Source: a phage. Taken from it: a stretch of DNA of 51,987 nt. Every line of letters starts with the position of its first letter. Within the stretch, counting starts at the first letter, position 1. The position numbers were made by a program, and so were the translations under genes. Below are positions 1 to 51,987 of the stretch, piece by piece. The notes under the pieces are model-generated. The model worked only from the letters and a program-made list of their open reading frames with translations. It made no database searches and was not told the origin of the DNA. The DNA is taken from the sequence record PZ715803.1. One strand, written 5' to 3'.

Positions 1-5
1 AAAAT

Positions 6-28
6 GCCCCGCATATGCGGGGCTTTTT
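6..28. terminator. GC-rich hairpin (GCCCCGCATATGCGGGGC) followed by T5; candidate bidirectional intrinsic terminator downstream of ssb and, across the window junction, of the tail fibre gene
   Basis: Perfect 8-bp stem with 2-nt loop, T-run on plus strand and A-run upstream (T-run on minus). Confidence 0.6.
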
Positions 29-32
29 GTTA

Positions 33-485
33 TTAGAATGGTATATCATCGTCAAAGTCAATCGGAGGCTGATTGCTTTGCTGCGGCTGCTGTTGAGCGT
101 TTTGTTGCTGTTGCTGTTGTGGTTGCCCCCAGCCTCCTTGCGTTCGCTGCTGATATTGTTGCTGGCTTTCTCCGCGCTGGCTAAATAGCAGGTTTGCAAA
201 TCCGCCAGGCTGCACGGTGCTGTAAATCTTTCCGTTGTATTCTCGCGTTTCAACTCGCAATGTATCGCAGGAAACAGAAATAACCTTTCCTACCTGGAAA
301 GCCTCAGCATACCAACCATTCAGGCCGTCTGTTTTCGCGTTAAAGAAAAACACATAGTTTGTATACTGCCAATTTCCCTCTCGGTCTTTGTAGCGCTCGG
401 AAAGCTCAACAACATATAGCGTGCTGCCGTTAGGCATTTGCTTTACTTTTGGCTCTTTTCGAATCTCACCTGTAATAACGTGCAT
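33..485 (-). CDS. ssb: Single-stranded DNA-binding protein
   Basis: OB-fold-like N-terminus, Gln/Gly-rich linker, acidic C-terminal tail DFDDDIPF; start moved to ATG at 485 preceded by AGGAG. Confidence 0.9.
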   Translation of the reverse strand: MHVITGEIRKEPKVKQMPNGSTLYVVELSERYKDREGNWQYTNYVFFFNAKTDGLNGWYAEAFQVGKVISVSCDTLRVETREYNGKIYSTVQPGGFANLLFSQRGESQQQYQQRTQGGWGQPQQQQQQNAQQQPQQSNQPPIDFDDDIPF

Positions 486-507
486 TTTGTTTTCTCCTAT
501 GACAAAA

Positions 508-523
508 GGGGCGCAAGCGCCCC
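508..523 (-). terminator. Hairpin GGGGCGC-AA-GCGCCCC with T-run on minus strand between erf and ssb
   Basis: Inverted repeat followed by TTTTG on the transcribed (minus) strand. Confidence 0.45.
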
Positions 524-528
524 GTTTA

Positions 529-1185
<657 letters not shown>

Positions 1186-1258
1186 CTAATTCTCCTGTTA
1201 TCTGGTTGGCGAATTATATCACCAACCATTATAAAAGTTTAGCTATTTGCTTAGTTTG

Positions 1259-2314
1259 TTATAGATACTGCCTGAATTGAGCGCGCACCCAATCAGGAGT
1301 ATCAAGATCAATTTCTGGCTGCCCGTTTGCATACGAAGGCCATTCATCTAACTGTTGGCAAACGTTGAACTTGTTGATCACGCTCATGTACTGGATACGC
1401 CCAATCTTCAATTGCTCAATGTTCATGCGGAATGCGAGCGGCAAGTAAGGCTCTTTCTTCTCTTGAGCAAGCAATCTCACAATTACTGGCCTTTCCTCGT
1501 CTGGATAAGCCTTTTTGAATAAATCATGCTGCAAAGCCATTTTGAGATAATAGCCGTGATTGTAAGCCAGACGCTGGAAGTCAACCGGATTTGCGCTAAC
1601 CGTTGTTTTATAGTCAGTGATAATCACAGCTTCTGGATAGATGACTTCTTCATAAATCGGTCGGCCTTTTTCGTCGTAACCGTTAATGATTGTGGCCTTT
1701 ACATCCTTGTTTACGTCAACGTGATCAAGACGCACTTTAACTTTTACGCCATTGATGATCCCGAATATTGACATTTCACGCTGCGCGGTTGGGCTATTCA
1801 TGCAAGCATTATGCTCAGGTATTGCCTCAAGTACGCGCCGCATCGCTACACAGGCATCATAATCTTTCGCGTCGATTAACTGCACGCCGTCCGCTGCGGC
1901 CTGGCATTCTGCCATCATTTCGATAAGCCACCATACATTGAGATCCTCGCCGCACTTGTACAGCATTTCCAGCAATTCTGGATATTGCTTACCCGTTGTA
2001 CCTTTCAGGCCAAAAGATTTCAGCTTTGAGGCTAACGCCGTTTGACTTGTGATCAGATCTTTAAAATCATCCTGCGACGGTGCGCGGCGATATGTTTTTT
2101 CGAATAACTCCTTGCTTTCAAAATTGGTATGCGACTGCGTACCGAAAACAAGTGCCTTAGTTTCCTGGCGAGGCTTGTACTTCCAGTACGCCGGGCAAGT
2201 GCTGTAAATCTCCGCCAGGCTGGAACCGCTGACATATTCAGCCGTCCATGCGTTAGGATCATGATAAAGCTCGTTGCTCATTTCTTCGCTAGTGTAGGCG
2301 TTAAAATCACTCAT
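1259..2314 (-). CDS. PD-(D/E)XK-type 5'-3' exonuclease, recombination partner of ERF
   Basis: 351 aa; D...E-x-K-like segment (ITDYKTT); first gene of exo-erf-ssb operon. Confidence 0.7.
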   Translation of the reverse strand: MSDFNAYTSEEMSNELYHDPNAWTAEYVSGSSLAEIYSTCPAYWKYKPRQETKALVFGTQSHTNFESKELFEKTYRRAPSQDDFKDLITSQTALASKLKSFGLKGTTGKQYPELLEMLYKCGEDLNVWWLIEMMAECQAAADGVQLIDAKDYDACVAMRRVLEAIPEHNACMNSPTAQREMSIFGIINGVKVKVRLDHVDVNKDVKATIINGYDEKGRPIYEEVIYPEAVIITDYKTTVSANPVDFQRLAYNHGYYLKMALQHDLFKKAYPDEERPVIVRLLAQEKKEPYLPLAFRMNIEQLKIGRIQYMSVINKFNVCQQLDEWPSYANGQPEIDLDTPDWVRAQFRQYL

Positions 2315-2344
2315 CTTTAATGCTCCTATTTGCTTTGTGTGTGC

Positions 2345-2372
2345 ATTGTAGCCATTTGGTTGATTTAGTCAA
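2345..2372 (-). promoter_or_regulatory. Sigma70-like promoter for the exo-erf-ssb operon (TTGACT-16 bp-TACAAT on minus strand)
   Basis: Near-consensus hexamers with 16-bp spacer about 30 bp upstream of exo start codon. Confidence 0.5.
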
Positions 2373-2742
2373 TAGTTGTTTTGTTTTTTCTGTTTTCTAA
2401 ACGTTCTCAGATGGCAAGAAAACAAATCTGACACGTAAGTTAATGATTAACATGTGTTATTTTTCTTGTTCCCTTGTTCTCTCAGATACGCCGGATTATA
2501 TACATACACATGAATGATGGCACATGCAGATACTCAGAAAGAAAAATCACCACAAACAACCAAAACCACAAGAAACACAGATAACAAGAAAAAACAAATA
2601 TACATACATAAATAAATAAACTATTGATTTTATATGTATATATCTATTTTATTGATTGTTTATTGCTCTTATGTTGTCTAAAATTTGCGCTAAATTTACG
2701 CCGTCTTAAATTCGATAACGCTGGAAAACAAAAAATAACAAG

Positions 2743-2784
2743 TAGCACTTTTTGCTAAACTCGGCTTGCCGGATCGTGTATAGT
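2743..2784 (+). promoter_or_regulatory. Variant copy of the 19-bp element (TAGCACTTTTTGCTAAA) followed 21 bp later by TATAGT; promoter of the lipoprotein cassette
   Basis: Same architecture as the element copies upstream of early genes; CAACAACAA leader then AGGAG RBS. Confidence 0.45.
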
Positions 2785-2815
2785 TACAGCCAACAACAAC
2801 TAAGGAGTATTGAAG

Positions 2816-3091
2816 ATGAAAAAATTAATCGCAGTTATCGCCACCGTAGCCGCCCTGACCGGATGTTCTTCTTCGCCTACTGGCAACTTCAAGGAGATCG
2901 ATTGCACGGCAAAATTTAACGTTAAAACATTCCCTGTTAACGGATTCCATGAAGTTAAAATTAATGCGGTACGCGAAAACAGATTCAGCCAAAAGCAATA
3001 CAGGTTGAGCGTTGACAATAAAGAAGTTAAATTTATCAACCGTTGGCAAGATGAAAGAAAATTCATTGATTTGAGGTGCAAAAATGGCTGA
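2816..3091 (+). CDS. Outer-membrane lipoprotein, candidate Cor/Llp-like superinfection-exclusion protein
   Basis: Signal peptide with lipobox LTGC; AGGAG RBS; ORF-track start at 2810 is a TTG, ATG at 2816 preferred. Confidence 0.8.
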   Translation: MKKLIAVIATVAALTGCSSSPTGNFKEIDCTAKFNVKTFPVNGFHEVKINAVRENRFSQKQYRLSVDNKEVKFINRWQDERKFIDLRCKNG

Positions 3092-3362
3092 ATATGGGTA
3101 TGCAATATATGATGAGCAAGGTAGAAATGTTACTGGCCTTTTAACTCCAGTTTTTTTCTTGGATAAATTTACTCAATCATCCGGCAGTAAGACCTACTCA
3201 AACAGGCCTCCAGGTAAGTCTTTGAAAGCAATATATGTTGGAATGAATTCGTGGCGAGGAGGCGATCCAGGCGCTCCAAAGTTGGGTGTAAGTGGTGATA
3301 CCGTTACATGGAGTGGACTTTCTGGATCTGACTCAAGATATATATATACTTTTTGGGGGTAA
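3084..3362 (+). CDS. Hypothetical protein
   Basis: 92-aa ORF with GAGGTG RBS; start overlaps lipoprotein stop. Confidence 0.55.
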   Translation: MAEYGYAIYDEQGRNVTGLLTPVFFLDKFTQSSGSKTYSNRPPGKSLKAIYVGMNSWRGGDPGAPKLGVSGDTVTWSGLSGSDSRYIYTFWG

Positions 3363-3364
3363 TA

Positions 3365-3979
3365 ATGTACGGGATGAGCATAAAAAAACCAGACGGTTCA
3401 TTGTGGTTAAGTCCAGATTTCACTCCTGTTAACCTTATAGATAAAGGGAAAATATCAGCAAGAACAGGAACCGTTTTTAATACTTCTATACCAATAAATA
3501 GACCGTGCTTCTTTTTTGTAAGGTTAACATCAAAATCATACATAGCATTTACTCAATTTAATAATGGTGGGAAGCACGCAATAAAGATAGAAAAGTCCGA
3601 CAATCAAGGTGAGGTATTTGTTTATGCTTTTAGCAATATGGTTACTCCTCCTGGTAGTCACGGAATAGCTTTTTATAATGCTAATGGTGAGATGGTTTAT
3701 CATGGAAAGATGAAGCCTTTGGATGCAAAACTTGTATCTGTAAGCGGGATCACTTTTGACGTTAACTTGGGATACCCTTGCGCAATCATGCCATCACTAA
3801 CAGCTTTAAACTCTGTGCGTAATCCGTCTTTAGGTGGATTCATGATATTTGAGTCTCAAGCTGCCGCGTATGGCAACGGGGTATATTCTTTATCTAGGCA
3901 GGTTGCGCAAACTCCTGGTCCTGTTGGTATTTACACGGCATCATCTGTTTTGGTTATAAATTCATCGCACTATGATTAA
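3365..3979 (+). CDS. Hypothetical protein
   Basis: 205-aa ORF; ATG at 3365 after GGGGG; followed by a strong terminator. Confidence 0.6.
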   Translation: MYGMSIKKPDGSLWLSPDFTPVNLIDKGKISARTGTVFNTSIPINRPCFFFVRLTSKSYIAFTQFNNGGKHAIKIEKSDNQGEVFVYAFSNMVTPPGSHGIAFYNANGEMVYHGKMKPLDAKLVSVSGITFDVNLGYPCAIMPSLTALNSVRNPSLGGFMIFESQAAAYGNGVYSLSRQVAQTPGPVGIYTASSVLVINSSHYD

Positions 3980-3986
3980 AATTAAA

Positions 3987-4009
3987 GGGGGCCATGCCCC
4001 CTTTTTTTT
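3987..4009. terminator. Bidirectional intrinsic terminator (GGGGGCCATGCCCCC plus T8) between the plus-strand cassette and the J-like gene
   Basis: Perfect hairpin flanked by A-run and T-run. Confidence 0.7.
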
Positions 4010-7000
4010 ACCAACTTCCGGTTATTCTCCCTATCTCAACCCTCAATCGTCCATTTGCATCTTTCACCTTTAAGCCTTCGTTAGTGAATTTTGTAGCTCC
4101 TTCCCCCGCTCTCGTTCCGTAGTTCTCAAAGTTACCATTTTTATCAAGCCTCCATCCTTGCTGATTCTGAACAAAGTTGTTTGACTGAATAACATTTCCA
4201 ATCATGGCATTCGTGATGGACCCGTTTTTCACTAACAAGCTGTTAATGAAAACTTGGTTGTTTTCAACAACGAAAGGCAAAGTAAACTTACCGCCAGTAG
4301 AGCTAGTCATGATCGCGAACCTGTTAGCATCGAACAAGATTTGCGAGATCAGGCCTTGAGAAGATTGCGACAACTGCATGATCATTCCCGCGCTGTACTT
4401 CTGCCCCTTGTAAGTAAGGCCCAATTTCATAGCGTACTTAGCGCCAACCGAATCAACGTTAGCCCACGAATCAAGTTTTTCGGCTAGTGCTGATTCAACG
4501 TCTCCGAATTTGGCTGTTAAAGCCTGGTCAGCCTGAACCCTTGCCTCTGTCTCATTAGCGATCGCCTGTCTTACTTCTGATATGTTCGCCTCAACATCAA
4601 CCTTGATTGCATCGTTAAGGTCATTAATCTCTTTCGAAAACTTAGCGTCAAGCTGCTGAACGGCTTGCGCACGCGCTTCTGATTCATTGGTAATGGTTTG
4701 CCTTACCTCGCCAATACTTGCAGCCGTATCTCGTTTTACGCCGTCTATTTCCTGCGTAAATTTAGAATCAAGTTGCTGCACTTGAGTAGCTCGCGTCTCT
4801 GATTCGTTGGCAATCGCTTCCTGAACGGTTTTGATACTTGAAACTATATCTTCATCAATTGACGCCCTTAACTCTTCGATTTGAGTTACGCGCGCCTCAG
4901 TTTCGTTGGCGATAAGCTCAAGAGCATGACCATATTCAGCCTTACGCTTTCCGTTTTGTACTCGCGTCCACTTCACATCAGCATCGTTTGCCAATGCGTT
5001 CTGGATGATTGATTGCGCCTGGTCTTTGATTTTGTTGGCACTGTCTATGGCGTTCTCTTTGATTTCTTGACCCGCTTCGGTATCAAAAATCTTGTCCAGA
5101 ATGTCGCCTAAAACAGATTCAACATCATCTGACGCCATGCCGCGAACAAAGTCAGTCCAGCCTGAAACGTTGCCGATCCTGTCAACGCTACGGATTCTAT
5201 ACCATACAACTTGACCCGCTGGTAACGTGCTATGCCAATACTCATATTGAGGATATGGAATCAGCGTAAGCAGGCTTGAGTTTTCAACCGTTCCGTCTGG
5301 AGATTGGTGAAGCTCAATGTAAGCCGTATCGCCTGATCCTTCCGGCATACCCCATTTGACACGAATGCCAAAAACTTCATTATCAGAAGCTGTAAGATTA
5401 ATCGGCGCTCCTGGCTCGCCAACTTTACCTGTCAGGGTGGCGGTTGCAATCTTTGACCACGGGGAAGTGTTCCCGCTTGCAGAAACAGATCTAACCCTTA
5501 CTTGATAGTTCCCCGAGTAAATCCCTTCTACCTCTATCTCTTTGTTAGCTGTCTGCGGCGTATTCAGCCAGTTGCCATCACCTTTTCGCCATTGCATTTC
5601 ATACAGTGACGCATAAGGCACTTTTTCCCACGACACAACCATAGTTTCAACGCTGACACCCTGCACTACGCGAGAATAAGATGAGATCTGCACGTTCTCC
5701 GGCGCTACCATCACGTCAGGCTGAACAATTGAAGTTGGTCTGTCATCAATGTTTACGCCATAATCAATCTCGTCGTATTTGTTCGGATCGTACTCTACAG
5801 CCGTGATTGAATAGGTAAACTCGTTTTCGTCATCACCCTTGCTGATAGTTGTCACAACGTATTGCTGCAACGCAAGGTCAGTGCGGTCAATCGCAAAAAC
5901 AGTGTCAGGCTTAACATCAAAACCAAATCCAATATTTAACTCAATGGTTTTTCCGTCTGCGCTAACCTTTGAGATCGTGCGCTTAACTGGCTTGCCGTCC
6001 GGCTTGTTGATGATAATAAAATCACCAGGACGAGCATCAACCTTAAACGGAACGAAAACCTGCAATCCTGAAACTTCCATCACTCGGCCCGATAGGTTTA
6101 ACGTTAGGTTGCTGCTCTGAAAATTATCAGCGATAGCAATCACATCACCTATTGATGGAATCATCCCCTCTAGTCCGGTAGCAAAGTTTACAGTAGTGCT
6201 TCTAAGGTTTGTTTTCAAAACCCACCGACCGCGACGATTCGCTTCGCTCCTGCGTGTACACCCGATCGCTGTAATGCTTGTTGGGTTGTATCCAAATCGT
6301 AATGCCGCCTCAGTATCAAAAACCCCCTCTACGTCCTGCTGATACATGTTTTGTTCGTCGTCAAACGTCACGTTACACTGCGTGTACATGCTTTTTTCGC
6401 TTGCGGTTGTGTACTGAAAATCACCGTTGATGACGTTTTCATTAGTAAACACGTATGATGGATCGCGCGGCTTATCAATCACGATTGATAAACTCTCACC
6501 ATTCCAAAAGCTCATTCCGCGAAAGATTGAGCAAATGTCACGGATTAGCTGATAAGCCTCAACCTGATTCTGGATCACCACATCGCATAGGTAGCGAGGC
6601 TCTGTACCGCCCTTACCGTCTGGAACTTTCTGATCACAGTAAACACCAGCCTCGTATAAGCTCCACTTGTCGATCTGTATTCCTAACTCTCGCTGGTCAA
6701 GCCCATAACGCTGATTCGTTACCAGATCATAAAGAACCCAAGCAGGATTATTTGACCACGCTTTTTTAAAAGTCCCATCCCATGACCCGCGATATTCTCT
6801 TGATATTGGATCGTAGTTGCTTGGCACATTAATAATCTTCCATTTCTTTTTTATAGAAATGTTAGGGATTTGCGTAGGAAACAATTCGCTGTCAAATTCT
6901 ACGAATACAAGGCCAGTCAGAGGATAACGGAATTTTGCATCTACAACCTCAGCGTAACTTTGCAGTTTGATTTTATCAGTCACCTTTGAAGATGTGCTGT

Positions 7001-7586
7001 CTGGAGTCAGTCGCTTGACCCTGATTAAAACGCGCTCATCAAACTTAGGAAGATCAATCCTTCTGCTGCGGTCATATCCTGATCTTGTCTTGCCGTCAAT
7101 TACATCTCTCATAACCTCGCTATAAGAACCGCCATCAACAGCCATATCTACGGCATATTGAACCCTTACACCAACAAGATCGCCGTTATCCTCCTGTTTT
7201 ATGCCAGTTGGCATCAGAATCTTGATTCTGATTGCGGAAAGATTTTTGTTTGTCACAGAGATAATATAGGGATTGTCTGCTGTAATATCTCGCGAAACTG
7301 TCACCTCGCTTGATGTGTCAGTAAACCCCTGGATGTAATCTTGCGTCTGTGTGCCTGGTCTATATTCAGCCGTTACCCCCTCATAGTTAACAGTGCCATC
7401 GCTGGCAATGACAGGAACATCATCAAGATAAAGATCACGCAACGTGAAATCTGGATCGCACTCGCCATCAGATACAGCCAGCAAAACTTTAATCTTGTTT
7501 ATCGAGATCAGGTTATCTTCCATCTCTTTTGGCACGTATGGCTTTTTGCTTCCGCCCTTACTGCCGCTTATCATATATTTAGCCAT
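4008..7586 (-). CDS. Tail tip / host-specificity protein (lambda J-like central fibre)
   Basis: 1193 aa; last gene of the M-L-K-I-J order; coiled-coil heptad repeats in the C-terminal third; start at MAKYMISG. Confidence 0.85.
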   Translation of the reverse strand: MAKYMISGSKGGSKKPYVPKEMEDNLISINKIKVLLAVSDGECDPDFTLRDLYLDDVPVIASDGTVNYEGVTAEYRPGTQTQDYIQGFTDTSSEVTVSRDITADNPYIISVTNKNLSAIRIKILMPTGIKQEDNGDLVGVRVQYAVDMAVDGGSYSEVMRDVIDGKTRSGYDRSRRIDLPKFDERVLIRVKRLTPDSTSSKVTDKIKLQSYAEVVDAKFRYPLTGLVFVEFDSELFPTQIPNISIKKKWKIINVPSNYDPISREYRGSWDGTFKKAWSNNPAWVLYDLVTNQRYGLDQRELGIQIDKWSLYEAGVYCDQKVPDGKGGTEPRYLCDVVIQNQVEAYQLIRDICSIFRGMSFWNGESLSIVIDKPRDPSYVFTNENVINGDFQYTTASEKSMYTQCNVTFDDEQNMYQQDVEGVFDTEAALRFGYNPTSITAIGCTRRSEANRRGRWVLKTNLRSTTVNFATGLEGMIPSIGDVIAIADNFQSSNLTLNLSGRVMEVSGLQVFVPFKVDARPGDFIIINKPDGKPVKRTISKVSADGKTIELNIGFGFDVKPDTVFAIDRTDLALQQYVVTTISKGDDENEFTYSITAVEYDPNKYDEIDYGVNIDDRPTSIVQPDVMVAPENVQISSYSRVVQGVSVETMVVSWEKVPYASLYEMQWRKGDGNWLNTPQTANKEIEVEGIYSGNYQVRVRSVSASGNTSPWSKIATATLTGKVGEPGAPINLTASDNEVFGIRVKWGMPEGSGDTAYIELHQSPDGTVENSSLLTLIPYPQYEYWHSTLPAGQVVWYRIRSVDRIGNVSGWTDFVRGMASDDVESVLGDILDKIFDTEAGQEIKENAIDSANKIKDQAQSIIQNALANDADVKWTRVQNGKRKAEYGHALELIANETEARVTQIEELRASIDEDIVSSIKTVQEAIANESETRATQVQQLDSKFTQEIDGVKRDTAASIGEVRQTITNESEARAQAVQQLDAKFSKEINDLNDAIKVDVEANISEVRQAIANETEARVQADQALTAKFGDVESALAEKLDSWANVDSVGAKYAMKLGLTYKGQKYSAGMIMQLSQSSQGLISQILFDANRFAIMTSSTGGKFTLPFVVENNQVFINSLLVKNGSITNAMIGNVIQSNNFVQNQQGWRLDKNGNFENYGTRAGEGATKFTNEGLKVKDANGRLRVEIGRITGSW

Positions 7587-7641
7587 GACTTTTAACCTTT
7601 TGTGCTGTTTCTTGGTTTGAACATTATAAAGGCACAAAAAA

Positions 7642-7658
7642 ACCCGCGCAAGGCGGGT
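7642..7658 (-). terminator. Hairpin ACCCGCGCAAGGCGGGT with flanking A/T runs, between I-like and J-like genes
   Basis: Inverted repeat with T7 on minus strand. Confidence 0.5.
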
Positions 7659-7665
7659 ATTTTTT

Positions 7666-8262
7666 TTATGCTTTATCTTCTGCGTAGCTGCCAGCCGACC
7701 AGATCGCGCCGCCTACTGTCCTATATCCATATGGCAAAGGAACCGGATAGCCTGCCGCCGTGGTATTTACTGCGCCGCCGAAAGCGTAAGAAGGCTTGTT
7801 TTCTGCTGATTGGCTTTGTAGTTTCATTCCGCCCTGCTGTGGCGAGATCATTTGCATGACACCGCCAAGCGCTATAGCACCACCCATCATAAATGCGGAA
7901 GATGCAAAAGCGCCCATAAGCGCCAGGCTTCCACCGCCAGTAATGAACGCAGTAGCCATAATTACAGCACCAAAAACAACATTGAACAGGCCGCCGGACT
8001 TAGAACCAGTTGGAACAGGAACTATTCGAACCTCTCGCGCGCACTTCCATGATTTTTCATCATGCTGACCAATGTTTTTACCGTCAACGAATACAGCGTA
8101 TTTCATGCGCGATCCTACTTCGCTTTGCATGTAGTCTTTGAACCCTTCAACCTGGGAAGATAACGCGCGTATTGCTTCGGGGTATGAGTCAACCGCCATT
8201 TTGTGAAAGACGCCAAATCTACGCCCCAGGGAACCAGATAGCTTAATTACTTTCAATGTCAT
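7666..8262 (-). CDS. Tail assembly protein (lambda I-like)
   Basis: 198 aa, Gly-rich hydrophobic C-terminal half; position after the K-like gene. Confidence 0.75.
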   Translation of the reverse strand: MTLKVIKLSGSLGRRFGVFHKMAVDSYPEAIRALSSQVEGFKDYMQSEVGSRMKYAVFVDGKNIGQHDEKSWKCAREVRIVPVPTGSKSGGLFNVVFGAVIMATAFITGGGSLALMGAFASSAFMMGGAIALGGVMQMISPQQGGMKLQSQSAENKPSYAFGGAVNTTAAGYPVPLPYGYRTVGGAIWSAGSYAEDKA

Positions 8263-8974
8263 ATTTCAGATCCTTATGTCGGCAAATTTTTACAGTGTGC
8301 TCCTGATACCATCCAGAATACAAGTCAATGCGAGATAGCTTTCCAAACGCATGATGTAATAGCTGATTGTTACCCAAATAAATCCCCGCATGATTCCAGA
8401 CTGGCGATGATAGCTGCATAATCACCATATCACCAGGTCTTGGAGGCTCGTTAGTTTCAACAAATCCCTCTTTCAAATAATTATCCTGGTAAAGATTTTC
8501 ACCATATTCTGACTTCCACCACTCGTAAGGCTTTCGGAAGTCATTCAATACTATTCCGTGCTGTTTATGCCACGCCATGATAAGACCCCAGCAATCGAAC
8601 GACCCAAGCGACCACGGGCGACCAATAAGCGGCCTCTCCTGCGGCTCGACAATTCTCATATCACCTTCGGGCCATGACACTATAATCCACGACACACCCA
8701 TTTCATCGCACATACATGAGTCGTGCGCGCTCGGTATCGTGCTAGCACCATCCCCGCAATGGGAATGCACCACCGCGATTAATTCGCCTTTGTCGAGCGA
8801 TTCAGCGTATTCTACGGCGTCCATTTCAAAGTGATTTTCTGGATCGTCATGCACGTTGGTTATGCGGTGATATTTCTGTACCCGTGACTTTTGAGTTATG
8901 ACGCCGCAAGCCTCTTTAGGGTATTCCTCTTTAACGTGCTGCATTATTTCAAGTTTAATTTTTGCACTAATCAT
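8243..8974 (-). CDS. Tail assembly protein (lambda K-like; JAB/MPN plus NlpC/P60-like)
   Basis: HSH...S and Cys/His segments; start at ATG 8974 overlapping the L-like stop. Confidence 0.8.
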   Translation of the reverse strand: MISAKIKLEIMQHVKEEYPKEACGVITQKSRVQKYHRITNVHDDPENHFEMDAVEYAESLDKGELIAVVHSHCGDGASTIPSAHDSCMCDEMGVSWIIVSWPEGDMRIVEPQERPLIGRPWSLGSFDCWGLIMAWHKQHGIVLNDFRKPYEWWKSEYGENLYQDNYLKEGFVETNEPPRPGDMVIMQLSSPVWNHAGIYLGNNQLLHHAFGKLSRIDLYSGWYQEHTVKICRHKDLKYDIESN

Positions 8975-9735
8975 TATTGATTCCTCCGTAGCAGTGAAGC
9001 AACCGCGCAACCGCCGAAATCCAATTCGTTTTGCTGACCGAACCTCAATTTGCAAGCCGTTACAGTTCCGGCGCAATAGTCTTGTGATGGATCTGTTACT
9101 GGCTTATTGTCTTTATCGAACATTGCCGATCCGTTATAAGAGCAACCCTTTCCGCTCCTGTACCACCCCCTTTGCGCCCAATAGCAAACGCTTTGAGTGA
9201 TGCGCGGCGGGATCATTAATCCATCCATATCGTAAGGCGATGTCAGATCAAATTTCGCCACCTCTCTATTATACTGGCTTGGTCGCTCAATGTAATAAAC
9301 CAATTTTCTGTAAGCGCCATCTTTGATTGCTCCGCCTTCTCCGATAAATTCCTTTGCCGTAATCCAGAAAGTCACCTTTGCTTGCATCATGCCATTGTAA
9401 TTTCTGATCATGGCGCTAACCCTGCTGTCAAGGTTTGACACTATAAGCTGAGGCTTATCTGCCCTGCCGTTACTTGTGAAGTTAATCCCGCTCACACCGA
9501 AAGGCCGCGCTCCGTAAACCTCACCCTGGAAAATAATATCTTTCGGCGGCAAGATTCCGGTTTGCTGCGCTTGCATTAATTCTTCGGCAGTATAAGAGAT
9601 GTTCTCATTGTGAAATCGGTAAATATTTGCCCCGAACTTCGTCCCGTCAATCTCTACAAGCGTTATAATTTCACCTGGGTACAAACTTTGTAGGCAATTC
9701 TCAAATTCAACTCTACCTGATTCTTTATTAGCCAT
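8974..9735 (-). CDS. Minor tail protein (lambda L-like)
   Basis: 253 aa; conserved position between M-like and K-like genes. Confidence 0.8.
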   Translation of the reverse strand: MANKESGRVEFENCLQSLYPGEIITLVEIDGTKFGANIYRFHNENISYTAEELMQAQQTGILPPKDIIFQGEVYGARPFGVSGINFTSNGRADKPQLIVSNLDSRVSAMIRNYNGMMQAKVTFWITAKEFIGEGGAIKDGAYRKLVYYIERPSQYNREVAKFDLTSPYDMDGLMIPPRITQSVCYWAQRGWYRSGKGCSYNGSAMFDKDNKPVTDPSQDYCAGTVTACKLRFGQQNELDFGGCAVASLLRRNQ

Positions 9736-9774
9736 TTTCTACCTCCTTTTTGCTCATTGTAACATCAATAAAAA

Positions 9775-9792
9775 AGCCGCACAAAGGCGGCT
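9775..9792 (-). terminator. Hairpin AGCCGCACAAAGGCGGCT plus T-run between M-like and L-like genes
   Basis: Inverted repeat followed by TTTTTTATT on minus strand, directly upstream of the L RBS. Confidence 0.5.
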
Positions 9793-9797
9793 TTAAA

Positions 9798-10148
9798 TTA
9801 CTGCATTGATGTAAATTGTTCCGTAAAAGTGGCTTTTACTTCCTGAACGGTTGGCGACAATGGAGTAAGGCCGACGCTACCGCTTTTCACCCTAAACAAT
9901 CCAGGGCTTCCATCTGGCATGATCCACAAGAAAGGTTTTAGCCTGTGCTCATTCAGGAACTTGACAACATCTCTGTAATCAAGCCCAGCGTAAACAATGC
10001 TGAACTCTCGCCGGATTGTGTTAAAACCTCCAGATGCTACCTGTGTGTATCCGTTACCGAATGCAATCTCTCGATCGTTATTCGATGACGTCATGGCCCC
10101 GCCGCCATTCTGAACCTGCGTACACCACTTAAACTGATCCAGCTTCAT
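9798..10148 (-). CDS. Minor tail protein (lambda M-like)
   Basis: 116 aa after the tape measure gene; ATG at 10148 (ORF-track start is TTG). Confidence 0.75.
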   Translation of the reverse strand: MKLDQFKWCTQVQNGGGAMTSSNNDREIAFGNGYTQVASGGFNTIRREFSIVYAGLDYRDVVKFLNEHRLKPFLWIMPDGSPGLFRVKSGSVGLTPLSPTVQEVKATFTEQFTSMQ

Positions 10149-10150
10149 TA

Positions 10151-12832
10151 TCAACCTCGCTTGCTCATAACAAATTCGTAAACCTCGCCGCCCTGCATAC
10201 AGGAACGCTTAATCATATCAGTAAAGATCATCTTAACACCAGTTTCGATGCCCTTCGGATCGTTGCCGTTAGTGATGCTAACATCAATCCCGCCGATGTT
10301 AAATTGAGGTGCTCCACCAGTTACAGCGCCACCGCCAGTATAGCCGGAACTACCAACAACGCCGCCGTTAGCATAGCCTCGCATCATGCGGTACAAGTTG
10401 CCTACCCCGATACGCTGCGTCGCCTCCTTCGTCATGACAAATTCACCTTTATGGACAATTCCGGCTGGCTCATACTTCCCGCCGTCGCCAGTGTATCCAC
10501 CGCCAGCAAATCCGCCAATGTTCTTAAGCAAGCTCCCCATCGTCCAGGTTTGACCACCCATCAGGCCAGATAACGCATTAAAGACAACCATTTTCGTGAT
10601 CATCTGAATAATCATTTTGATGATAGCCGTCGAGAAGTCTTTAAAGTTTGCCTTGCCAGTAGCGATAAAATTCGCTAATTGGTTTGTAAGGCCGTTTAAC
10701 GCCTCGCTTGCTATCTGCTGAACATTACCATAGGCATTGTTTGCATCTTCCGCGAATAGCTCCCATGCGTTCTTTGCTCCGGCTAACCAGTTGCTTTGCG
10801 CCTCGTCTTGTGTCTGGTAATACAGCTTAAGTTTCTCCTCCATTTGCTGAAAAACTTCATCGCTAACGCTTCCTCCTTGCGCCTCGTAGTCGGTACGCAG
10901 CTTGCGTAACTCTAGCTCACGCTCGATCTGCTTTTCAGTGTAGCCAAGTTGCTTAAGGCCAAGCACATCAATAGCCGCCTGCGTTTCACGGATAAACTTA
11001 ATGCTATCTTGCTCCAGCTTGTTTTTGCGCTCCTGCAAAACAATCTGATCCCCTAGCTCCGCTTTTTGCCTTGCCATTTCAAGAACGGCTTTTTGCTCGT
11101 TTAGTAGCGCCTGTTCCGCTCCGGTCAATTTACGCTTGCTCTGCGCATCCTCCAGGATCTCGATCTGCTTTTCGATGCTCCATAAAGATTTACGCTGGCG
11201 AGAAATAACATCATTAACAGTGCGATGCTCTTTAAGCGTTTCCAGTTGCGCTTTTAAAACGTACAACTCTTTATCAAGCTGCTCAGTTGGGCCGCGAACT
11301 ATTCCGCCTTTAGCCTCTTTCTTTTTCTGCTCCTGCTTCTTGATCTCCTCAAGCTCTTTGCGTCTGAACTCCACGTTTTCAGCCGCACGCTTTTTCAGTT
11401 CTTCATCAGCAGAACGCGCCACGCCCTTCTGATCCTCAATGGCTTTGTTTAAAGCCTCTTGTGCCGCTCGCACTCTGTTTAATGACAGGTTTTCTTTGTC
11501 GATTCGCTCCGCTCGTTCCGCCATGTCCTTATTCGCATCTTTTACGACCTTTCCAATGTCTTCATAAGTGTTAAGTGCAAACTTAAGCATAGGATTAACA
11601 TAGCCAAGCTCTTTACCTAACAGGCCGCCGGACGGGGAAGCGTAATCACGCTTAGCTTTCAAAACTTCATACCACGACTCGCCCAACTCAAGGACTTTGT
11701 TTTTGTGGTTTGCAATTTCGTTATTCAAGCTGACAAAGCTAGACGCGCCCTTGTACTCGTTGACTTTCTTTTTTGCGTCATCATAAGTCATGCCAACGTC
11801 AACCAGTTTTTTAATCGCCTCGCTCGCGCCGTCTTTCGTGGTGATGTAAGCCTTTGCCAGATCTTCTGCGCTTTCTCCTGTCTTGTCGGAAAGCTCCTGG
11901 ATTCCGGTAGCAATCTTTTCGGCAAAATCACCAGTCAAGCCAGTTGTTTCCTGAACGGTTTTTTTAATTGCCTCAAACTCTGTCTGTGTTTTGTAGGCAT
12001 TATATGCAGCAATTGCCAGCGTGCCGGAAAGCAAGCCAAACGCCACGTTTACCGGATTCAGGAAAGATAGCAACGCTTTTAAAGCATTGGATGCGCCACC
12101 AAAAGAATCCTTAATCTGTCCACCCTGCTGGATTGCTACCAACCAAACGGGCATACCAGAAGCAAGTGAAGTCACCACGTCTGTGATCTGCATTGGCAAT
12201 TGCGCCATTGCTTGTTTGTATTGGCCTGTAGAAATACCAAGTTTCTGGATCTGCTTTTCCTGCTCTTTCAGCCTTGCGATGTAAGGCGCCGCCTCCTGGC
12301 TAACTCCAAGCTGTGCAGCTTTCATTTCCAGCAATTCAGACTTGCTTTTTCCGGCTGCTTCTTCCTGCTCACGCAAAGCCTGGACGAATTTTTTAGCTTC
12401 TTCCGCTGCACGCGCCTTGTTCTTTGATTCCTCAAGCGCCGCGCGGCCTTCCTCTGTCATCGCTTTTTTGGTTGCGATCAGCTTGTTTTGCTGCGTCTCA
12501 AGAATTGCCCCAAGCTCAAAAAAAGTCTCATCAGGAACAACGCCCTTTTTCCATAGCGCATCAAGCTGTGTCGCTGCCTTTCGCAGCTTATCCATCTTTG
12601 ACGCGGTGGGATCAATTGACTCCTGGATTTTCTTAAATTCTGCTTTCTGGCGCGCCAGTTCTTCGGCAAACTGTTTAGCTTGCTGTCGCGCCACAACCTC
12701 AGAATCAATAAATTCATTAACGCTTTTTTTTGCGTCGTCGTTTGCCTTCTTGAATTGCTGCAATGATTTAACAGCATTGTTGACCTGCGACACGTCAACG
12801 CCTAGCGTTAGGCCAGCGTATTTCTCAGCCAT
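10151..12832 (-). CDS. Tail tape measure protein
   Basis: 893 aa, extended coiled-coil and Gly-rich C-terminus; downstream of the G/GT chaperone. Confidence 0.9.
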   Translation of the reverse strand: MAEKYAGLTLGVDVSQVNNAVKSLQQFKKANDDAKKSVNEFIDSEVVARQQAKQFAEELARQKAEFKKIQESIDPTASKMDKLRKAATQLDALWKKGVVPDETFFELGAILETQQNKLIATKKAMTEEGRAALEESKNKARAAEEAKKFVQALREQEEAAGKSKSELLEMKAAQLGVSQEAAPYIARLKEQEKQIQKLGISTGQYKQAMAQLPMQITDVVTSLASGMPVWLVAIQQGGQIKDSFGGASNALKALLSFLNPVNVAFGLLSGTLAIAAYNAYKTQTEFEAIKKTVQETTGLTGDFAEKIATGIQELSDKTGESAEDLAKAYITTKDGASEAIKKLVDVGMTYDDAKKKVNEYKGASSFVSLNNEIANHKNKVLELGESWYEVLKAKRDYASPSGGLLGKELGYVNPMLKFALNTYEDIGKVVKDANKDMAERAERIDKENLSLNRVRAAQEALNKAIEDQKGVARSADEELKKRAAENVEFRRKELEEIKKQEQKKKEAKGGIVRGPTEQLDKELYVLKAQLETLKEHRTVNDVISRQRKSLWSIEKQIEILEDAQSKRKLTGAEQALLNEQKAVLEMARQKAELGDQIVLQERKNKLEQDSIKFIRETQAAIDVLGLKQLGYTEKQIERELELRKLRTDYEAQGGSVSDEVFQQMEEKLKLYYQTQDEAQSNWLAGAKNAWELFAEDANNAYGNVQQIASEALNGLTNQLANFIATGKANFKDFSTAIIKMIIQMITKMVVFNALSGLMGGQTWTMGSLLKNIGGFAGGGYTGDGGKYEPAGIVHKGEFVMTKEATQRIGVGNLYRMMRGYANGGVVGSSGYTGGGAVTGGAPQFNIGGIDVSITNGNDPKGIETGVKMIFTDMIKRSCMQGGEVYEFVMSKRG

Positions 12833-12856
12833 TTTAAAACCTCCAGATATTAAAAA

Positions 12857-12872
12857 AGCGCCTTGCGGCGCT
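12857..12872 (-). terminator. Hairpin AGCGCCTTGCGGCGCT plus T-run directly upstream of the tape measure RBS
   Basis: Inverted repeat followed by TTTTTTAAT on minus strand. Confidence 0.45.
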
Positions 12873-13506
12873 TATGTTTTGTTTGAATGAATCATTTCTA
12901 GCGCCTTTTGTTCCATGATGCGCAAATCATTTAGCGCCATCTCCCGATCCTCAATCTTGTAAATGTCAAAAAGCATAGGCAAAACGTTATAGTCGAACCC
13001 ATACACACTGCCGCTAGTCGATCTCCATTGCGTTTGCATTGCGCAAAACAGATCCCAAGATTGAAACATTGATTCATCAAAAATTACCTCCGGCGGCTCC
13101 TCCCCTTCGTAGTCTGAACGGGATAGGCCGACGGCCTCTAGTTGTGCGTCAGTTGGCGGCTTGAGGTAAAACAGGTAAACCGCCCGCTTTAGTTTTTTAC
13201 CCGCTGCCCCGCAAGTGCTTTCATATAATGACCAGTCAGCGATAATGACGCAGAAGGGTAATAATCCAGCAATTTAGCAACGTTTTCCTCGTTAAATTCA
13301 TCTTCCAGATCCCAACCGGAAGCAAGAAAGGTGATCATTTCTACGTCGCTCATCGGCTTTTCTGCCGTGTATCGTTCGTGAATCTCGCTTGCCTTCTTGT
13401 GGCGCACGGTAAAAACAATAACTTGCTCATCACCATTTGGAAGCACGAAAGAAACAGGTAGCTTAAAATCAGGCAGTGGGCCTAACGTTAGTTTCATCTT
13501 TGCCAT
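12872..13506 (-). CDS. Tail assembly chaperone G-T fusion made by programmed -1 frameshift at about 13192-13198
   Basis: Slippery heptamer A AAA AAC in register immediately before the G stop; -1 frame stays open for 106 codons into ORF 12872..13069. Confidence 0.6.
13189..13506 (-). CDS. Tail assembly chaperone (lambda G-like, zero-frame product)
   Basis: 105 aa between major tail and tape measure genes; ends at slippery site. Confidence 0.75.
   Translation of the reverse strand: MAKMKLTLGPLPDFKLPVSFVLPNGDEQVIVFTVRHKKASEIHERYTAEKPMSDVEMITFLASGWDLEDEFNEENVAKLLDYYPSASLSLTGHYMKALAGQRVKN
13192..13198 (-). other. Slippery heptamer AAAAAAC (X XXY YYZ) for -1 ribosomal frameshift
   Basis: Zero-frame codons GTA AAA AAC TAA read directly from the minus strand. 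Confidence 0.6.
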
Positions 13507-13520
13507 CTCAAGATCTCCTT

Positions 13521-13539
13521 ATAGCACTTTTTGTTAAAA
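13521..13539 (+). promoter_or_regulatory. 19-bp element copy (ATAGCACTTTTTGTTAAAA), antisense to the late operon; abuts the RBS of the G chaperone gene
   Basis: Exact consensus; followed on plus strand by TTGATT repeats and TAGATT. Confidence 0.5.
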
Positions 13540-13583
13540 GTGGAATTGATTTATTTGATAGATTGATTTTACAGGAATGAAAA

Positions 13584-13602
13584 AAGGGGCGCAACGCCCC
13601 TT
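13584..13602 (-). terminator. Intrinsic terminator (AAGGGGCGCAACGCCCCTT plus T6) after the major tail gene
   Basis: Strong hairpin and T-run on minus strand. Confidence 0.6.
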
Positions 13603-13605
13603 GTT

Positions 13606-14268
13606 TTACTTAACGTCAGAAGGTAAGAACGTGAATCGACCTTTCAGAGATACGGAAAGGGAAACAGTTTCCATTTCGTTCATAGTGGTTTGCGGAATGT
13701 CATTAAAAGACAATACGCCAGCCCAGCAACGCATCTCTTTAGCTTTCGGCACGTACATACGCAAAGCGGTTACGTCGCCGGATTCCTCAGCCTCGCGCAA
13801 GATCGGATAAATCGGATTATCATATTCATGTGCGAAAGTATAGGTAAGAGAAACGGCGCTCTTGTAGGTCGGCAACTGCTGTTCCTGGTCATCAGCCAAA
13901 CACTGATAAGTGTAATACTGTTGCTCGCCGCCGTCCTGCGCAAGATCCTGTACGCAAGGAATCTCTACCCATGATTTTACTTCTCGGAAGGTTGCTGTAT
14001 TAGAACCAGCCGGAAACACGTTTTGATCGGTTGTGTCTACACCTTCAAGAGTTACGCTTGCGTTATCAGATACTTCTTTTACCCGCAACACACGACTAAC
14101 CAGTTTACCCCAGGAAGACGTTTCAATCAGAACATAAGCACCTTTTTTGATCTGCTGTGAATTACTAACAGTAAAAACCGGATCTTTAGCGTTTGAAATA
14201 TCAGTAGCGCTAATTGGCTCACCCATATTAACGCCGATGAAAATTTGAGAACCATTAGGCAAGTGCAT
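13606..14268 (-). CDS. Major tail (tube) protein
   Basis: 220 aa directly upstream of chaperone G; strong AGGAGG RBS. Confidence 0.7.
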   Translation of the reverse strand: MHLPNGSQIFIGVNMGEPISATDISNAKDPVFTVSNSQQIKKGAYVLIETSSWGKLVSRVLRVKEVSDNASVTLEGVDTTDQNVFPAGSNTATFREVKSWVEIPCVQDLAQDGGEQQYYTYQCLADDQEQQLPTYKSAVSLTYTFAHEYDNPIYPILREAEESGDVTALRMYVPKAKEMRCWAGVLSFNDIPQTTMNEMETVSLSVSLKGRFTFLPSDVK

Positions 14269-14270
14269 GA

Positions 14271-14672
14271 TTATTCCTCCTTTGTATCAAGCCTAACACT
14301 GAAACGGATCGGCAAAAACCAACCTGTTTCACTTTTTAGTAATGCGTGGACGTTTGCCCCCTCGCTAATATAGCCAGTTTCAAGCATTCTACCATCATAG
14401 AAAAATCTCGCAATCTCTTTAGCCAGTAAACGCGCTTTATCAGTGCCACCGCCAGGAGGAATGACAATTCCAACCTGAACCAAACCGATATAAGAAACAC
14501 ATTTTCTATCAAGAGATATGCGATCCGTGTCTGCTTCCATGTAGTTAAATTTTAACCACATAGAACCGTCGCCAGGCGGTACAAAATCAACGTTTTCATA
14601 GGAGATCTTGAATCGTGATTCATATTCCGACGCCAGCGCCTTTCTTGCCGCCAACATTAAATCATAGTGCAT
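14271..14672 (-). CDS. Tail terminator / tail completion protein (U-like)
   Basis: 133 aa; position between neck proteins and major tail gene. Confidence 0.45.
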   Translation of the reverse strand: MHYDLMLAARKALASEYESRFKISYENVDFVPPGDGSMWLKFNYMEADTDRISLDRKCVSYIGLVQVGIVIPPGGGTDKARLLAKEIARFFYDGRMLETGYISEGANVHALLKSETGWFLPIRFSVRLDTKEE

Positions 14673-15105
14673 TTTTTGCCCTCGAATCCTTTATTGCCTT
14701 AGCCATATAAGATCGCAGCTTTACCGCCACGATTCCAAGTACGCCGGACGGCGCTTGTTTTGAATGACCGTATTCAAGCGCGTTGGCGTAAATAAGCATG
14801 TTTGAAAAATAGATTGACCGCACCGCGCCACCGCCACGCATGATTGCATATATTGCTCGCTTGCCTTCTGCAATGGTTTTACCACCATCGCGATCGTATT
14901 GGTTGAGCGCATATAGCGGCGGCTTGTTTGCTGTTATCTGCCAGTTAGCTTTATATCGGCCCGTGTCAACTGGCGAGCGATTTACAAGATCCTCGTGGAC
15001 GTTTGTCGCGAACATTTCAACGCAATCAACAAGGCCGCTGCTTACTGAATCAATCCACCTGCTTATATCACCGTGAAATTCCCTGATCTTATAGTTATCA
15101 GCCAT
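14662..15105 (-). CDS. Neck / tail-completion protein (HK97 gp10-like)
   Basis: GRYKANWQ motif; ATG 15105 with AAGGAGG RBS. Confidence 0.5.
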   Translation of the reverse strand: MADNYKIREFHGDISRWIDSVSSGLVDCVEMFATNVHEDLVNRSPVDTGRYKANWQITANKPPLYALNQYDRDGGKTIAEGKRAIYAIMRGGGAVRSIYFSNMLIYANALEYGHSKQAPSGVLGIVAVKLRSYMAKAIKDSRAKNAL

Positions 15106-15469
15106 GCACAGCAACCCTCCTTAATATCGGACGATAAGCCGCCGTGATGTTAGTCTGCCTGACTGGTCTTGCTTCAACGACAACATAACGTTCGCCATCA
15201 ATTTCAATCTGATAACCATTTTTGATCTCAGTTTCATTGGTGAATATCCCCAACTTGTCGGTTACTCGGATTGTTTCACCGTCAACCTCTCTAGTCCTCG
15301 GAGATCTAACAAGCCCCTTTATCATCACTGAAATCTCCGGCTTGGTAACTTCCTCTCCTCCGATAATCTCAACCCCTCCCTGCTGCGTGATGCACTTAAA
15401 CATACCGTTAGCGTCGCTGAAAAAGTTAATCCCAGCCGTAGCCATTCTTGCAATCTCATTGTAGTTCAT
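15098..15469 (-). CDS. Head-tail joining protein
   Basis: Position and size; GGAG RBS before ATG 15469. Confidence 0.45.
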
Positions 15470-15885
15470 CGGCAGCATCTCCGGCGCAATCCAGTCACAA
15501 GGCCAAAGCCGCCACCGTGCTTACGGTTTAACACTTCGTACATTTTGCCCCACGGCGTTTGTCGGATCTGCTTTCCGCTTGTATCGGAAGAAATTCGATC
15601 AAACGTCTGACTAAACTCACCAGTCAGAGTGAACGAGGCAACTCGGCGGGAGTAGCTTTCTACGCTTTCACCTTCCTGTTTCATTGCTCCGTCTAAGGTC
15701 ATAAGGTGAAGAGTGTAAAGCGCAACCGCTTTCGGGTATGAGTTTTTAAACCGTTTTTTGCAAACAAACTCTTTAGCAAGCTCAATCCATGCCACAATTA
15801 AATCGGGATCAACCTGTTGCATTGGTGGGGCCAACTTTACGATTTGCTGAACGATTTCAGCGTCTGTGTAAAATTCATCTACCAT
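15466..15885 (-). CDS. Head-tail connector / head completion protein
   Basis: 139 aa downstream of the capsid gene; GGAG RBS. Confidence 0.45.
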
Positions 15886-15931
15886 TTTGTTTTCTCCAGA
15901 TGCGACAAGGGGCGCATAAGCGCCCCAATTA

Positions 15932-16198
15932 TTAATATTCGCCGCCGTCCTCTAGCTCTTTGCGGCTCTTACCCTCGGTAGGATCTTTTTTGCGCTTCTT
16001 CTCCGCTTTCGCCTTGATTTGCTCGTTAATTTCGGAATTGTCTTTAACTTCAACATCACCGCGAGCGATCAGGTATTCAATTGCGGAATCATTAATGCGA
16101 TCGGATTCAATTTCAATTTCATCACCAGGATGATAACGCTTACCGTCCATAATAATCATGCAAACGCCAGTTACTTTAAGTTTTAAAGTTTTGCTCAT
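15932..16198 (-). CDS. Hypothetical head-associated protein
   Basis: ATG 16198 with GGAG RBS; basic Lys-rich C-terminus. Confidence 0.55.
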
Positions 16199-16223
16199 TT
16201 TGTGTACTCCATAAATAAAAAAA

Positions 16224-16244
16224 GGGGAACCCTTAAGGCTCCCC
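16224..16244 (-). terminator. Hairpin plus T-run after the major capsid gene
   Basis: GGGGA...TCCCC stem followed by T7ATTTAT on minus strand. Confidence 0.45.
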
Positions 16245-16255
16245 ATGTTATCTAA

Positions 16256-17227
16256 TTACACAGCTTTTTTCAAGCCAGTAATAAGCACCATCGTAAACGG
16301 ACGATAAATCGTAAGGCCAGTACACTTGGAAGTGCAAGGAACCTTGAAATGTAGGTCTTTTGGCTGCGCCGGAAGCATGTTAAACGCTTCTGGAATCTCA
16401 ATGCTCATGTTCATTGGATCTTTTTCGTAAACCAAGCAACCTTTCGTACCTTTGCCGTCAATATCCTCAAGCTCTGCAATAGAGTCGATAGTGATACCGC
16501 CGTTTTGCTTCTGGAAGTATTCCAGATAACTTTCAGTGGTATTTTCCATTCGAACCGTCAGGACTTTGCGCATGGACGGCGGGATCAGGATGTTGGTCGC
16601 GCGGTGCTGACCTTTGGTTACTTCCTCGATCGTTTCGATTGCGGCCTCCAGTTCATCGCTTGCCACTTCCGGGAACTTGGTATTGCCGTCATTGCTCATC
16701 CAGCCTTTAGAAACAATTTTCGTAAGGTTAGGGTGATCGAAAACGGAAACGATCTTATGAGGCTTGGAACCTTTGAACACCAGGAAGTTAATCAACTGAT
16801 CATGCGCATTTTGCGCAGCGTTAGCCTTGCGAGTTGACAGGCTCTTGCCAGTTCGCTGACCTGCTTTAATCTCATCAATGGAGATCAGATAAGCGTTACC
16901 CAGGCGGAACACTTTGCCAAACTCAGAAGTCATCAACGCGTCCACAGTCGGCAGATCATCGGTGTAGTCGGCGATAATTTTCGCGTAGCCAACCTTATCA
17001 AAAGTCTGATATTCGAAAGTCTTGTCAGTATCAGAAAGCTCGTTTGTTACAGGGAATACGCGAAGCGCGGAACCTGCCGGATATTCTTTCTCGTATGCGG
17101 TTGAGCGGATCTTGTGTAGCTCTTGAGCGGTCCAAATACCCATATCAGAAGCATCACCCTTAACGCCCTGAACCTGTAAATGATTTGCTACAATAGTAGC
17201 ATCTAATTCATCGTATTTTTTAGCCAT
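16256..17227 (-). CDS. Major capsid protein
   Basis: 323 aa from MAKKYDEL; position after scaffold and decoration-like genes. Confidence 0.75.
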   Translation of the reverse strand: MAKKYDELDATIVANHLQVQGVKGDASDMGIWTAQELHKIRSTAYEKEYPAGSALRVFPVTNELSDTDKTFEYQTFDKVGYAKIIADYTDDLPTVDALMTSEFGKVFRLGNAYLISIDEIKAGQRTGKSLSTRKANAAQNAHDQLINFLVFKGSKPHKIVSVFDHPNLTKIVSKGWMSNDGNTKFPEVASDELEAAIETIEEVTKGQHRATNILIPPSMRKVLTVRMENTTESYLEYFQKQNGGITIDSIAELEDIDGKGTKGCLVYEKDPMNMSIEIPEAFNMLPAQPKDLHFKVPCTSKCTGLTIYRPFTMVLITGLKKAV

Positions 17228-17244
17228 TTTGTTTCCTCCATAAA

Positions 17245-17266
17245 AGGCCGCTAAATGTAACGGCCT
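17245..17266 (-). other. Hairpin AGGCCG..CGGCCT between the element copy and the capsid RBS
   Basis: Perfect 6-bp stem, followed by TTTTATGGAGG on minus strand. Confidence 0.4.
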
Positions 17267-17271
17267 AGATG

Positions 17272-17290
17272 ATAGCACTTTTTGTTAAAC
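17272..17290 (+). promoter_or_regulatory. 19-bp element copy (ATAGCACTTTTTGTTAAAC), antisense orientation upstream of the major capsid gene
   Basis: 18/19 match to consensus. Confidence 0.5.
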
Positions 17291-17315
17291 GTGCAATGTT
17301 TTTTTATGCTATTAG

Positions 17316-18098
17316 TTATTCGCCTACGGTTTTCTCAAAAACTATATCGAACTGATCCGCAACGCCCGAACCGTCATTTGCGGTCCAGTTAACATTAACA
17401 CTACCCCCAACTCCAGAAGGAACAACCAGACCTGTTTGGCTAATTGTTGCCACCTTTGGACTTTGAGGATTTGTTATTACCCATTGACCAGTCTTATCAT
17501 CTGCCCACTCAGGAGCTACGGTTACTTTAAGCTGAACGTTGTTTCTTGTTGGCGTTCCCTCAACATAATCGCCATCTGCCTCAATTATTGCCGCTGTTAG
17601 TGGGTATTTTCTGTGATGCAAAGGAGTGATTCTAACTCCAACGATATTGATTGTTTCATCAAACTTGTAAAAATCACCAGTAAAAATCCAGCCATCAACA
17701 ATTTCATCCCCGTCACTCTTTGCTACAAAGCCATCATTGTTAACATAAACAAGATCACCATGTTCAGGTGGCGAGTCAATTGTTTGAGTTACACACCATA
17801 CGACACCTCTTGTCAAAATGTTGATGGAGTCTCCTTCCTTGTAGTCAGAATACCCATCTTCCTCGTTAACCGTTGTTGTTATGTTGCTCCTTAGCGCTAC
17901 GCCAGCAACAACCGCATCATACTCTTTATGATCAACAAATATGTTATAACCTTCCACCCTCTCTTTGAAGAAAACAACTTTGCCAGCAATGATCGACTCA
18001 GATCCGCAAACTCCAGTGCCATCAATATTGTAGCGAGTAGAATCAACCAAACAACCAGGGCAAGAAAGACCCATAACAGATGAATAATCTTTAGCCAT
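17316..18098 (-). CDS. Head decoration-like structural protein, paralog A (with C-terminal extension)
   Basis: N-terminal 120 aa related to 18150..18659 (MAK..AYNIDG..C motif). Confidence 0.5.
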   Translation of the reverse strand: MAKDYSSVMGLSCPGCLVDSTRYNIDGTGVCGSESIIAGKVVFFKERVEGYNIFVDHKEYDAVVAGVALRSNITTTVNEEDGYSDYKEGDSINILTRGVVWCVTQTIDSPPEHGDLVYVNNDGFVAKSDGDEIVDGWIFTGDFYKFDETINIVGVRITPLHHRKYPLTAAIIEADGDYVEGTPTRNNVQLKVTVAPEWADDKTGQWVITNPQSPKVATISQTGLVVPSGVGGSVNVNWTANDGSGVADQFDIVFEKTVGE

Positions 18099-18123
18099 TT
18101 CATTTCTCCTTACATAATAAAAA

Positions 18124-18143
18124 AGGCGCTCAATTGAGCGCCT
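18124..18143 (-). terminator. Hairpin AGGCGCTCAATTGAGCGCCT plus T7 between the paralogous head genes
   Basis: Perfect palindrome followed by T-run on minus strand. Confidence 0.55.
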
Positions 18144-18149
18144 ATTATT

Positions 18150-18659
18150 TTAACCAGGGAACACCTGAACTTCAAACAAAGTCAACACATCTTCGCCAGT
18201 TCCAAATGTGGTTTTATCTCCCGTGTAAATCCAATTGGTGTTGATAGCACCAGCACTTTTAACCTTGCCAGTGTTTTCATCAATTTTTACAGGCTCACGA
18301 TAAGATGGCTTTTTGCTCTTATCGGAATCATCGCCAATCATCCAAACGCGGCCCTCGGTCATAACGTTGATTCCGCCGCCAGCCTCATAAACCATTCGAC
18401 CATTATCAGCCGTGGTTTGAAAGTGCGATCGGATGCCAACGCCATAAGGAACATCACCACCACCAGAAATAGCGTCGATCAGCTTATTACCCATTGAGTC
18501 AACGCCTTTTAGCTTAACAGCCACGCCAACCAGGATTGGGATGCCGTCTTCCTTGTCAAGAACGCAAGCGCCGTCGATGTTATATGCCGAAGTATCGGAT
18601 ACCTGACCAGGAAGCGCACGCGCCATAGTGTCAAAATAACTTGCTCCAATTTTAGCCAT
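18150..18659 (-). CDS. Head decoration-like structural protein, paralog B
   Basis: 169 aa; shares N-terminal motifs with 17316..18098. Confidence 0.5.
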   Translation of the reverse strand: MAKIGASYFDTMARALPGQVSDTSAYNIDGACVLDKEDGIPILVGVAVKLKGVDSMGNKLIDAISGGGDVPYGVGIRSHFQTTADNGRMVYEAGGGINVMTEGRVWMIGDDSDKSKKPSYREPVKIDENTGKVKSAGAINTNWIYTGDKTTFGTGEDVLTLFEVQVFPG

Positions 18660-18671
18660 TTTAATTACTCC

Positions 18672-19787
18672 TTATTTCAGTTTCTCAAAACGAGCGTTAG
18701 GATTCAGCTTAGAACCTGCGTCATCCTGCTTTTCATTCGCGAAAGAGTCACCTTTAATGCTCTTACGCTGCGCCGCCATTTTATCAGAGTTTTTGGCGAT
18801 GTCGAAAGCTGTTTCGATATAGGCATCAGTTTTATCGGAAACGTCATTGCCCATGACTTCTTTGATGTATGCAACCTTGATTGCTTTCGCATCCAGACCG
18901 TCGCACTTGATGCCTAACTCTTTAGCGTCTGCCACTAATTTAGCATATTGCTCGGCATCTTCTTTGGCCTTCTTGACTGCGGCATCAATCTGATCCTGAA
19001 TGCCATCTACTTTGGATTGCAGCGCATCGCGCTCAGCTTCCAAGCTGTCCGCCTTTTCTTTCTGTGCTTTGGCATCAGCTTTCAGTGATTCAATGTGATC
19101 CGCAACTGCTTTCGGAACATCAAATTCTACAGCGCCATCCAGTTTAATTTTTACAGTCATGATTTGATCCTCTTTGTTGTTAATAACTTCGTCACTATAC
19201 GGAAAATCTTGCTGACTATCAAGGTTTAATTTTGCGATACCAGCACGGCCTCTGAAAACTAACGCGATGTGGTTTACCTTGATTTCAGTCTGGATTGCAT
19301 CAAACTTAACCCAATCAGGAGAATCAGGTTTCCAGTCTTCGCTAACATCCTCATCGAAAACGTACTCACCAGTTTTATTATTGCCCCAGCCTGGTTTATC
19401 AATATCAACCGATGTATAACCAACCGAAATTTCCGCCGTATCTCGCTTCTTCGCGCTTTCGATTGCTCGTTTTGAGTAAATGCTTAACGGAACCTCTACG
19501 CCGATCCCGTTCGGCACGCCAGCGCCAGCACAAGAACCAACCACAACCTTTTCGGCGTTTTCTGGCGTTACCGTGACGTGACCAACCGTGACTGGCTTCC
19601 CTGCGAAGGTGGCGAGCGAGTCGGCCTTGAATACTTCGGACGCAGGACGAAATTCTCGGCGCTCACCGAAAGGAGTCTGATAGACTTGTAAACCAATTCG
19701 CGCCACGATAGGGCGATCAACTAAAAACCCGTTATCATCAAAGTGCGCCTTTACTTTGGCGCTATCAAATCTTTGTTTTGCCTTCAT
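18672..19787 (-). CDS. Scaffolding / prohead core protein with coiled-coil C-terminal half
   Basis: 371 aa; coiled-coil segment (KADAKAQKEKADSLEAERDALQ...); position between morphogenesis and head genes. Confidence 0.5.
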   Translation of the reverse strand: MKAKQRFDSAKVKAHFDDNGFLVDRPIVARIGLQVYQTPFGERREFRPASEVFKADSLATFAGKPVTVGHVTVTPENAEKVVVGSCAGAGVPNGIGVEVPLSIYSKRAIESAKKRDTAEISVGYTSVDIDKPGWGNNKTGEYVFDEDVSEDWKPDSPDWVKFDAIQTEIKVNHIALVFRGRAGIAKLNLDSQQDFPYSDEVINNKEDQIMTVKIKLDGAVEFDVPKAVADHIESLKADAKAQKEKADSLEAERDALQSKVDGIQDQIDAAVKKAKEDAEQYAKLVADAKELGIKCDGLDAKAIKVAYIKEVMGNDVSDKTDAYIETAFDIAKNSDKMAAQRKSIKGDSFANEKQDDAGSKLNPNARFEKLK

Positions 19788-19797
19788 TTAACACCTC

Positions 19798-20553
19798 TTA
19801 ACTGTTCCAATCTGGTATGGCCCAACAGCGACAACCGAAAGGCTCACCAGGAAAATCATGTTCAGAATCTAGCGCAATGCGCTTACCCTCCCATTGTACA
19901 TGCTGCAATCGCTCTCTGTCATCAAGCATACCATGCCAAAAATAATGAGTTACTTTTGCATCATAAAGACGCTGGCGCATGAGTCTACTATTCCAAGCGC
20001 CTATGATATTTTCAGCCCTTGTCTTACCCCAAGAGCTATACACTGCAAATCTCTTACCAGCCAATTCATTAACCTGACTATCTCTCATTCCGCGAAAGTT
20101 TGCCGATCTAATATTGGTTGACCAGTCAGACACGATGTTTCCAAATAGTTTTTGAAGCGATGCGATCGTCATGTCATGCCATTGACCGTATAGAGTCCTA
20201 TACCAACTCTCATTCGCATTGGCCCCAATAGCCATAAGGATGATAACGGCTGAATTTGACTTGCCTCCCGTTGATTTCGCTACGTTAATAAATTGCTTTG
20301 CGTTGAATTTATAAACAGCAAGGCCGATAGCCGGAAGTGATGCGGCGATGCCAGCTATTAGCTTTAACGCGAAGCTACTAATCTCATCCTCTGCGGCGTT
20401 GATTTCTTCGGTGTCCGCGTCAAATTTCATTTCCTTTGTTTTGCTGCGCATCAGCACAACAAGATCCCTTATCGCCTCCTGAATTGAGCGGCGCAATTGC
20501 CGCTCGCTTGCTTCAGGAAAGCGCCATTGTTTAACGACGCCTTTCACTATCAT
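19798..20553 (-). CDS. Head morphogenesis protein (Mu F / SPP1 gp7-like)
   Basis: 251 aa immediately after portal with overlapping start/stop. Confidence 0.7.
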   Translation of the reverse strand: MIVKGVVKQWRFPEASERQLRRSIQEAIRDLVVLMRSKTKEMKFDADTEEINAAEDEISSFALKLIAGIAASLPAIGLAVYKFNAKQFINVAKSTGGKSNSAVIILMAIGANANESWYRTLYGQWHDMTIASLQKLFGNIVSDWSTNIRSANFRGMRDSQVNELAGKRFAVYSSWGKTRAENIIGAWNSRLMRQRLYDAKVTHYFWHGMLDDRERLQHVQWEGKRIALDSEHDFPGEPFGCRCWAIPDWNS

Positions 20554-21842
20554 TGATTGCTACCCTCGGTTGTTCCTGGCTCCGGCTCTACGTCCTGCTC
20601 AGGTAATTTAATGTTATTGCCGTCCTTTAGTTTAACGTTAGGCGCAATGGCTCGCAATGTGTCGCGCGCCTCCTCTGTATCCATGAATTGACCGTCAATG
20701 GCCTTGCTCAAAGAATCAATATTCTTGTTCAAGATCTCGGCTTGGTCCTTTTCGCTGGGAACGCTTAACGGCGCAAACTGAATACTCCATTCTTGCTCTT
20801 GAATCAGGAACGGGATCAGAAATTCAAGGATTGGTTTGTATTCTTCCTTTCGCTTTCGGTCGATCAGCTTGTAGAAGGTTTCAAGCGCCGTGTTTTGGCT
20901 CGCGCTAACACCGCCAACGTTCTTGTTTTTGAGGATGATTTCATGGATGCCGGAAAGAGATACAATGCGATCCATCTTCTTTTCCAGGAATGAATCGACG
21001 CCGGAAATATCAGAATTTAAAACATCATATTCCTCATCTTCCGCATCAATGCCGATCGCACGGCCCACGCCACCCTCATCATCAACTTGAGCAAGGCGCA
21101 AACGTGCGGCGTTAACACCATCATCATCATCACAAAGATCGGCAAGTCCTTTAGCTTTCCATACTGCCTGTTGCTTACGTCGCAACAATTGAGTTGCTAA
21201 GTTTTCGCAGTAGTTGTAATCACAAATAGCCTCAACCAATCGCTTATTCAGGATTGACTCACCCCACCCATCATTTGATTGACGTCGCTGATTTGGTAGC
21301 CGCTCACCGTCGATAATACAGACTCGCGAATAGTGAACCTGGTATTCTGGCAGGTCAGCACCAGGTGTAATAGTGTAAATCAATGGCTCACCATATCGCA
21401 CCTTGCGCGGATTAGTTTCTCGCTTTTCTACGCGAACCTGAAAGCGATCGTAAACGCGAACATCTTCAAGGATTGCACCAGGCGCTACAGGTGACTTTAA
21501 TGCCCTGCCATCCTGAACGATTGCCACGATTGCAGCGCCACCAAAAAGACGCGACCAGCAAAGCGCATCAATGATTTTATCGTTTAGTCGCTTCTCATCC
21601 CACAAAGATCTAAAACTCTCCTCATCTTCCACGCCATCAATATTAAATCCAGGTGTCACCATTTCTTCTGGAACAACGTCGATGATTCGTTTCGCTAGGC
21701 CGTCGCGAATGTAAAAATCAGCGTGCGTGGTGTATTCGAACCCTTGCATAAAGAAAGGCAACTCCACACGCCCATTGCCCTTGCTACCCTTGAAAATCTC
21801 GTTGTATCCATCGGCCTTAACTAGCCTTGTTTTTTCGCTCAT
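20550..21842 (-). CDS. Portal protein
   Basis: 430 aa downstream of TerL; ATG 21842 with GGAG RBS. Confidence 0.85.
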   Translation of the reverse strand: MSEKTRLVKADGYNEIFKGSKGNGRVELPFFMQGFEYTTHADFYIRDGLAKRIIDVVPEEMVTPGFNIDGVEDEESFRSLWDEKRLNDKIIDALCWSRLFGGAAIVAIVQDGRALKSPVAPGAILEDVRVYDRFQVRVEKRETNPRKVRYGEPLIYTITPGADLPEYQVHYSRVCIIDGERLPNQRRQSNDGWGESILNKRLVEAICDYNYCENLATQLLRRKQQAVWKAKGLADLCDDDDGVNAARLRLAQVDDEGGVGRAIGIDAEDEEYDVLNSDISGVDSFLEKKMDRIVSLSGIHEIILKNKNVGGVSASQNTALETFYKLIDRKRKEEYKPILEFLIPFLIQEQEWSIQFAPLSVPSEKDQAEILNKNIDSLSKAIDGQFMDTEEARDTLRAIAPNVKLKDGNNIKLPEQDVEPEPGTTEGSNQ

Positions 21843-21863
21843 AGTCAAATCTCCATAATAAAA

Positions 21864-21885
21864 AAGGCTGGAAAAATCCAGCCTT
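21864..21885 (-). terminator. Hairpin AAGGCTGGAAAAATCCAGCCTT plus T-run between TerL and portal
   Basis: Perfect stem followed by TTTTTTATTAT on minus strand. Confidence 0.55.
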
Positions 21886-21912
21886 GATTATATAACTTTT
21901 TAGCAATTAGTG

Positions 21913-23481
21913 CTATTTATTGCGTAGACCTGCCAGCTTTTTCATCCTTGCTACCGGATCATCTGCCAAATTCATTTCGACGTTAACAGCATCAACTATA
22001 TTATCGACAATATCATCATGGGGATGAGAATCATCAAAAGTGAATGCTGCAACCTCTGCCAGTATCTCAGGCAGCATGGGATGATTTTCTGGCAGTGCCA
22101 CACGTCCGGCCCTCATTACTGGCGCGGCGTCCATTGCTCGCGTCACCTTGTCATTGCTTCGCTGAACGGGATTTATATCAATCGGGATCTTCTTTTTGGC
22201 CCCCTGAATCAAACCCGTGCCGCTGGCCTTATCCTCAATGTGGATACGTCGCAAGCTGCCACACTCCTTATTGCGCTTCCAGCACTGGTTAACGAAGGCA
22301 ATAAAATTTAATTCAAGATCCGGCGCTTCCCACTTTCCGCGAATGCCATCAATGAAGTAAACGCGATTCTTATACATCCCCCAATAACAAAAAACCGAAT
22401 AGTCGTTAAGCTCTCCGGCCTTCTGCGCGGTATCTCCAGTAATAAATGTGTATTCAAAGCGATCCGGTTTTGGTAGTGCGCACTTTTCGCCGCTGCCGTA
22501 ATACTGGAACCACTCTGTTTTAAACACGTTCCCGCCAAGCGCGATTGGTTGCTGTTGGTATTGGCTGGCGAACGTGTAAGGATCTGCATTGCGCAATGCA
22601 AGCAACTCCTCCGCGCTTTCCTTCGCAGGCCAAAATGAATAATGAGCGACGCCATCTATCATCACTGGCTTACTTGACAGCACATCACGATCAAATTCAG
22701 GCTTCAACCAATCAGGAAGCGTTTCGCGGTATTCTTTCGTAACCAGCGCCGGAATGCTCACGACTTTAAACTCAATACCACCCATCCCGCCATTAAGCAT
22801 GAACCAGGTGGAATCATTAACGTGTAGTCGCTGTTGCACCATAACAATTGGCGTGGTGTCTTTCATTCGACGCGATCGCACTGTGTTTTTTAACCTCATG
22901 TGAATAGCCTCGCGCTTGACCTTAGAAAGCATATCATCCGGCTTGTCTGGATCGTCAAGAACCAGCATACCAGTAAAACCATCATCCATATAGCCGCCAC
23001 GCAAACCTGTTACCTGGCCGCCAATAGAACGTGAGTTGACTTGCAATTTAACCTTGCCGCCTTCGGTGACTATCAGATCTTTAGCGCTCGCCTTTGCCAG
23101 TTTTCCAGGCCATAGCTCTTGCCACTCAGGAGAACCGATAATCTCCTTTATCCGGTTGCTGTTTTGCTGGACAAGGCCATCACTAAACGAAAGGTTAAGG
23201 TTTCTCACTTTCCGGCTTTTCAATGACGCGTAGGGTGACATGTGGATCGAGAAAATCTCAGTCTTGCCGCTACCTGGCGTAATGTTGAAAATCACATTCT
23301 GCGACTCTCCATTGATGATCTTCTCTACCTCACTGCACAATAAGCTAAAATGCCAGTTGCTCTGGAATTTTTGCCCCTGCAATAATTGGAACCAGATTCT
23401 GATCATCTTTTCGAATGAATGCTCACTGATTTCTTTAATGGCTCGCTTTTGCGCCGCCGTCAAATCTTCCCATATGATCAT
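21913..23481 (-). CDS. Terminase large subunit
   Basis: 522 aa; ATPase Walker A (TPGSGKTE) and Walker B-like VLDDPD; start overlaps TerS stop. Confidence 0.9.
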   Translation of the reverse strand: MIIWEDLTAAQKRAIKEISEHSFEKMIRIWFQLLQGQKFQSNWHFSLLCSEVEKIINGESQNVIFNITPGSGKTEIFSIHMSPYASLKSRKVRNLNLSFSDGLVQQNSNRIKEIIGSPEWQELWPGKLAKASAKDLIVTEGGKVKLQVNSRSIGGQVTGLRGGYMDDGFTGMLVLDDPDKPDDMLSKVKREAIHMRLKNTVRSRRMKDTTPIVMVQQRLHVNDSTWFMLNGGMGGIEFKVVSIPALVTKEYRETLPDWLKPEFDRDVLSSKPVMIDGVAHYSFWPAKESAEELLALRNADPYTFASQYQQQPIALGGNVFKTEWFQYYGSGEKCALPKPDRFEYTFITGDTAQKAGELNDYSVFCYWGMYKNRVYFIDGIRGKWEAPDLELNFIAFVNQCWKRNKECGSLRRIHIEDKASGTGLIQGAKKKIPIDINPVQRSNDKVTRAMDAAPVMRAGRVALPENHPMLPEILAEVAAFTFDDSHPHDDIVDNIVDAVNVEMNLADDPVARMKKLAGLRNK

Positions 23482-24008
23482 TAAAGTTGCTCCAGAATAT
23501 CAATCACAGCCTCTTTCACCTCATCGGCAGTTACTGCGTCAATGCTTGCATTAGCTGCCGCGCTCGCTTCAACGCTCACTGTTGCTGGCTTCTCTACTCC
23601 GATCTCTTTACCGATAAATCCAGCGTTAATCATGTTATTTGCCGCAAGCTGGAATTTTTGCTCGTAAATTACTTTATCAACAAACTCCATCACATCGCAG
23701 AATCCAGGCTCTTTACGCCATTTGCTTACGGCAGCCTCAGTCACGCCGAGATACAAGCTGAATCCGTTAACCGTGAAAACGCGAGGCTTGTAAACTCTGC
23801 TCTCGTACACGTCACCCTGAAAGGAAGCAGTTTCAGCCGCCTGGATGTGATTCTCTTCGGCCCAAGTGAAATAGCGGATCGCCATATCAAAAACCTGTTC
23901 CGGCGTGTACTTGTGGCGGTTATTTAGCGTGACAATATCGCCATAAGTTTTATTGTATAACTCTTTGAAATTTAATGCCTTTACAGCAGGCTCAACATTT
24001 TTAGCCAT
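23481..24008 (-). CDS. Terminase small subunit
   Basis: 175 aa directly upstream of TerL; ATG 24008 with AGGAGG RBS. Confidence 0.6.
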   Translation of the reverse strand: MAKNVEPAVKALNFKELYNKTYGDIVTLNNRHKYTPEQVFDMAIRYFTWAEENHIQAAETASFQGDVYESRVYKPRVFTVNGFSLYLGVTEAAVSKWRKEPGFCDVMEFVDKVIYEQKFQLAANNMINAGFIGKEIGVEKPATVSVEASAAANASIDAVTADEVKEAVIDILEQL

Positions 24009-24036
24009 TATTAATCCTCCTTTGGTTAGATGCCTG

Positions 24037-24045
24037 ATTATACCA
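24037..24045 (-). promoter_or_regulatory. Extended -10 promoter element (TGgTATAAT) upstream of terS
   Basis: Consensus TATAAT preceded by TG at -15/-14, about 25 bp upstream of terS start, just downstream of a hairpin. Confidence 0.35.
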
Positions 24046-24061
24046 GACAACGGGCAATAAA

Positions 24062-24080
24062 AAACCCGCCGTGCGGCGGG
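24062..24080 (-). terminator. Hairpin ACCCGCCGCACGGCGGGT plus T6 separating early genes from the packaging operon
   Basis: Inverted repeat with T-run on minus strand. Confidence 0.55.
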
Positions 24081-24086
24081 TAATTT

Positions 24087-24311
24087 TTAAGCTGTATATT
24101 TTACTTTTCCATCTTTGGCTCGAATGGAATTTAGGATCTTGCTGCCGATCATCAGGTATTGACCACGGACAAGCCATTTCTTTTGTTTTTCGCTCCAGAT
24201 TGCAGAAGCGTACCAGCCTTTATTAATAACGAACTTATAAGCAAAGCGCATGACAACGGAAAAGATAATGATAGCCATGATAAAACCAATGCAGAAAGAT
24301 AATGCGCTCAT
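24087..24311 (-). CDS. Small membrane protein
   Basis: 74 aa with N-terminal hydrophobic helix. Confidence 0.55.
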   Translation of the reverse strand: MSALSFCIGFIMAIIIFSVVMRFAYKFVINKGWYASAIWSEKQKKWLVRGQYLMIGSKILNSIRAKDGKVKYTA

Positions 24312-24475
24312 TGTAAAGCCCTCACAAGGTTAATTGAAAATTGATGTGTTTCAGGATTAGCGCCCGATTGCTCTTTTGCTTTTGCTACTGCTTCCAGTTC
24401 ATCAAGAGCATCAACTACGCATTCATATTCCTGTTTGCATGATTGGCAATTACGCCCCATTCGCCGGATCGTCAT
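24308..24475 (-). CDS. Small Cys-containing protein (start uncertain)
   Basis: ORF overlapping the 24450..24683 gene in another frame; CxxC pair. Confidence 0.3.
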   Translation of the reverse strand: MTIRRMGRNCQSCKQEYECVVDALDELEAVAKAKEQSGANPETHQFSINLVRALQ

Positions 24476-24683
24476 CTTCACTTTGTAATTCATCAGCGAC
24501 AACCTCACGCTTAATGCTGGTAATGTTGTGAATCGGGTAAGCAACATTTCCAATAGAAATGCAAGTTTCGTCACCGTCTAGCTGATCCTCTGTAACTTCT
24601 ACTGTAAAGCTGTTAACAAAGCTATTGTAGAAAGGATGAATAACGGTATCACGGAAAGAAACGGTTAATTTGTATTTGATCAT
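24450..24683 (-). CDS. Hypothetical protein
   Basis: 77 aa, GGAG RBS. Confidence 0.6.
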   Translation of the reverse strand: MIKYKLTVSFRDTVIHPFYNSFVNSFTVEVTEDQLDGDETCISIGNVAYPIHNITSIKREVVADELQSEDDDPANGA

Positions 24684-24845
24684 TTTGAATCTCCATTAAA
24701 AAAGGCGATACGTCTTACGGATTATTTTGCATTGCAAAAACCTCCTGCATATCGCCGTTGTTGTGTGACTATCGCGTCACGCGTTCGGACTAAGCCGCTC
24801 TTATGTAAACGACTCCATGCTAACCAATCAGGAAAGAGTTGTCAA

Positions 24846-25076
24846 TCATTCCCTGTCGAAAGCGTTCCCCCAACGTCCACGCAAGTAACCACATAGCCAA
24901 ATGAATTGAGTGATCGTCAACATTGGCGCGATTGGCTGGTAGTGTTCTGCAATGATGCCCTTCATTACTTCATCAACATACTTCCCGCGCTTTTCCACAT
25001 CAGCTTTCATCGCCTCGCCGCACTTTTTAGCCTGGCGTTTAGCTGCGTTGAATTGCGCCTCGTTCATTCCAAACAT
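24846..25076 (-). CDS. Hypothetical protein
   Basis: 76 aa; start overlaps stop of the upstream small ORF. Confidence 0.6.
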   Translation of the reverse strand: MFGMNEAQFNAAKRQAKKCGEAMKADVEKRGKYVDEVMKGIIAEHYQPIAPMLTITQFIWLCGYLRGRWGNAFDRE

Positions 25077-25204
25077 TACAGACCTCTACCCTTCCACAAG
25101 TTGTACATTTCGAAATAGTGCATTGCTGTTTCAGTGTCGCCGCGCTCCAATGCTTCCTCTTGCTTCTGTGCGCACCACTGCGACGGTTTTATGTAGTTAT
25201 CCAT
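25076..25204 (-). CDS. Small hypothetical protein (about 41 aa, below ORF-track cutoff)
   Basis: ATG with AAGGTGA RBS; TAATG overlap with downstream gene; fills an otherwise empty gap. Confidence 0.4.
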   Translation of the reverse strand: MDNYIKPSQWCAQKQEEALERGDTETAMHYFEMYNLWKGRGL

Positions 25205-25260
25205 TGAATCACCTTAACTAAAAAATTCATCGTTAGAATGAGATTTATGCGCTCCTATGG

Positions 25261-25584
25261 CTATTCATTTTCGTTAAATTCTCCGCGCATTATGCGCTTG
25301 ATGTTTTCCAGTGAGTTGTGCTTGTACTCGTTCCACTGCTCAGTGGTGAAATTCATGCTCCTGGGAGATCCCAATTCTTCGCTAATTAGATCGTCAATCA
25401 ATTGGCTCACCTCGTCGACAACAAGTTCGTTGGTTTGTTCGATGTTCTCCACGCATTCAAAACCCTGAATGCATCCACCTAAAACCTGTTGACGCTTTTT
25501 AGCCTCATCAAGCGTGTCACAAATTGCGCGACGCTCCTGCTTGTTTTCGTTAGTTCCGATCTTGTAGTAGTGAATGAAAATCAT
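25261..25584 (-). CDS. Hypothetical protein
   Basis: ATG 25584 overlapping upstream stop (ATGA). Confidence 0.55.
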   Translation of the reverse strand: MIFIHYYKIGTNENKQERRAICDTLDEAKKRQQVLGGCIQGFECVENIEQTNELVVDEVSQLIDDLISEELGSPRSMNFTTEQWNEYKHNSLENIKRIMRGEFNENE

Positions 25585-25844
25585 AATCCGCACTCCTCCA
25601 CAGTCTCGTTTTTGCGCTTCCAGTTTTCGACTTGCTGATCTCTGTATCCGTTCTCTCCGAACCAAGCCGCTGTTTCTGCCTGATCAGTGCCAACAGGAAC
25701 AAATGCGTGTTCAAGCTGGTTAAAAACTTCACGCGCCACTGGCTCAGGAATTTTAACAGTTGCCTGGATGCCGTCATCATCTCGCCAGCCAAAGGCCGCT
25801 AACATAATGCGCGCTTGCTGCTCTGACAGGTTAATCGTGATCAT
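25581..25844 (-). CDS. Hypothetical protein
   Basis: ATG 25844 overlapping upstream stop. Confidence 0.6.
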   Translation of the reverse strand: MITINLSEQQARIMLAAFGWRDDDGIQATVKIPEPVAREVFNQLEHAFVPVGTDQAETAAWFGENGYRDQQVENWKRKNETVEECGL

Positions 25845-26053
25845 TCTTCTACTACCTCGCATTCGTCATGGTTAACACTAATATTGTCGCCAGCCTTGAT
25901 AAACTCGCTGTTACGCGGCGCAATAACACAATAAGATCCGTCGCTGAAATGACCGTCAACTTCCAGCACATCACCAACAACCAAACCGCATTGCTCCAGA
26001 GTGATTGAACCGTCTCCGTTGATAGTGTCGATTTTGGTGATTTTGATTTTCAT
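25841..26053 (-). CDS. Hypothetical protein
   Basis: 70 aa; element promoter upstream. Confidence 0.6.
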   Translation of the reverse strand: MKIKITKIDTINGDGSITLEQCGLVVGDVLEVDGHFSDGSYCVIAPRNSEFIKAGDNISVNHDECEVVEE

Positions 26054-26110
26054 TGCGCTTTCCTCTGTTTCGCTTCAATAAGGGCACTTTACCAAATGCC
26101 CTTGCGGAAG

Positions 26111-26129
26111 TTTTAACAAAAAGTGCTAT
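26111..26129 (-). promoter_or_regulatory. 19-bp element copy, then 22 bp, then TAAAGT; promoter module for 25841..26053 and downstream genes
   Basis: Exact consensus on minus strand abutting the stop codon of 26129..26416. Confidence 0.55.
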
Positions 26130-26416
26130 TAGCTCAGATAGTAAAGCTCATCGCGCACAAAATCGTCAAAATCAGATTGCGTTAATGGTCGATCCTCTAA
26201 TGCTGCCTGTTCAATCATTTCAACCAGGGCGCAATCCATATCAAGGTAATGAGCATCAAAATCATACCATGACGCCATTTCACGCGCCCATGAGCGGCAA
26301 TTCTTGAATCCGTAACTGCGGATACAGTTTGCCGTGTGAAATGAGTCATTCCAACCACGCTCAAGCGCTGCCTTTTCGAATGCGTTAATCAACATCTTAC
26401 GATTGCTTTTAGCCAT
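26129..26416 (-). CDS. Hypothetical protein
   Basis: 95 aa; GGAGG RBS. Confidence 0.65.
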   Translation of the reverse strand: MAKSNRKMLINAFEKAALERGWNDSFHTANCIRSYGFKNCRSWAREMASWYDFDAHYLDMDCALVEMIEQAALEDRPLTQSDFDDFVRDELYYLS

Positions 26417-26458
26417 TTTTTCCTCCTTTTAGCGCCACCGAAGCGGCGCGATTAAACA

Positions 26459-26635
26459 TTATTTCTTCCCGGTCAGGATGTAACGCTTGCCGTTTTTAAA
26501 TCCATCGCCGTAGCCGTAACATGCGCCAGCTAGGAAGATAATCATTCCGCCGATTGACTCAACAATGCCGCTATAACCATATGCCAAGTGGGAACCAGCG
26601 ATAAGGGCAATAAAGGTGATAATTACTCTTTTCAT
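26459..26635 (-). CDS. Small membrane protein
   Basis: Hydrophobic, Gly-rich; ATG 26635 overlapping upstream stop. Confidence 0.5.
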   Translation of the reverse strand: MKRVIITFIALIAGSHLAYGYSGIVESIGGMIIFLAGACYGYGDGFKNGKRYILTGKK

Positions 26636-26895
26636 TCGTGATCCCATACGTCGCACTTTTTGACAACCAGCAAACGCAGCTTGTAAGGTCTGAACTTGTG
26701 CAACTTTTTAGCGTATTCGCGCGCTTCGCTGTAGCTATTGAACTCCATAGCCCAAAAGCCGAAAGCATCATCCGTCAGATATTCCCAATCCCCACTAATA
26801 ACGCGGCGGCGTTGCAGATAATAAATCTTGCATTCTGTGCAAGCAACGATCCGGTATTCCGGCTTAAACAGTCGTTTCAATGCGTTAAAAACCAT
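26632..26895 (-). CDS. Hypothetical protein
   Basis: 87 aa. Confidence 0.6.
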   Translation of the reverse strand: MVFNALKRLFKPEYRIVACTECKIYYLQRRRVISGDWEYLTDDAFGFWAMEFNSYSEAREYAKKLHKFRPYKLRLLVVKKCDVWDHE

Positions 26896-26994
26896 AGTAG
26901 CGCCCTCATGCTATAAAGAAAAAGTAGCATTGATAATACCGCAATCATTGCGGAATGAAAATCAAAAGGTGGCTTAGGATTCGTTGCGTTATTG

Positions 26995-27375
26995 TTATTT
27001 CCCAGCATTGCGCGCAATCCTCTTGTATCCATAGTAGAAATCATCGCCTACGCCACGGAATTTTAACGCGTTACGCGCCAGGCGGCGGATTCGACGATTA
27101 TCCAGTTTGCCGTAATTTATCGGTGCTTTAATCGTCTTGATTGGGCAGCCGCGATGATTAGTGATTCGTTTAAGAGTGGCAACAATACCCTCAAGCGCAC
27201 GGATAGCGAATCCGTCGAATCCAAGATCTCTATTGATTAGATAGCCATTGATACCAGGGATTCCGAATCTTTTGCTATCAACCTTAACAATCTGGCCCTT
27301 CTTCATTCCGCTATCTGGAATTGCGTAAGTAACTAAGAATTTAGTGCCGACGCGAATTTTTCTGATGTTAACCAT
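26995..27375 (-). CDS. Hypothetical protein
   Basis: 126 aa, basic. Confidence 0.65.
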   Translation of the reverse strand: MVNIRKIRVGTKFLVTYAIPDSGMKKGQIVKVDSKRFGIPGINGYLINRDLGFDGFAIRALEGIVATLKRITNHRGCPIKTIKAPINYGKLDNRRIRRLARNALKFRGVGDDFYYGYKRIARNAGK

Positions 27376-27445
27376 TGTGATTTCCTCTTGATTGTTGATG
27401 TGAGCATTATAGCGGGGCCGATAACCCCGCGTTTAGCAATTCGTG

Positions 27446-28036
27446 CTATTTAATCTGTGTGTGCTTCCATTTGACAGTATTGACGATCTCGTTTACAGCC
27501 AGCTCCGGCTTGCCGTCCTGCAAGTGGAAATCATAGTGGTGGATTCGATAGTGATAACCGCTCAGGTCAATGTAGTCTCTCGAATCGCCAGCAAACGTGA
27601 AGCCGTCGCGATGCAATCGGCAAATATGCACTTCATGCCCTGCCTTAACCAGCGGCTTGATTTCTTCGGGGAATCCGCCATCACTGATCACAACCGCCAA
27701 ATCTCGGTACATCTCGTGAATCTCTTCAACCATTCGACGCCCGAAATAGTGATCTCCAAAAACTGGCTTCATTACATCCTCGCTAATCCAGATCATGAAT
27801 TGTCGAGGTGACTTGCCGCCTAAGATAACTTGAGGCTTTTCTTTTTGTTCTCGGTCGTTGTACAGGTCCATAAATTCATCGTATCTGTACACGCCCAGCA
27901 TGGAAAACGCAATATCGAACATCGGCTGTTTGAATGACGCCTTAACCGCTGGGTAACGATGGCCCGTTAGGTAAGCTGCAATAGTGTCCTTTCCACAACC
28001 AGGCGGCCCATTAAGGATAATAATGTCTCGCTTCAT
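27446..28036 (-). CDS. P-loop kinase (polynucleotide kinase-like)
   Basis: Walker A GPPGCGKDT at N-terminus; 196 aa. Confidence 0.75.
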   Translation of the reverse strand: MKRDIIILNGPPGCGKDTIAAYLTGHRYPAVKASFKQPMFDIAFSMLGVYRYDEFMDLYNDREQKEKPQVILGGKSPRQFMIWISEDVMKPVFGDHYFGRRMVEEIHEMYRDLAVVISDGGFPEEIKPLVKAGHEVHICRLHRDGFTFAGDSRDYIDLSGYHYRIHHYDFHLQDGKPELAVNEIVNTVKWKHTQIK

Positions 28037-28038
28037 GA

Positions 28039-28230
28039 TTATTCTCCCCTTGCTTTCAACACAGTAATTTCTGTTGTCTCGCTTAAAACCTTGAAATTTC
28101 TATTCTCGCTTTTAATCGTCATATTGACAATCATAACCTGACCGCGCTCTATCATGTCGGCAAGCTCTCTAAGGTGACATGCAGTTTTGGCAATCTCTTC
28201 GCTTTTTTTGTCAAATGGCGGCAATTGCAT
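28039..28230 (-). CDS. Hypothetical protein
   Basis: 63 aa. Confidence 0.55.
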   Translation of the reverse strand: MQLPPFDKKSEEIAKTACHLRELADMIERGQVMIVNMTIKSENRNFKVLSETTEITVLKARGE

Positions 28231-28374
28231 TTAGTTTTCTCCATAGCGTGAGTTGATATTATGCAGCATTTCGCGTCTATGGCGCTTCTTGCGCTGTTTG
28301 TTCACAAACTCCACATGCTCATCGTACCCGCGACGCTTCTTTTTGGTAATGATTTTTTCAAAGTTACGCATCAT
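28231..28374 (-). CDS. Small basic protein (47 aa, below ORF-track cutoff)
   Basis: ATGATG start with AAGGGGG RBS; stop adjacent to next start codon. Confidence 0.4.
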   Translation of the reverse strand: MMRNFEKIITKKKRRGYDEHVEFVNKQRKKRHRREMLHNINSRYGEN

Positions 28375-28430
28375 TTCCCCCCTTAGGTTTTCTCAACATG
28401 GCGCACTGCATGAATGCGCCATAGCAAGAA

Positions 28431-28616
28431 TCACCAATCAAATTTCTGTTTGTCTCTGATGATCTCGTAAATTACTAACCACACCCAAACAAACCAGAAA
28501 GCGAGAACTATTTTATCGTCCTTGTCTGTCGCGCCAGAATATTTCGCAAACGCGCGGAACGTGAATAATCCTGAAATGTAAAGAAAAACAACCAAAAAAG
28601 CAAGTAACCAAATCAT
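28431..28616 (-). CDS. Small membrane protein
   Basis: Two hydrophobic segments; start overlaps upstream stop. Confidence 0.5.
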   Translation of the reverse strand: MIWLLAFLVVFLYISGLFTFRAFAKYSGATDKDDKIVLAFWFVWVWLVIYEIIRDKQKFDW

Positions 28617-28876
28617 TTATTTTCTCCTTCTACTACCAGAGTGTAAAGCAGAACAGGCTCTACCATGTCGCGGCGGCGTGGCTCTCGTGGCGAATCGGGC
28701 CATGCGCATTTCCCGTTTGACACAATATGTCCTACCAGGTCGCTAAGTTTTGAGATTCCATCTCGACGAATAACGTTGTACCCAATATCCTTGCCGTCAA
28801 TAGAATGGATCGCAAAGAAGCTCGGAGCGCCATCAATAATGTCTACCGCTTTAAAAAACTCGATCTTGTTAGCCAT
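28613..28876 (-). CDS. Hypothetical protein
   Basis: 87 aa; element promoter upstream. Confidence 0.6.
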   Translation of the reverse strand: MANKIEFFKAVDIIDGAPSFFAIHSIDGKDIGYNVIRRDGISKLSDLVGHIVSNGKCAWPDSPREPRRRDMVEPVLLYTLVVEGENK

Positions 28877-28932
28877 GATTTAATCCTCGTTTGTTGTTGA
28901 TGGGCTTACTATACCGCAAGCCCGTTGAGATG

Positions 28933-28951
28933 TTTTAACAAAAAGTGCTAT
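28933..28951 (-). promoter_or_regulatory. 19-bp element copy, then 22 bp containing a hairpin, then TATAGT
   Basis: Exact consensus; last base overlaps the phosphatase stop codon. Confidence 0.55.
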
Positions 28952-29742
28952 TACGCATTAACAAAATCGCCGTCGTCGTGTTCAAAGCACCAGCCAAAAC
29001 CTTTTTCATCCCACAAAAAGAATCGGTTTTTATCATGGCTATGAACATCATAAACCTTGCCTTTGATAAAGCTGGCATTGACCAGGCTGTCTTTGCTGCC
29101 GACGAATCGGGCGCGCTTCGTGATCTTGATTGATTCCACGCCGCAACGCAAACATTTACCATCAACCACGCTAAAACAGTGCTCGCCTTCGCATTCGATT
29201 TTTGACTTCAATTCATCCACGCCGTGAGATTGTATGTGAGCGTGTGGCTTGTCGTATTCCGTGACCTGATAGGTTGTGATCCCCAAGCTGCGGAAGTGCT
29301 TAACCACGTTCGGCGAATCGTCAAAGGCGCAAACAATGTTGTCCAGGCCAATAGCGCGCAAGGCTTCTTCTTTAATAACCGTATCCTTTCGGTTGTCCTC
29401 CTGGCGGCGCATGATGATTTCGTCAAACTTCACGCCGTTCTCATTCAACCATTTGCAGGTTTCATAGCGAACCTCGTCGCTGCGTCCGGTCAAGATGACG
29501 ATGGCAAATCCCGACACCCATAAACCGTTAATAACCGCGATAGTGCTTTTAATCGGTGAATCTCCGGCGGCGGCCCTGTTAAACTCGCGCCACGATTCCG
29601 TAAGGTGCAAGTTTTCAGTTGGCAGCAAATGCAAACGATGCGATCCGTCCGATAGTGTTCCGTCCAGGTCAACGATAACAATCGGCTTGCTGGTGATTAA
29701 TTCGTACTTCTTGCCCCACAGTTCGAAAGTGTATTTTTTCAT
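28951..29742 (-). CDS. HAD-family phosphatase (polynucleotide 3'-phosphatase-like) with Cys-rich C-terminal region
   Basis: DxDGT motif (VDLDGTLSDG) near N-terminus; C-terminal CxxC...CxxC. Confidence 0.75.
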   Translation of the reverse strand: MKKYTFELWGKKYELITSKPIVIVDLDGTLSDGSHRLHLLPTENLHLTESWREFNRAAAGDSPIKSTIAVINGLWVSGFAIVILTGRSDEVRYETCKWLNENGVKFDEIIMRRQEDNRKDTVIKEEALRAIGLDNIVCAFDDSPNVVKHFRSLGITTYQVTEYDKPHAHIQSHGVDELKSKIECEGEHCFSVVDGKCLRCGVESIKITKRARFVGSKDSLVNASFIKGKVYDVHSHDKNRFFLWDEKGFGWCFEHDDGDFVNA

Positions 29743-29753
29743 TATCAAACCTA

Positions 29754-29975
29754 TCAATTAAAATGGATTTGCCTGTATTCTATTTCATCTGCCAGATCAT
29801 TTAACTTATCTGCCAGCTTGCGCACTTGGTCAACGGTAAGTATCGACCTAAAATCCGGCCTACGACCACCTTCAAACGTGCCATCAATAAACACGCGATC
29901 GCCGAACTTGTATACATCAATCGCGTCGCCGTGGTTATCAGTAAACCTGTGCTTGACGCGATTATTTGTTTTCAT
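29754..29975 (-). CDS. Hypothetical protein
   Basis: 73 aa. Confidence 0.6.
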   Translation of the reverse strand: MKTNNRVKHRFTDNHGDAIDVYKFGDRVFIDGTFEGGRRPDFRSILTVDQVRKLADKLNDLADEIEYRQIHFN

Positions 29976-30192
29976 CTTTCACTTCCTCAAATTCAGCCAT
30001 TACCATAGCGTGTGCCATAACCTTAGTGCCTTCGCCGCCGTTCAGGAACATGCGATGCCCCTTACTATTGCTCACGTAAAAAGATCCGGTTGATGATTTC
30101 AGTTTTTGCGCCGTATAGATTTCGCCAGGCTTGAACATGCCAGAGCAAGCATAGTTAACGGAAACGCATTTCATCTTCTTTTTAATGTACAT
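29962..30192 (-). CDS. Hypothetical protein
   Basis: ATG 30192 with AAGGAG RBS; element promoter with consensus TATAAT upstream. Confidence 0.6.
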   Translation of the reverse strand: MYIKKKMKCVSVNYACSGMFKPGEIYTAQKLKSSTGSFYVSNSKGHRMFLNGGEGTKVMAHAMVMAEFEEVKDENK

Positions 30193-30246
30193 CGTTTTAT
30201 CTCCTTCGTTGAAAGTGAGGCCATTATACCTGGCCCCACATTTGAG

Positions 30247-30265
30247 TTTTAACAAAAAGTGCTAT
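30247..30265 (-). promoter_or_regulatory. 19-bp element copy, then 21 bp, then TATAAT
   Basis: Exact consensus element and consensus -10 hexamer. Confidence 0.6.
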
Positions 30266-30414
30266 TTCTTAATACATAGCGTGTGAGTGTACGCATAAAA
30301 CCTGTTGTTGTTCTTGATCTGCTCTCGCGCCTCAATGCAAGATTGCTGGCTATTCATTTCGATATGGTCAACGCCGCCATCAATCATAAGAATCAGCAAA
30401 ATCCAGGTAGCCAT
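30262..30414 (-). CDS. Small hydrophobic protein (about 50 aa, below ORF-track cutoff)
   Basis: ATG with GAGGTGAGAG upstream; stop codon TAG lies inside the element copy. Confidence 0.3.
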   Translation of the reverse strand: MATWILLILMIDGGVDHIEMNSQQSCIEAREQIKNNNRFYAYTHTLCIKK

Positions 30415-30490
30415 CTCTCACCTCAATAAAAGCTAAACAGGTAGGCAAACAATCCGATCCATGCGGCGACGTGCGCCGCAGTGAGCAAAC

Positions 30491-31384
30491 TCAAATCTTC
30501 ACCTTCCACTTAACCATCGTTCCGCGCTTGATGCTGATCTCACCCGCAACAGTCCGGTTTTTAGTGCCGCCGTAGTGAAGCAGGAGAATAACAACATCAT
30601 CATGAATCTCGATCGTCTTTGGTGTAGCCGTTAATTCATACCATGTGCCGTCATCAAGCCGGACTCCTTTTAGCGTGGCTGCAACTGGCATATCTTCAAT
30701 CGCGCCCTGCGTTACGATTTCTTGATAGGCAAAGGCGCTCTTATCAATACGCCAGCCTCCAGGCGCTTTCATTTCGGCAGCCGCTTTGTGGATCTCCTCG
30801 CCAATGATTTTTTGAATTGACGTCTTTCCGCCGCCGAATGGAGTTTCTCCAAACAAGTGTTTTGTAATGTCTTCCACGTAGTACACTTTATCCTCTTCGT
30901 TGTGCGGATTGAATTTGTTGTGACCGTTGACAAAGAAATCAACTTTCAACTCTGATTTCGTGCCATCGCTATAAACGCCATTGTCGCGCGATGTGTAGCG
31001 AATCGTTGACTTACCAGTCGTGTGGAACGTGATCGGATACTTGATATTATCCACGCTTAAGCACCACAGCTTTTTGTAGTCGCAGGTTTTCATGTGGACC
31101 ATCGGAATCTCTGCGCGTTCCGGTGAGCGCACTGGTAACACCTGGCCCTTATATGGCTTGTAGTGCAAACATGTGTAGCCTGGCATTGCATAGCCATAGT
31201 CTTTAAGGGCGTGGTAGTGCGTATTGTGTGCATCAATAAAGTGTTCAATCTCCATTGTTGATGGGCTTAGTTTGTCGCTATTCATATCAACCTTATGGCA
31301 TGTTTTTTCATCGGTAAAAATGTAATGACCAATGCCGCGAGATTCGAAGGTGATCGGGAATTTAATGTCAGCAAGTTTTAACAT
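30491..31384 (-). CDS. Hypothetical protein with internal tandem duplication
   Basis: 297 aa; repeated IK(F/Y)PITF..G module at residues about 7 and 115. Confidence 0.75.
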   Translation of the reverse strand: MLKLADIKFPITFESRGIGHYIFTDEKTCHKVDMNSDKLSPSTMEIEHFIDAHNTHYHALKDYGYAMPGYTCLHYKPYKGQVLPVRSPERAEIPMVHMKTCDYKKLWCLSVDNIKYPITFHTTGKSTIRYTSRDNGVYSDGTKSELKVDFFVNGHNKFNPHNEEDKVYYVEDITKHLFGETPFGGGKTSIQKIIGEEIHKAAAEMKAPGGWRIDKSAFAYQEIVTQGAIEDMPVAATLKGVRLDDGTWYELTATPKTIEIHDDVVILLLHYGGTKNRTVAGEISIKRGTMVKWKVKI

Positions 31385-31463
31385 GGTGCTTTCTCCTGAT
31401 TGGTTTTGTGGGCGACGCCGTGCCGCCCTATGTGATTTATTATGCCTGGTTATCGCTTTCGAG

Positions 31464-31482
31464 TTTTAACAAAAAGTGCTAT
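31464..31482 (-). promoter_or_regulatory. 19-bp element copy, then 22 bp, then CATAAT
   Basis: Exact consensus; directly downstream of the stop of 31483..31668. Confidence 0.55.
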
Positions 31483-31668
31483 TTAGAATTTTACCTCTTC
31501 CACAAGCTCAACCATCTTGTAACCAAGACGATAAGAGTCACCGAACAACAAGATCCCCATAAATTCATCGTGGCTTATTGACTCTTTGCCAACCGTTCTA
31601 AGCTCTCCGTTGTGAATCACAGTATCGCCGATCTTGATTTCTGATTTATGGACTAATTTCGTTTTCAT
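31483..31668 (-). CDS. Hypothetical protein
   Basis: 61 aa. Confidence 0.55.
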   Translation of the reverse strand: MKTKLVHKSEIKIGDTVIHNGELRTVGKESISHDEFMGILLFGDSYRLGYKMVELVEEVKF

Positions 31669-31683
31669 TTATTCACCCGCTAA

Positions 31684-31869
31684 TTAAAAGAAAGCTACAT
31701 AGTTTGCAATGCCTTTTGCGTCGTCGTTTGGCATTGCTTTTACAGCCAGGTCATAACCCGCCTCTACCTTCTGCTTTGCTGTTTCTTCGTTGTAGCCCCA
31801 GATAACCAGGATTTTAACTACGTTTTCTTTGTTCAGGACTTTAAGGTCTTTGGTGATGCGACGTGCCAT
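31684..31869 (-). CDS. Hypothetical protein
   Basis: 61 aa; element promoter with hairpin and CATCGAAAC leader upstream. Confidence 0.6.
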   Translation of the reverse strand: MARRITKDLKVLNKENVVKILVIWGYNEETAKQKVEAGYDLAVKAMPNDDAKGIANYVAFF

Positions 31870-31926
31870 TTTTGTTTCCTCAATCTCGTTTCGATGAGGC
31901 TATTATGCCAGGCTTTGCGCCTGGCG

Positions 31927-31945
31927 TTTTAACAAAAAGTGCTAT
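31927..31945 (-). promoter_or_regulatory. 19-bp element copy, then 22 bp containing hairpin GCCAGGC..GCCTGGC, then CATAAT
   Basis: Exact consensus; stop codon of the upstream lipoprotein gene embedded in the element. Confidence 0.55.
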
Positions 31946-32202
31946 TTAATATCTGTTGTGACTTGCTGGTGCATTACGTTCTTTCCGCTGTTGTACGTGC
32001 TATCCGTTGCGCCTTTGCAATTGGTGTAATAGATCGCGCGACCGTTATCATAGAATCTGTATGCTGTGCATCCGTCAACAGTGAACAGGCGACCGACTTT
32101 GAAATCTGACTCCACGCCTACGACAACCGTTGATTCTGATGCCTTTTCGCATCCGGTCAGGAGTGTCATTGCCGCCAAAACGCCGATTAATGCCTTTTTC
32201 AT
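31942..32202 (-). CDS. Lipoprotein (second predicted lipoprotein; candidate receptor-masking / superinfection-exclusion protein)
   Basis: Signal peptide with lipobox LTGC; two additional Cys. Confidence 0.7.
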   Translation of the reverse strand: MKKALIGVLAAMTLLTGCEKASESTVVVGVESDFKVGRLFTVDGCTAYRFYDNGRAIYYTNCKGATDSTYNSGKNVMHQQVTTDIK

Positions 32203-32666
32203 TATTGCTCCTCCTCTTTGATGATTTCGCGGATCATATCCTGGTAGCGGCTTACGCCCTCACAAGCTCCAGCCAGTTTATCCCCTTCCAGGTCCACGAT
32301 GTTCGGGATTGCTGCCAGTAAGCGATCGGCAAACTTTTTGATCGCCCTTGCCTTGATGGCTGGCAATTCTTCGGGTGTGATGATTTTCCTTTTCGATTCG
32401 CGCACCATGCGGAAAACGTAAAATTTATCATCTTCCGTTTCCTCGACCTTGATACTTACCCGACCTGCGGCCCTTACTTCTGGAACGCGGTTGATAATGG
32501 TCCGGCTGTAGGATGAACTGCGCGTGATCTTGTAGCAGTCGTCACCGCTTAACATTCCGGCCAGGTCAATTAGTGACATTTTATACTCTTCAATATCGCC
32601 ACTAGCCAGGCGGCGACCAAGCTCGCGAAGCCAATCGCAATAGTCCTTAGTGGTCTTCTGTTCCAT
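32202..32666 (-). CDS. Hypothetical early protein (first gene of leftward early operon)
   Basis: ATG 32666 with GGAGG RBS downstream of a near-consensus sigma70 promoter. Confidence 0.65.
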   Translation of the reverse strand: MEQKTTKDYCDWLRELGRRLASGDIEEYKMSLIDLAGMLSGDDCYKITRSSSYSRTIINRVPEVRAAGRVSIKVEETEDDKFYVFRMVRESKRKIITPEELPAIKARAIKKFADRLLAAIPNIVDLEGDKLAGACEGVSRYQDMIREIIKEEEQ

Positions 32667-32697
32667 TTCCTTTCCTCCAGTTGTTGACTGTTGGCGC

Positions 32698-32725
32698 ATT
32701 ATAAAAGCTATTTGGTGCGTGTCAA
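32698..32725 (-). promoter_or_regulatory. Near-consensus sigma70 promoter (TTGACA-16 bp-TATAAT) for the leftward early operon
   Basis: Both hexamers consensus, read on minus strand about 30 bp upstream of the first early gene. Confidence 0.55.
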
Positions 32726-33159
32726 TGTTTTTGTTGTATTCAAAACGTTACCAATATCGAAAAACTACAAAATCATGCGCAAGTTATTGATTTCGCGGCT
32801 GTTATTTTTCTGTTCACGCTGTTAACGCAATCCGCCGGAAAAAGTATATATACATATGCAATCCGCCGCGCGCGCAACTATCCATATATGCCCACACACA
32901 ACCACACCATAACCAACAAAAAGCACTGTAACAGTGAGAACAAAAAGAAAACATTATAGATATATATAAATAAATAATCTTTATTTTCAATGTATTATAG
33001 AGGGATTTTTTTGTTTTTTCCGTTTTCGCTACACCGGAAAACCGCGCGGAAACATGCCGCCTGAAATCGGTAACAGGGGTGAACAAAAGACAACAACCAC
33101 TGACAGCCAGGCAAAAAAGTGAGGCAAGAGGGGAAGGTTTCACTATCTCCCCTGCAACC

Positions 33160-33250
33160 AATGATTAAACGTGATTGCTTTTCTCATCAAATTTGCAAAG
33201 GCAATCATCATTTTGACGTGATTTGATTACGAATGATTACTTTTGATTAT
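33160..33250 (+). repeat. Cluster of TGATT(A) direct repeats at 10-11 bp phasing (iteron-like)
   Basis: TGATTAC, TGATTAC, TGATTAT at about 33224, 33234, 33244, plus TGATTA/TGATTG at about 33160-33180. Confidence 0.45.
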
Positions 33251-33280
33251 TTCTATCGCAATCCTGGCGCTAACCGTCAA

Positions 33281-33299
33281 ATAGCACTTTTTGTTAAAA
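33281..33299 (+). promoter_or_regulatory. 19-bp element copy, then 22 bp, then TACATT; promoter of the rightward early operon
   Basis: Exact consensus; CATCGAAAC leader and GGAGA RBS follow. Confidence 0.55.
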
Positions 33300-33358
33300 C
33301 TCAGGCCACCTGATCGGGTACATTGCACACATCGAAACGAACCGCTCAGGAGATAGCA

Positions 33359-33631
33359 ATGAACATCAGCAAAACCACTTTCAATTTCGCCAAGCGTCAC
33401 GGTCTGGATCTGACTGTTGAAGATTTTGGCGATGTTCTGCAACTCTGCATTTGGGAAGCAGATAACGATTGCGAGTGGCTTTGCTCTTATCGCATCAACT
33501 ACGATTGCTTGACCTGGCACGGCAATATCTATCTGCCGCAAGAAGTGAAAGAAGAATTGCCAGCGACTATCAACAACGAGGTTTTCTTGCGTCAGGTGCT
33601 GAAATTTATCAGTGAGGAGATCAAGAAGTAA
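33359..33631 (+). CDS. Hypothetical protein
   Basis: ATG 33359 with GGAGA RBS (ORF-track start 33323 is upstream). Confidence 0.6.
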   Translation: MNISKTTFNFAKRHGLDLTVEDFGDVLQLCIWEADNDCEWLCSYRINYDCLTWHGNIYLPQEVKEELPATINNEVFLRQVLKFISEEIKK

Positions 33632-33897
33632 TGGCGGTGATTACCGAAAATGATTTGGATCTGGCGGAGGCGTTTTGCAGGGCCGCCAGGGCTAACCTGG
33701 ATGTGATGACTAAATTTCTTCCGGCGCGCACACTCTTTTCATGTGCGCCCGTGAATAAACCGACTCGCGTGATGATCGTGATTGAAGGTGATGGCCTGTA
33801 CGCTGAAAAGACGTTCCACATCAGCAACATTAAGGGCCGTGCTGATTTTATCAATGATGTTTGCTTATTGCAGGAGAAGAAAAAATGTTGGATGTGA
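33631..33897 (+). CDS. Hypothetical protein (shares F-INxVC motif with next gene)
   Basis: 88 aa; start overlaps upstream stop. Confidence 0.6.
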   Translation: MAVITENDLDLAEAFCRAARANLDVMTKFLPARTLFSCAPVNKPTRVMIVIEGDGLYAEKTFHISNIKGRADFINDVCLLQEKKKCWM

Positions 33898-34094
33898 TCA
33901 AGAAAGCACATGAGATGGGTATGGATGTTTCAATCAGTGATGCGCAACGCTATAACCGCTCAATGCCTGAAAACATGGTTGTAGTCATCGTGCATAATCA
34001 TAAGTTTGAATGCCGCGCAATTCTTGAGCGTGACAACAAAGGGGCGCAAAGCAATTTTATCAACGAAGTCTGTGATCTGTATGGGCGTATCTGA
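33885..34094 (+). CDS. Hypothetical protein (paralog-like to 33631..33897)
   Basis: ATG 33885 with AGGAGA RBS. Confidence 0.55.
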   Translation: MLDVIKKAHEMGMDVSISDAQRYNRSMPENMVVVIVHNHKFECRAILERDNKGAQSNFINEVCDLYGRI

Positions 34095-34095
34095 A

Positions 34096-34308
34096 ATGTT
34101 CAAGAAATTGTTATGGCTGTACCGCTCCAGGCGCAACAAGGGATATTGCAGGGGCACGGAAAGGAATCTTGACCGCGCTTATAAATACTGCCTGTTATTG
34201 CTCGCCAGGATGCCGGAAAACAGGAAGGAATATATTGCACTGCGGGAAATAACAATGCGGATATATAGTTACCGCAATAAACTATACGTCTTTAAATCTT
34301 TACGATAA
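34096..34308 (+). CDS. Small Arg-rich basic protein (uncertain)
   Basis: ATG 2 nt after upstream stop; no clear RBS; fills the gap to 34321. Confidence 0.3.
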   Translation: MFKKLLWLYRSRRNKGYCRGTERNLDRAYKYCLLLLARMPENRKEYIALREITMRIYSYRNKLYVFKSLR

Positions 34309-34320
34309 GGAGTAATAACC

Positions 34321-34584
34321 ATGAAAATTAATGCACCTATTCCAGTTAAGCGCAAAGCACGTTTGCTCAACAACGGATGTTACGCCCTGCGGCCTGCATT
34401 TAAGGATCGCACATTTCCGGTTATCGTTAACGTGTCTCACGTAAGCCGTAGCGGGAATATGGTATTCGTTAAAGGTGAAGATCTGACGGCGCTTGGATTC
34501 TATGGCGGTGTTCACGGCGAACCGCTCGGATTCTGGCTTGTAGATCTGTTAACTGGAGAGCGTGAAATCGAATTCTTGGACTAA
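34321..34584 (+). CDS. Hypothetical protein
   Basis: AAGGAG RBS; 87 aa. Confidence 0.7.
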   Translation: MKINAPIPVKRKARLLNNGCYALRPAFKDRTFPVIVNVSHVSRSGNMVFVKGEDLTALGFYGGVHGEPLGFWLVDLLTGEREIEFLD

Positions 34585-34603
34585 ATAGCACTTTTTGTTA
34601 AAA
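34585..34603 (+). promoter_or_regulatory. 19-bp element copy, then 22 bp, then TACATT
   Basis: Exact consensus immediately after the stop codon of 34321..34584. Confidence 0.55.
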
Positions 34604-34661
34604 CTCAATCCTCGTATTCCTGTACATTACACGCATCGACAACGAATGCGAGGATTTGAAA

Positions 34662-34814
34662 ATGGTTACTCTGATTACCTGGGAACACGAAAACAGCCAG
34701 CCGGAAGCGCGCGAATTTGAAACCGTAGCCGCTTGTTACAACCTGGCGAAAAATGGCGGATTCTACAAGGCGCAAATCGTTAACGAGTTTGGAGTTGTTG
34801 ACTATGAGTTCTAA
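34662..34814 (+). CDS. Small hypothetical protein (50 aa, below ORF-track cutoff)
   Basis: ATG with GAGGAT RBS right after the element promoter; overlaps next start. Confidence 0.45.
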   Translation: MVTLITWEHENSQPEAREFETVAACYNLAKNGGFYKAQIVNEFGVVDYEF

Positions 34815-35094
34815 GTTTTACAGCTACACCGACACAGTTGATTTTGAGGGGATACAATTGCCCCTCCCAAATATATACCGCTATATCACTCGTGACGAGC
34901 GCGGATTTATTGAAGCCTGGCGCGCTAAGCCAGTGCGGGATCTTGAATTTGGCGGCTTCCGTTCGCTTGAAGGTGAATTGCCGATCTGCTTTGGTCATCA
35001 AAGCGGTGAAAGCCTTCCTGTTGTTGCGCGTAAGTATCGCCGCCACAAGATCACAAGGCAACTTATCTCTTTAACTGGAAAAGTTGTTGAATAG
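34804..35094 (+). CDS. Hypothetical protein
   Basis: ATG 34804 with GGAG RBS. Confidence 0.55.
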   Translation: MSSKFYSYTDTVDFEGIQLPLPNIYRYITRDERGFIEAWRAKPVRDLEFGGFRSLEGELPICFGHQSGESLPVVARKYRRHKITRQLISLTGKVVE

Positions 35095-35109
35095 CACTTT
35101 TTGTTAAAA
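35091..35109 (+). promoter_or_regulatory. 19-bp element copy, then 22 bp, then TGgTATATT (extended -10-like)
   Basis: Exact consensus; stop codon TAG of the upstream gene inside the element. Confidence 0.55.
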
Positions 35110-35165
35110 ACGATGTGCGCCTGAATGGTATATTACACCCATCGACAACAAGAGAGGATTTAAAG

Positions 35166-35363
35166 ATGGAAAATCATGTTGATGTTAAAGTTGTTAAGCG
35201 CGACAAGTCTCACGAAAAAGGTTTGTTTAAGAAAGGTGCTGAAATCACCATTGACCTTGATGATATGGAGGCGTACCACTCAGGGCTAACTTGGAACGTG
35301 CGCAAATGTGAAAACGGCCTGTTCAAGTTAAATGGCTTTGAAACATACATGGAGATCATTTAA
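35166..35363 (+). CDS. Hypothetical protein
   Basis: ATG 35166 with GAGGAT RBS. Confidence 0.6.
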   Translation: MENHVDVKVVKRDKSHEKGLFKKGAEITIDLDDMEAYHSGLTWNVRKCENGLFKLNGFETYMEII

Positions 35364-35644
35364 TGGCATACGAAAAGAATGATTTCAATAGCGCAAGAGA
35401 AAAAATCAAGGCAGCGCGAATTAAACAGCGTGCCTTTAGATTCTGGCTGGACTATCGCGATCTAAGAAAAGAGATGGATACGCTCATTAAGACTGGTAGC
35501 GCATTCTGCTCTAATAGAACGGTTTGGCGAAATATGAATGCGCAGTACGGCCAGGGTAAAATTCGTGTATTTGGCGGCGCTGTTGATGCTTATGTATTTA
35601 GCGCAACAAGGGCTGTAAGTTTTAACGTAACTGGGATCGCATAA
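35363..35644 (+). CDS. Hypothetical protein
   Basis: TAATG overlap with upstream gene. Confidence 0.6.
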   Translation: MAYEKNDFNSAREKIKAARIKQRAFRFWLDYRDLRKEMDTLIKTGSAFCSNRTVWRNMNAQYGQGKIRVFGGAVDAYVFSATRAVSFNVTGIA

Positions 35645-35856
35645 TGGCAAAGCAATTAAAACTTAAATGCGTAGAAACTTATAACTCAATTTGGAAATTT
35701 ACGCGCGAAAAAGAATATCCACTAATGGGAAATCTCAAAGAAGATCCTCATGTAATTTCAGATAATGGTATTCACCTTTATTTGATGGAATACAACGATG
35801 GGTATATTGGCGCTGGTCTTCCAGGTCATAAATTTAAGCTGAAAAATAAGAAATGA
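35644..35856 (+). CDS. Hypothetical protein
   Basis: TAATG overlap with upstream gene. Confidence 0.6.
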   Translation: MAKQLKLKCVETYNSIWKFTREKEYPLMGNLKEDPHVISDNGIHLYLMEYNDGYIGAGLPGHKFKLKNKK

Positions 35857-35964
35857 GGCTATTTATTTTCAAAAACGCTTGGATGGTGGCGGTTGCAAAT
35901 GACCATTACGGCGGCGACGGAAAAAGAGCGCCACGTCATTCATATTTCAATTGAGGATATTTAA

Positions 35965-36192
35965 ATGAAAGCAAAAGTTTTAAACATTATGGCAACTATT
36001 GACGCTCATCACCGCGTGGCTGTAAAACTTGATAAGTCCTGCGGAATTAGCCAAATCACTATCACCGAGGGCAAAGGCGGCTATCTTATTGGCATCCATC
36101 CAGGCGGCAAGGTGCGCAAATACAATAAAGATCAGGTAAAAGAATTACTGGAAGAAAACGCTTTCTATATTCAAAGTTGGCGCGCTCTTTAA
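35965..36192 (+). CDS. Hypothetical protein
   Basis: 75 aa; GAGGAT RBS. Confidence 0.6.
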   Translation: MKAKVLNIMATIDAHHRVAVKLDKSCGISQITITEGKGGYLIGIHPGGKVRKYNKDQVKELLEENAFYIQSWRAL

Positions 36193-36202
36193 TTAATCTG
36201 GC

Positions 36203-36219
36203 GGCGTTTTGCCGCCTTT
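36203..36219 (+). other. Hairpin GGCGGCG-TTTT-GCCGCC followed by TTTTAAATG (weak terminator / attenuator)
   Basis: Inverted repeat with T-run. Confidence 0.35.
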
Positions 36220-36234
36220 TAAATGAGGTGAAAA

Positions 36235-36351
36235 ATGATGGATAAAGCTATTGATTTCTTTTTTTATTCGATTATTGGCGCGGCTGGCTTTTTGGTTACT
36301 GCTGCTGGCCTGGCTATTATCTTGGTTGTTATTAAGGAGATTATGCGATGA
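36235..36351 (+). CDS. Small membrane protein (38 aa, below ORF-track cutoff)
   Basis: GAGGTGA RBS; single hydrophobic helix; stop overlaps next start. Confidence 0.45.
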   Translation: MMDKAIDFFFYSIIGAAGFLVTAAGLAIILVVIKEIMR

Positions 36352-36572
36352 GTCAAGACGGATTTTTTGAACGCCTTCAAATGGCAGAAGATGCCGGACT
36401 AAATAAAGAGGCTGCGCTTGAAGTGGCATATAAAATTAAGCCTCTTGATGAGGCTTTAGGTGATATGGATATGGATCTTGAATCAAGCGCAATATTTGCA
36501 GATCCCACTATGATTGTTAATGATTGTGGATGCGATTTCGATCCTGGTTGTGCGCGCTGTTTTCCGTTTTGA
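36348..36572 (+). CDS. Hypothetical acidic protein with Cys-rich C-terminus
   Basis: 74 aa; C-terminal CGCDFDPGCARC. Confidence 0.6.
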   Translation: MSQDGFFERLQMAEDAGLNKEAALEVAYKIKPLDEALGDMDMDLESSAIFADPTMIVNDCGCDFDPGCARCFPF

Positions 36573-36582
36573 GGTAATTACG

Positions 36583-37293
36583 ATGTATAAAGGTTTAATA
36601 TTCTCCCTATTTGATGGATCTGGCAAAGCCGTTAAAGATTGGGCTGATAATGGCTATAAGTGCATTTGCTTTAATGCTGACGGTGGCGATCACGGTGATT
36701 ACCAGTCAGTGCGCATACAGCATGAGAATATCGAATACGTTAACGTCTGGATTGATGAAAGATTTTACCACCGCGCGCGCTGGGAGGAATGGGGCATTCC
36801 TGACTTTATTATGGCATTTCCGCCGTGCACCGACCTTGCAAATAGCGGATCTCGCCATTGGGCCAAAAAACGCCTTGAGAATCCATCGTTCCAGGATGAG
36901 GCCGCCGACACTTGCAGAATCGCGGCTGATATAGCTGATTATTTCGGTGTTCCTTACATGATCGAAAATCCGGTTGGCAAGTTGTCAACGTTATGGCGAA
37001 AGCCTGATTATACGTTCCATCCGTGCGATTACGCTGGCTATCTGCCGGAAGATGATAAACATCCCGACTTCCCTGATATTATTCCGGCACGGGATCGCTA
37101 TTTTAAGAAAACGTGCCTCTGGACTGGCAACGGCTTTGTTATTCCTCCGCGCGCTTTAATCCTGCCGAAAGAGGAAGACAAAGATAATCCAGGCTGGGCC
37201 AAAACTGGCGGTAAGTCATCGCGCACAAAGATGATCCGCTCCCTCACTCCGCGCGGATTTGCTCGCGCCGTCTTTGAGTCAAACTCAAAATAG
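36583..37293 (+). CDS. Putative DNA (cytosine-5)-methyltransferase-like protein
   Basis: FDGSGK (motif I-like), FPPC (catalytic Pro-Cys, motif IV-like), ENPVG (motif VI-like); ATG 36583 with GAGGT RBS. Confidence 0.5.
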   Translation: MYKGLIFSLFDGSGKAVKDWADNGYKCICFNADGGDHGDYQSVRIQHENIEYVNVWIDERFYHRARWEEWGIPDFIMAFPPCTDLANSGSRHWAKKRLENPSFQDEAADTCRIAADIADYFGVPYMIENPVGKLSTLWRKPDYTFHPCDYAGYLPEDDKHPDFPDIIPARDRYFKKTCLWTGNGFVIPPRALILPKEEDKDNPGWAKTGGKSSRTKMIRSLTPRGFARAVFESNSK

Positions 37294-37308
37294 CACTTTT
37301 TGTTAAAA
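37290..37308 (+). promoter_or_regulatory. 19-bp element copy, then 22 bp containing hairpin GCCAGG..CCTGGC, then CATAAT
   Basis: Exact consensus with stop codon TAG of the MTase gene embedded. Confidence 0.55.
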
Positions 37309-37362
37309 GCCAGGTGTAAAAACCTGGCATAATCACATCGAACAAACAAAGGAGATCTGATC

Positions 37363-37749
37363 ATGAATGTTATCTGTAATGAAACCAAAGTATTGATGAA
37401 AGGCCGTTTTAAAACGGTTTATCAGAAGATTGCAGGAAGTGATGATGTGATCGAGGTGGAAGAGTTCCAGGTTAAGACGCTTGTTAAGGGTAGCCGCTGG
37501 CTTCCAGCAAACCGAGATGATTACCGCGCCATTAACACAAAAACCGTTCTTTGCACGTTTGTAGATCATAACATGCCGTGCAAAAAGCACTTTAAGCAGG
37601 GCAAGCGATACCAGATCGAGAAAGGGCGACCGCTTGGAAGCGTTGCGGGTTATGTTTTTGATGAGTGCGGCGACCGCTGGAACCTGTACCGTGAAGAGGT
37701 CGGATTCTCTGCTGGCGGCTGTTATCTGTTTGAGGGCAAATATCTGTGA
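37363..37749 (+). CDS. Hypothetical protein
   Basis: 128 aa; AAGGAG RBS. Confidence 0.7.
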   Translation: MNVICNETKVLMKGRFKTVYQKIAGSDDVIEVEEFQVKTLVKGSRWLPANRDDYRAINTKTVLCTFVDHNMPCKKHFKQGKRYQIEKGRPLGSVAGYVFDECGDRWNLYREEVGFSAGGCYLFEGKYL

Positions 37750-37967
37750 TAAACAGTGAAAACCGTTACAAAGTAACGCATTCTACCACAAAGACTTTCA
37801 AGCCTGGCGATATAGTCAGGCCCATCAAAAAAACGGCGGTAGGTTGGCTGATTGGTTTTTCATATCATAAGGCGCTTTACTTTACGTTTAAGGATGGGAT
37901 TACAGGAGAATGCTACAGCGACCGCCAGCCTGATCGACTTCTGGTTGCAATAGAGCGGATCAAATAG
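37746..37967 (+). CDS. Hypothetical protein
   Basis: 73 aa; overlapping start. Confidence 0.6.
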   Translation: MINSENRYKVTHSTTKTFKPGDIVRPIKKTAVGWLIGFSYHKALYFTFKDGITGECYSDRQPDRLLVAIERIK

Positions 37968-37982
37968 CACTTTTTGACAAAA
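37964..37982 (+). promoter_or_regulatory. Element variant with TTGACA (ATAGCACTTTTTGACAAAA), then 22 bp, then TAAAAT
   Basis: Single T-to-C change creates a consensus -35-like hexamer. Confidence 0.5.
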
Positions 37983-38035
37983 CGGGGTAGTATTGGGCCG
38001 TTAAAATTTACGGCCCACAAAGGAGAAGCTAACGA

Positions 38036-39616
38036 ATGTTTTCATTAGAAACGAACAAATTAACTCCACAGCAAATAATCGCTATGGCTGAAAGCCAGAA
38101 CCTTTCACCAGTTCGCGTATCAATTCAGGCTAACGGCTATCGCCAGTCGTCCAGCTTTTGGGGCGACGTGAAGGATGTAAATAGCGGTCACGATCGCTAC
38201 CCCGTTATTTCTCTTGGTAATGATATTGATGTTGTCGGCAAGCTATCACGCAGCATTGCGCGATCCGTTCAATTCCCTGAATCATCGGCTTACATGCACT
38301 TTATCGGCTGCATTTCTGCCGCTATGCTTGGACGCTTTACGGTTGACTATCACGGAACAGATCAGCCGACTGCGCTTTACGTCGTTACAAGCCAGCCGCC
38401 GTCAACTGGTAAATCTGCGATCAACAGCATGGCTATTGCTCCGATGATTGCGGAAGTTGAGAAGATCAACGAGCAACGCCGCAAGGAAAGAAAGAAAATA
38501 CAGGCAAAGTTGGCAGGTCTTGCAAAGGAGATGAAAAGCGAAAGGTCCGGCGCTGATATGGAATCTCTATACCAGGAAAAAGAGGATCTGGAGGAGAAGC
38601 TGGAAAAGATGTGTGATATAACTTTCCCTGTTTCAGATACAACTCCAGAAGGCTTGGCGAAAATCAACAACAAGCAAGGTAACTTTGCCGTAATATCTGA
38701 CGAAGCAACAAGTATTAACAGTCTGTTAGGCTTGACCTATGCAAATAGCGAAAGGAAGACTAACAGTGAGCTAGTGCTTAAGGCGTGGGATAATGGTCAC
38801 GTATCAATTGCCCGTGCTAATGCCGACAATAATATGAGTTTTCGCGCGCTTGGATGTATGAGCGTTATAGCACAGGATGAAACGATAAGCGGAATCATGG
38901 ACGCTGGATCGCGCGGTATCGGTGTGAGTGAGCGCTTTTTGTTGGTCCGCGAAGAATCATTCTTAGGCCGTCGCTCATTCATTGATGAAAATGGTGATTC
39001 TACCTATGAGGCGGTGGATTCTGAATTGAAAGCCCAATATTATCAATTGGTGCATAACATCATGAGCGAATCAAATATATCGCTGAAAATAAGCCGCTCA
39101 GCTATGCGAGTGCTCAACATTGCTCGCCAGGATATGGAACCGCATCTTGCAGACGGCGGAAAGTATTCTCATACAATGTTACGCGGTGCGCTGGGTAAAA
39201 TGGATAAACAGGTGATCAGGCTTGCTTCCGTCCTGCATGTTATCCGCAACTGGTTTAATCCTGCTGGATACCCGCAGAAGTCGAAAGAGATCGACGTGGA
39301 AACAATGCAAGAGGCGCTGATCATGTTTCAGGAATTGAGCAAAACATACATTAGCGCCGCCAATGCTTCTGGTTATGCTGGTGATGATGCTGAAATGGGC
39401 AAATTGATTGAATTGATCACTAGACACGGCAAGGCTAATAAAGGGATTCTGAATATTCGCGCCCTGTACGAATCAGCGAGAAAGGTAAAACCTTTCGTTG
39501 GTCAAGCTGGCGTAATGAAGAGGATAGAAGGGCACTTGCTGCCAATGCTGGAAGAAAGAAATTATGTTTGTGTTATTAATGGTGTTATTTTTGTCAATCC
39601 AATACTGCTGGGATGA
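38036..39616 (+). CDS. P-loop NTPase with Walker A/B (putative replication or recombination ATPase)
   Basis: 526 aa; Walker A QPPSTGKS, Walker B-like AVISDEA. Confidence 0.8.
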   Translation: MFSLETNKLTPQQIIAMAESQNLSPVRVSIQANGYRQSSSFWGDVKDVNSGHDRYPVISLGNDIDVVGKLSRSIARSVQFPESSAYMHFIGCISAAMLGRFTVDYHGTDQPTALYVVTSQPPSTGKSAINSMAIAPMIAEVEKINEQRRKERKKIQAKLAGLAKEMKSERSGADMESLYQEKEDLEEKLEKMCDITFPVSDTTPEGLAKINNKQGNFAVISDEATSINSLLGLTYANSERKTNSELVLKAWDNGHVSIARANADNNMSFRALGCMSVIAQDETISGIMDAGSRGIGVSERFLLVREESFLGRRSFIDENGDSTYEAVDSELKAQYYQLVHNIMSESNISLKISRSAMRVLNIARQDMEPHLADGGKYSHTMLRGALGKMDKQVIRLASVLHVIRNWFNPAGYPQKSKEIDVETMQEALIMFQELSKTYISAANASGYAGDDAEMGKLIELITRHGKANKGILNIRALYESARKVKPFVGQAGVMKRIEGHLLPMLEERNYVCVINGVIFVNPILLG

Positions 39617-40008
39617 TTATGTTTTTGCTTGATCTGTATAAATGGTGTGAGTCATACGACTGGTTTAACAGGCAGCACATAGCCAAATTTATCTATCAGC
39701 ATAGAGAATGCGAGCGGCTCGCACGGGCCGCCGGACTTACGCCGCGAATGTTCGCCAGCCTTGCATCTAAGGAATTTTGCGCAAGAATGATGACGGCTGG
39801 TTATATAGATGGGGTCTGCGGAAAATACTGGTCCAAAGGATCGTCAAAGCGGCCTTTCGGATTCGAATTGTATAGCCTGGATGGTATGCGCAACGACTGG
39901 ATCAGGGATATGGCGAGAATAGGGGAGATGGGCGATGATGAATTGTTCCAGGCAAAAGCTAATAGACAAGATCTTGAAGCACTGCGCCGTAAATTCAATA
40001 TCACATGA
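39613..40008 (+). CDS. Hypothetical protein
   Basis: 131 aa; ATGA overlap with upstream gene. Confidence 0.65.
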   Translation: MIMFLLDLYKWCESYDWFNRQHIAKFIYQHRECERLARAAGLTPRMFASLASKEFCARMMTAGYIDGVCGKYWSKGSSKRPFGFELYSLDGMRNDWIRDMARIGEMGDDELFQAKANRQDLEALRRKFNIT

Positions 40009-40125
40009 GGATTTTATTCATGCTTTACTTACGCTACTTTATTCAGATATGCGCGCTTTTAGCACCACTGAACATGTTTTATGCAATGATGATGGTGTAT
40101 TACTGGTTACGGTAAAGCGTATGGA

Positions 40126-40144
40126 ATAGCATTTTTTGTTAAAA
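40126..40144 (+). promoter_or_regulatory. Element variant (ATAGCATTTTTTGTTAAAA), then 22 bp hairpin, then TATATT; left arm of a 45-bp inverted repeat with the copy at 43369-43387
   Basis: About 30 bp identical to the reverse complement of 43343-43387. Confidence 0.55.
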
Positions 40145-40205
40145 CGCCCGGCCTAGTGTCGGGTATATTTGTTTCATCGAAACGAAACAACCAAAAGGTA
40201 AAATT

Positions 40206-40430
40206 ATGTCCAGCAAGTTTTTAGTAGTTCGCGTATATAATCATGACAACGGATCTTCTGCTGAAATCCCGACAATTTACGACAGGGATTTTGGATGGAG
40301 TGAGCAATCGGCGGTTGAAAATGAGCGCAAGATTGCAGAAATGTACGGCGACACTTGCAGCATTGAAGTAAGGCAGTACGACGAATCGAACAAGCCAACA
40401 AACGAAACTCATATGTGGCCCGACGCATAA
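40206..40430 (+). CDS. Hypothetical protein
   Basis: 74 aa; single-gene unit between element promoter and terminator. Confidence 0.6.
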   Translation: MSSKFLVVRVYNHDNGSSAEIPTIYDRDFGWSEQSAVENERKIAEMYGDTCSIEVRQYDESNKPTNETHMWPDA

Positions 40431-40437
40431 AAATAAA

Positions 40438-40454
40438 GGAGGCATTAAGCCTCC
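40438..40454. terminator. Bidirectional terminator (GGAGGC-ATTAA-GCCTCC plus T-run) at the convergent junction
   Basis: Hairpin overlapping the spanin stop codon; T5CT4 on plus strand. Confidence 0.6.
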
Positions 40455-40840
40455 TTTTTCTTTTCTCTCCAGTAAAGACAAATCAGCACAATTAACACAA
40501 CCACGCATATGATTACTGGATCGTACCATCTGCCGTTATTACCCTGCACGACCTGAATTTTGTCTGCCTTGATGGTATTGGCCTGAATGGTTGATGTTGT
40601 GAAATCCTTCTTGCTGGACGTGTCCACCTTGTCAACCGCAGATTCCTTTATTGTGGTTTTCTGTTTTGTGCTGGCGTCCTGCTTTGCTGTAATGCCAACT
40701 GTCTGCTTCACGTTCTCCGCGCCAGCCTGTGCTGTGATTTCCGGCTTACTGCCGATTAATCCGGTCAGTGGCGTAACGCTTGAACATCCAGACAAGATCA
40801 CCGCCATTGCGATTGGTGCGATTAAAAATTTCTTCATCAT
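40445..40840 (-). CDS. Unimolecular spanin (N-terminal lipoprotein signal plus C-terminal transmembrane helix)
   Basis: Lipobox ILSGCSS, C-terminal hydrophobic helix [16 protein letters not shown]; ATG overlaps endolysin stop. Confidence 0.65.
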
Positions 40841-41328
40841 TTCAGATCCATTGTGCAATATTTGTATTCGACCTTGCGCCTGTTAAGTAAGCCTTTAGAC
40901 TTCTCGCGCTTTCCTGTTTTGGGGTTATGGTAATACGTCCAACGATAAAGCTGATCGCAAGCCTCGTTTAATTTCCCCTGGTTGATGAGTTTCAGCATTG
41001 TTGAATTTCTGAAAGCTCCCACACCTGCATTGTAAGTGAATGAGTACATTGCTGCACGCATACTATCAGGAATGTCAACCTTAACTTGCTTGTCAACTTC
41101 CTTTTTAGCAACCTGGATATGCTTAGCCAACAAAGCATCACACTCTTTTTTAGTGTACGTTTTCCCCAGGATAACATCTGGTCCGGTGATTCCTGCGCAA
41201 ACCGTCCATACTCCAGCAATATCTTTGTATGGCTTGTATCTTACCCCTTCGATCTCTTCAAGAAGTGGAGAAGTCAAGGCAACCGCAACGCCAAAGGCCG
41301 CCGCCGCCACCCTGTTCTTGATGCTCAT
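40837..41328 (-). CDS. Endolysin, phage lysozyme (GH24-like) with N-terminal signal-anchor-release (SAR) domain
   Basis: Catalytic E-x8-D-x5-T arrangement ([19 protein letters not shown]); N-terminal weakly hydrophobic Ala/Gly-rich helix. Confidence 0.8.
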
Positions 41329-41543
41329 TACTTGCCCCTGATTTCAATAGCTTTTTGAATATCACCTTTTTCGATCGCCTCGTGGAATTTTTTACTATCA
41401 CGCCAGCGAAGGTAAGCACCCCACGCACCGAATGCAGCCATTAAAACAAAGCTGGCAATAGCAATGGTTAACTGACCTGTAGCGGCGCTTGCGATAGATG
41501 AACCGCCAGATCCGGCTGTAGCTGCGTTAATAAAATCTTTCAT
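41328..41543 (-). CDS. Holin (pinholin-like, two transmembrane segments)
   Basis: 71 aa, Gly/Ala-rich hydrophobic segments and charged C-terminus; stop overlaps endolysin start. Confidence 0.6.
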
Positions 41544-41689
41544 TTTTAATGCTCCATATTAATTAAAGTCAATATATTAACCGCATAATAAACGCACATG
41601 ATAAAAATTTAAACAAAAAAAAGAGGCGACAAACGCCGCCCCTTTGCAAGTTTTTGATTTAATTTGTCATTGATTTAAATAAAAATTCA

Positions 41690-42805
41690 TCAATTCATCA
41701 TTTCTGGATAGTGAACAAATCGCCCAACTTCTCCATGCTCTTTGTCGTAAATGATAACCGCTGCACGGCGTCGAGATCTCCAGCCACCGCGCGCGGCGTA
41801 TGCGTCTTTTGCCGCCAGGGTGCTATGTACCTCCACGATCCCAAGCGACGTTTCCGTCACGGTCTGGTGATGCCAGTGCCCTACGTGCGCATACATCGTT
41901 TTTGAGTTTCCGAAGTCCTCCCGCCAATCTGACGCGCACATCATTAGCAAAGTCTCAGGTTTGCGCACTGTGTGCCCGTGATGGTACGCAAGGAAAGTTT
42001 TTCCGTATTGCGTGTGGTGAACAACGCGAGGAGAAACATCAACGTAAACGCGCGGCTCGTTCTCATATGCTGCCGCCATTGCTGCGCGTAGCCAAATCAT
42101 TCCTGATTGGTCGTGATTGCCCTCAACGATCTGGACCTCAACATGTTTATGCTTTAACAGCATTTTATTAATTGCGCGGCGCATTGCACGTATTGCAACG
42201 TAAACCAATTTTGCATATCGGCTATCTTGATCAAGTACGTGACCGCTTGCAGGGGTCACAGCCTCCAGGCCATCGCTATGAAGCATGTCGCCACCAATCA
42301 GGATAACAGCCTTTTCACTGTCAGGTGCGCACATCAAAGCATAGTCGATAAAGTTATTCATAACGCGCTCCGCCGTCGCAGTATCCCAATTTTCGCCGCA
42401 CTCGTGCTTATGGGCCATAGCGCCTAAGTGCATGTCAAAGATCGGATACAATGAAAGCGTTTCATTATAGTCACGCTCCTGCAATGGAACTGGATCTAAT
42501 CGCGGCACTTCCTCGCTAAACGCCTCCATTGCTGCGCGCATCAATGCTTCTAGTTGCTCTTTATCCTTGCTGGTTTTGGTCCACTTGAGGATTATGTTTC
42601 CTTCTTTGTCAGTCATTACTGACTCACCATGAACACCAAAACCAGGCGCTCCGATGGTTGATAACTGTCCTTGCTTTGCAAGACGCGCCGCGCGACGCTC
42701 GACGCTTCTCACATTCATTCCGTACTCTTGAGCGATCTGTTTATATGTCTTACCTGCCGCTCGTTCGATCTTGAATTGCTCATCTGTAATTTTTACATTT
42801 TTCAT
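41690..42805 (-). CDS. Calcineurin-like metallophosphoesterase with N-terminal helix-turn-helix domain
   Basis: DxH, GDxxHxD, GNHD motifs; N-terminal HTH-like segment TYKQIAQEYGMNVRSVERRAARL; ATG 42805. Confidence 0.75.
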   Translation of the reverse strand: MKNVKITDEQFKIERAAGKTYKQIAQEYGMNVRSVERRAARLAKQGQLSTIGAPGFGVHGESVMTDKEGNIILKWTKTSKDKEQLEALMRAAMEAFSEEVPRLDPVPLQERDYNETLSLYPIFDMHLGAMAHKHECGENWDTATAERVMNNFIDYALMCAPDSEKAVILIGGDMLHSDGLEAVTPASGHVLDQDSRYAKLVYVAIRAMRRAINKMLLKHKHVEVQIVEGNHDQSGMIWLRAAMAAAYENEPRVYVDVSPRVVHHTQYGKTFLAYHHGHTVRKPETLLMMCASDWREDFGNSKTMYAHVGHWHHQTVTETSLGIVEVHSTLAAKDAYAARGGWRSRRRAAVIIYDKEHGEVGRFVHYPEMMN

Positions 42806-42899
42806 TCTGCTACCTATCTCATTACTATATGGTACATAACTGTAACAGCGATGATAACGGGTAACGGTAGAACAAACAAGCGCCACATGATAACTATCC

Positions 42900-43142
42900 T
42901 CATTTATAATATTTGCGAGGCTCTCGGATTTTAGTCATTGCCTCTTTGAAATCAATTTTTGTTGGAACTGCTGGAACTCTTACCATTTTTCGCGGCCTTT
43001 CCTTGAGGAAAGTCATCTTGTCGCCGCTAATTATGCTCACATCTGCAATATCAAAGTATTGCGCGATCTTCTTTATATCGTCGGCAATACCGCATTCTTT
43101 AGCGTGATTCCATACCGCATCTCTTCCTTGCTCAACCTTCAT
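42900..43142 (-). CDS. Hypothetical protein
   Basis: ATG 43142 overlapping the upstream small ORF. Confidence 0.5.
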   Translation of the reverse strand: MKVEQGRDAVWNHAKECGIADDIKKIAQYFDIADVSIISGDKMTFLKERPRKMVRVPAVPTKIDFKEAMTKIREPRKYYK

Positions 43143-43311
43143 GCTTATAATATGCCTCCGCTTGTTCAATTGGCGCGTGACCGTATGCAACTTTCAGTAA
43201 AAACATTGCGATCTCCCAATCAAACTGGAATCCTTCCTTTGAACCTCCCTCTACTGAACCTTTTGCTGCCTCTTGAGCAAGATTAAAAGCGCGTTTATCG
43301 AATACCACCAT
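43132..43311 (-). CDS. Small hypothetical protein (59 aa, below ORF-track cutoff)
   Basis: ATG with GAGGAA RBS directly downstream of the element promoter at 43369. Confidence 0.45.
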   Translation of the reverse strand: MVVFDKRAFNLAQEAAKGSVEGGSKEGFQFDWEIAMFLLKVAYGHAPIEQAEAYYKHEG

Positions 43312-43368
43312 TTTTATTTCCTCATGTTTGCTTCGTTGAAATAATTATGCCCGACACTAGGCCGGGCG

Positions 43369-43387
43369 TTTTAACAAAAAGTGCTAT
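43369..43387 (-). promoter_or_regulatory. 19-bp element copy, then hairpin, then CATAAT; right arm of the 45-bp inverted repeat; candidate promoter of the lysis-containing operon
   Basis: Exact consensus; stop codon of 43387..43644 abuts the element. Confidence 0.55.
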
Positions 43388-43644
43388 TAGTGGATCATTC
43401 CGTGCTGAAAATTCCACGAATCGACAAACTCTTGCATGTCATTTCTTATTTGTTCGTGCCATTTTTCAAGCGGGAGTTTTCTTGTCTCCTCAAAGCTCAT
43501 ATCTAATGCGCTTGAAAATTCCCACGGATCGCAATCAATCATCTTTTTCACGTTAGGGTTTTTATCAAGTGCATCGCACACCATAGCGCGAAATAACAAC
43601 CATTCGCCAGTTTCATTTAAATAAACGCTTCTCTCTTTTTTCAT
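43387..43644 (-). CDS. Hypothetical protein
   Basis: 85 aa. Confidence 0.6.
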   Translation of the reverse strand: MKKERSVYLNETGEWLLFRAMVCDALDKNPNVKKMIDCDPWEFSSALDMSFEETRKLPLEKWHEQIRNDMQEFVDSWNFQHGMIH

Positions 43645-43648
43645 CGTG

Positions 43649-44374
43649 TTAGCTCCGTTTGCGCGCGCGGCGTTCGGTTACAGAAGGGCAAATATCGCTG
43701 ATCTTAACGTATCGCGTTTTCTGCTCCTCGCCTTCTTTAAGTTTTCGCATGACAAAAATCACGCTCCCCTTGTTGTTGCCCTGTACAGGCTCGCCAGTCA
43801 ATCCAGACACAAAGGCGATTCTTCCGGTGCGGGAGTATTCTACTCCACCCTCTTCGTAAACCTCACCAGTGATCCAGATGATTTCAGCCGCGTTTTTCTG
43901 CGCCTCATAAAACCATGCTGTAGAGTTGTCGGCTGGCAACAAAACATCAATTTGGTTGTTGTGCTCCATTTGCTCAATTGCTTTCTTGATAAATGGAGTT
44001 GGGTTGCTGTACGGCGGGTTAAGCCATACGTGCTTGTTGCTACCCCACCAACGCTTTAAGCAGTTTGTTTCCTTGCTATAGAACTTCTCGCAAACTGCGT
44101 TTTCCTGGCTTGCTGCCGCGTCGAGATCGTATTCACCAAATTCTGATTCCATCCACTCCACAATCTCTTGAGGCGTGCTCCACATATCGCGCACAACGTC
44201 CGGCGTGGTGCTTCCAGCGTATCGGTTTCCGCTTACCTTATAATATTGATTTGGCTTTACTGCCTGGTAATGGCCTCCAGTTGCAAGAGCATTCCCTATA
44301 AATGTTTCTCTCTCCAACTGCTCAAAGCTAACGAATGCGTCATTGGTGTCTTTATCTAAAATATCTTTAGCCAT
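43649..44374 (-). CDS. dam: DNA N6-adenine methyltransferase (Dam-like)
   Basis: NPPY catalytic motif (HVWLNPPYSN), 241 aa. Confidence 0.85.
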   Translation of the reverse strand: MAKDILDKDTNDAFVSFEQLERETFIGNALATGGHYQAVKPNQYYKVSGNRYAGSTTPDVVRDMWSTPQEIVEWMESEFGEYDLDAAASQENAVCEKFYSKETNCLKRWWGSNKHVWLNPPYSNPTPFIKKAIEQMEHNNQIDVLLPADNSTAWFYEAQKNAAEIIWITGEVYEEGGVEYSRTGRIAFVSGLTGEPVQGNNKGSVIFVMRKLKEGEEQKTRYVKISDICPSVTERRARKRS

Positions 44375-44438
44375 TTCATTTCTCCGCTATTAAAAGCTAT
44401 CTCGTGTTATTGAATTATGGCGCAATCCATCGCGCCAG

Positions 44439-44457
44439 TTTTAACAAAAAGTGCTAT
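44439..44457 (-). promoter_or_regulatory. 19-bp element copy, then 22 bp, then CATAAT; promoter module upstream of dam
   Basis: Exact consensus immediately after the VRR-NUC stop. Confidence 0.55.
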
Positions 44458-44873
44458 TTAAGCATGTATTCAATAGCCAACTTAAACTGATTAAATCCGT
44501 AGGCGACCGCAGCGAATCCTCCTAAGCTGCGAACTCGACGCAAAAAAGCCTTTTGTTCATCGCTGACTGGTGATGCTTTACCCTTGCCTGATTTATTCAC
44601 TCGTTTGATCTCAATCGCTGCAAATGGGTATTTCCCGTTTAAACCAATCAGGATGATGAAATCGCTTACTCCCTTAACCAAGCCGGACTGCTGATCAATC
44701 ATCGCCGTTGCTTTAGACTTCTCATTCTCGTTTACCGTATGCCACGCCAGCAAATAAGGATGAGCATAAGTCAACCACTGAAAACTATCTATCTGGTGAT
44801 TAACTTCCCTTCTCGTGTCGGTTGGATCTCTTTCGTAAAACTCAAGATAATCGCCTTTATCAGTTATAGCCAT
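44454..44873 (-). CDS. VRR-NUC domain nuclease (PD-(D/E)XK)
   Basis: 139 aa; D...E-x-K segment (SDFIILIG...AIEIKR). Confidence 0.7.
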   Translation of the reverse strand: MAITDKGDYLEFYERDPTDTRREVNHQIDSFQWLTYAHPYLLAWHTVNENEKSKATAMIDQQSGLVKGVSDFIILIGLNGKYPFAAIEIKRVNKSGKGKASPVSDEQKAFLRRVRSLGGFAAVAYGFNQFKLAIEYMLK

Positions 44874-46870
44874 TAAACAAACTCCCGTTTTGCAATGTTA
44901 TCCTCACCTTTGCCGTTCTTGCGATGCGTTACGCGTACAGGCGGCATGATGTGATGAGCGTATGACATTATTTTACGCGCATTTCTATAGCTCGCCACCA
45001 TACCAGCAATCTTGCGATCCGGTATGTGCTGCAATGCTATTTTTCTCCATATCGTACGGCAAATGTTGCTTTCTGACTCAGGGAAAAATCTTTCGTATGC
45101 CTTGAACGTGTCGCCGTTTGCCTCAAGCTCATAGCAAAAAACAATTCCTTTCTGGTTTTTCGTCATATCAACGCGGAAAGATTTAACGTTGCACCAATCG
45201 TTTTTGGTGTAGTGCTTGCCGCTTAACTTCTCGTTAGGATCGACAAGAGAAATATCGCAACAACGGCATACTCTCGCCACTACGTCGTTTTTTGTTCCGC
45301 AACCGCGCTTGATTATCTTTTTCGTTCTCGGATCTACCTGGTCCTCGCAAATTCTGTAAGTCCAAAAATGCTCGCATCTCTTCCCGTTATCGTCTACGTG
45401 CATACATCGGCGAGCGTAAAAGCTGTTTAGCGTTCCACATATCGGGCAAGTCTTAGGCTCTTTCCCGTTTGTAAACCTCTTTTGGAATTGCGCTTGCTCA
45501 AGGATTGGATCGAAATACAAATCCCCTAACTCATCCATAGTACCAGCAAAATCCAATACAAGATGGTCTTTTTTCTTGAATCCCTGCTCAATGTGCCATT
45601 GCTTAAGCAGTCGCATACCGCGCCCCAAAAGCTGGATAAGCAATGTTAGAGATCCTATCTTTCTCAGTATTACAGAAGTATCCCAAAACGGAACGTTAAC
45701 GCCAGTGGTAAGCGCCTGTACCTGGAAGATGTATTTTACTTTTCCCTCGTATGCCTCCCTCAGCCACTCTTTACGCTGATTGTCTCCAGTCTTGCCAGTT
45801 ATGATCCTGTATTCAACGCCTGGCGGCAGTGCGGCGGCGGCCTCCTTGCAGTGTCTTTCCCCTGCGCATGTAACTAAAACTCCGTTCCTGTCTTTGCATA
45901 TCTCATGGACTTTAGCCATGATTTTCTGTGTCATTGTTGCGTCTTGATGGATCTTTTCTTCCATCTTGCGCAATGTTTTAGCGTCAAAGTCTGAAACGCC
46001 ATCCTCGCTACTGGCTTCGAACTCTGAAAGGTCATACCCCAGGTCGCCTACGTCGCCGAAATTTGTTGGCACTACAGAACCGAATTTGATTAAGTAGTTT
46101 GTGTCTATGTTAGTCACCTGCTCACGCCAGAATCCCTTTTTGTTCTTATCTTCAACCAGTATTGGAACCACGCCGCGAAATTCAGATCCAGTCATACCGA
46201 ATATTCGCAATTCGTGCCCGTATGCCTCGCGACACCTGCGCATCATTTCCATGATTATTACCGTGTACTGTGTGCGTCCTGTTCCGAACATTGGATCGCC
46301 ATTGGAATCAAATTGCTGTTCTTCTCCAATCAGTACAGGCAAATCCTTCTTAGTGGTCATCTGCTGGTAAGATTCATTATTTTCTATCGCGTCGGCGAGA
46401 TCCTCCCAATCCACCTGGTGACATTCATCAATACCGATAACGTGCGGAACATAATCACCTAACGACTTAAACAATCCGTTTACCACAGTGCCCTCAGAAC
46501 CGACTACGATCGGAAAGTATGCGCTTTTTGTTTTCAGTCCGGCGCAATAGATTGAGTTTGGCACGCCAAGATTGCTGATCTCTTCTGAATCCTGATCAAC
46601 AATTTCAGCCTGACGAGCAAGCACCATCATTTTCAATCCCATTTTGCGGCATTGCGCCGCAACCATCGCAAACATCAATGTTTTGCCAGCCGACACAGAA
46701 GCCTTAACAAAGAAAGGATGCTCATAGTTTTTCATGCGCTTTGCGATCTCGGCATACGCAACGCACTGATAAGGATAAGGCACTATATTGCCAACAGTGA
46801 ATCGCTCTTGGATGCTTTTTATTACTGCCTCGCCTAACGCTGATATTTGTTTTTCGATATTTGGAATCAT
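44873..46870 (-). CDS. SF2 DExH-box helicase with C-terminal Cys-rich zinc-ribbon region
   Basis: Walker A SAGKT, DECH box, multiple CxxC pairs in the C-terminal 200 aa. Confidence 0.85.
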   Translation of the reverse strand: MIPNIEKQISALGEAVIKSIQERFTVGNIVPYPYQCVAYAEIAKRMKNYEHPFFVKASVSAGKTLMFAMVAAQCRKMGLKMMVLARQAEIVDQDSEEISNLGVPNSIYCAGLKTKSAYFPIVVGSEGTVVNGLFKSLGDYVPHVIGIDECHQVDWEDLADAIENNESYQQMTTKKDLPVLIGEEQQFDSNGDPMFGTGRTQYTVIIMEMMRRCREAYGHELRIFGMTGSEFRGVVPILVEDKNKKGFWREQVTNIDTNYLIKFGSVVPTNFGDVGDLGYDLSEFEASSEDGVSDFDAKTLRKMEEKIHQDATMTQKIMAKVHEICKDRNGVLVTCAGERHCKEAAAALPPGVEYRIITGKTGDNQRKEWLREAYEGKVKYIFQVQALTTGVNVPFWDTSVILRKIGSLTLLIQLLGRGMRLLKQWHIEQGFKKKDHLVLDFAGTMDELGDLYFDPILEQAQFQKRFTNGKEPKTCPICGTLNSFYARRCMHVDDNGKRCEHFWTYRICEDQVDPRTKKIIKRGCGTKNDVVARVCRCCDISLVDPNEKLSGKHYTKNDWCNVKSFRVDMTKNQKGIVFCYELEANGDTFKAYERFFPESESNICRTIWRKIALQHIPDRKIAGMVASYRNARKIMSYAHHIMPPVRVTHRKNGKGEDNIAKREFV

Positions 46871-46926
46871 CTTAAACCTTTAAAAAATGCCATTTGGAGT
46901 ATATAATAGACTCATTACAATAAACT

Positions 46927-46945
46927 GTTTTAACAAAAAATGCTA
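46927..46945 (-). promoter_or_regulatory. Element variant (ATAGCATTTTTTGTTAAAA), then 22 bp, then TATTAT; promoter of the helicase operon; also abuts the RBS of the divergent gene at 46958
   Basis: 18/19 match; located in the divergent intergenic region. Confidence 0.5.
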
Positions 46946-46957
46946 TGAGGTGACTAG

Positions 46958-47434
46958 ATGAAAGATGCACGAATTGCAGTGTCTACGGGTGAGATCGACA
47001 AGCGCACTATTAACGGTAACAACGGAACGCGACGAGGTAAAGACAAAAAGCCACGAAAACACCGAACCGGATTTCTTATCCTGCGAGATGAGGTAAAAGC
47101 AAGCCTGAAATCTCGCCTTGACATTCTGATCGAGTATTACGGCGGCGTTCCTGCTATGGCTCGACGTCTGCGCGTATCTCAGCAAGTCGTTAACCAGTGG
47201 CGAAAGCGTGGTATGATTTCAGCCGCTGGAGCACAAAAGGTGCATAACGACTACAAATATAATGGATGCAAAGGATACCGCGCCTCGTTTTGTCGTCCAG
47301 ATCTGCGGTTTGATTCTAACGGCAAGCCTCTTACTACCCGTTGCGACAAATACGAAATGTTGCGCGTAGTCAAAAATTCAGACTACGAACCAGGCGGACG
47401 ATTCTACAAAGGTGATAACAGCACGAATAGCTAA
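46958..47434 (+). CDS. Helix-turn-helix DNA-binding protein
   Basis: Cro/CI-like HTH segment (MARRLRVSQQVVNQWRKRG); GAGGTGA RBS. Confidence 0.65.
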   Translation: MKDARIAVSTGEIDKRTINGNNGTRRGKDKKPRKHRTGFLILRDEVKASLKSRLDILIEYYGGVPAMARRLRVSQQVVNQWRKRGMISAAGAQKVHNDYKYNGCKGYRASFCRPDLRFDSNGKPLTTRCDKYEMLRVVKNSDYEPGGRFYKGDNSTNS

Positions 47435-47441
47435 TGATAAG

Positions 47442-47476
47442 GCCCAGCGAAATGATAATATTTGCTGGGCTTTTTT
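47442..47476 (+). terminator. Intrinsic terminator (GCCCAGC...GCTGGGC plus T6)
   Basis: Stem-loop followed by TTTTTTATT. Confidence 0.65.
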
Positions 47477-47488
47477 ATTGAGGTTGCT

Positions 47489-48418
47489 ATGAATACTGAA
47501 AACTTTATGACCTATCAGAAAGAAGATGTTTTGCCATATATGAAGGGGTTATGGCGTGAAGCACTACAAAGCATTTGCGGACTGCATAGCGATGTTTTCA
47601 ACAAAAAGCATCAGCCTTGCCCACACTGCGGCGGTAAGGATCGTTTTAGATGGACTGATAAGCTAAATGAAGAGGGCGACGGCGGCGCGATCTGCAACGT
47701 GTGCGGTAACGACACGGGGATCGGTTGGTTAATGAAATTAACTGGCGAACCTTACAGCGAGGCCATCAACATTTTGGGTCGCTTCCTCGGAAAAGTGCCG
47801 CAGGATTACAGGATCAGAGCAAACAAACGCGCTTCGCGTTCTTCTGGTTACTCGTTCGGGAAACAGGCAAGTCATGAATGCTGCGAAAAAGTGATGGCAA
47901 AAACATTAAAATTCGATCGCACACCTTTAAGCGTTTATGAGGGGATATATCCGCCGGAAGGTTGTCATTATGATTGCGGCGTCAAGGATGGTCGATACAT
48001 TCACGCGCTACCTTGTCACCTGGTGCATGATGATGGGCTGGATGATGAAATGTGTAACGTGCTTTTCATTGATGAGGATGGAAAGGATTGGTTTTTAGCT
48101 CGCGACTACACGCGCGGGTCTGTTGTTAAAACAGGTAGCACAGATAAGACGATCTATTTGTGCCTTGATTGGGTTGATTCCCAGCATGTTCATTTATCAA
48201 CTGGTCAAGAGGTGTGGGCCTGCTTTACTCCTTCAAATCTTGAAATGGTTGCGCATAGATATAAAGGAGAAAGAAGAATGCGCGTAGTCTGCCGGAAGGA
48301 TGATCGTGATGTGATAATCGCGGCAGAGGAAAGAGGTCTTGACATAATGATGCCTGTTAACGATAATTTTAAACAGGGCGTAGAAAGAAAACTCTACAAG
48401 CCCGAATCACTGCTATAA
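47489..48418 (+). CDS. Putative DNA primase (zinc-ribbon CxxC...CxxC N-terminus)
   Basis: CPHCGG...CNVCG zinc-binding motif near N-terminus; ATG 47489 with GAGG RBS. Confidence 0.6.
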   Translation: MNTENFMTYQKEDVLPYMKGLWREALQSICGLHSDVFNKKHQPCPHCGGKDRFRWTDKLNEEGDGGAICNVCGNDTGIGWLMKLTGEPYSEAINILGRFLGKVPQDYRIRANKRASRSSGYSFGKQASHECCEKVMAKTLKFDRTPLSVYEGIYPPEGCHYDCGVKDGRYIHALPCHLVHDDGLDDEMCNVLFIDEDGKDWFLARDYTRGSVVKTGSTDKTIYLCLDWVDSQHVHLSTGQEVWACFTPSNLEMVAHRYKGERRMRVVCRKDDRDVIIAAEERGLDIMMPVNDNFKQGVERKLYKPESLL

Positions 48419-48435
48419 AACTCCGCTAGTATTAC

Positions 48436-48459
48436 CCCGCTTATGCGGGGTTTTTTTTT
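48436..48459 (+). terminator. Intrinsic terminator (CCCCGCTTATGCGGGG plus T9)
   Basis: Perfect hairpin and long T-run; hairpin sequence resembles the one at nt 6-23. Confidence 0.7.
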
Positions 48460-48490
48460 GCATTTGAAAATGCTATTATCTGCATTGTCA

Positions 48491-48507
48491 TTAGCAAAAA
48501 GTGCTAT
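48491..48507 (-). promoter_or_regulatory. Element variant (TTAGCAAAAAGTGCTAT on plus), inverted relative to and abutting the RBS of the tail fibre gene
   Basis: Core GTGCTATTTA shared with copies at 21892 and 27428. Confidence 0.45.
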
Positions 48508-48524
48508 TTAGGAGGATTTTACAA

Positions 48525-51500
48525 ATGGCAATTTACAGACAAGGCCAAGCGTCTATGGACGCGCAAGGTTATGTAACTGGTTACGACACAAAATGGCGTG
48601 AGCAATTAACCTTGATTCGCCCAGGTGCGACAATTTTTTTCTTAAGCGAGCAATTACAGGCCGCAGTTATCACAGAAGTGATTAACGATACAAGCATTCG
48701 CGCTATTTCAACTGGCGGCGTTGAAGTGCCTCGGACGAATTACATTATCCTTCTTCACGACTCCTTAACCGTTGACGGCCTGGCGCAAGACGTAGCGGAA
48801 ACGTTGCGTTATTACCAGGGGAAAGAGGCTGTAATTGAGGAAGCGATCGAGTTTTTCAAAACCTTTAAGGATTGGGATCGCGTAAATGAGATCGTGCAGC
48901 AAATCAAGGAGTATTCCGACTCTGCGAAAACTTCCGCAGATAATGCTGCTCAAGCGAACGTATCTGCTAATCAGTGGGCGCAAAACGCATCTAACTCAGC
49001 AAGCGAATCAAAGACGGCTCGCGATCAGTCTGTTGCCGCAAATAATGCAGCACAGCAAGCTAAGACTGACGCGCAAAATGCAAACGCCTCCGCTCAGGGC
49101 GCTAAAGATAATGCTGCGCAATCCGCAGCCGATGCGCTTAATTATAGAAATCAAGCTCAATCTATTGTTGGCAGCGACATTGGCTTAGGATCAGCGCCTC
49201 GCGATTGCCCTGACATTTCCGGCAATCCATCCGGTTATATTGGCTTTATGCGCATTATGGCAAGCGCTAAAGGTTTTCCGTCTATTGCGTCAGGCGAAAG
49301 TAGTCTTACTGGTTTTATTAGCCAAGTTGACGGAAGTCCTGCATATACAGGCATCTTCCAGGGCTGGGCATCAAGATCGCTTTATACTTACCGTTGGAGT
49401 ACAGGCACAGGCCCACAATGGACGCGACATGCTCGCAAAGATGAGGTTAGCAGGCTTTCACAAATAGCAAATGATCAGACTCGTCTTTACGCTGGAAACG
49501 GAACAACATATTTTGAGATTGGCAACGATCGCGCGTGGGGTGTTTATGATTCTGCGTCTGGTCAGTGGAAGCCATTAGATCTTGCTCAGGGTGGCACTGG
49601 TGGGAGAAATGCAGGGCAAGCAAGACAAAACCTTCAGGTTTTCCAAGAGCAAAAAACAGACCTTGCAGATAAAAACATAAACGATTTAACTGGTGAATAC
49701 AGCGGTGTTTATCGGCAAACCACAAACAGCAAAGCTACATCAGCAAATGGATACCCAGTAGAGGCAGCTGGTTCTCTTGTTGTTTTGATTAATGGTGCAA
49801 ACAAACCTAGTGGATGCATTCAGATATACTATCCATACAATGACAACAAGAAATTTTATATCCGTTTTTATGATGCAGCGACTAGCACATGGAGAGCGTG
49901 GGCACAGTGGAATCAGCCAGAAGATACGGACGATTTTAGAAATCGTATAGGCTTGGGGAGAAACAATGTTAGAGACTTTTTAACGCTTGGTTTGAGATCT
50001 ACATACTCGCAACCGCTTTCAATATCAAGCCAGAATCCAACAATTAGATTCGATGAAACTGATCGACCTTCTGGCTCGCCGCTTTACGAATTTGTTTTCG
50101 ATGGTGGCAACTGGCGAATCCAGAAAGGAGGGGAAGGATTTAAAGGTGAGTATGTTTTAAGCTATGAGTATGCCAACGATAGAATTGTTATTGGAAATTT
50201 AAAAGCTGATAACATTTTTGTTCCAAGAGACAAACTGCAAAACACGAAAGACAATCTCTTGATCCCTAATACCGGATTAGCAAGATGGATTGATTACAAC
50301 GCTCCTGCTGGTGCTGAATCTGGTAAATATTACCCAGTTGTAATAACACATCCTGCTGGATGGAATGGTGATGCGTTTATCGAAGTTTCAATGCGCACAA
50401 GATCTTTAAGTGGATCTCAAGAACCTAACTGCAACATGATCCATTTATGGATTCGTGATGCTGGATGGTCTGACATGGGGCAAGGCGCTTTCGGTCATTA
50501 TCACTGTTATGATTCTGGAGAGGTTGCGATTTTATGTGTGCGAGGAACTGATAAGGGCCAATATCCGCATAACGTTGTTTATGTTCGCGGCGATGCATTC
50601 CCGATCAGGTTATCAACCACAGTTGGTTGCACAGTTACAATTCCTACGGCAGATTGGCGCCCTAGTACAGCAAGCGATTCACCAATTTATAAATGGGGTA
50701 TTGCTGATGCTAACGATGGGACTACAAGTGAGTTTGGTTGTACAAACCTGTTAAACTTCACTCGCGGGCGAACTGGTTTCTATAGCAACAATCAATTCGT
50801 TGATGGTAACGGTAATAAATATTTGCGAGATGGGCTTGGTGACGGTGGAACTATAACGCTTGGTATTGCTAATCTTGTTAACAATGGAAAAATTACGTCA
50901 AACGGAGGTGTCATTGCTCAAGGTGATCTCACGGAAGAGTTTTCGTTTATTTCTAAGTTAACTGATGCTGGCGTGACTACTGTTATTGGTCAGTCAGAAT
51001 TCCGTGCTGGTGAGAATCAGGGGCAAGTTGTTGTAAGGGATCTAACAAGCTCTGGAAACCATAAATTTTTCAACTTCAATCTTGATGGCACTTTTGGCGC
51101 TCCTTTAGGTTATGTTACACAAACTGGAACGGACTGGAATACTCAACAAACTGACAATGTAAACAAGTTTAGACCAATTGCCGGGCAAGCTAACTCACCT
51201 GAAAACAACGTTGTTTATGGTGGATTTCACATTGGCTTTAGTGGAAGCTACGGTGCTCAATTTGCTATGCGTAATAACAGGGCCGCATTCAGGACGATTG
51301 AGGCTGGTCAATTTGGAGGTTGGAACAGGTTAGCAACATGGGCGACTGATAACGAATGGTCAGGGAAAAGCTATCACAATCAAGCTGTTATTTTGAGGGG
51401 GTCATCATCAAGCAAGGACTTTAAGATTCAAAATGATAAAAACTCAGCGATTGGTGGGACAATTAATTTGTGGGGTGCATCTTCAAGACCTACGGTTATG

Positions 51501-51986
51501 GAGTTTAAACTTGATAATGGTTATCTTTTTTATGCTCAGCAAAATACTGATAGTTCAAGGGTGCTCCAGGTGAATGGGGTTGCGCAAGCAACGGCATTTA
51601 ACCAGACTTCTGATCGTGACTTGAAGGACAACATCAAAGAGATTGAGAACGCAACTGAATCATTGCGCAAAATGAGCGGATACACTTACACGCTTAAGGA
51701 GAATGGTTTACCTTATGCTGGGGTAATTGCTCAAGAAGTAATGGAGGCAATACCGGAAGCGGTTAGCGGATTCACTCAGTACACGGATCTTGCTGGTCCA
51801 ACTAAGGATGGAAATCAGTTAGTTGGCGAGGAGAGATTCTTATCTGTTGATTATGGTGCTGTTACTGGATTGCTTGTGAAAGTATGCCGTGAAAGTGACG
51901 ATCGCATAAGCAAACTTGAAAAGGAGGTTGCAGAATTAAAAGATTTACTGTCAAAGCTAATCAACAATCCTACTACTCTTAACTAA
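48525..51986 (+). CDS. Side tail fibre protein with C-terminal intramolecular chaperone (peptidase S74-like) domain
   Basis: 1153 aa; C-terminal SDRDLKDNI...coiled-coil typical of auto-cleaving fibre chaperone domains; GGAGG RBS. Confidence 0.8.
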   Translation: MAIYRQGQASMDAQGYVTGYDTKWREQLTLIRPGATIFFLSEQLQAAVITEVINDTSIRAISTGGVEVPRTNYIILLHDSLTVDGLAQDVAETLRYYQGKEAVIEEAIEFFKTFKDWDRVNEIVQQIKEYSDSAKTSADNAAQANVSANQWAQNASNSASESKTARDQSVAANNAAQQAKTDAQNANASAQGAKDNAAQSAADALNYRNQAQSIVGSDIGLGSAPRDCPDISGNPSGYIGFMRIMASAKGFPSIASGESSLTGFISQVDGSPAYTGIFQGWASRSLYTYRWSTGTGPQWTRHARKDEVSRLSQIANDQTRLYAGNGTTYFEIGNDRAWGVYDSASGQWKPLDLAQGGTGGRNAGQARQNLQVFQEQKTDLADKNINDLTGEYSGVYRQTTNSKATSANGYPVEAAGSLVVLINGANKPSGCIQIYYPYNDNKKFYIRFYDAATSTWRAWAQWNQPEDTDDFRNRIGLGRNNVRDFLTLGLRSTYSQPLSISSQNPTIRFDETDRPSGSPLYEFVFDGGNWRIQKGGEGFKGEYVLSYEYANDRIVIGNLKADNIFVPRDKLQNTKDNLLIPNTGLARWIDYNAPAGAESGKYYPVVITHPAGWNGDAFIEVSMRTRSLSGSQEPNCNMIHLWIRDAGWSDMGQGAFGHYHCYDSGEVAILCVRGTDKGQYPHNVVYVRGDAFPIRLSTTVGCTVTIPTADWRPSTASDSPIYKWGIADANDGTTSEFGCTNLLNFTRGRTGFYSNNQFVDGNGNKYLRDGLGDGGTITLGIANLVNNGKITSNGGVIAQGDLTEEFSFISKLTDAGVTTVIGQSEFRAGENQGQVVVRDLTSSGNHKFFNFNLDGTFGAPLGYVTQTGTDWNTQQTDNVNKFRPIAGQANSPENNVVYGGFHIGFSGSYGAQFAMRNNRAAFRTIEAGQFGGWNRLATWATDNEWSGKSYHNQAVILRGSSSSKDFKIQNDKNSAIGGTINLWGASSRPTVMEFKLDNGYLFYAQQNTDSSRVLQVNGVAQATAFNQTSDRDLKDNIKEIENATESLRKMSGYTYTLKENGLPYAGVIAQEVMEAIPEAVSGFTQYTDLAGPTKDGNQLVGEERFLSVDYGAVTGLLVKVCRESDDRISKLEKEVAELKDLLSKLINNPTTLN

Positions 51987-51987
51987 A

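Follow-up and report, generated by a model that had tools for sequence, protein, structure and literature searches.

The Escherichia phage vB_EcoS-95 (NC_048132) is annotated with six short CDSs, gp56, gp45, gp38, gp26, gp20 and gp07, and most of these also appear in the annotations of FritzSarasin, pSf-1, SECphi27 and T1. The T1 record contains Orf69 (AAP49931; T1 3389-3538), a homologue of one of them, and Orf18 (AAP49981; T1 40052-40261), a CDS spanning the match to another. Two further short genes of relevance here are known from T7: gp1.8, which lies directly after the gp1.7 nucleotide kinase, and gp1.1, which precedes gp1.2, the dGTPase inhibitor. In the T7 record and in a genome-reduction study, T7 gp1.8 appears among the non-essential genes and is given no role; the T7 record likewise names no function for gp1.1.

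The stretch of DNA analysed here (PZ715803.1; 51,987 nucleotides, 'the window') belongs to a T1-like siphophage (Drexlerviridae, Warwickvirus) with approximately 97% identity to vB_EcoS-95 and other Warwickviruses. A preliminary description had proposed six small ORFs in the gaps of its ORF track. All six are present where they had been placed, each with an ATG and a Shine-Dalgarno (SD) site (Table 1), and the lengths given were correct except for ORF1, which has 42 aa and not 41.

Annotation of the six ORFs in related phages

There is almost no doubt that the six short frames are real genes of a T1-like coliphage. They are ordinary and were known before; what had been noticed is a gap in an ORF track, not a discovery, because close relatives list all six as hypothetical proteins. 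The term 'unannotated' is true of the 60-codon track used in the preliminary description, but not of vB_EcoS-95, where all six are CDSs with the same positions, lengths, strands and neighbours as in the window. Protein identities to vB_EcoS-95 are 68, 98, 96, 98, 89 and 61% for ORF1 to ORF6, respectively. Only ORF1 and ORF6 differ as alleles, ORF1 being closer to pSf-1 and ORF6 to FritzSarasin, which points to mosaic exchange. Some deposited relatives (PGN590, aaroes, tonnikala and tiwna) leave these ORFs out. Names in some deposited relatives also mislead: the ORF5 peptide, for example, is called 'TamB'.

The list of six was itself incomplete, since at least two more conserved ORFs of fewer than 60 codons lie in the region (Table 1). 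The first has a C-terminal transmembrane segment, is annotated in vB_EcoS-95, pSf-1 and FritzSarasin, and is conserved in tblastn searches at identities as low as 38% (BubbaBully). The second, annotated in FritzSarasin and BubbaBully, shows 82-100% identity across 8 loci. In these 20 kb, at least eight real genes are missed with a 60-codon cutoff, a blind spot shared by PGN590, aaroes and tonnikala.

Table 1. Short ORFs, promoter copies and neighbouring features in the window, with SD motifs and counterparts in related phages
Feature	Position	Strand	SD motif	Description	Counterpart
ORF1	25076..25204	-	AAGGTGA	42 aa; acidic, helical-looking	vB_EcoS-95 gp56
ORF2	28231..28374	-	AAGGGGGG	47 aa; pI 10.7; T7 gp1.1-like basic protein	vB_EcoS-95 gp45
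ORF3	30262..30414	-	GAGGTGA	50 aa; T1 Orf69 family (phrog_5579)	vB_EcoS-95 gp38
ORF4	34662..34814	+	GAGGA	50 aa; acidic; DUF7170 (PF23776, phrog_4653)	vB_EcoS-95 gp26
ORF5	36235..36351	+	GAGGTGA	38 aa; predicted single-pass membrane peptide	vB_EcoS-95 gp20
ORF6	43132..43311	-	GAGGA	59 aa; T1 Orf18 family (phrog_2180)	vB_EcoS-95 gp07
Additional ORF	26877..27008	-		43 aa, or 55 aa from upstream ATG at 27044	vB_EcoS-95 gp49
Additional ORF	35853..35954	+		33 aa; phrog_32259 (E 1e-19)	FritzSarasin bas04_0053
Promoter copy upstream of ORF4	34586..34628	+		19-mer TAGCACTTTTTGTTAAAAC with -35-like TTAAAA, spacer, -10-like TACATT	
Promoter copy upstream of ORF6	43344..43386	-		19-mer, GC hairpin spacer (GCCCGGCCTAGTGTCGGGC), -10-like CATAAT	
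P-loop kinase gene	27446-28036				
Terminator-like hairpin	36200-36216			precedes ORF5	
Antisense ORF	36193-36429			over ORF5	

Start signals, gene junctions and promoters

An SD-like motif lies 5-8 nt upstream of each of the six starts. The start/stop junctions are as had been proposed, with TAATG at ORF1, TAA-ATG at ORF2, an ATGA overlap between ORF5 and the next gene, and 11-nt overlaps of ORF4 and ORF6 with their next genes. The ribosome binding site (RBS) and ATG of the gene following ORF4 are contained within its last codons, and the next promoter element after ORF3 begins with the TAG stop of that ORF.

The 24.5-44.4 kb region contains 161 ATG-started frames of 25-59 aa. When only frames that were co-oriented, located in a gap and preceded by an SD were kept, ORF1, ORF2, ORF3 and ORF5 alone survived; ORF4 and ORF6 were lost solely through the longest-ORF rule, which makes the genes downstream of them too long. 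The pattern of gap, SD and orientation exceeds chance. A search of the region for competing RNAs found no Rfam family and no tRNA.

The 19-mer of the repeated early promoter occurs 17 times in the window (0.04 expected), and its aligned flanks reveal a -10 box and a conserved leader. ORF4 and ORF6 had been said to follow such an element directly, and each is indeed the first gene after a copy. Their ATGs lie 57 and 56 nt past the 19-mer, respectively, within the 52-63 nt range of 12 of the 14 other early-region copies.

Conservation and selection

Homologues of ORF1 to ORF6 were found in 642, 78, 94, 464, 76 and 256 phage records, respectively, including Autographiviridae for ORF1 and T1 for ORF3 and ORF6. 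Down to 43-50% identity, the fetched homologues keep the ATG and the open frame, and nearly all alleles have an SD-like stretch. Apart from one C-terminally truncated ORF5 allele, all fetched alleles are intact and their indels are in frame: ORF1 is intact in 15 of 15, each with an ATG preceded by a purine-rich, SD-like stretch, ORF2 in 12 alleles with in-frame length variation, and ORF6 in 10. Frames and start signals persist where protein identity has fallen to 43-60%, in other genera and even in other phage families, and stops accumulate in the shifted and antisense frames of relatives.

Median dN/dS values for ORF1 to ORF6 were 0.20, 0.44, 0.11, 0.04, 0.47 and 0.29, compared with about 1 in shifted frames and 0.02-0.29 for neighbouring genes of more than 60 aa, used as controls. 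Variability was highest at third codon positions and lowest at second positions in all six ORFs. Purifying selection acts on five of the six, all but ORF5, and the frames are clearly conserved for these five and probably for ORF5. The literature searched yielded no Ribo-seq or proteomics evidence of expression, either for this phage or for related ones.

ORF4 and ORF5

Five of the ORFs (ORF1 to ORF4 and ORF6) belong to existing Pfam or PHROG families; the discovery value is small, as public annotations and family databases already contain the genes. ORF4 is a full-length member of DUF7170, scoring 98.2 bits against PF23776 (cut-off 27) over residues 1-50 of the 52-position model, and this domain was carried by 34 of 34 database homologues. 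The records with ORF4 homologues span Drexlerviridae, Krischvirus and large Aeromonas, Salmonella and Vibrio phages of 111-141 kb. Constraint on ORF4 is the strongest of the six, with a mean column identity of 77% in addition to its low dN/dS, and its AF2 model (pLDDT 94) has a beta-beta-alpha-beta-beta arrangement. At its 3' end, a conserved GGAG-N9-ATG element provides the start of the gene that follows, which across phage families is one of four unrelated genes. What would be new here on DUF7170 is the confident fold model and the supply of the next gene's start site by the 3' end of the gene. This predicted well-folded, strongly constrained and widely travelled 50-residue protein would be an easy target for functional work.

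ORF5 is predicted to be a lineage-restricted single-pass membrane peptide. The single transmembrane helix proposed earlier is borne out by a best 19-residue Kyte-Doolittle window with a mean of 2.51, starting at residue 13, with charges before (D3/K4) and after (K34/E35/R38) the hydrophobic segment and a conserved core, TAGLAIIL. Its 76 records are all Escherichia/Shigella T1-like phages, the fetched ones all Warwickvirus or Hanrivervirus, and there was no family match in Pfam, PHROG or NCBIfam. The frame of ORF5 is the only one open across all 10 distinct alleles, and the antisense ORF over it is interrupted by stops in relatives; one relative's ORF5 allele has a premature stop at codon 34. 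With these 10 alleles, a comparison of dN/dS between frames does not single out the proposed frame (0.53-0.63, versus 0.59-0.69 in four of the five other frames and 1.01 in the fifth).

Explanations for the six frames

We consider it very probable that all six are true short coding genes, distributed over the two divergent accessory-gene arms of a Warwickvirus, transcribed by host RNA polymerase, furnished with their own SDs, coupled to their neighbouring genes, and encoding small non-structural accessory proteins of catalogued families. Transcription would start at the repeated sigma-70-type promoter (the 19-mer with a -35-like box, a spacer and a -10 box), translation would start at the strong SD site of each ORF, and overlaps of 1, 4 and 11 nt would chain the ORFs to adjacent genes by translational coupling. 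We infer that both transcription and translation take place in vivo, and that the products bind host or phage macromolecules and so tune infection. The polybasic ORF2 protein would presumably bind nucleic acids or ribosomes; the ORF3 product, in which a pair of cysteines is conserved, would be small and of alpha/beta type, and that of ORF6 would be helical. Chance open frames in non-coding spacers such as promoter leaders and terminators, from which no protein is made, are very hard to credit as an explanation. The ORFs are short, short ATG frames are common in these 20 kb, and ORF5 lies behind a terminator-like hairpin and has an uninformative dN/dS; however, the persistence of frames and start signals in distant relatives, the stops gained in the other frames, dN/dS values far below 1 in five of the six, and the exact filling of gaps in an otherwise tightly packed genome all argue for coding. 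It is slightly less improbable, but still quite unlikely, that some of the ORFs, chiefly ORF5 and perhaps ORF4, are mainly coupling leaders that feed ribosomes to the downstream gene, their peptides being of little importance. This would fit the ATGA overlap of ORF5, the finding that the next gene has an independent SD and start only where a phage lacks ORF5, the lack of clear purifying selection on the ORF5 amino acids, and the start element at the 3' end of ORF4. On the other hand, the ORF4 protein is the most constrained of the six and has a confident predicted fold, while ORF5 keeps its length and a hydrophobic core of transmembrane length in both divergent allele groups, and remains intact in EC147 and 2019SD1 even though the gene downstream is disrupted.

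A refinement of the coding explanation, rather than an exclusive alternative to it, is that at least one of the six is a dedicated anti-defence or host-takeover inhibitor, for example ORF4 as a Dmd-like antitoxin or inhibitor, or ORF2 as a nucleic-acid-binding shut-off factor. We regard this as possible, with the odds clearly against it. The idea, already raised in the preliminary description, has a generic prior as its sole basis, because none of the six has a homologue to which a function has been assigned. Promoter-proximal or early-arm positions, mosaic allele swaps at ORF1 and ORF6 in genomes otherwise 97% identical, and the occurrence of DUF7170 across unrelated phage families are consistent with such a role. 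The modelled fold of ORF4 gives the one weak lead, in that it may resemble small phage inhibitor proteins such as the T4 Dmd antitoxin (PDB 5hy3_B), but the genomic context of Dmd is unlike that of ORF4 and the fold is common to many unrelated small proteins. Alignment of DUF7170 with Dmd by hhalign gave a probability of 0.05%, showing no sequence or profile homology, Dmd was not recovered in a profile search of PDB sequences, and the BFVD neighbours are all uncharacterised. The absence of an assigned role for T7 gp1.8 and gp1.1 also weighs against an inhibitor. A more specific proposal, which we think rather doubtful, is that DUF7170 is a mobile, promoter-proximal 'leader gene' cassette whose small acidic product, which may have a Dmd/Acr-like fold, inhibits a host factor, and that it brings its own RBS and start for the next gene; more broadly, at least one of the six could be an anti-defence factor shared by T1-like and T7-like phages (the gp1.1 and gp1.8 families). 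If true, this would explain the spread of DUF7170 through Drexlerviridae, Krischvirus (where it lies before nrdG) and other large phages.

Comparison with T1 and T7

Two of the coding genes have relatives in the equivalent arms of T1. ORF3 matches phrog_5579 (E 9.8e-23) and belongs to the T1 Orf69 family, with 48% identity to Orf69 over the full length. Its conserved features are W4, a GG turn and two Cys, and the family has just 8 representatives among 1.84 billion proteins. ORF3 had been called hydrophobic, which is true of its first 10 or so residues but overstates the character of the whole protein (GRAVY -0.15). ORF6, which matches phrog_2180 (E 6e-15), is a member of the T1 Orf18 family, with 43% identity to Orf18 over 46 residues; Orf18 is 69 aa long and has a longer C-terminus. 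The three-helix model of ORF6 is of low confidence (pLDDT 64).

The other two comparisons are with T7. ORF2 is a T7 gp1.1 family member, matching PF08200 (Phage_1_1) at 23.7 bits (gathering cut-off 21) over residues 2-33. It had rightly been described as very basic (15 K+R in 47 aa), an extreme that it shares with gp1.1, and the N-terminal MRNFEK is identical in the two proteins, which have 47 and 42 aa, although the likeness is limited to the first 30 or so residues and the PHROG match is weak (E 0.06). The 63-aa protein encoded downstream of ORF2 did not align with T7 gp1.2 in BLASTP and matched nothing in Pfam, so that, unlike gp1.1, ORF2 is not followed by a gp1.2 homologue.

ORF1 and T7 gp1.8 both match phrog_1312 (E 2.5e-22 and 6.3e-15, respectively) and align directly in BLASTP (E 5e-8), placing ORF1 in the gp1.8 family as judged by sequence. 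The two have a common core, SxWC...Y..(L/M)(Y/W).LWK.RG. ORF1 lacks the 14-residue N-terminal extension of gp1.8 and has a 7-residue insertion (ERGDTET). Intermediates between them occupy the gene-1.8 slot of Teseptimavirus HZ2R8 and the position after the gp1.7-like kinase of Drulisvirus P284. In these phages, as in T7, the gene directly follows the kinase, whereas in the window some 2.2 kb separate ORF1 from the P-loop kinase gene, and ORF1 is preceded by a different gene. Synteny with the kinase is not a strict requirement for membership of phrog_1312. T1-like and T7-like phages draw on a common pool of tiny accessory genes, represented here by gp1.1 and gp1.8, which were first sequenced decades ago.

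Six short ORFs and their start signals

The studied region consists of two divergent arms, rich in small accessory genes, between the structural and the replication genes. By megablast, 25–45 kb of the window matched 416 phage records. The best matches, Escherichia phages vB_EcoS-95, tonijn, JLBYU26 and FritzSarasin, were 95–97% identical over 90–95% of the query, and the nearest relatives belong to the genus Warwickvirus (Drexlerviridae, subfamily Tempevirinae). Neither Rfam families nor tRNAs were detected when the region was scanned for them.

The six ORFs of the preliminary description were all present exactly where it had placed them (Table), with the lengths it gave, except that ORF1 has 42 residues and not 41. 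Each starts with ATG and has a good Shine-Dalgarno (SD) core 5–8 nt upstream, and the overlapping start/stop junctions were found as proposed. With a pI of 10.7, ORF2 is very basic, as stated, and a single hydrophobic segment in ORF5 is long enough to span the membrane, in keeping with the one transmembrane helix proposed for it. The hydrophobic character ascribed to ORF3 holds for its first ten residues and not for the remainder; this short N-terminus looks like a buried strand, not a membrane anchor.

Table. Coordinates of features in the window and in loci fetched from relatives (L-numbers)
Feature	Position	Strand	Length (aa)	SD core	Start/stop junction	vB_EcoS-95 gene	tblastn records	Median dN/dS	Homologues or remarks
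ORF1	25076-25204	-	42	AAGGTGA	TAATG	gp56	642	0.20	include Klebsiella, Pectobacterium, Erwinia and E. coli podoviruses of Autographiviridae
ORF2	28231-28374	-	47	AAGGGGGG	TAA-ATG	gp45	78	0.44	only Escherichia, Shigella and Salmonella phages
ORF3	30262-30414	-	50	GAGGTGA		gp38	94	0.11	include T1, 48% identity
ORF4	34662-34814	+	50	GAGGA	11-nt overlap	gp26	464	0.04	include RB49-like Krischvirus and large Aeromonas, Salmonella and Vibrio phages (111-141 kb)
ORF5	36235-36351	+	38	GAGGTGA	ATGA	gp20	76	0.47	exclusively Escherichia or Shigella T1-like phages
ORF6	43132-43311	-	59	GAGGA	11-nt overlap	gp07	256	0.29	include T1-like phages from several genera
Further conserved sub-60-codon gene	26877-27008	-	43 (or 55)			gp49			C-terminal transmembrane segment
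Further conserved sub-60-codon gene	35853-35954	+	33						basic peptide, phrog_32259; FritzSarasin bas04_0053
19-mer element, starts of 17 copies	2743, 13522, 17273, 26110, 28932, 30246, 31463, 31926, 33282, 34586, 35092, 37291, 37965, 40127, 43368, 44438, 46927
Spacer hairpin	40146-40163	+							GCCCGGCCTAGTGTCGGG
Spacer hairpin	43350-43367	-							GCCCGGCCTAGTGTCGGG
Bidirectional terminator-like hairpin	40435-40457								between converging arms
DUF7170 3'-end coupling site	34790-34814								GGAG-N9-ATG; homologous positions in L017-L020 and L011
DUF7170 gene, JohannLBurckhardt	L011 10331-10486								Henuseptimavirus
Interrupted gene downstream of ORF5, EC147 and 2019SD1	L022, L023, around 511-535								MSQDGFF... 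family
Truncated ORF5 allele, vB_Eco-B1.2	L024 401-502		33						nonsense codon at position 34
Putative PrrC activator, BubbaBully	L009 10864-10959		31
Annotation problem	L007 8027-8155
Annotation problem, vB_EcoS-95	L001 574-702

Whether such frames arise by chance was assessed on the 161 ATG-started frames of 25–59 aa between 24.5 and 44.4 kb. To be retained, a frame had to run in the direction of the arm, overlap little with longer ORFs of that orientation and have an SD. Only ORF1, ORF2, ORF3 and ORF5 survived. The sole cause of the loss of ORF4 and ORF6 is that the genes downstream of them are made too long by the longest-ORF convention.

Conservation and selection

Homologues were counted by tblastn against 50,697 phage records; these GenBank records were used since an IMG/VR scan with ORF3 yielded only three near-identical loci. 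The loci of 20 relatives were then fetched and every homologue extracted. The ATG and open frame were kept in all of them except one truncated ORF5 allele, and an SD-like stretch stood upstream in nearly all. Length changes were of whole codons, down to 43–50% protein identity, and in all six ORFs the third codon position was the most variable and the second the least. Median dN/dS (Nei-Gojobori, on codon alignments) is listed in the Table; four neighbouring genes of 63–76 aa, used as controls, gave 0.02–0.29. For the five ORFs other than ORF5, pooled pN/pS was 0.26–0.58 in the true frame against about 1 or more in shifted frames. It is near-certain that ORF1–4 and ORF6 are real genes.

For ORF5, substitution rates do not decide the matter: across ten alleles (three of them added), dN/dS was 0.53–0.63 in the true frame, no better than the 0.59–1.0 of the other frames, and the case therefore rests on other evidence. 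The ORF5 frame is the only one open in all alleles, and in three relatives stop codons interrupt a 78-aa antisense ORF over it. The SD, the ATGA junction and the transmembrane core TAGLAIIL are conserved, and in EC147 and 2019SD1 ORF5 is intact although the gene downstream of it is interrupted. In vB_Eco-B1.2, on the other hand, a nonsense codon shortens the peptide. Taken together, ORF5 is probably a real gene. No family for it was found in Pfam, PHROGs or NCBIfam.

The backbone of vB_EcoS-95 is about 97% identical to the window, yet identity falls to 68% for its ORF1 allele and 61% for its ORF6 allele; the ORF1 allele of the window matches that of pSf-1 (98%) and its ORF6 allele that of FritzSarasin (97%). 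This mismatch indicates mosaic replacement of the alleles of single small genes.

Annotation in relatives

The six had been described as unannotated, which does not hold for the relatives: all have one-to-one counterparts in vB_EcoS-95, and annotations for them exist in FritzSarasin, pSf-1, SECphi27 and BubbaBully as well. In T1 the ORF3 homologue is Orf69, and the CDS Orf18 spans the ORF6 match. As genes, families and annotation all pre-exist, the six are already known. Their value here is methodological, in that at least eight genes in this DNA escape notice under a 60-codon cutoff, including two that the preliminary description did not list (Table).

Annotation is uneven, with several records lacking any feature under a tblastn match. 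PGN590 (L006), itself among the problem sites, lists long ORFs only, nearly all small genes being absent; among those listed are spurious antisense ORFs, with antisense ORFs over the ORF5 region. Misleading labels also occur: in relatives the ORF5 peptide goes under the name 'translocation/assembly module TamB', and an ORF1 homologue carries the note 'neutral zinc metallopeptidase domain'.

A repeated promoter element

The 19-mer TAGCACTTTTTGTTAAAAC occurs 17 times in the window with at most 3 mismatches, compared with 0.04 copies expected by chance, and its early-arm copies are oriented like the genes downstream of them. Aligned flanks place a −35-like TTAAAA inside the element. On its 3' side follow a spacer of about 18 nt, usually a GC-rich dyad or hairpin of variable sequence, a −10 box (TATAAT, CATAAT or TACATT) and a conserved CATCGAAACGA-like leader, and then an SD and start codon. 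The first SD-plus-start lies 52–63 nt past the element in 12 of the 14 early-region copies. ORF4 and ORF6, said to sit directly after a promoter where a gene is expected, start at 57 and 56 nt, within this range, which bears that statement out. A literature search for the 19-mer gave nothing relevant.

ORF3 ends with a TAG that also forms the first three bases of the next element, and the element's TAG often adjoins, or itself is, the stop of the gene before it. On the other strand, the hairpin plus GTTTTAAC resembles a terminator. Two element copies on opposite strands have an identical 18-nt spacer hairpin (0.03 expected), and a bidirectional terminator-like hairpin lies between the converging arms (Table).

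ORF4 and the DUF7170 family

ORF4 belongs to DUF7170 (98 bits), a name for which a literature search found no paper. An AlphaFold model built with 26 homologues gave a confident beta-beta-alpha-beta-beta fold (pLDDT 94), whose structural neighbours in BFVD are all uncharacterised. At the sequence level, hhalign found no relationship to T4 Dmd. A weak profile match to Drosophila FI20010p1 (7cfd_B; FYKAQIV against FYRAQII, 16 residues, E 0.047) was put down to chance, since the similarity is one short stretch and the protein, of 186 residues, is unrelated.

All DUF7170 homologues examined have the start codon (ATG) of the following gene embedded in two conserved C-terminal codons, for Tyr and Glu (TATGAG or TATGAA), and GGAG or GGGG is provided about 12 nt upstream by a conserved Gly codon. 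Four unrelated downstream gene families, in different phage families, start inside this 3' end, including nrdG in an RB49-like Krischvirus; the DUF7170 gene thus brings with it a coupling site that is portable. This and the promoter-proximal position suggest that DUF7170 moves as a leader cassette. In JohannLBurckhardt the gene heads a gene run on the opposite arm relative to the window, a placement consistent with movement between operons.

Expression and possible roles

The existence, signals, conservation and family membership of the six ORFs are observed directly, and the best-supported reading is the ordinary one, that they are short accessory genes. Their transcription would start at the repeated promoters of host type, and each would be translated from its own SD in translationally coupled chains; expression in vivo and any host-directed role are inferred. 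The preliminary description had suggested host takeover or anti-defence. Any anti-defence role would be conjectural, plausible on priors, namely early position, mosaic allele exchange and the inhibitor-like fold of ORF4. A paper of 2026 that deals with T1-like phages still describes about half of the T1 proteins, for the most part small ORFs, as undetermined.

A 31-aa peptide of BubbaBully, encoded about 650 nt upstream of a polynucleotide kinase gene, is annotated 'activator of host PrrC lysyl-tRNA endonuclease'. It begins with MSNFHNEHVMQ, 11 residues that match T4 Stp; the window contains no homologue of this peptide.

Comparison with T1 and T7 proteins

PDB sequence searches with ORF1, ORF4 and ORF6 gave only chance or designed-repeat matches, and an NCBIfam search returned nothing meaningful. 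ORF6 belongs to phrog_2180 and can be aligned with T1 Orf18; homologue searches yielded only three clusters, and a three-helix model from four sequences was of low confidence (pLDDT 64). The ORF3 family is small, counting 8 representatives in 1.84 billion proteins, and is limited to T1-like phages; its conserved features are one Trp, two cysteines and a GG turn.

Judged by its sequence, ORF1 is a homologue of T7 gp1.8 (BLASTP E 5e-8), both proteins matching phrog_1312. Intermediates are found in Teseptimavirus HZ2R8 and Drulisvirus P284, where they take the position of gene 1.8, next after the gp1.7 nucleotide kinase. Both the T7 record and a study on genome reduction give gp1.8 as non-essential and assign it no role, and a literature search found no assigned function for gp1.1 or gp1.8. 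The neighbour of ORF2 was considered as a gp1.2 homologue and rejected. ORF2 itself scored 23.7 bits with the Pfam model of the T7 gp1.1 family, above its threshold of 21, and has in common with T7 gp1.1 an MRNFEK N-terminus and a polybasic character.

What the first reader, a model, noticed from the sequence alone, without database searches (positions are those of the whole stretch)
27446..29742. Split polynucleotide kinase and 3'-phosphatase-like genes without a recognisable ligase
A P-loop kinase (27446..28036) and a HAD phosphatase with a DxDGT motif and a Cys-rich C-terminal extension (28951..29742) are separated by four small ORFs. In T4 these two activities sit in one protein (Pnk) and work with an RNA ligase to repair tRNA cut by host anticodon nucleases. 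No protein here has a KxDG ligase motif by eye. Either a host ligase is used, one of the unknown proteins is a non-canonical ligase, or the enzymes serve nucleotide metabolism instead.
Basis: partly seen in the sequence, partly recalled or inferred. Interest (0 to 1): 0.5.

Follow-up and report, generated by a model that had tools for sequence, protein, structure and literature searches.

The report
T1-like phage nucleotide kinase plus 3'-phosphatase
The two genes are real, but they are an ordinary and already annotated pair in T1-like phages: a T4 gp1-type deoxynucleotide kinase and a stand-alone T4 Pnkp-type 3'-phosphatase, which more likely help recycle host DNA into phage DNA precursors than repair cut tRNA.

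Summary
The window is a near-complete T1-like coliphage (Drexlerviridae, Warwickvirus; 96-97% nucleotide identity to tonnikala and FritzSarasin). Both genes exist on the minus strand with four small ORFs between them.

- **C-terminal extension:** it is a mosaic of two small optional modules that close relatives lack.
- **RNA-repair context:** I found no ligase and no tRNA gene.
- **Linkage elsewhere:** in 50 of 80 related viral loci the phosphatase is followed by this kinase, always in that order and often overlapping. A metallophosphoesterase "exonuclease" frequently sits just upstream. Each gene also occurs without the others, sometimes next to nucleotide-metabolism genes.

Best reading: a nucleotide-salvage and end-cleaning helper set, not a split Pnkp. 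No biochemistry exists for it. Interest is low.

The parts
27446..28036 (-). gp1-type (d)NMP kinase, 196 aa
27983..28009 (-). Walker A / P-loop G-P-P-G-C-G-K-D-T (aa 10-18)
   Evidence: Read from the translation. G15, K16, D17 and T18 are invariant in 27 homologues. The GKDT form is shared with T4 gp1 (SGKDT), whereas T4 Pnkp has SGKST.
28039..28230 (-). small ORF, 63 aa (phrog_16293, function unknown)
   Evidence: Found in only 9 of the related loci, so it is a variable insert.
28231..28374 (-). small basic ORF, 47 aa (Pfam Phage_1_1, T7 gene 1.1-like)
   Evidence: Pfam E 6.8e-5, 23.7 bits against a cut-off of 21. Present in 5 loci.
28431..28616 (-). small hydrophobic ORF, 61 aa (phrog_9755)
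   Evidence: Present in 12 loci.
28613..28876 (-). small ORF, 87 aa (phrog_25318)
   Evidence: Present in 12 loci.
28908..28950 (-). phage promoter copy: the 17-mer TAGCACTTTTTGTTAAA (28934..28950), a 20-nt spacer holding an inverted repeat, then TATAGT (28908..28913)
   Evidence: The 17-mer has 19 copies against 0.34 expected, all intergenic and co-oriented with transcription, each followed by a -10-like hexamer. This copy abuts the phosphatase stop codon. The small ORFs and the kinase therefore have a promoter of their own.
29206..29742 (-). Pnkp-type HAD 3'-phosphatase core (aa 1-179)
29656..29670 (-). DxDxT motif D25-L-D27-G-T29 (nucleophile and acid-base aspartates)
   Evidence: Invariant in alignment A2. 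Corresponds to T4 Pnkp D165, D167 and T169; their roles are described in PMC3592404.
29125..29205 (-). C-terminal module A (aa 180-206): Cys/His knuckle C184-x3-H188-C189 ... C197-x2-C200
   Evidence: Present alone in relatives of 204-211 aa and absent from most others. The AF2 confidence is low (pLDDT 26-38), so zinc binding is inferred only.
28954..29124 (-). C-terminal module B (aa 207-263): small beta-rich domain of unknown function
   Evidence: Present alone in relatives of 236-237 aa. AF2 pLDDT 60-84 with five strands. No Pfam match even at E 10. No homologues outside this phage group among 1.84 billion representatives.
41690..42886 (-). metallophosphoesterase 'DNA repair exonuclease' (phrog_704). 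It is 12 kb away here, but lies directly upstream of the phosphatase in other lineages.
   Evidence: PHROG 704, E 7.8e-149; weak Pfam Metallophos match. A metallophosphoesterase is adjacent to the phosphatase in 34 of 85 loci.

Best explanation
These are two separate auxiliary enzymes of DNA-precursor and DNA-end metabolism in a T1-like phage. They are not the halves of a tRNA-repair Pnkp.

The 196-aa protein is a gp1-type nucleoside-monophosphate kinase. It uses ATP (P-loop GKDT) to convert dNMPs to dNDPs, which host NDP kinase then converts to dNTPs.

The 263-aa protein is a stand-alone Pnkp-type DxDxT phosphatase. Asp25 attacks a 3'-phosphomonoester to form an aspartyl-phosphate, which Asp27-activated water then hydrolyses. 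This produces 3'-OH ends or 5'-mononucleotides from 3'-phosphorylated DNA or RNA breakdown products.

T1-like phages degrade the host chromosome and reuse its nucleotides. The recurring gene order metallophosphoesterase/exonuclease, then 3'-phosphatase, then dNMP kinase suggests the order of a salvage route: break down, remove the 3'-phosphate, rephosphorylate the 5'-dNMP. In this window that ancestral phosphatase-kinase bicistron has been moved to the early region and split by four small variable ORFs and a promoter.

Shown here: family membership, catalytic residues, folds, synteny, and the absence of a ligase.
Inferred: the substrates, the pathway order, and the link to host-DNA recycling.
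For: Kinase:
- It is in the same PHROG (139) as T4 gp1 over the same profile span.
- hhalign to gp1 covers 74 columns; hhalign to T4 Pnkp covers only the 24 P-loop columns.
- Many of its BFVD structural neighbours, and most of those that carry a name, are annotated dNMP kinases. One is fused to a nucleoside 2-deoxyribosyltransferase.
- In Vequintavirus the homologue sits beside ThyX and NrdAB.

Phosphatase:
- It matches HAD_PNKP. D25, D27, R36, T85, R87, D120, K124, D141 and D142 correspond to T4 D165, D167, R176, S211, R213, D254, K258, D277 and D278, and all are invariant.
- T4 Pnkp phosphatase also hydrolyses the mononucleotide 3'-dTMP (PMC3592404).
- In RB49-like T4-type phages (59 records at 95% identity or more) a stand-alone homologue lies beside nrdB, with the two ORFs overlapping by 4 nt in Delraymugoa. 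Delraymugoa also carries a full Pnkp next to Rnl1, so the stand-alone form is not simply the repair enzyme.

Linkage:
- The order phosphatase then kinase holds in 54 of 54 loci that have both. In 26 of the 50 IMG/VR cases the genes overlap or abut.
- A metallophosphoesterase lies directly upstream in 34 of 85 loci and comes from at least two families unrelated by BLASTP.
- Each gene also occurs without the others: ISAO8 has the metallophosphoesterase and kinase; many 44-kb contigs have the metallophosphoesterase and phosphatase. That fits autonomous helper enzymes better than an obligate two-step healing system.

No ligase and no tRNA genes were found.

Literature:
- T1 and TLS degrade host DNA and reuse the nucleotides (PMC11447400).
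- A 2026 survey proposed the same 'nucleotide supply' role for this pair in Drexlerviridae (PMC13164509).
Against: - No enzyme of either clade has been assayed.
- The kinase-gp1 relationship is remote: 16% identity, and a direct HMM alignment gives only 8.7 bits over 36 residues. Substrate specificity cannot be read from it.
- The phosphatase's nearest characterised relatives all act on polynucleotide ends in RNA repair.
- A salvage route has no obvious need for a 3'-phosphatase, because the main E. coli and phage DNases leave 5'-phosphate and 3'-OH ends (established knowledge).
- Tight phosphatase-kinase coupling is also what a distributed PNKP would look like. Mammalian PNKP has the same phosphatase-then-kinase domain order (established knowledge).
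- The nrdB adjacency in Krischvirus is a single evolutionary event.
Confidence: 0.55

Rival explanations
1. Distributed end-healing system. The Pnkp-type phosphatase removes 3'-phosphate or 2',3'-cyclic phosphate. The gp1-like kinase has been recruited as a 5'-OH polynucleotide kinase. In some lineages the upstream metallophosphoesterase acts as a cyclic phosphodiesterase, as in Clostridium thermocellum Pnkp. A host ligase (LigA for DNA nicks) would seal the healed ends, protecting phage DNA, or host tRNA, from defence nucleases that leave 3'-P and 5'-OH ends.
For: - The phosphatase is a bona fide Pnkp-type domain.
- The order phosphatase then kinase is strictly conserved, and the genes frequently overlap, which suggests translational coupling.
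- A metallophosphoesterase is adjacent in two unrelated phage families.
- CthPnkp combines a P-loop kinase with a metallophosphoesterase (PMC2190708 abstract).
- The Cys/His knuckle in the C-terminal extension could bind nucleic acid.
Against: - The kinase belongs to the gp1 / NMP-kinase group and resembles Pnk only at the P-loop.
- The alignment with T4 Pnkp stops at the P-loop, so no counterpart of Pnk's catalytic Asp35 can be placed; I noticed no invariant acidic residue right after strand 2, but I did not test this.
- There is no ligase in the genome and no tRNA genes.
- The phosphatase and the kinase each occur alone in related phages. Healing for ligation needs both.
- E. coli RtcB ligates 3'-P/5'-OH RNA ends directly, so removing the 3'-phosphate would work against host RNA repair (established knowledge).
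- The C-terminal extension is missing in near-identical phages such as FritzSarasin.
Confidence: 0.2
2. The two enzymes have functionally unrelated jobs and are linked only by shared history as a mobile cassette. The kinase boosts dNTP supply. The phosphatase does something else, for example dephosphorylating a protein or small-molecule target, or a nucleotide-based host immune signal or alarmone.
For: - The phosphatase is found without the kinase in about 30 of 80 loci.
- The variable C-terminal modules suggest changing targets.
Against: - The Pnkp-specific residues beyond the generic HAD motifs (R36, R87, D120, equivalent to T4 R176, R213, D254) are invariant.
- Sequence identity is highest to Pnkp phosphatases (31-33%) and only 18-20% to the acid phosphatases.
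- The neighbours are consistently nucleic-acid and nucleotide enzymes.
Confidence: 0.15
3. One of the unknown early proteins is a non-canonical ligase that completes a repair pathway.
For: Only that several early ORFs have no assigned function. The 297-aa ORF 30491..31384 has no Pfam or PDB match.
Against: - The 297-aa ORF occurs in only 14 of about 52 loci that carry the pair. The four ORFs between the genes occur in 5-12 loci. No conserved third partner exists.
- The other unknown ORFs are too small for any known ligase fold.
- Ligase queries (Rnl1, ATP-dependent DNA ligase, Rnl1-like) give only noise against the window.
- The K.DG motifs fall in structural proteins.
Confidence: 0.04

Closest known systems
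T4 polynucleotide kinase-phosphatase (Pnkp/PseT), C-terminal DxDxT phosphatase domain (PDB 1LTQ, 5UJ0); also Capnocytophaga Pnkp1 (4XRP)
   Same: Same HAD_PNKP family and fold. All catalytic and essential residues are conserved, with 31-33% identity over the core.
   Different: - There is no fused 5'-kinase domain and no partner RNA ligase.
- It has an extra N-terminal beta-hairpin (aa 1-17).
- It has a variable Cys/His knuckle plus a small beta-domain at the C-terminus.
- It falls in a separate PHROG (415) from full-length Pnkp (505).
T4 gp1 deoxynucleoside monophosphate kinase (PDB 1DEK)
   Different: Only about 16% identity. It lacks gp1's roughly 45-residue insertion. Substrate range is unknown. 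T1-like DNA has no hydroxymethylcytosine, so the hmdCMP-specific rationale for gp1 does not apply.
Clostridium thermocellum Pnkp (P-loop kinase + metallophosphoesterase + ligase-like domain) and lambda phosphatase
   Same: In Webervirus and Melnykvirinae a metallophosphoesterase gene directly precedes the phosphatase and kinase genes. Metallophosphoesterases of this type can open 2',3'-cyclic phosphates (PMC2190708).
   Different: - They are separate genes, not one polypeptide.
- An additional HAD phosphatase is present.
- There is no adenylyltransferase or ligase domain.
- The Drexlerviridae metallophosphoesterase is annotated as an SbcD/Mre11-like exonuclease. It has no PDB sequence match and only a weak Pfam Metallophos match.
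Mammalian PNKP
   Same: The phosphatase precedes the kinase, and both act on DNA ends (established knowledge; abstracts).
Class B/C acid phosphatases and plant VSP (HAD nucleotidases)
   Different: Lower sequence identity (18-20%). The Pnkp-specific Arg and Asp residues point to the Pnkp clade instead.

Membership tests
Pnkp-type HAD (DxDxT) 3'-phosphatase (Pfam PF25109 HAD_PNKP) | Profile score above the curated threshold | tested here: met
   74.7 bits against a cut-off of 27.6, E 1.1e-20, covering profile positions 3-140 of 143.
Pnkp-type HAD (DxDxT) 3'-phosphatase (Pfam PF25109 HAD_PNKP) | Motif I DxDxT with the nucleophile Asp and the acid-base Asp | tested here: met
   D25-L-D27-G-T29, invariant in 18 homologues. 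The roles of T4 D165 and D167 are from PMC3592404.
Pnkp-type HAD (DxDxT) 3'-phosphatase (Pfam PF25109 HAD_PNKP) | Motif II Ser/Thr, motif III Lys and motif IV DD (T4 S211, K258, D277/D278), plus the Pnkp-specific R176, R213 and D254 | tested here: met
   T85, K124, D141/D142, R36, R87 and D120 align to these positions (alignments) and are invariant in A2. That R176, R213 and D254 are essential is taken from my knowledge of T4 Pnkp mutagenesis.
Pnkp-type HAD (DxDxT) 3'-phosphatase (Pfam PF25109 HAD_PNKP) | Fold closest to solved Pnkp phosphatase domains | tested here: met
Pnkp-type HAD (DxDxT) 3'-phosphatase (Pfam PF25109 HAD_PNKP) | 3'-phosphomonoesterase activity on nucleic-acid ends or 3'-nucleotides | not testable with these tools
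   Needs an enzyme assay.
Bifunctional Pnkp / RNA-repair system (T4 Pnkp + Rnl) | A Pnk-type 5'-kinase domain, fused or as a partner | tested here: not met
   - The phosphatase has no kinase domain.
- The neighbouring kinase matches T4 Pnkp only over 24 P-loop columns.
- The kinase does not hit PHROG 505.
Bifunctional Pnkp / RNA-repair system (T4 Pnkp + Rnl) | An RNA or DNA ligase encoded with it | tested here: not met
   - No ligase is annotated in the 96%-identical FritzSarasin genome.
- Pfam and PHROG scans of the unannotated ORFs of 110 aa or more found none.
- Ligase queries against the window give only noise.
T4 gp1-type dNMP kinase (PHROG 139) | Membership of the same profile family as T4 gp1 | tested here: met
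   The window kinase scores E 3.4e-51 on profile positions 81-261. T4 gp1 scores E 1.8e-65 on positions 83-261.
T4 gp1-type dNMP kinase (PHROG 139) | P-loop of the GKDT type and the NMP-kinase fold nearest to 1DEK | tested here: met
T4 gp1-type dNMP kinase (PHROG 139) | Direct full-length sequence similarity to gp1 | tested here: inconclusive
   hhalign gives 87% probability over 74 columns only. The HMM of A1 against gp1 gives 8.7 bits over 36 residues.
T4 gp1-type dNMP kinase (PHROG 139) | Phosphorylation of dNMPs to dNDPs | not testable with these tools
   Needs an enzyme assay.

The most novel reading that the evidence does not exclude
The conserved cassette of phosphatase then kinase, often preceded by a metallophosphoesterase, is a previously unrecognised ligase-less end-healing system. 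In it a gp1-fold kinase has evolved to phosphorylate 5'-OH polynucleotide ends, and a host ligase completes the repair of phage DNA or host RNA cut by defence nucleases. This would be a third, independently assembled architecture of PNKP.
Probability: 0.1. Interest if true: 0.55.

Novelty: already known. Interest (0 to 1): 0.2.

Why it matters
It matters mostly as a correction.

- The common database label 'polynucleotide kinase' or '3'-phosphatase, 5'-polynucleotide kinase' for this T1-like gene is misleading, because the protein is phosphatase-only.
- The neighbouring 'ATP-binding protein' is a gp1-type nucleotide kinase.
- The pair should not be read as evidence that T1-like phages repair tRNA.

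The open question is modest but real: what does a stand-alone Pnkp-type 3'-phosphatase do? It is coupled to a dNMP kinase and an exonuclease in hundreds of phages. No member has been assayed, and a 3'-phosphatase step in host-DNA recycling would be new biochemistry if shown.

Tried and rejected
2. Homologues of the C-terminal extension. An exhaustive HMMER search of 1.84 billion representatives gave only the module-A relatives plus two repetitive proteins that are spurious. Pfam at E 10 gave nothing.
3. Hidden ligase. I used a K.DG scan, Pfam and PHROG on unannotated ORFs, PDB searches of the 297-aa and DUF7174 ORFs, and phmmer and tblastn with Rnl1, an ATP-dependent DNA ligase and an Rnl1-like protein. 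All were negative. I had no structure-prediction jobs left for the 297-aa ORF.
4. A single metallophosphoesterase family upstream of the phosphatase. This was rejected: the Drexlerviridae and Melnykvirinae metallophosphoesterases show no BLASTP similarity.
5. Literature. I found no experimental work on this pair, only annotation-level remarks. A retron Eco2 paper that matched the search terms was irrelevant.
6. A terminator after the phosphatase. The hairpin at about 28905..28926 has no U-tract and lies inside a promoter copy.
Full report
**What the window is.** A 3.4-kb stretch around the finding is 96-97% identical to Escherichia phages tonnikala, vB_EcoS-95 and FritzSarasin. These are Drexlerviridae, Tempevirinae, Warwickvirus, that is, T1-like siphoviruses of about 51 kb. 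The window is therefore essentially a whole T1-like genome. FritzSarasin is annotated with terminase, structural genes, a RecE-like exonuclease, an Erf-like protein, SSB, primase, helicases, Dam and Dcm methylases and lysis genes. It has no DNA polymerase and no ligase. ARAGORN finds no tRNA gene in the window.

**Checking the observation.** Both ORFs exist on the minus strand.
- The kinase (27446..28036, 196 aa) has the P-loop GPPGCGKDT and a strong ribosome-binding site.
- The phosphatase (28951..29742, 263 aa from the ATG that homologues use) has VDLDGTL and a Cys/His-containing tail.
- Four small minus-strand ORFs (63, 47, 61 and 87 aa) lie between them. Each matches a PHROG or Pfam family.
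- The claim of 'no KxDG' is not literally right. There are 10 K.DG matches against 5.4 +/- 2.4 expected, but all are in the portal, prohead protease, decoration or cement proteins, the tail tip protein, a Cor-like membrane protein and SSB.

**The kinase is a gp1-type nucleotide kinase, not a Pnk.**
- Pfam gives only sub-threshold P-loop hits.
- PHROGs places it in phrog_139 'deoxynucleoside monophosphate kinase' (E 3.4e-51, profile positions 81-261).
- T4 gp1, whose sequence I checked as identical to PDB 1DEK, hits the same PHROG over positions 83-261 (E 1.8e-65). T4 Pnkp goes to phrog_505 and others, not 139.
- An AlphaFold model built on 27 homologues is confident (pLDDT 91).
- Against predicted viral structures, many of the neighbours, and most of those that carry a name, are annotated dNMP kinases.
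- Profile-sequence comparison aligns 74 columns with gp1 (87% probability). These include GKDT, the Y-x-AVK strand and the L-x-GKSP motif. Only the 24 P-loop columns align with T4 Pnkp.
- The direct sequence signal to gp1 is weak: 16% identity, and 8.7 bits in an HMM alignment. Family placement is therefore solid, but substrate specificity is not established.

**The phosphatase is a genuine Pnkp-type domain that stands alone.**
- Pfam HAD_PNKP scores 74.7 bits against a cut-off of 27.6.
- phmmer finds Pnkp1 (4xrp) and T4 Pnkp (1ltq, 5uj0). hhalign to T4 Pnkp gives 96.5%.
- Using the numbering in the alignment, T4 D165, D167, R176, S211, R213, D254, K258, D277 and D278 correspond to D25, D27, R36, T85, R87, D120, K124, D141 and D142. 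All are invariant in 18 homologues.
- The roles of D165, D167, S211, K258 and D278 are described in PMC3592404. That paper also notes activity on the mononucleotide 3'-dTMP.
- There is no kinase domain.

**The C-terminal extension is a mosaic.**
- Most homologues end near residue 179, as FritzSarasin's does.
- Some add a 27-residue Cys/His knuckle (module A). Others add a 57-residue module B. Only this window and one 90% cluster have both.
- The junctions repeat the peptide GV(E/D)(E/S)(L/I)K.
- Module A is modelled with low confidence. Module B is a small beta-domain.
- Neither module has relatives outside this phage group. The extension is therefore accessory, not a defining part of the enzyme.

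**Context elsewhere.** I fetched 80 viral loci encoding phosphatase relatives and searched them with HMMs of both proteins.
- Fifty have the kinase, always downstream on the same strand.
- In 26 of these the genes overlap or abut, typically by 4 nt. In 21 they are 0.6-3.3 kb apart, as they are here.
- The inserted ORFs are variable: each of the window's four is found in only 5-12 loci.
- A metallophosphoesterase lies directly upstream of the phosphatase in 34 of 85 loci. It comes in two forms that are unrelated by BLASTP. One is the Drexlerviridae 'DNA repair exonuclease', as in Webervirus KpV522, where the exonuclease gene is followed 37 nt later by the phosphatase gene, which overlaps the kinase gene by 4 nt, and the kinase gene is followed by a terminator. 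The other is a calcineurin-like phosphoesterase in T7-like Melnykvirinae.
- In this window the exonuclease homologue is 12 kb away, at 41690..42886.
- The genes also occur separately. ISAO8 has the metallophosphoesterase and kinase but no phosphatase. Many 41-45-kb contigs have the metallophosphoesterase and phosphatase with no kinase within 8 kb.
- Kuravirus has the kinase next to an exonuclease. Vequintavirus has the kinase next to ThyX and NrdAB.
- RB49-like T4-type phages carry a stand-alone phosphatase beside nrdB; in Delraymugoa the two ORFs overlap by 4 nt, and that genome also carries a full Pnkp beside Rnl1.

**No ligase.**
- The unannotated ORFs of 110 aa or more give no ligase, nucleotidyltransferase, RtcB or 2H family in Pfam or PHROGs.
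- The only sizeable unknowns are a 297-aa ORF at 30491..31384 and DUF7174. Neither has a meaningful PDB match. The 297-aa ORF accompanies the pair in only 14 loci.
- Rnl1, ATP-dependent DNA ligase and Rnl1-like queries give only noise against the window.

**Interpretation.** The kinase groups with dNMP kinases. The phosphatase groups with Pnkp rather than with nucleotidases, although nucleotidase-type acid phosphatases are the next structural neighbours.
- A tRNA-repair role is unlikely. There is no Pnk-type kinase and no ligase, and the two activities are not obligately co-inherited.
- Removing a 3'-phosphate would also work against E. coli RtcB, which ligates 3'-P/5'-OH RNA ends directly (established knowledge).
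- T1 and TLS degrade the host chromosome and reuse the nucleotides (PMC11447400). A 2026 survey of Drexlerviridae already suggested that the 'PNK' and 'dNMP kinase' genes extend the replication module to enhance nucleotide supply (PMC13164509).
- The recurring order exonuclease, 3'-phosphatase, dNMP kinase fits a salvage route in which 3'-phosphorylated ends or nucleotides are cleaned and 5'-dNMPs are rephosphorylated. That pathway order is my inference.
- I put about 0.55 on this reading, 0.2 on a distributed end-healing system that uses a host ligase, and 0.15 on unrelated functions.

**Novelty and score.**
- Identical or near-identical proteins are already in GenBank. The kinase is 100% identical in phage JLBYU19 and the phosphatase core is 98% identical in NorthRox.
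- They are annotated as dNMP kinase or ATP-binding protein, and as polynucleotide kinase or 3'-phosphatase. Their linkage has been remarked on in print.
- The finding is therefore already known at the level of gene families. What remains unknown is the biochemistry.
- Interest is 0.2.

Noticed in passing
window, 19 sites, e.g. 26112-26128(-), 28934-28950(-), 30248-30264(-), 31465-31481(-), 31928-31944(-), 33282-33298(+), 34586-34602(+), 35092-35108(+), 37291-37307(+), 43370-43386(-), 44440-44456(-): A 17-mer, TAGCACTTTTTGTTAAA, occurs 19 times (13 exact) against 0.34 expected. It is always intergenic and oriented with local transcription, and a -10-like hexamer (TATAAT, CATAAT, TATAGT or TACATT) follows about 20 nt later. 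This looks like a family of phage promoters. In many copies the spacer holds a short GC-rich inverted repeat that runs up to or encloses the -10, which could be an operator or a structured element.
   Followed up: partly
homologues of the kinase (P0062, P0088, P0097, P0103, P0108, P0111, P0112 and others); window SSB 33..536(-): Thirteen of the 120 listed kinase homologues end in an acidic tail of the form D-D-I-P-W. This resembles the SSB C-terminal tip, and the window phage's own SSB ends DFDDDIPF. The tail may tether the kinase to SSB-tip-binding replisome proteins. The window's kinase lacks it.
   Followed up: partly
window 30491..31384(-): A 297-aa protein of unknown function (phrog_7116) with no Pfam or PDB match. 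Its N-terminal ~55 residues are internally duplicated (IKFPITFESRG... / IKYPITFHTTG..., BLASTP E 1e-4). It is present in only 14 of the related loci.
   Followed up: partly
window 28954..29217(-) (phosphatase aa 176-263): The joints between the phosphatase core, module A and module B repeat a short peptide (HGVDELK / CGVESIK, then ITKRAR). This suggests the modules were swapped by recombination at short repeats. Closely related phages carry no module, module A only, module B only, or both.
   Followed up: partly
window 28231..28374(-): A 47-aa basic ORF between the two genes matches Pfam Phage_1_1 (T7 gene 1.1 protein) above the gathering threshold, 23.7 bits against 21.
   Followed up: no
L003 3998-4474 (Escherichia phage Delraymugoa); RB49-like phages in general: RB49-like T4-type phages (59 records at 95% identity or more) carry a 158-aa stand-alone Pnkp-type phosphatase beside nrdB, usually mislabelled 'polynucleotide kinase'. 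In Delraymugoa its start overlaps the nrdB stop by 4 nt, and that genome also has a full-length Pnkp next to Rnl1.
   Followed up: partly
window 41690..42886(-): The 'DNA repair exonuclease' (phrog_704) has an N-terminal helix-turn-helix (sigma-70 region 4-like) segment ahead of a weakly scoring metallophosphoesterase domain. It has no sequence match in the PDB.
   Followed up: no

What the first reader, a model, noticed from the sequence alone, without database searches (positions are those of the whole stretch)
31942..32202. Two unrelated predicted lipoproteins, one early and one next to the tail genes
Both 2816..3091 and 31942..32202 have a type II signal peptide with an LTGC lipobox and two further Cys in the mature part. 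T1-like and T5-like phages use outer-membrane lipoproteins (Cor, Llp) to mask their receptor (FhuA) against superinfection and to protect progeny. Finding two such genes in different temporal classes suggests either two receptors, or separate exclusion and progeny-protection functions.
Basis: partly seen in the sequence, partly recalled or inferred. Interest (0 to 1): 0.5.

Follow-up and report, generated by a model that had tools for sequence, protein, structure and literature searches.

The report
Two phage lipoproteins, only one receptor-linked
A T1-like coliphage encodes two small, unrelated lipoproteins: one is the expected receptor-blocking type next to the tail-tip gene, probably aimed at BtuB rather than FhuA, and the other belongs to a widespread phage family of unknown function (DUF4884) that does not change when the phage changes receptor.

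Summary
Both ORFs are real, conserved lipoprotein genes, each with an LTGC lipobox and two further invariant Cys, and their mature parts are unrelated. The window is a complete Warwickvirus (Drexlerviridae) genome, about 99% identical to phage FritzSarasin (Bas04) over the 1.6 kb compared.

**2816..3091 (+)** is the first gene of the variable receptor-binding locus, convergent with gpJ. It is 94% identical to the Bas04 protein. Bas04 uses BtuB, not FhuA. Without its signal peptide it has no detectable similarity to Cor. FhuA-using relatives (Bas05, Bas07, T1) carry a true 75-aa Cor at this position. It is best read as a BtuB-type analogue of Cor, Llp and Rtp45.

**31942..32202 (-)** is the second cistron of a two-gene unit driven by the only perfect sigma-70 consensus promoter in the genome.
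- It belongs to the DUF4884 family: 704 clusters, found in phages and prophages.
- The model is a six-stranded beta sheet (pLDDT 90) with no structural match to solved structures, Llp or Cor among the hits.
- It is 92-100% identical in phages using BtuB or FhuA, so it does not mask the phage's own receptor.

Its function is unknown. My best guess is an early periplasmic factor that is independent of the receptor. The finding is moderately interesting and mostly ordinary.

The parts
31942..32202 (-). Lipoprotein B gene, 86 aa. Signal peptide and lipobox are codons 1-18 (32202..32149); the mature 68 aa are encoded by 32148..31945. C45 codon is 32070..32068 and C62 codon is 32019..32017. DUF4884-family lipoprotein.
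   Evidence: ORF and translation. Pfam DUF4884 at 24.7 bits (cutoff 30) and phrog_6360 at 1.2e-11. The mature part alone still hits phrog_6360 at 1.1e-5. 37 close homologues all carry a precomputed PF16225 assignment. 704 clusters at 50% identity. AF2 model with pLDDT 90.1.
32202..32666 (-). Upstream cistron, a DUF7174 protein of 154 aa if it starts at the ATG at 32666. Its stop overlaps the start of B (TAATG). The longer ORF starting at 32699 would begin inside the promoter -10 element.
   Evidence: Pfam DUF7174 at 4e-51. Sequence. The Bas04 annotation gives 465 nt. The same DUF7174 + lipoprotein pairing is seen in Rtp (rtp1, rtp3).
32698..32725 (-). Perfect sigma-70 consensus promoter, TTGACA-16 nt-TATAAT. 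It is the only 12/12 match in the genome and drives DUF7174 + B.
   Evidence: Conserved as 12/12 in Bas04 and 11/12 in Bas05 and Bas07.
31928..31947 (+). Copy of the 20-nt repeated promoter block. It reads AAATAGCACTTTTTGTTAAA on the minus strand and is followed by CATAAT. It starts the next transcription unit immediately after B.
2816..3091 (+). Lipoprotein A gene, 91 aa. Cys17 is the lipobox Cys; C30 and C88 are invariant. It is the first gene of the receptor-binding locus and a candidate BtuB-directed superinfection-exclusion lipoprotein.
   Evidence: 94% identical to bas04_0025. Bas04 uses BtuB. The mature part is only 17-26% identical to Cor of Bas05, Bas07 and T1.
2740..2784 (+). Promoter-like element upstream of A: AAGTAGCACTTTTTGCTAAAC, 18 nt, then TATAGT. 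It is a member of the repeated promoter family, with 2 mismatches in the 20-nt block.
3084..3362 (+). Accessory protein of the receptor-binding locus, 92 aa (phrog_557, 'outer membrane protein'). It overlaps the end of A by 8 nt.
   Evidence: 92% identical to bas04_0024.
3365..3979 (+). Probable receptor-binding protein, 204 aa from the ATG at 3365 (phrog_425).
   Evidence: phrog_425 at 2.1e-51. 87% identical to bas04_0023. Only 24-26% identical to the FhuA-type proteins of Bas05, Bas07 and T1.
3984..4004 (.). Bidirectional intrinsic terminator (9-bp stem, 6 G-C pairs) shared by the receptor-binding locus and the convergent gpJ gene.
4008..7586 (-). J-like tail tip protein, 1192 aa from the ATG at 7586. 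It is convergent with the A operon.

Best explanation
The window is a whole T1-like (Warwickvirus) genome carrying two functionally distinct small lipoproteins. Both are predicted to be outer-membrane anchored and to face the periplasm.

Lipoprotein A (2816..3091) is the exclusion lipoprotein of the variable receptor-binding locus. By analogy with Llp/FhuA, Cor/FhuA and Rtp45/LptD, it is inferred to bind the periplasmic face of the phage's own receptor and so prevent adsorption of further phages and loss of progeny on debris. That receptor is BtuB, by homology to Bas04.

Lipoprotein B (31942..32202) is a DUF4884-family protein. It is made immediately after infection, as the second cistron of a two-gene unit driven by a consensus host promoter. 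Its 68-aa mature domain is modelled as a six-stranded antiparallel beta sheet. The conserved beta3-beta4 hairpin (DGCTAYRFYDNGRAIYYTNC) is closed by cross-strand Cys45 and Cys62.

The same B protein is kept while the receptor locus is swapped, and the family is spread over phages and prophages of many Gram-negative hosts. I therefore infer that B acts in the periplasm on something other than the phage's own outer-membrane receptor. The target would be a conserved envelope component or a post-adsorption entry step. That would make B a receptor-independent exclusion or envelope-takeover factor.

Shown: gene structure, lipobox, family membership, conservation, distribution, promoter.
Inferred: lipidation, outer-membrane sorting, the disulfide, the target, and the exclusion function.
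For: Identity of the phage and the locus map.

Lipoprotein A:
- It lies in the gpJ-adjacent variable locus.
- It is 94% identical to the Bas04 protein, and its neighbours are 92% and 87% identical.
- Bas04 needs btuB in two independent data sets.
- Within the same subfamily (Tempevirinae), FhuA users Bas05 and Bas07 have a 75-aa Cor at this place. Their mature parts are 53% identical to T1 Cor and only 17-21% identical to A.
- The literature shows that lipoproteins of this locus or class bind the periplasmic face of the receptor: PMC9586334 for Llp, and 10.1101/2025.07.07.663478 for Rtp45.

Lipoprotein B:
- The lipobox and the core RLFTVDGCTAYRF.D..R.IYYT.C.G are invariant over 28 homologues.
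- There are 704 clusters in the exhaustive search, mostly 80-125 aa; 123 of the best 150 carry a recognisable lipobox. 133 of 145 hit DUF4884.
- The model has pLDDT 90.1.
- +2 is Glu in this allele (Asn or Lys in other Drexlerviridae alleles) and Asp in only 4 of 123 across the family. The E. coli +2 rule (established knowledge) then predicts outer-membrane sorting.
- B is 100/98/92/92% identical in Bas04 (BtuB), Bas05 (FhuA), Bas06 (BtuB) and Bas07 (FhuA).
- It is also found in Rtp and Bas02 (LptD), Serratia MTx, Pseudomonas Dolphis and Pseudomonas prophages.
- B alleles assort independently of A alleles.
- The promoter is a perfect sigma-70 consensus and is conserved in relatives.
Against: - No experiment or homologue of known function exists for DUF4884.
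- Pfam scores B just below the DUF4884 cutoff (24.7 vs 30 bits).
- B is an accessory gene. It is absent from T1 and Bas01, and from the early cluster of Bas03, Bas09 and Bas12, so it is not needed for the basic life cycle.
- For A, sequence homology to any proven exclusion protein is not demonstrable without the signal peptide. No BtuB-blocking activity has been shown for this family.
- Lipidation, localisation and the disulfide are predictions.
Confidence: 0.45

Rival explanations
1. One reading: B is a second receptor-masking lipoprotein of the Cor/Llp kind. It would block FhuA or a second outer-membrane receptor used by this phage.
For: It has the same format as Llp, Cor and Rtp45: a small lipoprotein with one predicted disulfide, expressed early. 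A phage could profit from excluding competitors that use another receptor.
Against: - Near-identical B occurs in phages with different receptors, while the receptor-locus lipoprotein switches with the receptor.
- FhuA users Bas05 and Bas07 already carry Cor and would then have two FhuA masks.
- The family core is conserved in phages of Pseudomonas and Serratia and has Bacteroidetes-type lipoboxes among the representatives.
- There is no sequence or fold similarity to Llp or Cor.
- Genome-wide screens of Bas04 found only one outer-membrane protein, BtuB.
Confidence: 0.1
2. B blocks the post-adsorption entry route through DcrB (periplasmic) and SdaC (inner membrane). Bas04-type phages need this route in addition to BtuB. 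The two lipoproteins would then guard two successive entry layers.
For: Bas04 and Bas06 need btuB + sdaC + dcrB, Bas07 needs fhuA + tonB + sdaC + dcrB, and Bas05 needs fhuA + dcrB. All four carry the same B allele. A precedent for exclusion at the inner-membrane step is HK97 gp15, which I cite from my own knowledge. The HK97 entry route (LamB, FkpA, PtsG) is described in 10.1101/2025.12.01.691526.
Against: - The association is weak and confounded by relatedness. The B versus dcrB-dependence table is 4/1/2/3, one-sided p = 0.26 (my own hand calculation).
- Bas01 and Bas12 need dcrB but lack B.
- Bas02 has B but does not need dcrB.
- The family extends to hosts where this route is not known.
Confidence: 0.12
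3. B has nothing to do with exclusion. It would be an envelope-directed accessory factor of another kind, for example an inhibitor of a host periplasmic enzyme or stress pathway, a modulator of vesiculation or lysis timing, or a counter-defence protein.
For: - Accessory distribution.
- Placement among small early genes and prophage accessory genes of unknown function.
- No similarity to any exclusion protein.
- A very strongly conserved core across hosts suggests a conserved host target.
Against: There is no positive evidence for any specific alternative. There were no hits in the NCBIfam or Pfam functional families. A separate u-spanin already covers the lysis lipoprotein role.
Confidence: 0.25
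4. Lipoprotein A is a true member of the Cor family and blocks FhuA, as some database annotations suggest.
For: The full-length protein hits PHROG 1119 'Cor superinfection exclusion protein' at 5.9e-8 and NCBIfam lamb_exclu_cor at E = 0.0014. One GenBank record names the homologue Cor. A has the same Cys layout as T1 Cor, with a Cys-Thr-Ala soon after the lipobox and a Cys near the C-terminus.
Against: - The NCBIfam score of 18.6 is below the cutoff of 31.
- The PHROG hit disappears when the signal peptide is removed.
- The mature part is 17-26% identical to three Cor proteins that are 53-90% identical to each other.
- The closest characterised phage uses BtuB.
- The cassette orientation differs from T1.
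Confidence: 0.05

Closest known systems
Cor (T1, phi80, N15, HK022; PHROG 1119, NCBIfam NF047972)
   Same: For A: a small lipoprotein encoded in the variable locus next to the J-like tail-tip gene, together with phrog_557 and phrog_425 proteins. It has a Cys shortly after the lipobox and a Cys near the C-terminus, and is presumed to block the phage's own receptor from the periplasm.
   Different: - A is 91 aa against 75 aa.
- Its mature sequence is at noise level to Cor (17-26% identity).
- The profile hit is driven by the signal peptide.
- All three genes of the cassette point against gpJ, whereas in T1, Bas05 and Bas07 only cor does.
- The receptor is inferred to be BtuB, not FhuA.
- B shares nothing with Cor beyond the signal peptide.
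Llp of phage T5 (FhuA-Llp complex, PMC9586334) and the BF23 receptor-blocking lipoprotein (from my own knowledge)
   Same: A small periplasm-facing lipoprotein with one disulfide, encoded beside the receptor-binding protein gene. It inactivates a TonB-dependent transporter from the periplasmic side. It is the functional model for A.
Rtp45 / SE_Oeko (LptD-directed exclusion lipoproteins of Rtp and Bas18; 10.1101/2025.07.07.663478)
   Same: The same kind of locus in the same phage group, with an allele matched to the receptor. Rtp itself also carries a B homologue (rtp3, 57% identical) far from Rtp45. Rtp therefore has the same two-lipoprotein layout.
   Different: The receptor (LptD) and the sequence are different. 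The mechanism is shown only for Rtp45.
Pfam DUF4884 (PF16225), PHROG 6360
   Same: B shares the family core LFTxDGCTxYRFxDxGxxxYFTNCxG, the lipobox and the length. 133 of 145 relatives hit the Pfam model, and several GenBank records already label the gene DUF4884.
   Different: B itself scores 24.7 bits, below the cutoff of 30. It lacks the second Cys pair (CGKNC) present in many members. The family has no known function.
Exclusion factors that act after adsorption (HK97 gp15, T4 Imm/Sp, Ltp of Streptococcus phage TP-J34; from my own knowledge)
   Same: They are envelope-located factors that do not depend on which outer-membrane receptor is used. This is the behaviour that the distribution of B suggests.
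   Different: There is no homology. gp15 and Imm are inner-membrane proteins, and Ltp is from a Gram-positive system. Nothing here shows that B blocks DNA entry.

Membership tests
Bacterial lipoprotein (type II signal peptide, PROSITE PS51257 rule) | K/R in the first 7 residues, an uncharged hydrophobic stretch, the lipobox [LIVMFWSTAG]2-[LIVMFYSTAGCQ]-[AGS]-C, and Cys at position 15-35 | tested here: met
   Both A (Cys17) and B (Cys18) pass. Only 6 distinct ORFs among 1120 start candidates pass, and 3 of them are real genes. The lipobox is conserved in all homologues.
Bacterial lipoprotein (type II signal peptide, PROSITE PS51257 rule) | Lgt/LspA/Lnt processing and lipid attachment; sorting to the outer membrane by Lol | not testable with these tools
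   This is a prediction only. +2 is Ser in A and Glu in B, with no Asp, so the E. coli +2 rule predicts the outer membrane.
Cor superinfection exclusion protein (PHROG 1119 / NCBIfam NF047972) | Profile match above the curated cutoff | tested here: not met
   A scores 18.6 bits against the NCBIfam cutoff of 31. The PHROG hit of 5.9e-8 vanishes for the mature part. B has no hit.
Cor superinfection exclusion protein (PHROG 1119 / NCBIfam NF047972) | Sequence similarity of the mature protein to T1 Cor and its orthologues | tested here: not met
   Mature A is 17-26% identical to Cor of Bas05, Bas07 and T1, which are 53-90% identical to each other. tblastn similarity to T1 Cor is confined to residues 1-34.
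Cor superinfection exclusion protein (PHROG 1119 / NCBIfam NF047972) | Blocks FhuA-dependent phages and colicins | not testable with these tools
   The nearest characterised relative, Bas04, uses BtuB rather than FhuA.
Receptor-locus exclusion lipoproteins of small siphophages (Cor, Rtp45, SE_Oeko as a functional class) | Encoded in the variable locus directly downstream of gpJ together with the receptor-binding protein | tested here: met
   A is the first gene of the operon 2816..3979, which is convergent with gpJ and shares its terminator. B is about 24 kb away and does not meet this feature.
Receptor-locus exclusion lipoproteins of small siphophages (Cor, Rtp45, SE_Oeko as a functional class) | The allele changes when the receptor changes | tested here: met
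   For A, the BtuB phages (window, Bas04) carry the 89-91 aa type and the FhuA phages (Bas05, Bas07, T1) carry Cor. B fails this feature: it is 92-100% identical across these same phages.
Receptor-locus exclusion lipoproteins of small siphophages (Cor, Rtp45, SE_Oeko as a functional class) | Binds the periplasmic face of the receptor and abolishes binding of the receptor-binding protein | not testable with these tools
   Shown only for Llp and Rtp45 in the literature.
Llp (phage T5) | Sequence or fold similarity to the solved Llp structure | tested here: not met
Pfam DUF4884 (PF16225) | Score at or above the gathering cutoff of 30 bits | tested here: not met
   B scores 24.7 bits, E = 2e-5.
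Pfam DUF4884 (PF16225) | Homology to recognised members (shared core motif, length, lipobox) | tested here: met
   All 37 close homologues carry a precomputed PF16225 assignment. 133 of 145 relatives from the exhaustive search hit the model, best E = 4.8e-11. The alignment shows the shared core.

The most novel reading that the evidence does not exclude
DUF4884 lipoproteins are a widespread, unrecognised class of phage-encoded periplasmic effectors made immediately after infection. They would act on a conserved envelope component or on the post-adsorption entry step (for this phage, possibly the DcrB/SdaC route). They would give exclusion that does not depend on the outer-membrane receptor. 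T1-like phages would then guard two successive entry layers with two unrelated lipoproteins.
Probability: 0.25. Interest if true: 0.6.

Novelty: new member of a known kind. Interest (0 to 1): 0.35.

Why it matters
For annotation:
- The gene next to gpJ in BtuB-using T1-like phages should not be called Cor or assumed to block FhuA. The database hits behind that name are signal-peptide artefacts.
- The receptor can be read from the locus: BtuB here, by 87-94% identity to Bas04.

For biology:
- The second lipoprotein is a clean, testable candidate. It is a very conserved 68-aa domain under the strongest host-type promoter of the genome.
- It is shared by phages of many Gram-negative hosts and is kept unchanged while receptor modules are swapped.
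- If it turns out to exclude other phages or to remodel the envelope, it would add a receptor-independent layer to phage-phage competition. It would also give a function to a Pfam domain of unknown function.
- If it does nothing measurable, it is one more accessory early gene.

Tried and rejected
1. Cor membership of A. The PHROG and NCBIfam hits were re-tested with the mature part only and vanished.
2. Remote homology between A and B. The hhalign result of 96.5% is a signal-peptide artefact; mature parts give 1.2%.
3. Llp-, Cor- or Rtp45-like fold for B.
5. The 2441-aa protein P0120, which matched B in 12 stretches. It is an Ig_7/PKD repeat protein, not a DUF4884 array.
6. A DUF7174 + DUF4884 two-gene module. 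The pair is conserved in the window and in Rtp, but not in MTx, Dolphis or the Pseudomonas prophage. This is synteny within Drexlerviridae, not a universal pair.
7. A link between B and DcrB dependence. The table is 4/1/2/3, p = 0.26 (hand calculation), so there is no support.
8. Census in bacterial genomes. The first alignment was too diverse to scan. The narrower pattern found only 7 loci, 6 of them in Pseudomonas; two were examined and both are in prophages. This census is incomplete.

Full report
**What the window is.** A 1.6-kb stretch around the finding is 99.0% identical to Escherichia phage FritzSarasin (Bas04; Drexlerviridae, Tempevirinae, Warwickvirus). About 150 T1-like phage records match it. 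The Bas04 map and the window ORF list show that the 51,987-base window is a complete genome. It is reverse-complemented and circularly permuted relative to that record.

**Checking the observation.** Both ORFs are present.
- Lipoprotein A, 2816..3091 (+), begins MKKLIAVIATVAALTGC and has an AAGGAG ribosome-binding site.
- Lipoprotein B, 31942..32202 (-), begins MKKALIGVLAAMTLLTGC and has a GGAGGAG site. Its ATG overlaps the stop codon of the upstream gene (TAATG).
- A PROSITE-style lipoprotein rule was applied to all 1120 start candidates of at least 50 aa. It picks six distinct ORFs. Three are real genes: A, B and the u-spanin at 40445..40837 (-).
- Each mature protein has two further Cys, and these are invariant in homologues that diverge to about 50% identity.
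- The two proteins are unrelated. A profile-profile match comes from the signal peptides and disappears when only the mature parts are compared (probability 1.2%).
- A is the gene next to the tail genes, and B is the one in the small-gene cluster.

**Lipoprotein A.** It is the first gene of a three-gene operon with phrog_557 (3084..3362) and phrog_425 (3365..3979). The operon runs against the J-like tail-tip gene (4008..7586, -) and ends at a shared bidirectional terminator.
- This is the variable locus that the BASEL study and a 2026 preprint link to receptor specificity in Drexlerviridae. It holds a receptor-binding protein and often a cognate exclusion lipoprotein.
- The three window proteins are 94%, 92% and 87% identical to those of Bas04.
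- Bas04 uses BtuB according to the BASEL table. It needs btuB, sdaC and dcrB in RB-TnSeq.
- FhuA-using relatives carry a different protein at this place. Bas05 (same genus), Bas07 and T1 have a 75-aa Cor. Their mature parts are 53-90% identical to each other but only 17-26% identical to A.
- Their putative receptor-binding proteins are likewise only 24-26% identical to the window protein.
- Full-length A does hit the Cor PHROG (5.9e-8) and, below the cutoff, the NCBIfam Cor model. The mature part gives no such hit.
- A shares only the Cys layout with T1 Cor.

A is therefore not a Cor family member by any test I could run. It is the BtuB-locus counterpart of Cor, Llp and Rtp45. Its mechanism is inferred from Llp-FhuA (PMC9586334) and Rtp45-LptDE, where the lipoprotein binds the periplasmic face of the receptor and changes the outer loops.

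**Lipoprotein B: identity and structure.**
- Pfam gives DUF4884 just below the cutoff (24.7 vs 30 bits). PHROGs gives phrog_6360, also with the mature part alone.
- 37 close homologues, mostly on contigs of about 50 kb, all carry a precomputed DUF4884 assignment.
- They share an invariant LTGCEK lipobox region and the invariant core RLFTVDGCTAYRF.D..R.IYYT.C.G.
- An exhaustive HMMER search finds 704 clusters at 50% identity. Most are 80-125 aa; 123 of the best 150 carry a recognisable lipobox. The shared core is LFTxDGCTxYRFxDxGxxxYFTNCxG.
- 133 of 145 of these hit DUF4884.
- With this deep alignment AlphaFold2 gives a confident model (pLDDT 90.1, pTM 0.71). It is a six-stranded antiparallel sheet.
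- In the beta3-beta4 hairpin, Cys45 and Cys62 are cross-strand partners by register. That fits a disulfide, but this is an inference.
- There is thus no detectable relation to Llp, Cor or Rtp45.

**Lipoprotein B: distribution.** tblastn finds it in 119 phage records.
- These include Warwickvirus, Hanrivervirus, Rtp (rtp3), Veterinaerplatzvirus and Guelphvirus.
- They also include a Pantoea phage, Serratia and Erwinia myoviruses, and Pseudomonas phage Dolphis. In the three checked (Rtp, MTx, Dolphis) the gene lies among small genes of unknown function.
- Chromosomal copies found in Pseudomonas sit in prophages, next to an integrase and PHROG-positive genes.
- The decisive comparison is with receptor use. 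B is 100% identical in Bas04 (BtuB), 98% in Bas05 (FhuA), 92% in Bas07 (FhuA) and 92% in Bas06 (BtuB). It is 57% and 52% identical in the LptD phages Rtp and Bas02.
- Across Warwickvirus genomes the B alleles (about 100%, 47% and 43% identity) assort independently of the A alleles.
- B is absent from T1 and Bas01, and from the early cluster of Bas03, Bas09 and Bas12.

B is therefore an accessory gene that does not follow the outer-membrane receptor.

**Expression.**
- B is the second cistron after a DUF7174 gene.
- The pair sits behind TTGACA-16-TATAAT at 32725..32698 (-), the only perfect consensus in the genome. It is conserved as 12/12 or 11/12 in Bas04, Bas05 and Bas07.
- A has its own promoter. 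This belongs to a family marked by a 20-nt block that occurs 19 times in the genome (0.01 expected). In the copies that face a gene, the block is followed by a -10-like hexamer and lies about 55-80 nt upstream of the start codon.
- Neither gene is part of the late tail operon. A difference in timing between them is possible but not shown.

**Mechanism and rivals.** I commit to the following.
- A is a BtuB-directed exclusion and progeny-protection lipoprotein.
- B is an immediately expressed, outer-membrane-anchored periplasmic factor. It would act on something other than the phage's own receptor, either a conserved envelope component or a post-adsorption step (confidence 0.45 for the package).
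- A more specific version is that B blocks the DcrB/SdaC entry route. This is attractive because Bas04-07 all need DcrB and share the same B allele. But the association over ten phages is weak (4/1/2/3, one-sided p = 0.26, my own hand calculation) and is confounded by relatedness.
- A non-exclusion role cannot be excluded.
- There is no literature on DUF4884 function.

**Verdict.**
- A is a new member, the BtuB type, of a known class. Some records mislabel it as Cor.
- B is a member of a known but uncharacterised domain family. Its sequence is already in public phage genomes.
- Nothing here is categorically new. B is nonetheless a good, cheap experimental target.

Noticed in passing
window, 19 sites, e.g. 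2740..2759, 26112..26131, 28934..28953, 30248..30267, 31465..31484, 31928..31947, 33279..33298, 34583..34602, 37288..37307, 44440..44459: A 20-nt block, TTTAACAAAAAGTGCTATTT, occurs 19 times against 0.01 expected. Read on the other strand it is AAATAGCACTTTTTGTTAAAAC, then 16-18 nt, then (T/C)ATAAT. In the copies that face a gene it lies about 55-80 nt upstream of the start codon. It looks like a family of sigma-70-like promoters with a conserved upstream/-35 block, possibly the target of the phage's transcriptional regulator (46958..47434).
   Followed up: partly
window 13519..13538 and 17270..17289 (-): Two copies of the promoter block lie in intergenic gaps of the head/tail gene cluster but point antisense to those genes. 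The 13519 copy runs into a hairpin terminator. They may be antisense transcription units or decayed copies.
   Followed up: no
window 32698..32725 (-): This is the only perfect TTGACA-16-TATAAT in the genome. The longest ORF for the downstream DUF7174 gene (start 32699) begins inside its -10 element. The real start is most likely the ATG at 32666, preceded by GGAGG.
   Followed up: yes
window 40445..40837 (-): A third lipobox protein ([18 protein letters not shown]...) is the u-spanin of the lysis cassette. The phage therefore encodes three predicted lipoproteins, not two.
   Followed up: partly
window 2816..4004 compared with T1 (L015 28607..29850), Bas05 (L019) and Bas07 (L020): In FhuA-type loci the two accessory/receptor-binding genes follow gpJ on the same strand and only cor is inverted. 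In the BtuB-type locus of this phage all three genes, lipoprotein first, are inverted relative to gpJ.
   Followed up: partly
relatives of window 31942..32202 (proteins P0012, P0013, P0057; phages tonijn, tonnikala and others): Near-identical Warwickvirus genomes carry B alleles of about 100%, 47% or 43% identity at the same place. Some proteins combine the allele-1 N-terminal two thirds with a different C-terminal third. This indicates recombination inside the gene. The tether and the last two strands vary, while the central hairpin does not.
   Followed up: partly
preprint 10.64898/2026.04.02.716166, Dataset S1 (Bas04, the 99% relative of this window): Bas04 needs btuB, sdaC and dcrB. This is the classical phage C1 entry route: an outer-membrane receptor, a periplasmic lipoprotein and an inner-membrane transporter. 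The window phage probably shares it.
   Followed up: partly
GenBank records MG065643, MG065649, MG065657, MG065680, MG065681 ('Campylobacter phage' E6, A143, C4, A113, A139): These are 49,946-bp genomes that carry both lipoprotein genes at 53-86% identity and match this T1-like window. The Campylobacter host label looks doubtful.
   Followed up: no
protein P0120 (2441 aa) from the representative search: A large Ig_7/PKD-repeat surface protein matched lipoprotein B in 12 separate stretches (E = 9e-10). It is not a DUF4884 array, and the reason for the repeated match is unexplained.
   Followed up: partly
window 32700..33320: This is a stretch of about 600 bp with no convincing gene, between the two divergent small-gene clusters. 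It contains a lipobox-like ORF (32814..33143, -) that is probably spurious, and AT-rich repeats.
   Followed up: no

What the first reader, a model, noticed from the sequence alone, without database searches (positions are those of the whole stretch)
32700..33330. Control region B with phased TGATTA repeats (iteron-like array)
Between the consensus leftward early promoter (TTGACA-16-TATAAT, 32698-32725) and the rightward element promoter (33281) lie about 550 bp of non-coding DNA. Besides the motifs shared with region A, it has TGATTAC, TGATTAC, TGATTAT at exactly 10-bp intervals (about 33224, 33234, 33244), more TGATT copies at 33160-33180, and a GGGGA..TCCCC hairpin at 33131-33153. Ten-bp phased direct repeats place binding sites on one face of the helix, as in replication-origin iterons or operator arrays. 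A smaller TTGATT triplet with the same phasing follows the element copy at 13551-13575.
Basis: seen in the sequence. Interest (0 to 1): 0.65.

Follow-up and report, generated by a model that had tools for sequence, protein, structure and literature searches.

The report
Probable packaging-start (pac) repeats
The phased TGATTA repeats are real and conserved, but in this T1-like coliphage they lie where related phages start packaging DNA into heads, so they are more likely docking sites for the small terminase than replication-origin iterons.

Summary
The window is a T1-like coliphage (Drexlerviridae, Warwickvirus). The finding covers its 690-bp divergent intergenic region, 32669-33358.

TGATTAC, TGATTAC and TGATTAT start at 33224, 33234 and 33244, exactly 10 bp apart. 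Four more TGATT/AATCA copies lie at 33162, 33172, 33203 and 33219. This is the only such triple in 52 kb (0 of 2000 simulations).

The GGGGA..TCCCC "hairpin" is not a significant structure (z = 0.05). The 13.5-kb "triplet" is spaced 9 and 8 bp, not 10.

The iteron reading is not the best one. The GenBank records of T1 and TLS both start inside the homologous region, within their own TGATT clusters. TLS position 1 is the restriction-mapped pac site. T1 position 1 opens the annotated terminal repeat. Three further records are opened 10-20 bp from the first repeat.

TGATT/AATCA is the most enriched of 512 pentamers across six diverged lineages (27 against 7.2 expected). Each discrete array type travels with a discrete small-terminase (TerS) allele.

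Best explanation (confidence about 0.5): these are pac-recognition repeats for the P22-gp3-type TerS. Binding is inferred, not shown.

In passing: the family's unexplained 21-nt repeat matches the MarA/SoxS/Rob marbox perfectly, in class II geometry.

The parts
33224..33250 (+). Proximal array: TGATTAC, TGATTAC, TGATTAT at exactly 10-bp spacing (33224, 33234, 33244)
   Evidence: No substitution in these cores in 8 W-type sequences.
33219..33223 (+). Extra TGATT copy abutting the array. It varies among relatives (CGATT in L002, AGATT in orkinos)
33162..33177 (+). Distal pair: TGATTA (33162) and TGATTG (33172), 10 bp apart. Most relatives have TGATTA at the second site
33203..33207 (-). Inverted copy (AATCA on the + strand) between the two clusters
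33130..33152 (.). It is a candidate pac cleavage zone: record XY3 starts at window 33143, G29-2 ends at the equivalent of 33145, and haarsle at about 33154
   Evidence: The cleavage role is inferred.
33089..33358 (.). Right-hand module of the intergenic region (block + TGATT array + first rightward promoter). It is 92-100% identical to phage atuna, while the left part is only 44-86% identical. The mosaic junction is at about 33089
   Evidence: The sub-segment 33125-33280 is present at >=95% identity in exactly 61 records.
23481..24008 (-). Small terminase TerS (Pfam GP3_package, the P22 gp3 family), the proposed reader of the repeats
21913..23481 (-). Large terminase TerL, the presumed nuclease that makes the pac cut
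   Evidence: by homology to annotated TerL
32698..32725 (-). Leftward consensus sigma-70 promoter TTGACA-16-TATAAT
33279..33324 (+). First rightward 'element' promoter: 21-nt repeat AAATAGCACTTTTTGTTAAAAC (perfect marbox match at 33284-33298), an 18-bp gap, then the -10 hexamer TACATT at 33319-33324
32941..33000 (.). AT-rich core, the most widely conserved piece across Drexlerviridae. It is flanked by inverted TGTTCAC/GTGAACA (32811, 33079). These are better origin candidates than the TGATTA array

Best explanation
The TGATT(A) cluster at 33162-33250 is the recognition part of the phage's pac site.

Proposed mechanism. An oligomer of the gp3-type small terminase (gene 23481-24008, - strand) binds the repeated pentamers on replicated concatemers. 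It positions the large terminase (21913-23481, - strand) to make the first cut nearby, possibly in the conserved block GTTTCAC|TATCTCCCC at about 33143-33145. Headful packaging then runs leftward, towards 32669 and the terminase genes.

Shown:
- The cluster exists, is unique in the genome and is statistically non-random.
- The same pentamer clusters at the same place in diverged relatives.
- That place is where mapped or annotated genome ends of relatives lie.
- Each array type pairs with a discrete TerS allele.

Inferred: that TerS is the protein that binds, where the cut falls, and the packaging direction in this particular phage.
For: (1) TLS. GenBank position 1 is the sequence AGATTT, which the authors assigned as pac after restriction mapping. 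The HindIII site at 5876 and the EcoRV site at 2733 reproduce their 5,882-bp and 2.7-kb pac fragments (PMC11447400). TLS bases 1-40 read AGATTTTGTGATTGAAATTGATTTGATTTGATTAGATTTGAG, and position 1 lies 588 bp from the ortholog of window gene 32202-32669.

(2) T1. Position 1 opens the annotated 2.8-kb terminal repeat. It lies 538 bp from the same ortholog and splits a repeated GATGTGATTGTTGC motif.

(3) Projection. Those two distances project onto window 33207-33257, which is the TGATTA triple.

(4) Local maxima. In the joined TLS and T1 loci (14 and 11 kb), the densest TGATT/AATCA window is at the record junction.

(5) SU57. Its PhageTerm end lies in the same untranslated region, and its authors place pac there for T1-like phages (PMC7718038).

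(6) Other record ends. G29-2 was linearised where most reads ended abruptly (PMC6563267). Its end, the start of XY3 and the end of haarsle all fall 10-20 bp left of the first repeat. pSf-1, the closest published relative of G29-2, is not opened there.

(7) Unbiased test. AATCA/TGATT ranks first of 512 pentamers in the 230 bp upstream of the first rightward element in six diverged lineages: 27 against 7.2 expected, p = 1.4e-8, with at least 2 copies in each.

(8) TerS. It belongs to the P22 gp3 family, and the P22 pac core, as quoted in PMC11447400, contains AGATTT.

(9) Pairing with TerS alleles. The W array occurs in 61 records and W-type TerS (>=95%) in 61, with 59 of 60 listed accessions shared. 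The E array occurs in 64 records and E-type TerS (>=95%) in 63. Between types TerS is 66-75% identical while TerL is 91-94%.

(10) Linkage across a mosaic junction. The array stays linked to TerS, 9 kb away, although the adjacent gene and the left half of the intergenic region have been exchanged: only 45 and 43 records respectively share them.
Against: - No binding or cleavage data exist for this phage or its genus.
- The TLS pac position has gel resolution only, and its final placement was by a 6-bp motif. How T1 position 1 was fixed could not be checked, because the paper is not held.
- Some record starts may have been copied from T1 or TLS conventions.
- The TerS/array pairing does not discriminate. 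The DUF3987 helicase also has exactly 61 records at >=95% identity, so this may be a clade effect.
- Within the W type, core positions vary less than spacers (1 of 35 against 8 of 71), but the difference is not significant.
- Arrangement, orientation and spacing of the pentamers differ between lineages.
- A Klebsiella relative has only one copy.
- If the cut is at about 33144 and packaging runs leftward, the repeats lie on the side that is not packaged first. That differs from lambda cosB.
Confidence: 0.5

Rival explanations
1. Upstream regulatory array. The repeats bind a phage or host transcription factor that activates, represses or insulates the first rightward promoter, or loops to the leftward promoter.
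For: The array lies upstream of the first rightward promoter, at about -81 to -169. Other lineages carry different short repeats directly upstream of the same promoter: GGAATAA pairs in BEBK14, Hanrivervirus and T1, 10 copies against 0.68 expected. The region is a divergent early control region.
Against: None of the other 18 element promoters has such an array. The array does not overlap core promoter elements. No DNA-binding domain was found in the adjacent genes. The TGATT cluster is conserved across lineages whose promoter-proximal repeats differ, which suggests a separate function.
Confidence: 0.2
2. Replication-origin iterons. An initiator binds the phased repeats and melts the nearby AT-rich DNA.
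For: There are direct repeats at helical phasing. An AT-rich core (32941-33000) lies in the same intergenic region. Cumulative GC skew has a minimum near 33 kb. No origin is known for T1-like phages (PMC11447400, PMC7718038).
Against: - The skew switch coincides with the switch in transcription direction, so it is uninformative.
- The array is 170-250 bp from the AT-rich core.
- The cores are 5-7 bp long, not iteron-sized.
- The phasing is not conserved in relatives.
- No initiator gene is adjacent.
- Region A (2315-2815) shares the AT-rich and CA-rich architecture but has no TGATT array.
- The helicase is about 88% identical between the W and E lineages, yet the arrays cannot be aligned.
- The inverted TGTTCAC/GTGAACA repeats that flank the AT-rich core are better iteron candidates.
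Confidence: 0.12
3. No function. The array is a local 10-bp slippage duplication that has been inherited passively.
For: The TRF score is low (35) and comparable to 14 other short tandem repeats in the window. The within-type conservation test is underpowered.
Against: The same pentamer is enriched at the same place in six lineages, in arrangements that cannot derive from one another by slippage. The four TGATTA cores are invariant in 8 sequences.
Confidence: 0.08

Closest known systems
pac site of phages TLS and T1 (Drexlerviridae)
   Same: It occupies the homologous position in the same divergent intergenic region, at the same distance from the DUF7174 gene. The flanking architecture is the same, and there is a local TGATT/AATCA cluster.
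   Different: The published TLS assignment rests on the hexamer AGATTT, chosen by analogy with P22. The repeat cluster has not been described. The TLS paper states that no iteron-like repeats (of the lambda-origin kind) were found anywhere in the genome (PMC11447400). The repeat arrangement in the window (10-bp phased TGATTA) differs from TLS (5-bp tandem) and from T1 (GATGTGATTGTTGC at 30 bp).
Bacteriophage P22 pac / gp3 small terminase
   Same: TerS belongs to the same Pfam family, GP3_package. Packaging is headful. The P22 pac core AAGATTTATCTG, as quoted in PMC11447400, contains a WGATT pentamer.
   Different: P22 pac is a single asymmetric 22-bp site inside the TerS gene (own knowledge). 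Here the candidate is a multi-copy array in non-coding DNA, 9 kb from terS.
Bacteriophage P1 pac (clusters of TGATCA/G hexamers)
   Same: Several copies of a nearly identical short motif (TGATTA against TGATCA) lie in two clusters within about 100-160 bp. The P1 details are from my own knowledge and were not tested here.
   Different: TGATTA has no GATC, so Dam methylation control as in P1 cannot act on the repeats themselves. P1 uses PacA/PacB, which are unrelated to gp3. The candidate cut here lies outside the two clusters, not between them.
Plasmid and phage origin iterons (lambda ori, P4 ori)
   Same: They are direct repeats at helical phasing in non-coding DNA near AT-rich sequence.
   Different: The repeat unit is much shorter. 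It is not adjacent to the AT-rich core. There is no neighbouring initiator gene, and the phasing is not conserved in relatives.

Membership tests
pac site of a headful-packaging phage | Coincides with the physical end of the first chromosome of a packaging series | tested here: inconclusive
   No virion-end data exist for this phage. By homology, the TLS mapped pac and the T1 terminal-repeat start project onto 33207-33257. The G29-2, XY3 and haarsle record ends project onto 33143-33154.
pac site of a headful-packaging phage | The phage encodes a pac-type terminase (TerS and TerL) | tested here: met
   TerS matches GP3_package at E = 3.8e-11. TerL is 91-100% identical to annotated TerL of relatives. 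T1-like phages are documented headful packagers (PMC11447400).
pac site of a headful-packaging phage | Single site per genome | tested here: met
   It is the only TGATTA triple and the single densest TGATT/AATCA window in 52 kb.
pac site of a headful-packaging phage | Specific binding by the small terminase | not testable with these tools
   This needs EMSA or footprinting.
pac site of a headful-packaging phage | Site type co-varies with the TerS allele | tested here: inconclusive
   W array 61 records and W TerS 61 records. E array 64 and E TerS 63. TerS is 66-75% identical between types against 91-94% for TerL. However, the helicase also shows 61 records, so a clade effect is not excluded.
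Replication-origin iterons | Array directly adjoins an AT-rich unwinding element | tested here: not met
   The AT-rich core is at 32941-33000 and the array at 33162-33250, a gap of 160-250 bp.
Replication-origin iterons | A cognate initiator gene is present, usually adjacent | tested here: not met
   The flanking genes are DUF7174 and proteins without a Pfam match. The only HTH hit is sub-threshold, at 46958-47434 beside the primase.
Replication-origin iterons | Origin activity | not testable with these tools
   This needs replication assays or marker-frequency analysis.
Operator array | Sites overlap or abut the core promoter elements | tested here: not met
   The array lies at -81 to -169 from the predicted rightward start and about 440-525 bp from the leftward promoter.
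P1-type pac | Repeated hexamers carry GATC (Dam control) | tested here: not met
   TGATTA, TGATTG and TGATTAC contain no GATC. Relatives have GATC sites next to the repeats, not inside them.
Class II marbox promoter (for the flanking 21-nt element, noticed in passing) | Matches gcannwwntgnnaaa, in forward orientation, centred between -36 and -55 | tested here: met
   There are 19 perfect matches against 1.42 expected, all oriented with transcription. A -10-like hexamer lies 19-20 nt after the AAA in 16 of 19 copies, which puts the marbox centre near -40. Binding by MarA, SoxS or Rob was not tested.

The most novel reading that the evidence does not exclude
T1-family phages define packaging specificity by arrays of WGATT pentamers that wrap a gp3-type TerS ring. 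The discrete array types (W, E, BEBK14, TLS, T1) and their matching TerS alleles would then be co-evolving 'packaging immunity' types that stop co-infecting relatives from packaging each other's DNA. The same 690-bp region would then combine pac, the likely origin (an AT-rich core flanked by inverted TGTTCAC repeats) and divergent early promoters, the rightward one being a host MarA/SoxS/Rob-type class II marbox promoter.
Probability: 0.3. Interest if true: 0.6.

Novelty: new member of a known kind. Interest (0 to 1): 0.5.

Why it matters
T1-like phages are common laboratory contaminants, generalized transducers and candidates for phage therapy. Their pac site is known only at restriction-map resolution, and their origin is unknown.

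A sequence-level candidate for pac recognition, with discrete types paired to TerS alleles, has three uses:
- It makes packaging specificity directly testable.
- It helps to orient and open Drexlerviridae genome records consistently.
- It allows the design of pac-carrying plasmids for transduction.

The evaluation also redirects the search for the origin to the AT-rich core to the left of the array.

Tried and rejected
- Rfam search of 32000-34000 at E <= 1: no match.
- Hairpin 33130-33152: z = 0.05, so rejected as a structure.
- Coding potential of the region: the 115-aa TTG ORF is not conserved.
- Scan for extra sigma-70 promoters: only the leftward one was found.
- Host-factor sites (IHF, Fis, Fur, CpxR-like) compared by eye with consensus sequences from memory: no convincing fit, so none is claimed.
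- IMG/VR searches by protein and by DNA pattern: only 2 and 5 loci, so the GenBank phage collection was used instead.
- Core-versus-spacer conservation within the W type: in the right direction but underpowered.
- TerS/array co-occurrence as a discriminator: undermined by identical counts for the helicase.
- A phage-encoded AraC/MarA-like activator for the marbox element: no Pfam hit in 30 proteins scanned.
- The T1 genome paper could not be read.

Full report
**Identity and setting.** The window is a complete or nearly complete T1-like siphophage genome. It is 96-98% identical over 2.5 kb to Escherichia phages vB_EcoS-95, JLBYU26 and FritzSarasin (Drexlerviridae, Tempevirinae, Warwickvirus). 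The finding covers the 690-bp divergent intergenic region 32669-33358. To its left is the leftward gene 32202-32669 (Pfam DUF7174). To its right is the rightward gene 33359-33631.

**The observation.**
- TGATTAC, TGATTAC and TGATTAT start at 33224, 33234 and 33244, exactly 10 bp apart.
- Further copies are TGATT at 33219, TGATTA at 33162, TGATTG at 33172, and an inverted AATCA at 33203.
- This is the only TGATTA triple at 10-bp spacing in the window. It appeared in none of 2000 order-2 Markov simulations.
- The region is the densest 100-bp window for TGATT/AATCA: 7 copies against 0.53 expected.
- The leftward promoter is a perfect 12 of 12 match.
- The region has no conserved ORF and no Rfam match.
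- Two details fail. The GGGGA..TCCCC hairpin is no more stable than shuffles, z = 0.05. The "triplet" at 13.5 kb has spacings of 9 and 8 bp.

**Comparison with relatives.**
- The right part of the region (33089-33358) is 92-100% identical to phage atuna, while the left part is only 44-86% identical. A mosaic junction therefore lies at about 33089.
- The array is unchanged in atuna and nearly unchanged in FritzSarasin and an IMG/VR contig.
- Other lineages have sequences here that cannot be aligned, yet they keep the pentamer:
  - Hanrivervirus phages have AATCA-NN-TGATTA with a variable 2-nt centre, plus further TGATT copies.
  - BEBK14 has TGATTAATCA.
  - TLS, Stevie and phSE-5 have AATCAAATCAAATCA plus three more copies.
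  - T1 has four AATCA and one TGATT within 100 bp.
- An unbiased count of all 512 strand-symmetric pentamers was made in the 230 bp upstream of the first rightward element of six lineages. AATCA/TGATT ranks first: 27 against 7.2 expected, p = 1.4e-8, with at least 2 copies in every lineage.
- A Klebsiella relative has only one copy, so the feature belongs to the Tempevirinae/Tunavirinae coliphage group and not to the whole family.

**The decisive lead: genome ends of relatives.**
- The GenBank records of TLS and T1 both begin inside this intergenic region.
- TLS position 1 is AGATTT, the sequence its authors assigned as pac after mapping a submolar pac-HindIII fragment. The HindIII site at 5876 and the EcoRV site at 2733 reproduce their 5,882-bp and 2.7-kb fragments (PMC11447400).
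- T1 position 1 opens the annotated 2.8-kb terminal repeat.
- These positions lie 588 and 538 bp from the DUF7174 ortholog. That projects onto window 33207-33257, the TGATTA triple.
- In both phages position 1 lies inside the pentamer cluster, and that cluster is the densest in the 11-14 kb examined.
- The SU57 study found a PhageTerm end in the same untranslated region and states that pac lies there in T1-like phages (PMC7718038).
- G29-2 was linearised where most reads ended abruptly (PMC6563267). Its end, the start of XY3 and the end of haarsle all fall in or next to the conserved block GTTTCACTATCTCCCC, equivalent to window 33143-33154 and 10-20 bp left of the first repeat.
- pSf-1, the closest published relative of G29-2, is not opened there.

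**Link to the terminase.**
- TerS (23481-24008, - strand) belongs to the P22 gp3 family.
- It is 100% identical between the window and atuna. It is only 66.5% identical to BEBK14 and 74.6% to aalborv, whereas TerL is 90.8% and 92.5% identical.
- The W-type array segment occurs in exactly 61 phage records, all at >=95% identity. W-type TerS (>=95%) also occurs in 61 records, and 59 of the 60 listed accessions are shared.
- The E-type array occurs in 64 records and E-type TerS (>=95%) in 63.
- In contrast, only 45 records keep the adjacent DUF7174 allele, and only 43 keep the whole intergenic region.
- Caveat: the DUF3987 helicase also has 61 records at >=95%. The pairing is therefore consistent with a TerS/pac relationship but does not prove it.
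- Within the W type, the four TGATTA cores never vary in 8 sequences. Variable sites are 1 of 35 in cores against 8 of 71 outside them, which is not significant.

**Interpretation.**
- The most likely function is pac recognition. TerS oligomers would bind the TGATT(A) repeats, TerL would cut nearby, and headful packaging would run leftward. I put this at about 0.5.
- Rivals are an upstream transcriptional regulatory array (0.2), origin iterons (0.12) and a functionless duplication (0.08).
- The origin reading is weakened on five counts:
  - The array is distant from the AT-rich core.
  - No initiator gene is adjacent.
  - The phasing is not conserved.
  - Region A (2315-2815) shares the AT-rich and CA-rich architecture but lacks the array.
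  - Better iteron candidates exist: inverted TGTTCAC/GTGAACA flanking the AT-rich core, 2 in the region against 0.09 expected, with lineage-specific equivalents in TLS, Stevie, PaulSarasin and T1.

**Comparison with known systems.**
- The array works like the multi-repeat pac sites of P1 or SPP1, and it belongs with the gp3-type terminases of P22. The details of those systems are from my own knowledge.
- It fails the P1 feature of GATC inside the repeats.
- It differs from P22 in being multi-copy, non-coding and 9 kb from terS.
- The approximate pac position in T1 and TLS is published. [quoted passage not shown]
- I therefore rate it a new member of a known kind.

**Side observation of possibly greater weight.**
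- The 21-nt repeat of T1-like phages (aaATAGCACnnnTTGnTAAAA) has an unknown function, which the TLS paper lists as an open question.
- It matches the published marbox pattern gcannwwntgnnaaa at every specified position. The window holds 19 perfect copies against 1.42 expected, all oriented with transcription.
- A -10-like hexamer lies 19-20 nt downstream in 16 of 19 copies. This places the marbox centre near -40, which is class II geometry by the definition in PMC12052159.
- No AraC-family protein was found in 30 phage proteins scanned.
- No paper in the searchable library links marboxes to these phages.

Noticed in passing
19 sites, e.g. 33284-33298 (+), 34588, 35094, 37293, 37967, 40129 (+); 26126, 28948, 30262, 31479, 31942, 43384, 44454 (-): The conserved 21-nt repeat of T1-like phages (AAATAGCACTTTTTGTTAAAAC) has no known function according to PMC11447400. 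It matches the MarA/SoxS/Rob marbox pattern gcannwwntgnnaaa perfectly: 19 copies against 1.42 expected. All copies are oriented with transcription, and 16 of 19 have a -10-like hexamer 19-20 nt downstream, which is class II geometry. No AraC-family protein was found in the phage. This suggests that host Rob, MarA or SoxS, or an unknown mimic, drives much of the phage's transcription.
   Followed up: partly
32799-32825 and 33070-33095, flanking 32941-33000: TGTTCAC (32811, +) and GTGAACA (33079) lie in inverted orientation on either side of the AT-rich core: 2 copies against 0.09 expected. Lineage-specific equivalents exist in TLS (TGTTCACG x2), Stevie, PaulSarasin and T1 (GTTAATCGT x3). These are better origin-iteron candidates than the TGATTA array. 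From memory, they resemble the P4 ori iteron TGTTCACC.
   Followed up: partly
2315-2815 (region A) compared with 32669-33100: A second divergent intergenic region repeats the left and central architecture of region B: T-rich CTGTT repeats, a TATATACATA stretch, a CA-rich stretch and an AT-rich core. An example is 2579-2622 against 32937-32980. It lacks the TGATT cluster. Many relatives also show two places matching this core.
   Followed up: partly
13521-13607: One element/marbox copy points rightward within a leftward gene block. It is followed by TAGATT (a -10-like hexamer) and, about 10 nt later, by a strong bidirectional terminator hairpin (AAAAAAGGGGCGCAACGCCCCTTGTTTT). This would give a transcript of only about 35 nt, so it may be a tiny RNA or a decoy promoter.
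   Followed up: no
e.g. 31901-31925, 43343-43367, 37310-37330, 44413-44437, 27411-27431: Many element promoters carry a GC-rich inverted repeat in the 18-bp gap between the marbox and the -10 hexamer. Read on the opposite strand, the hairpin is followed by the T-run of the element (GTTTTAAC). The same DNA could therefore be a promoter in one direction and a terminator for antisense transcription in the other.
   Followed up: no
32924-32958 (- strand): A perfect TATAAT lies on the - strand at 32953-32958, inside the AT-rich core. It is followed about 15 nt downstream by a terminator-like hairpin, CACTGTTACAGTG plus CTTTTTG. This could be a very short leftward transcript in the candidate origin region.
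   Followed up: no
46958-47434 (+), next to primase 47489-48418 (+): A 158-aa protein has sub-threshold Cro/YdaS-type helix-turn-helix matches (E = 1e-6 and 6e-4). It lies directly upstream of a primase with a zinc-ribbon domain. It is a candidate origin-binding or regulatory protein.
   Followed up: no
Homologous segment in BEBK14, Hanrivervirus phages and T1 (loci L007, L025, L018/L019); absent from the window: GGAATA(A) repeats lie directly upstream of the first rightward element in three lineages: 10 copies against 0.68 expected. In Hanrivervirus they form a larger palindrome, TTATTCC-TG-TTATTCC-TGATTAAT-GGAATAG-NT-GGAATAA. The window lineage lacks them.
   Followed up: partly
33254-33259: The window reads TATCGC where the seven other W-type sequences aligned read GATCAC. 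The window has therefore lost the Dam (GATC) site that lies immediately right of the TGATTA array in its relatives.
   Followed up: no
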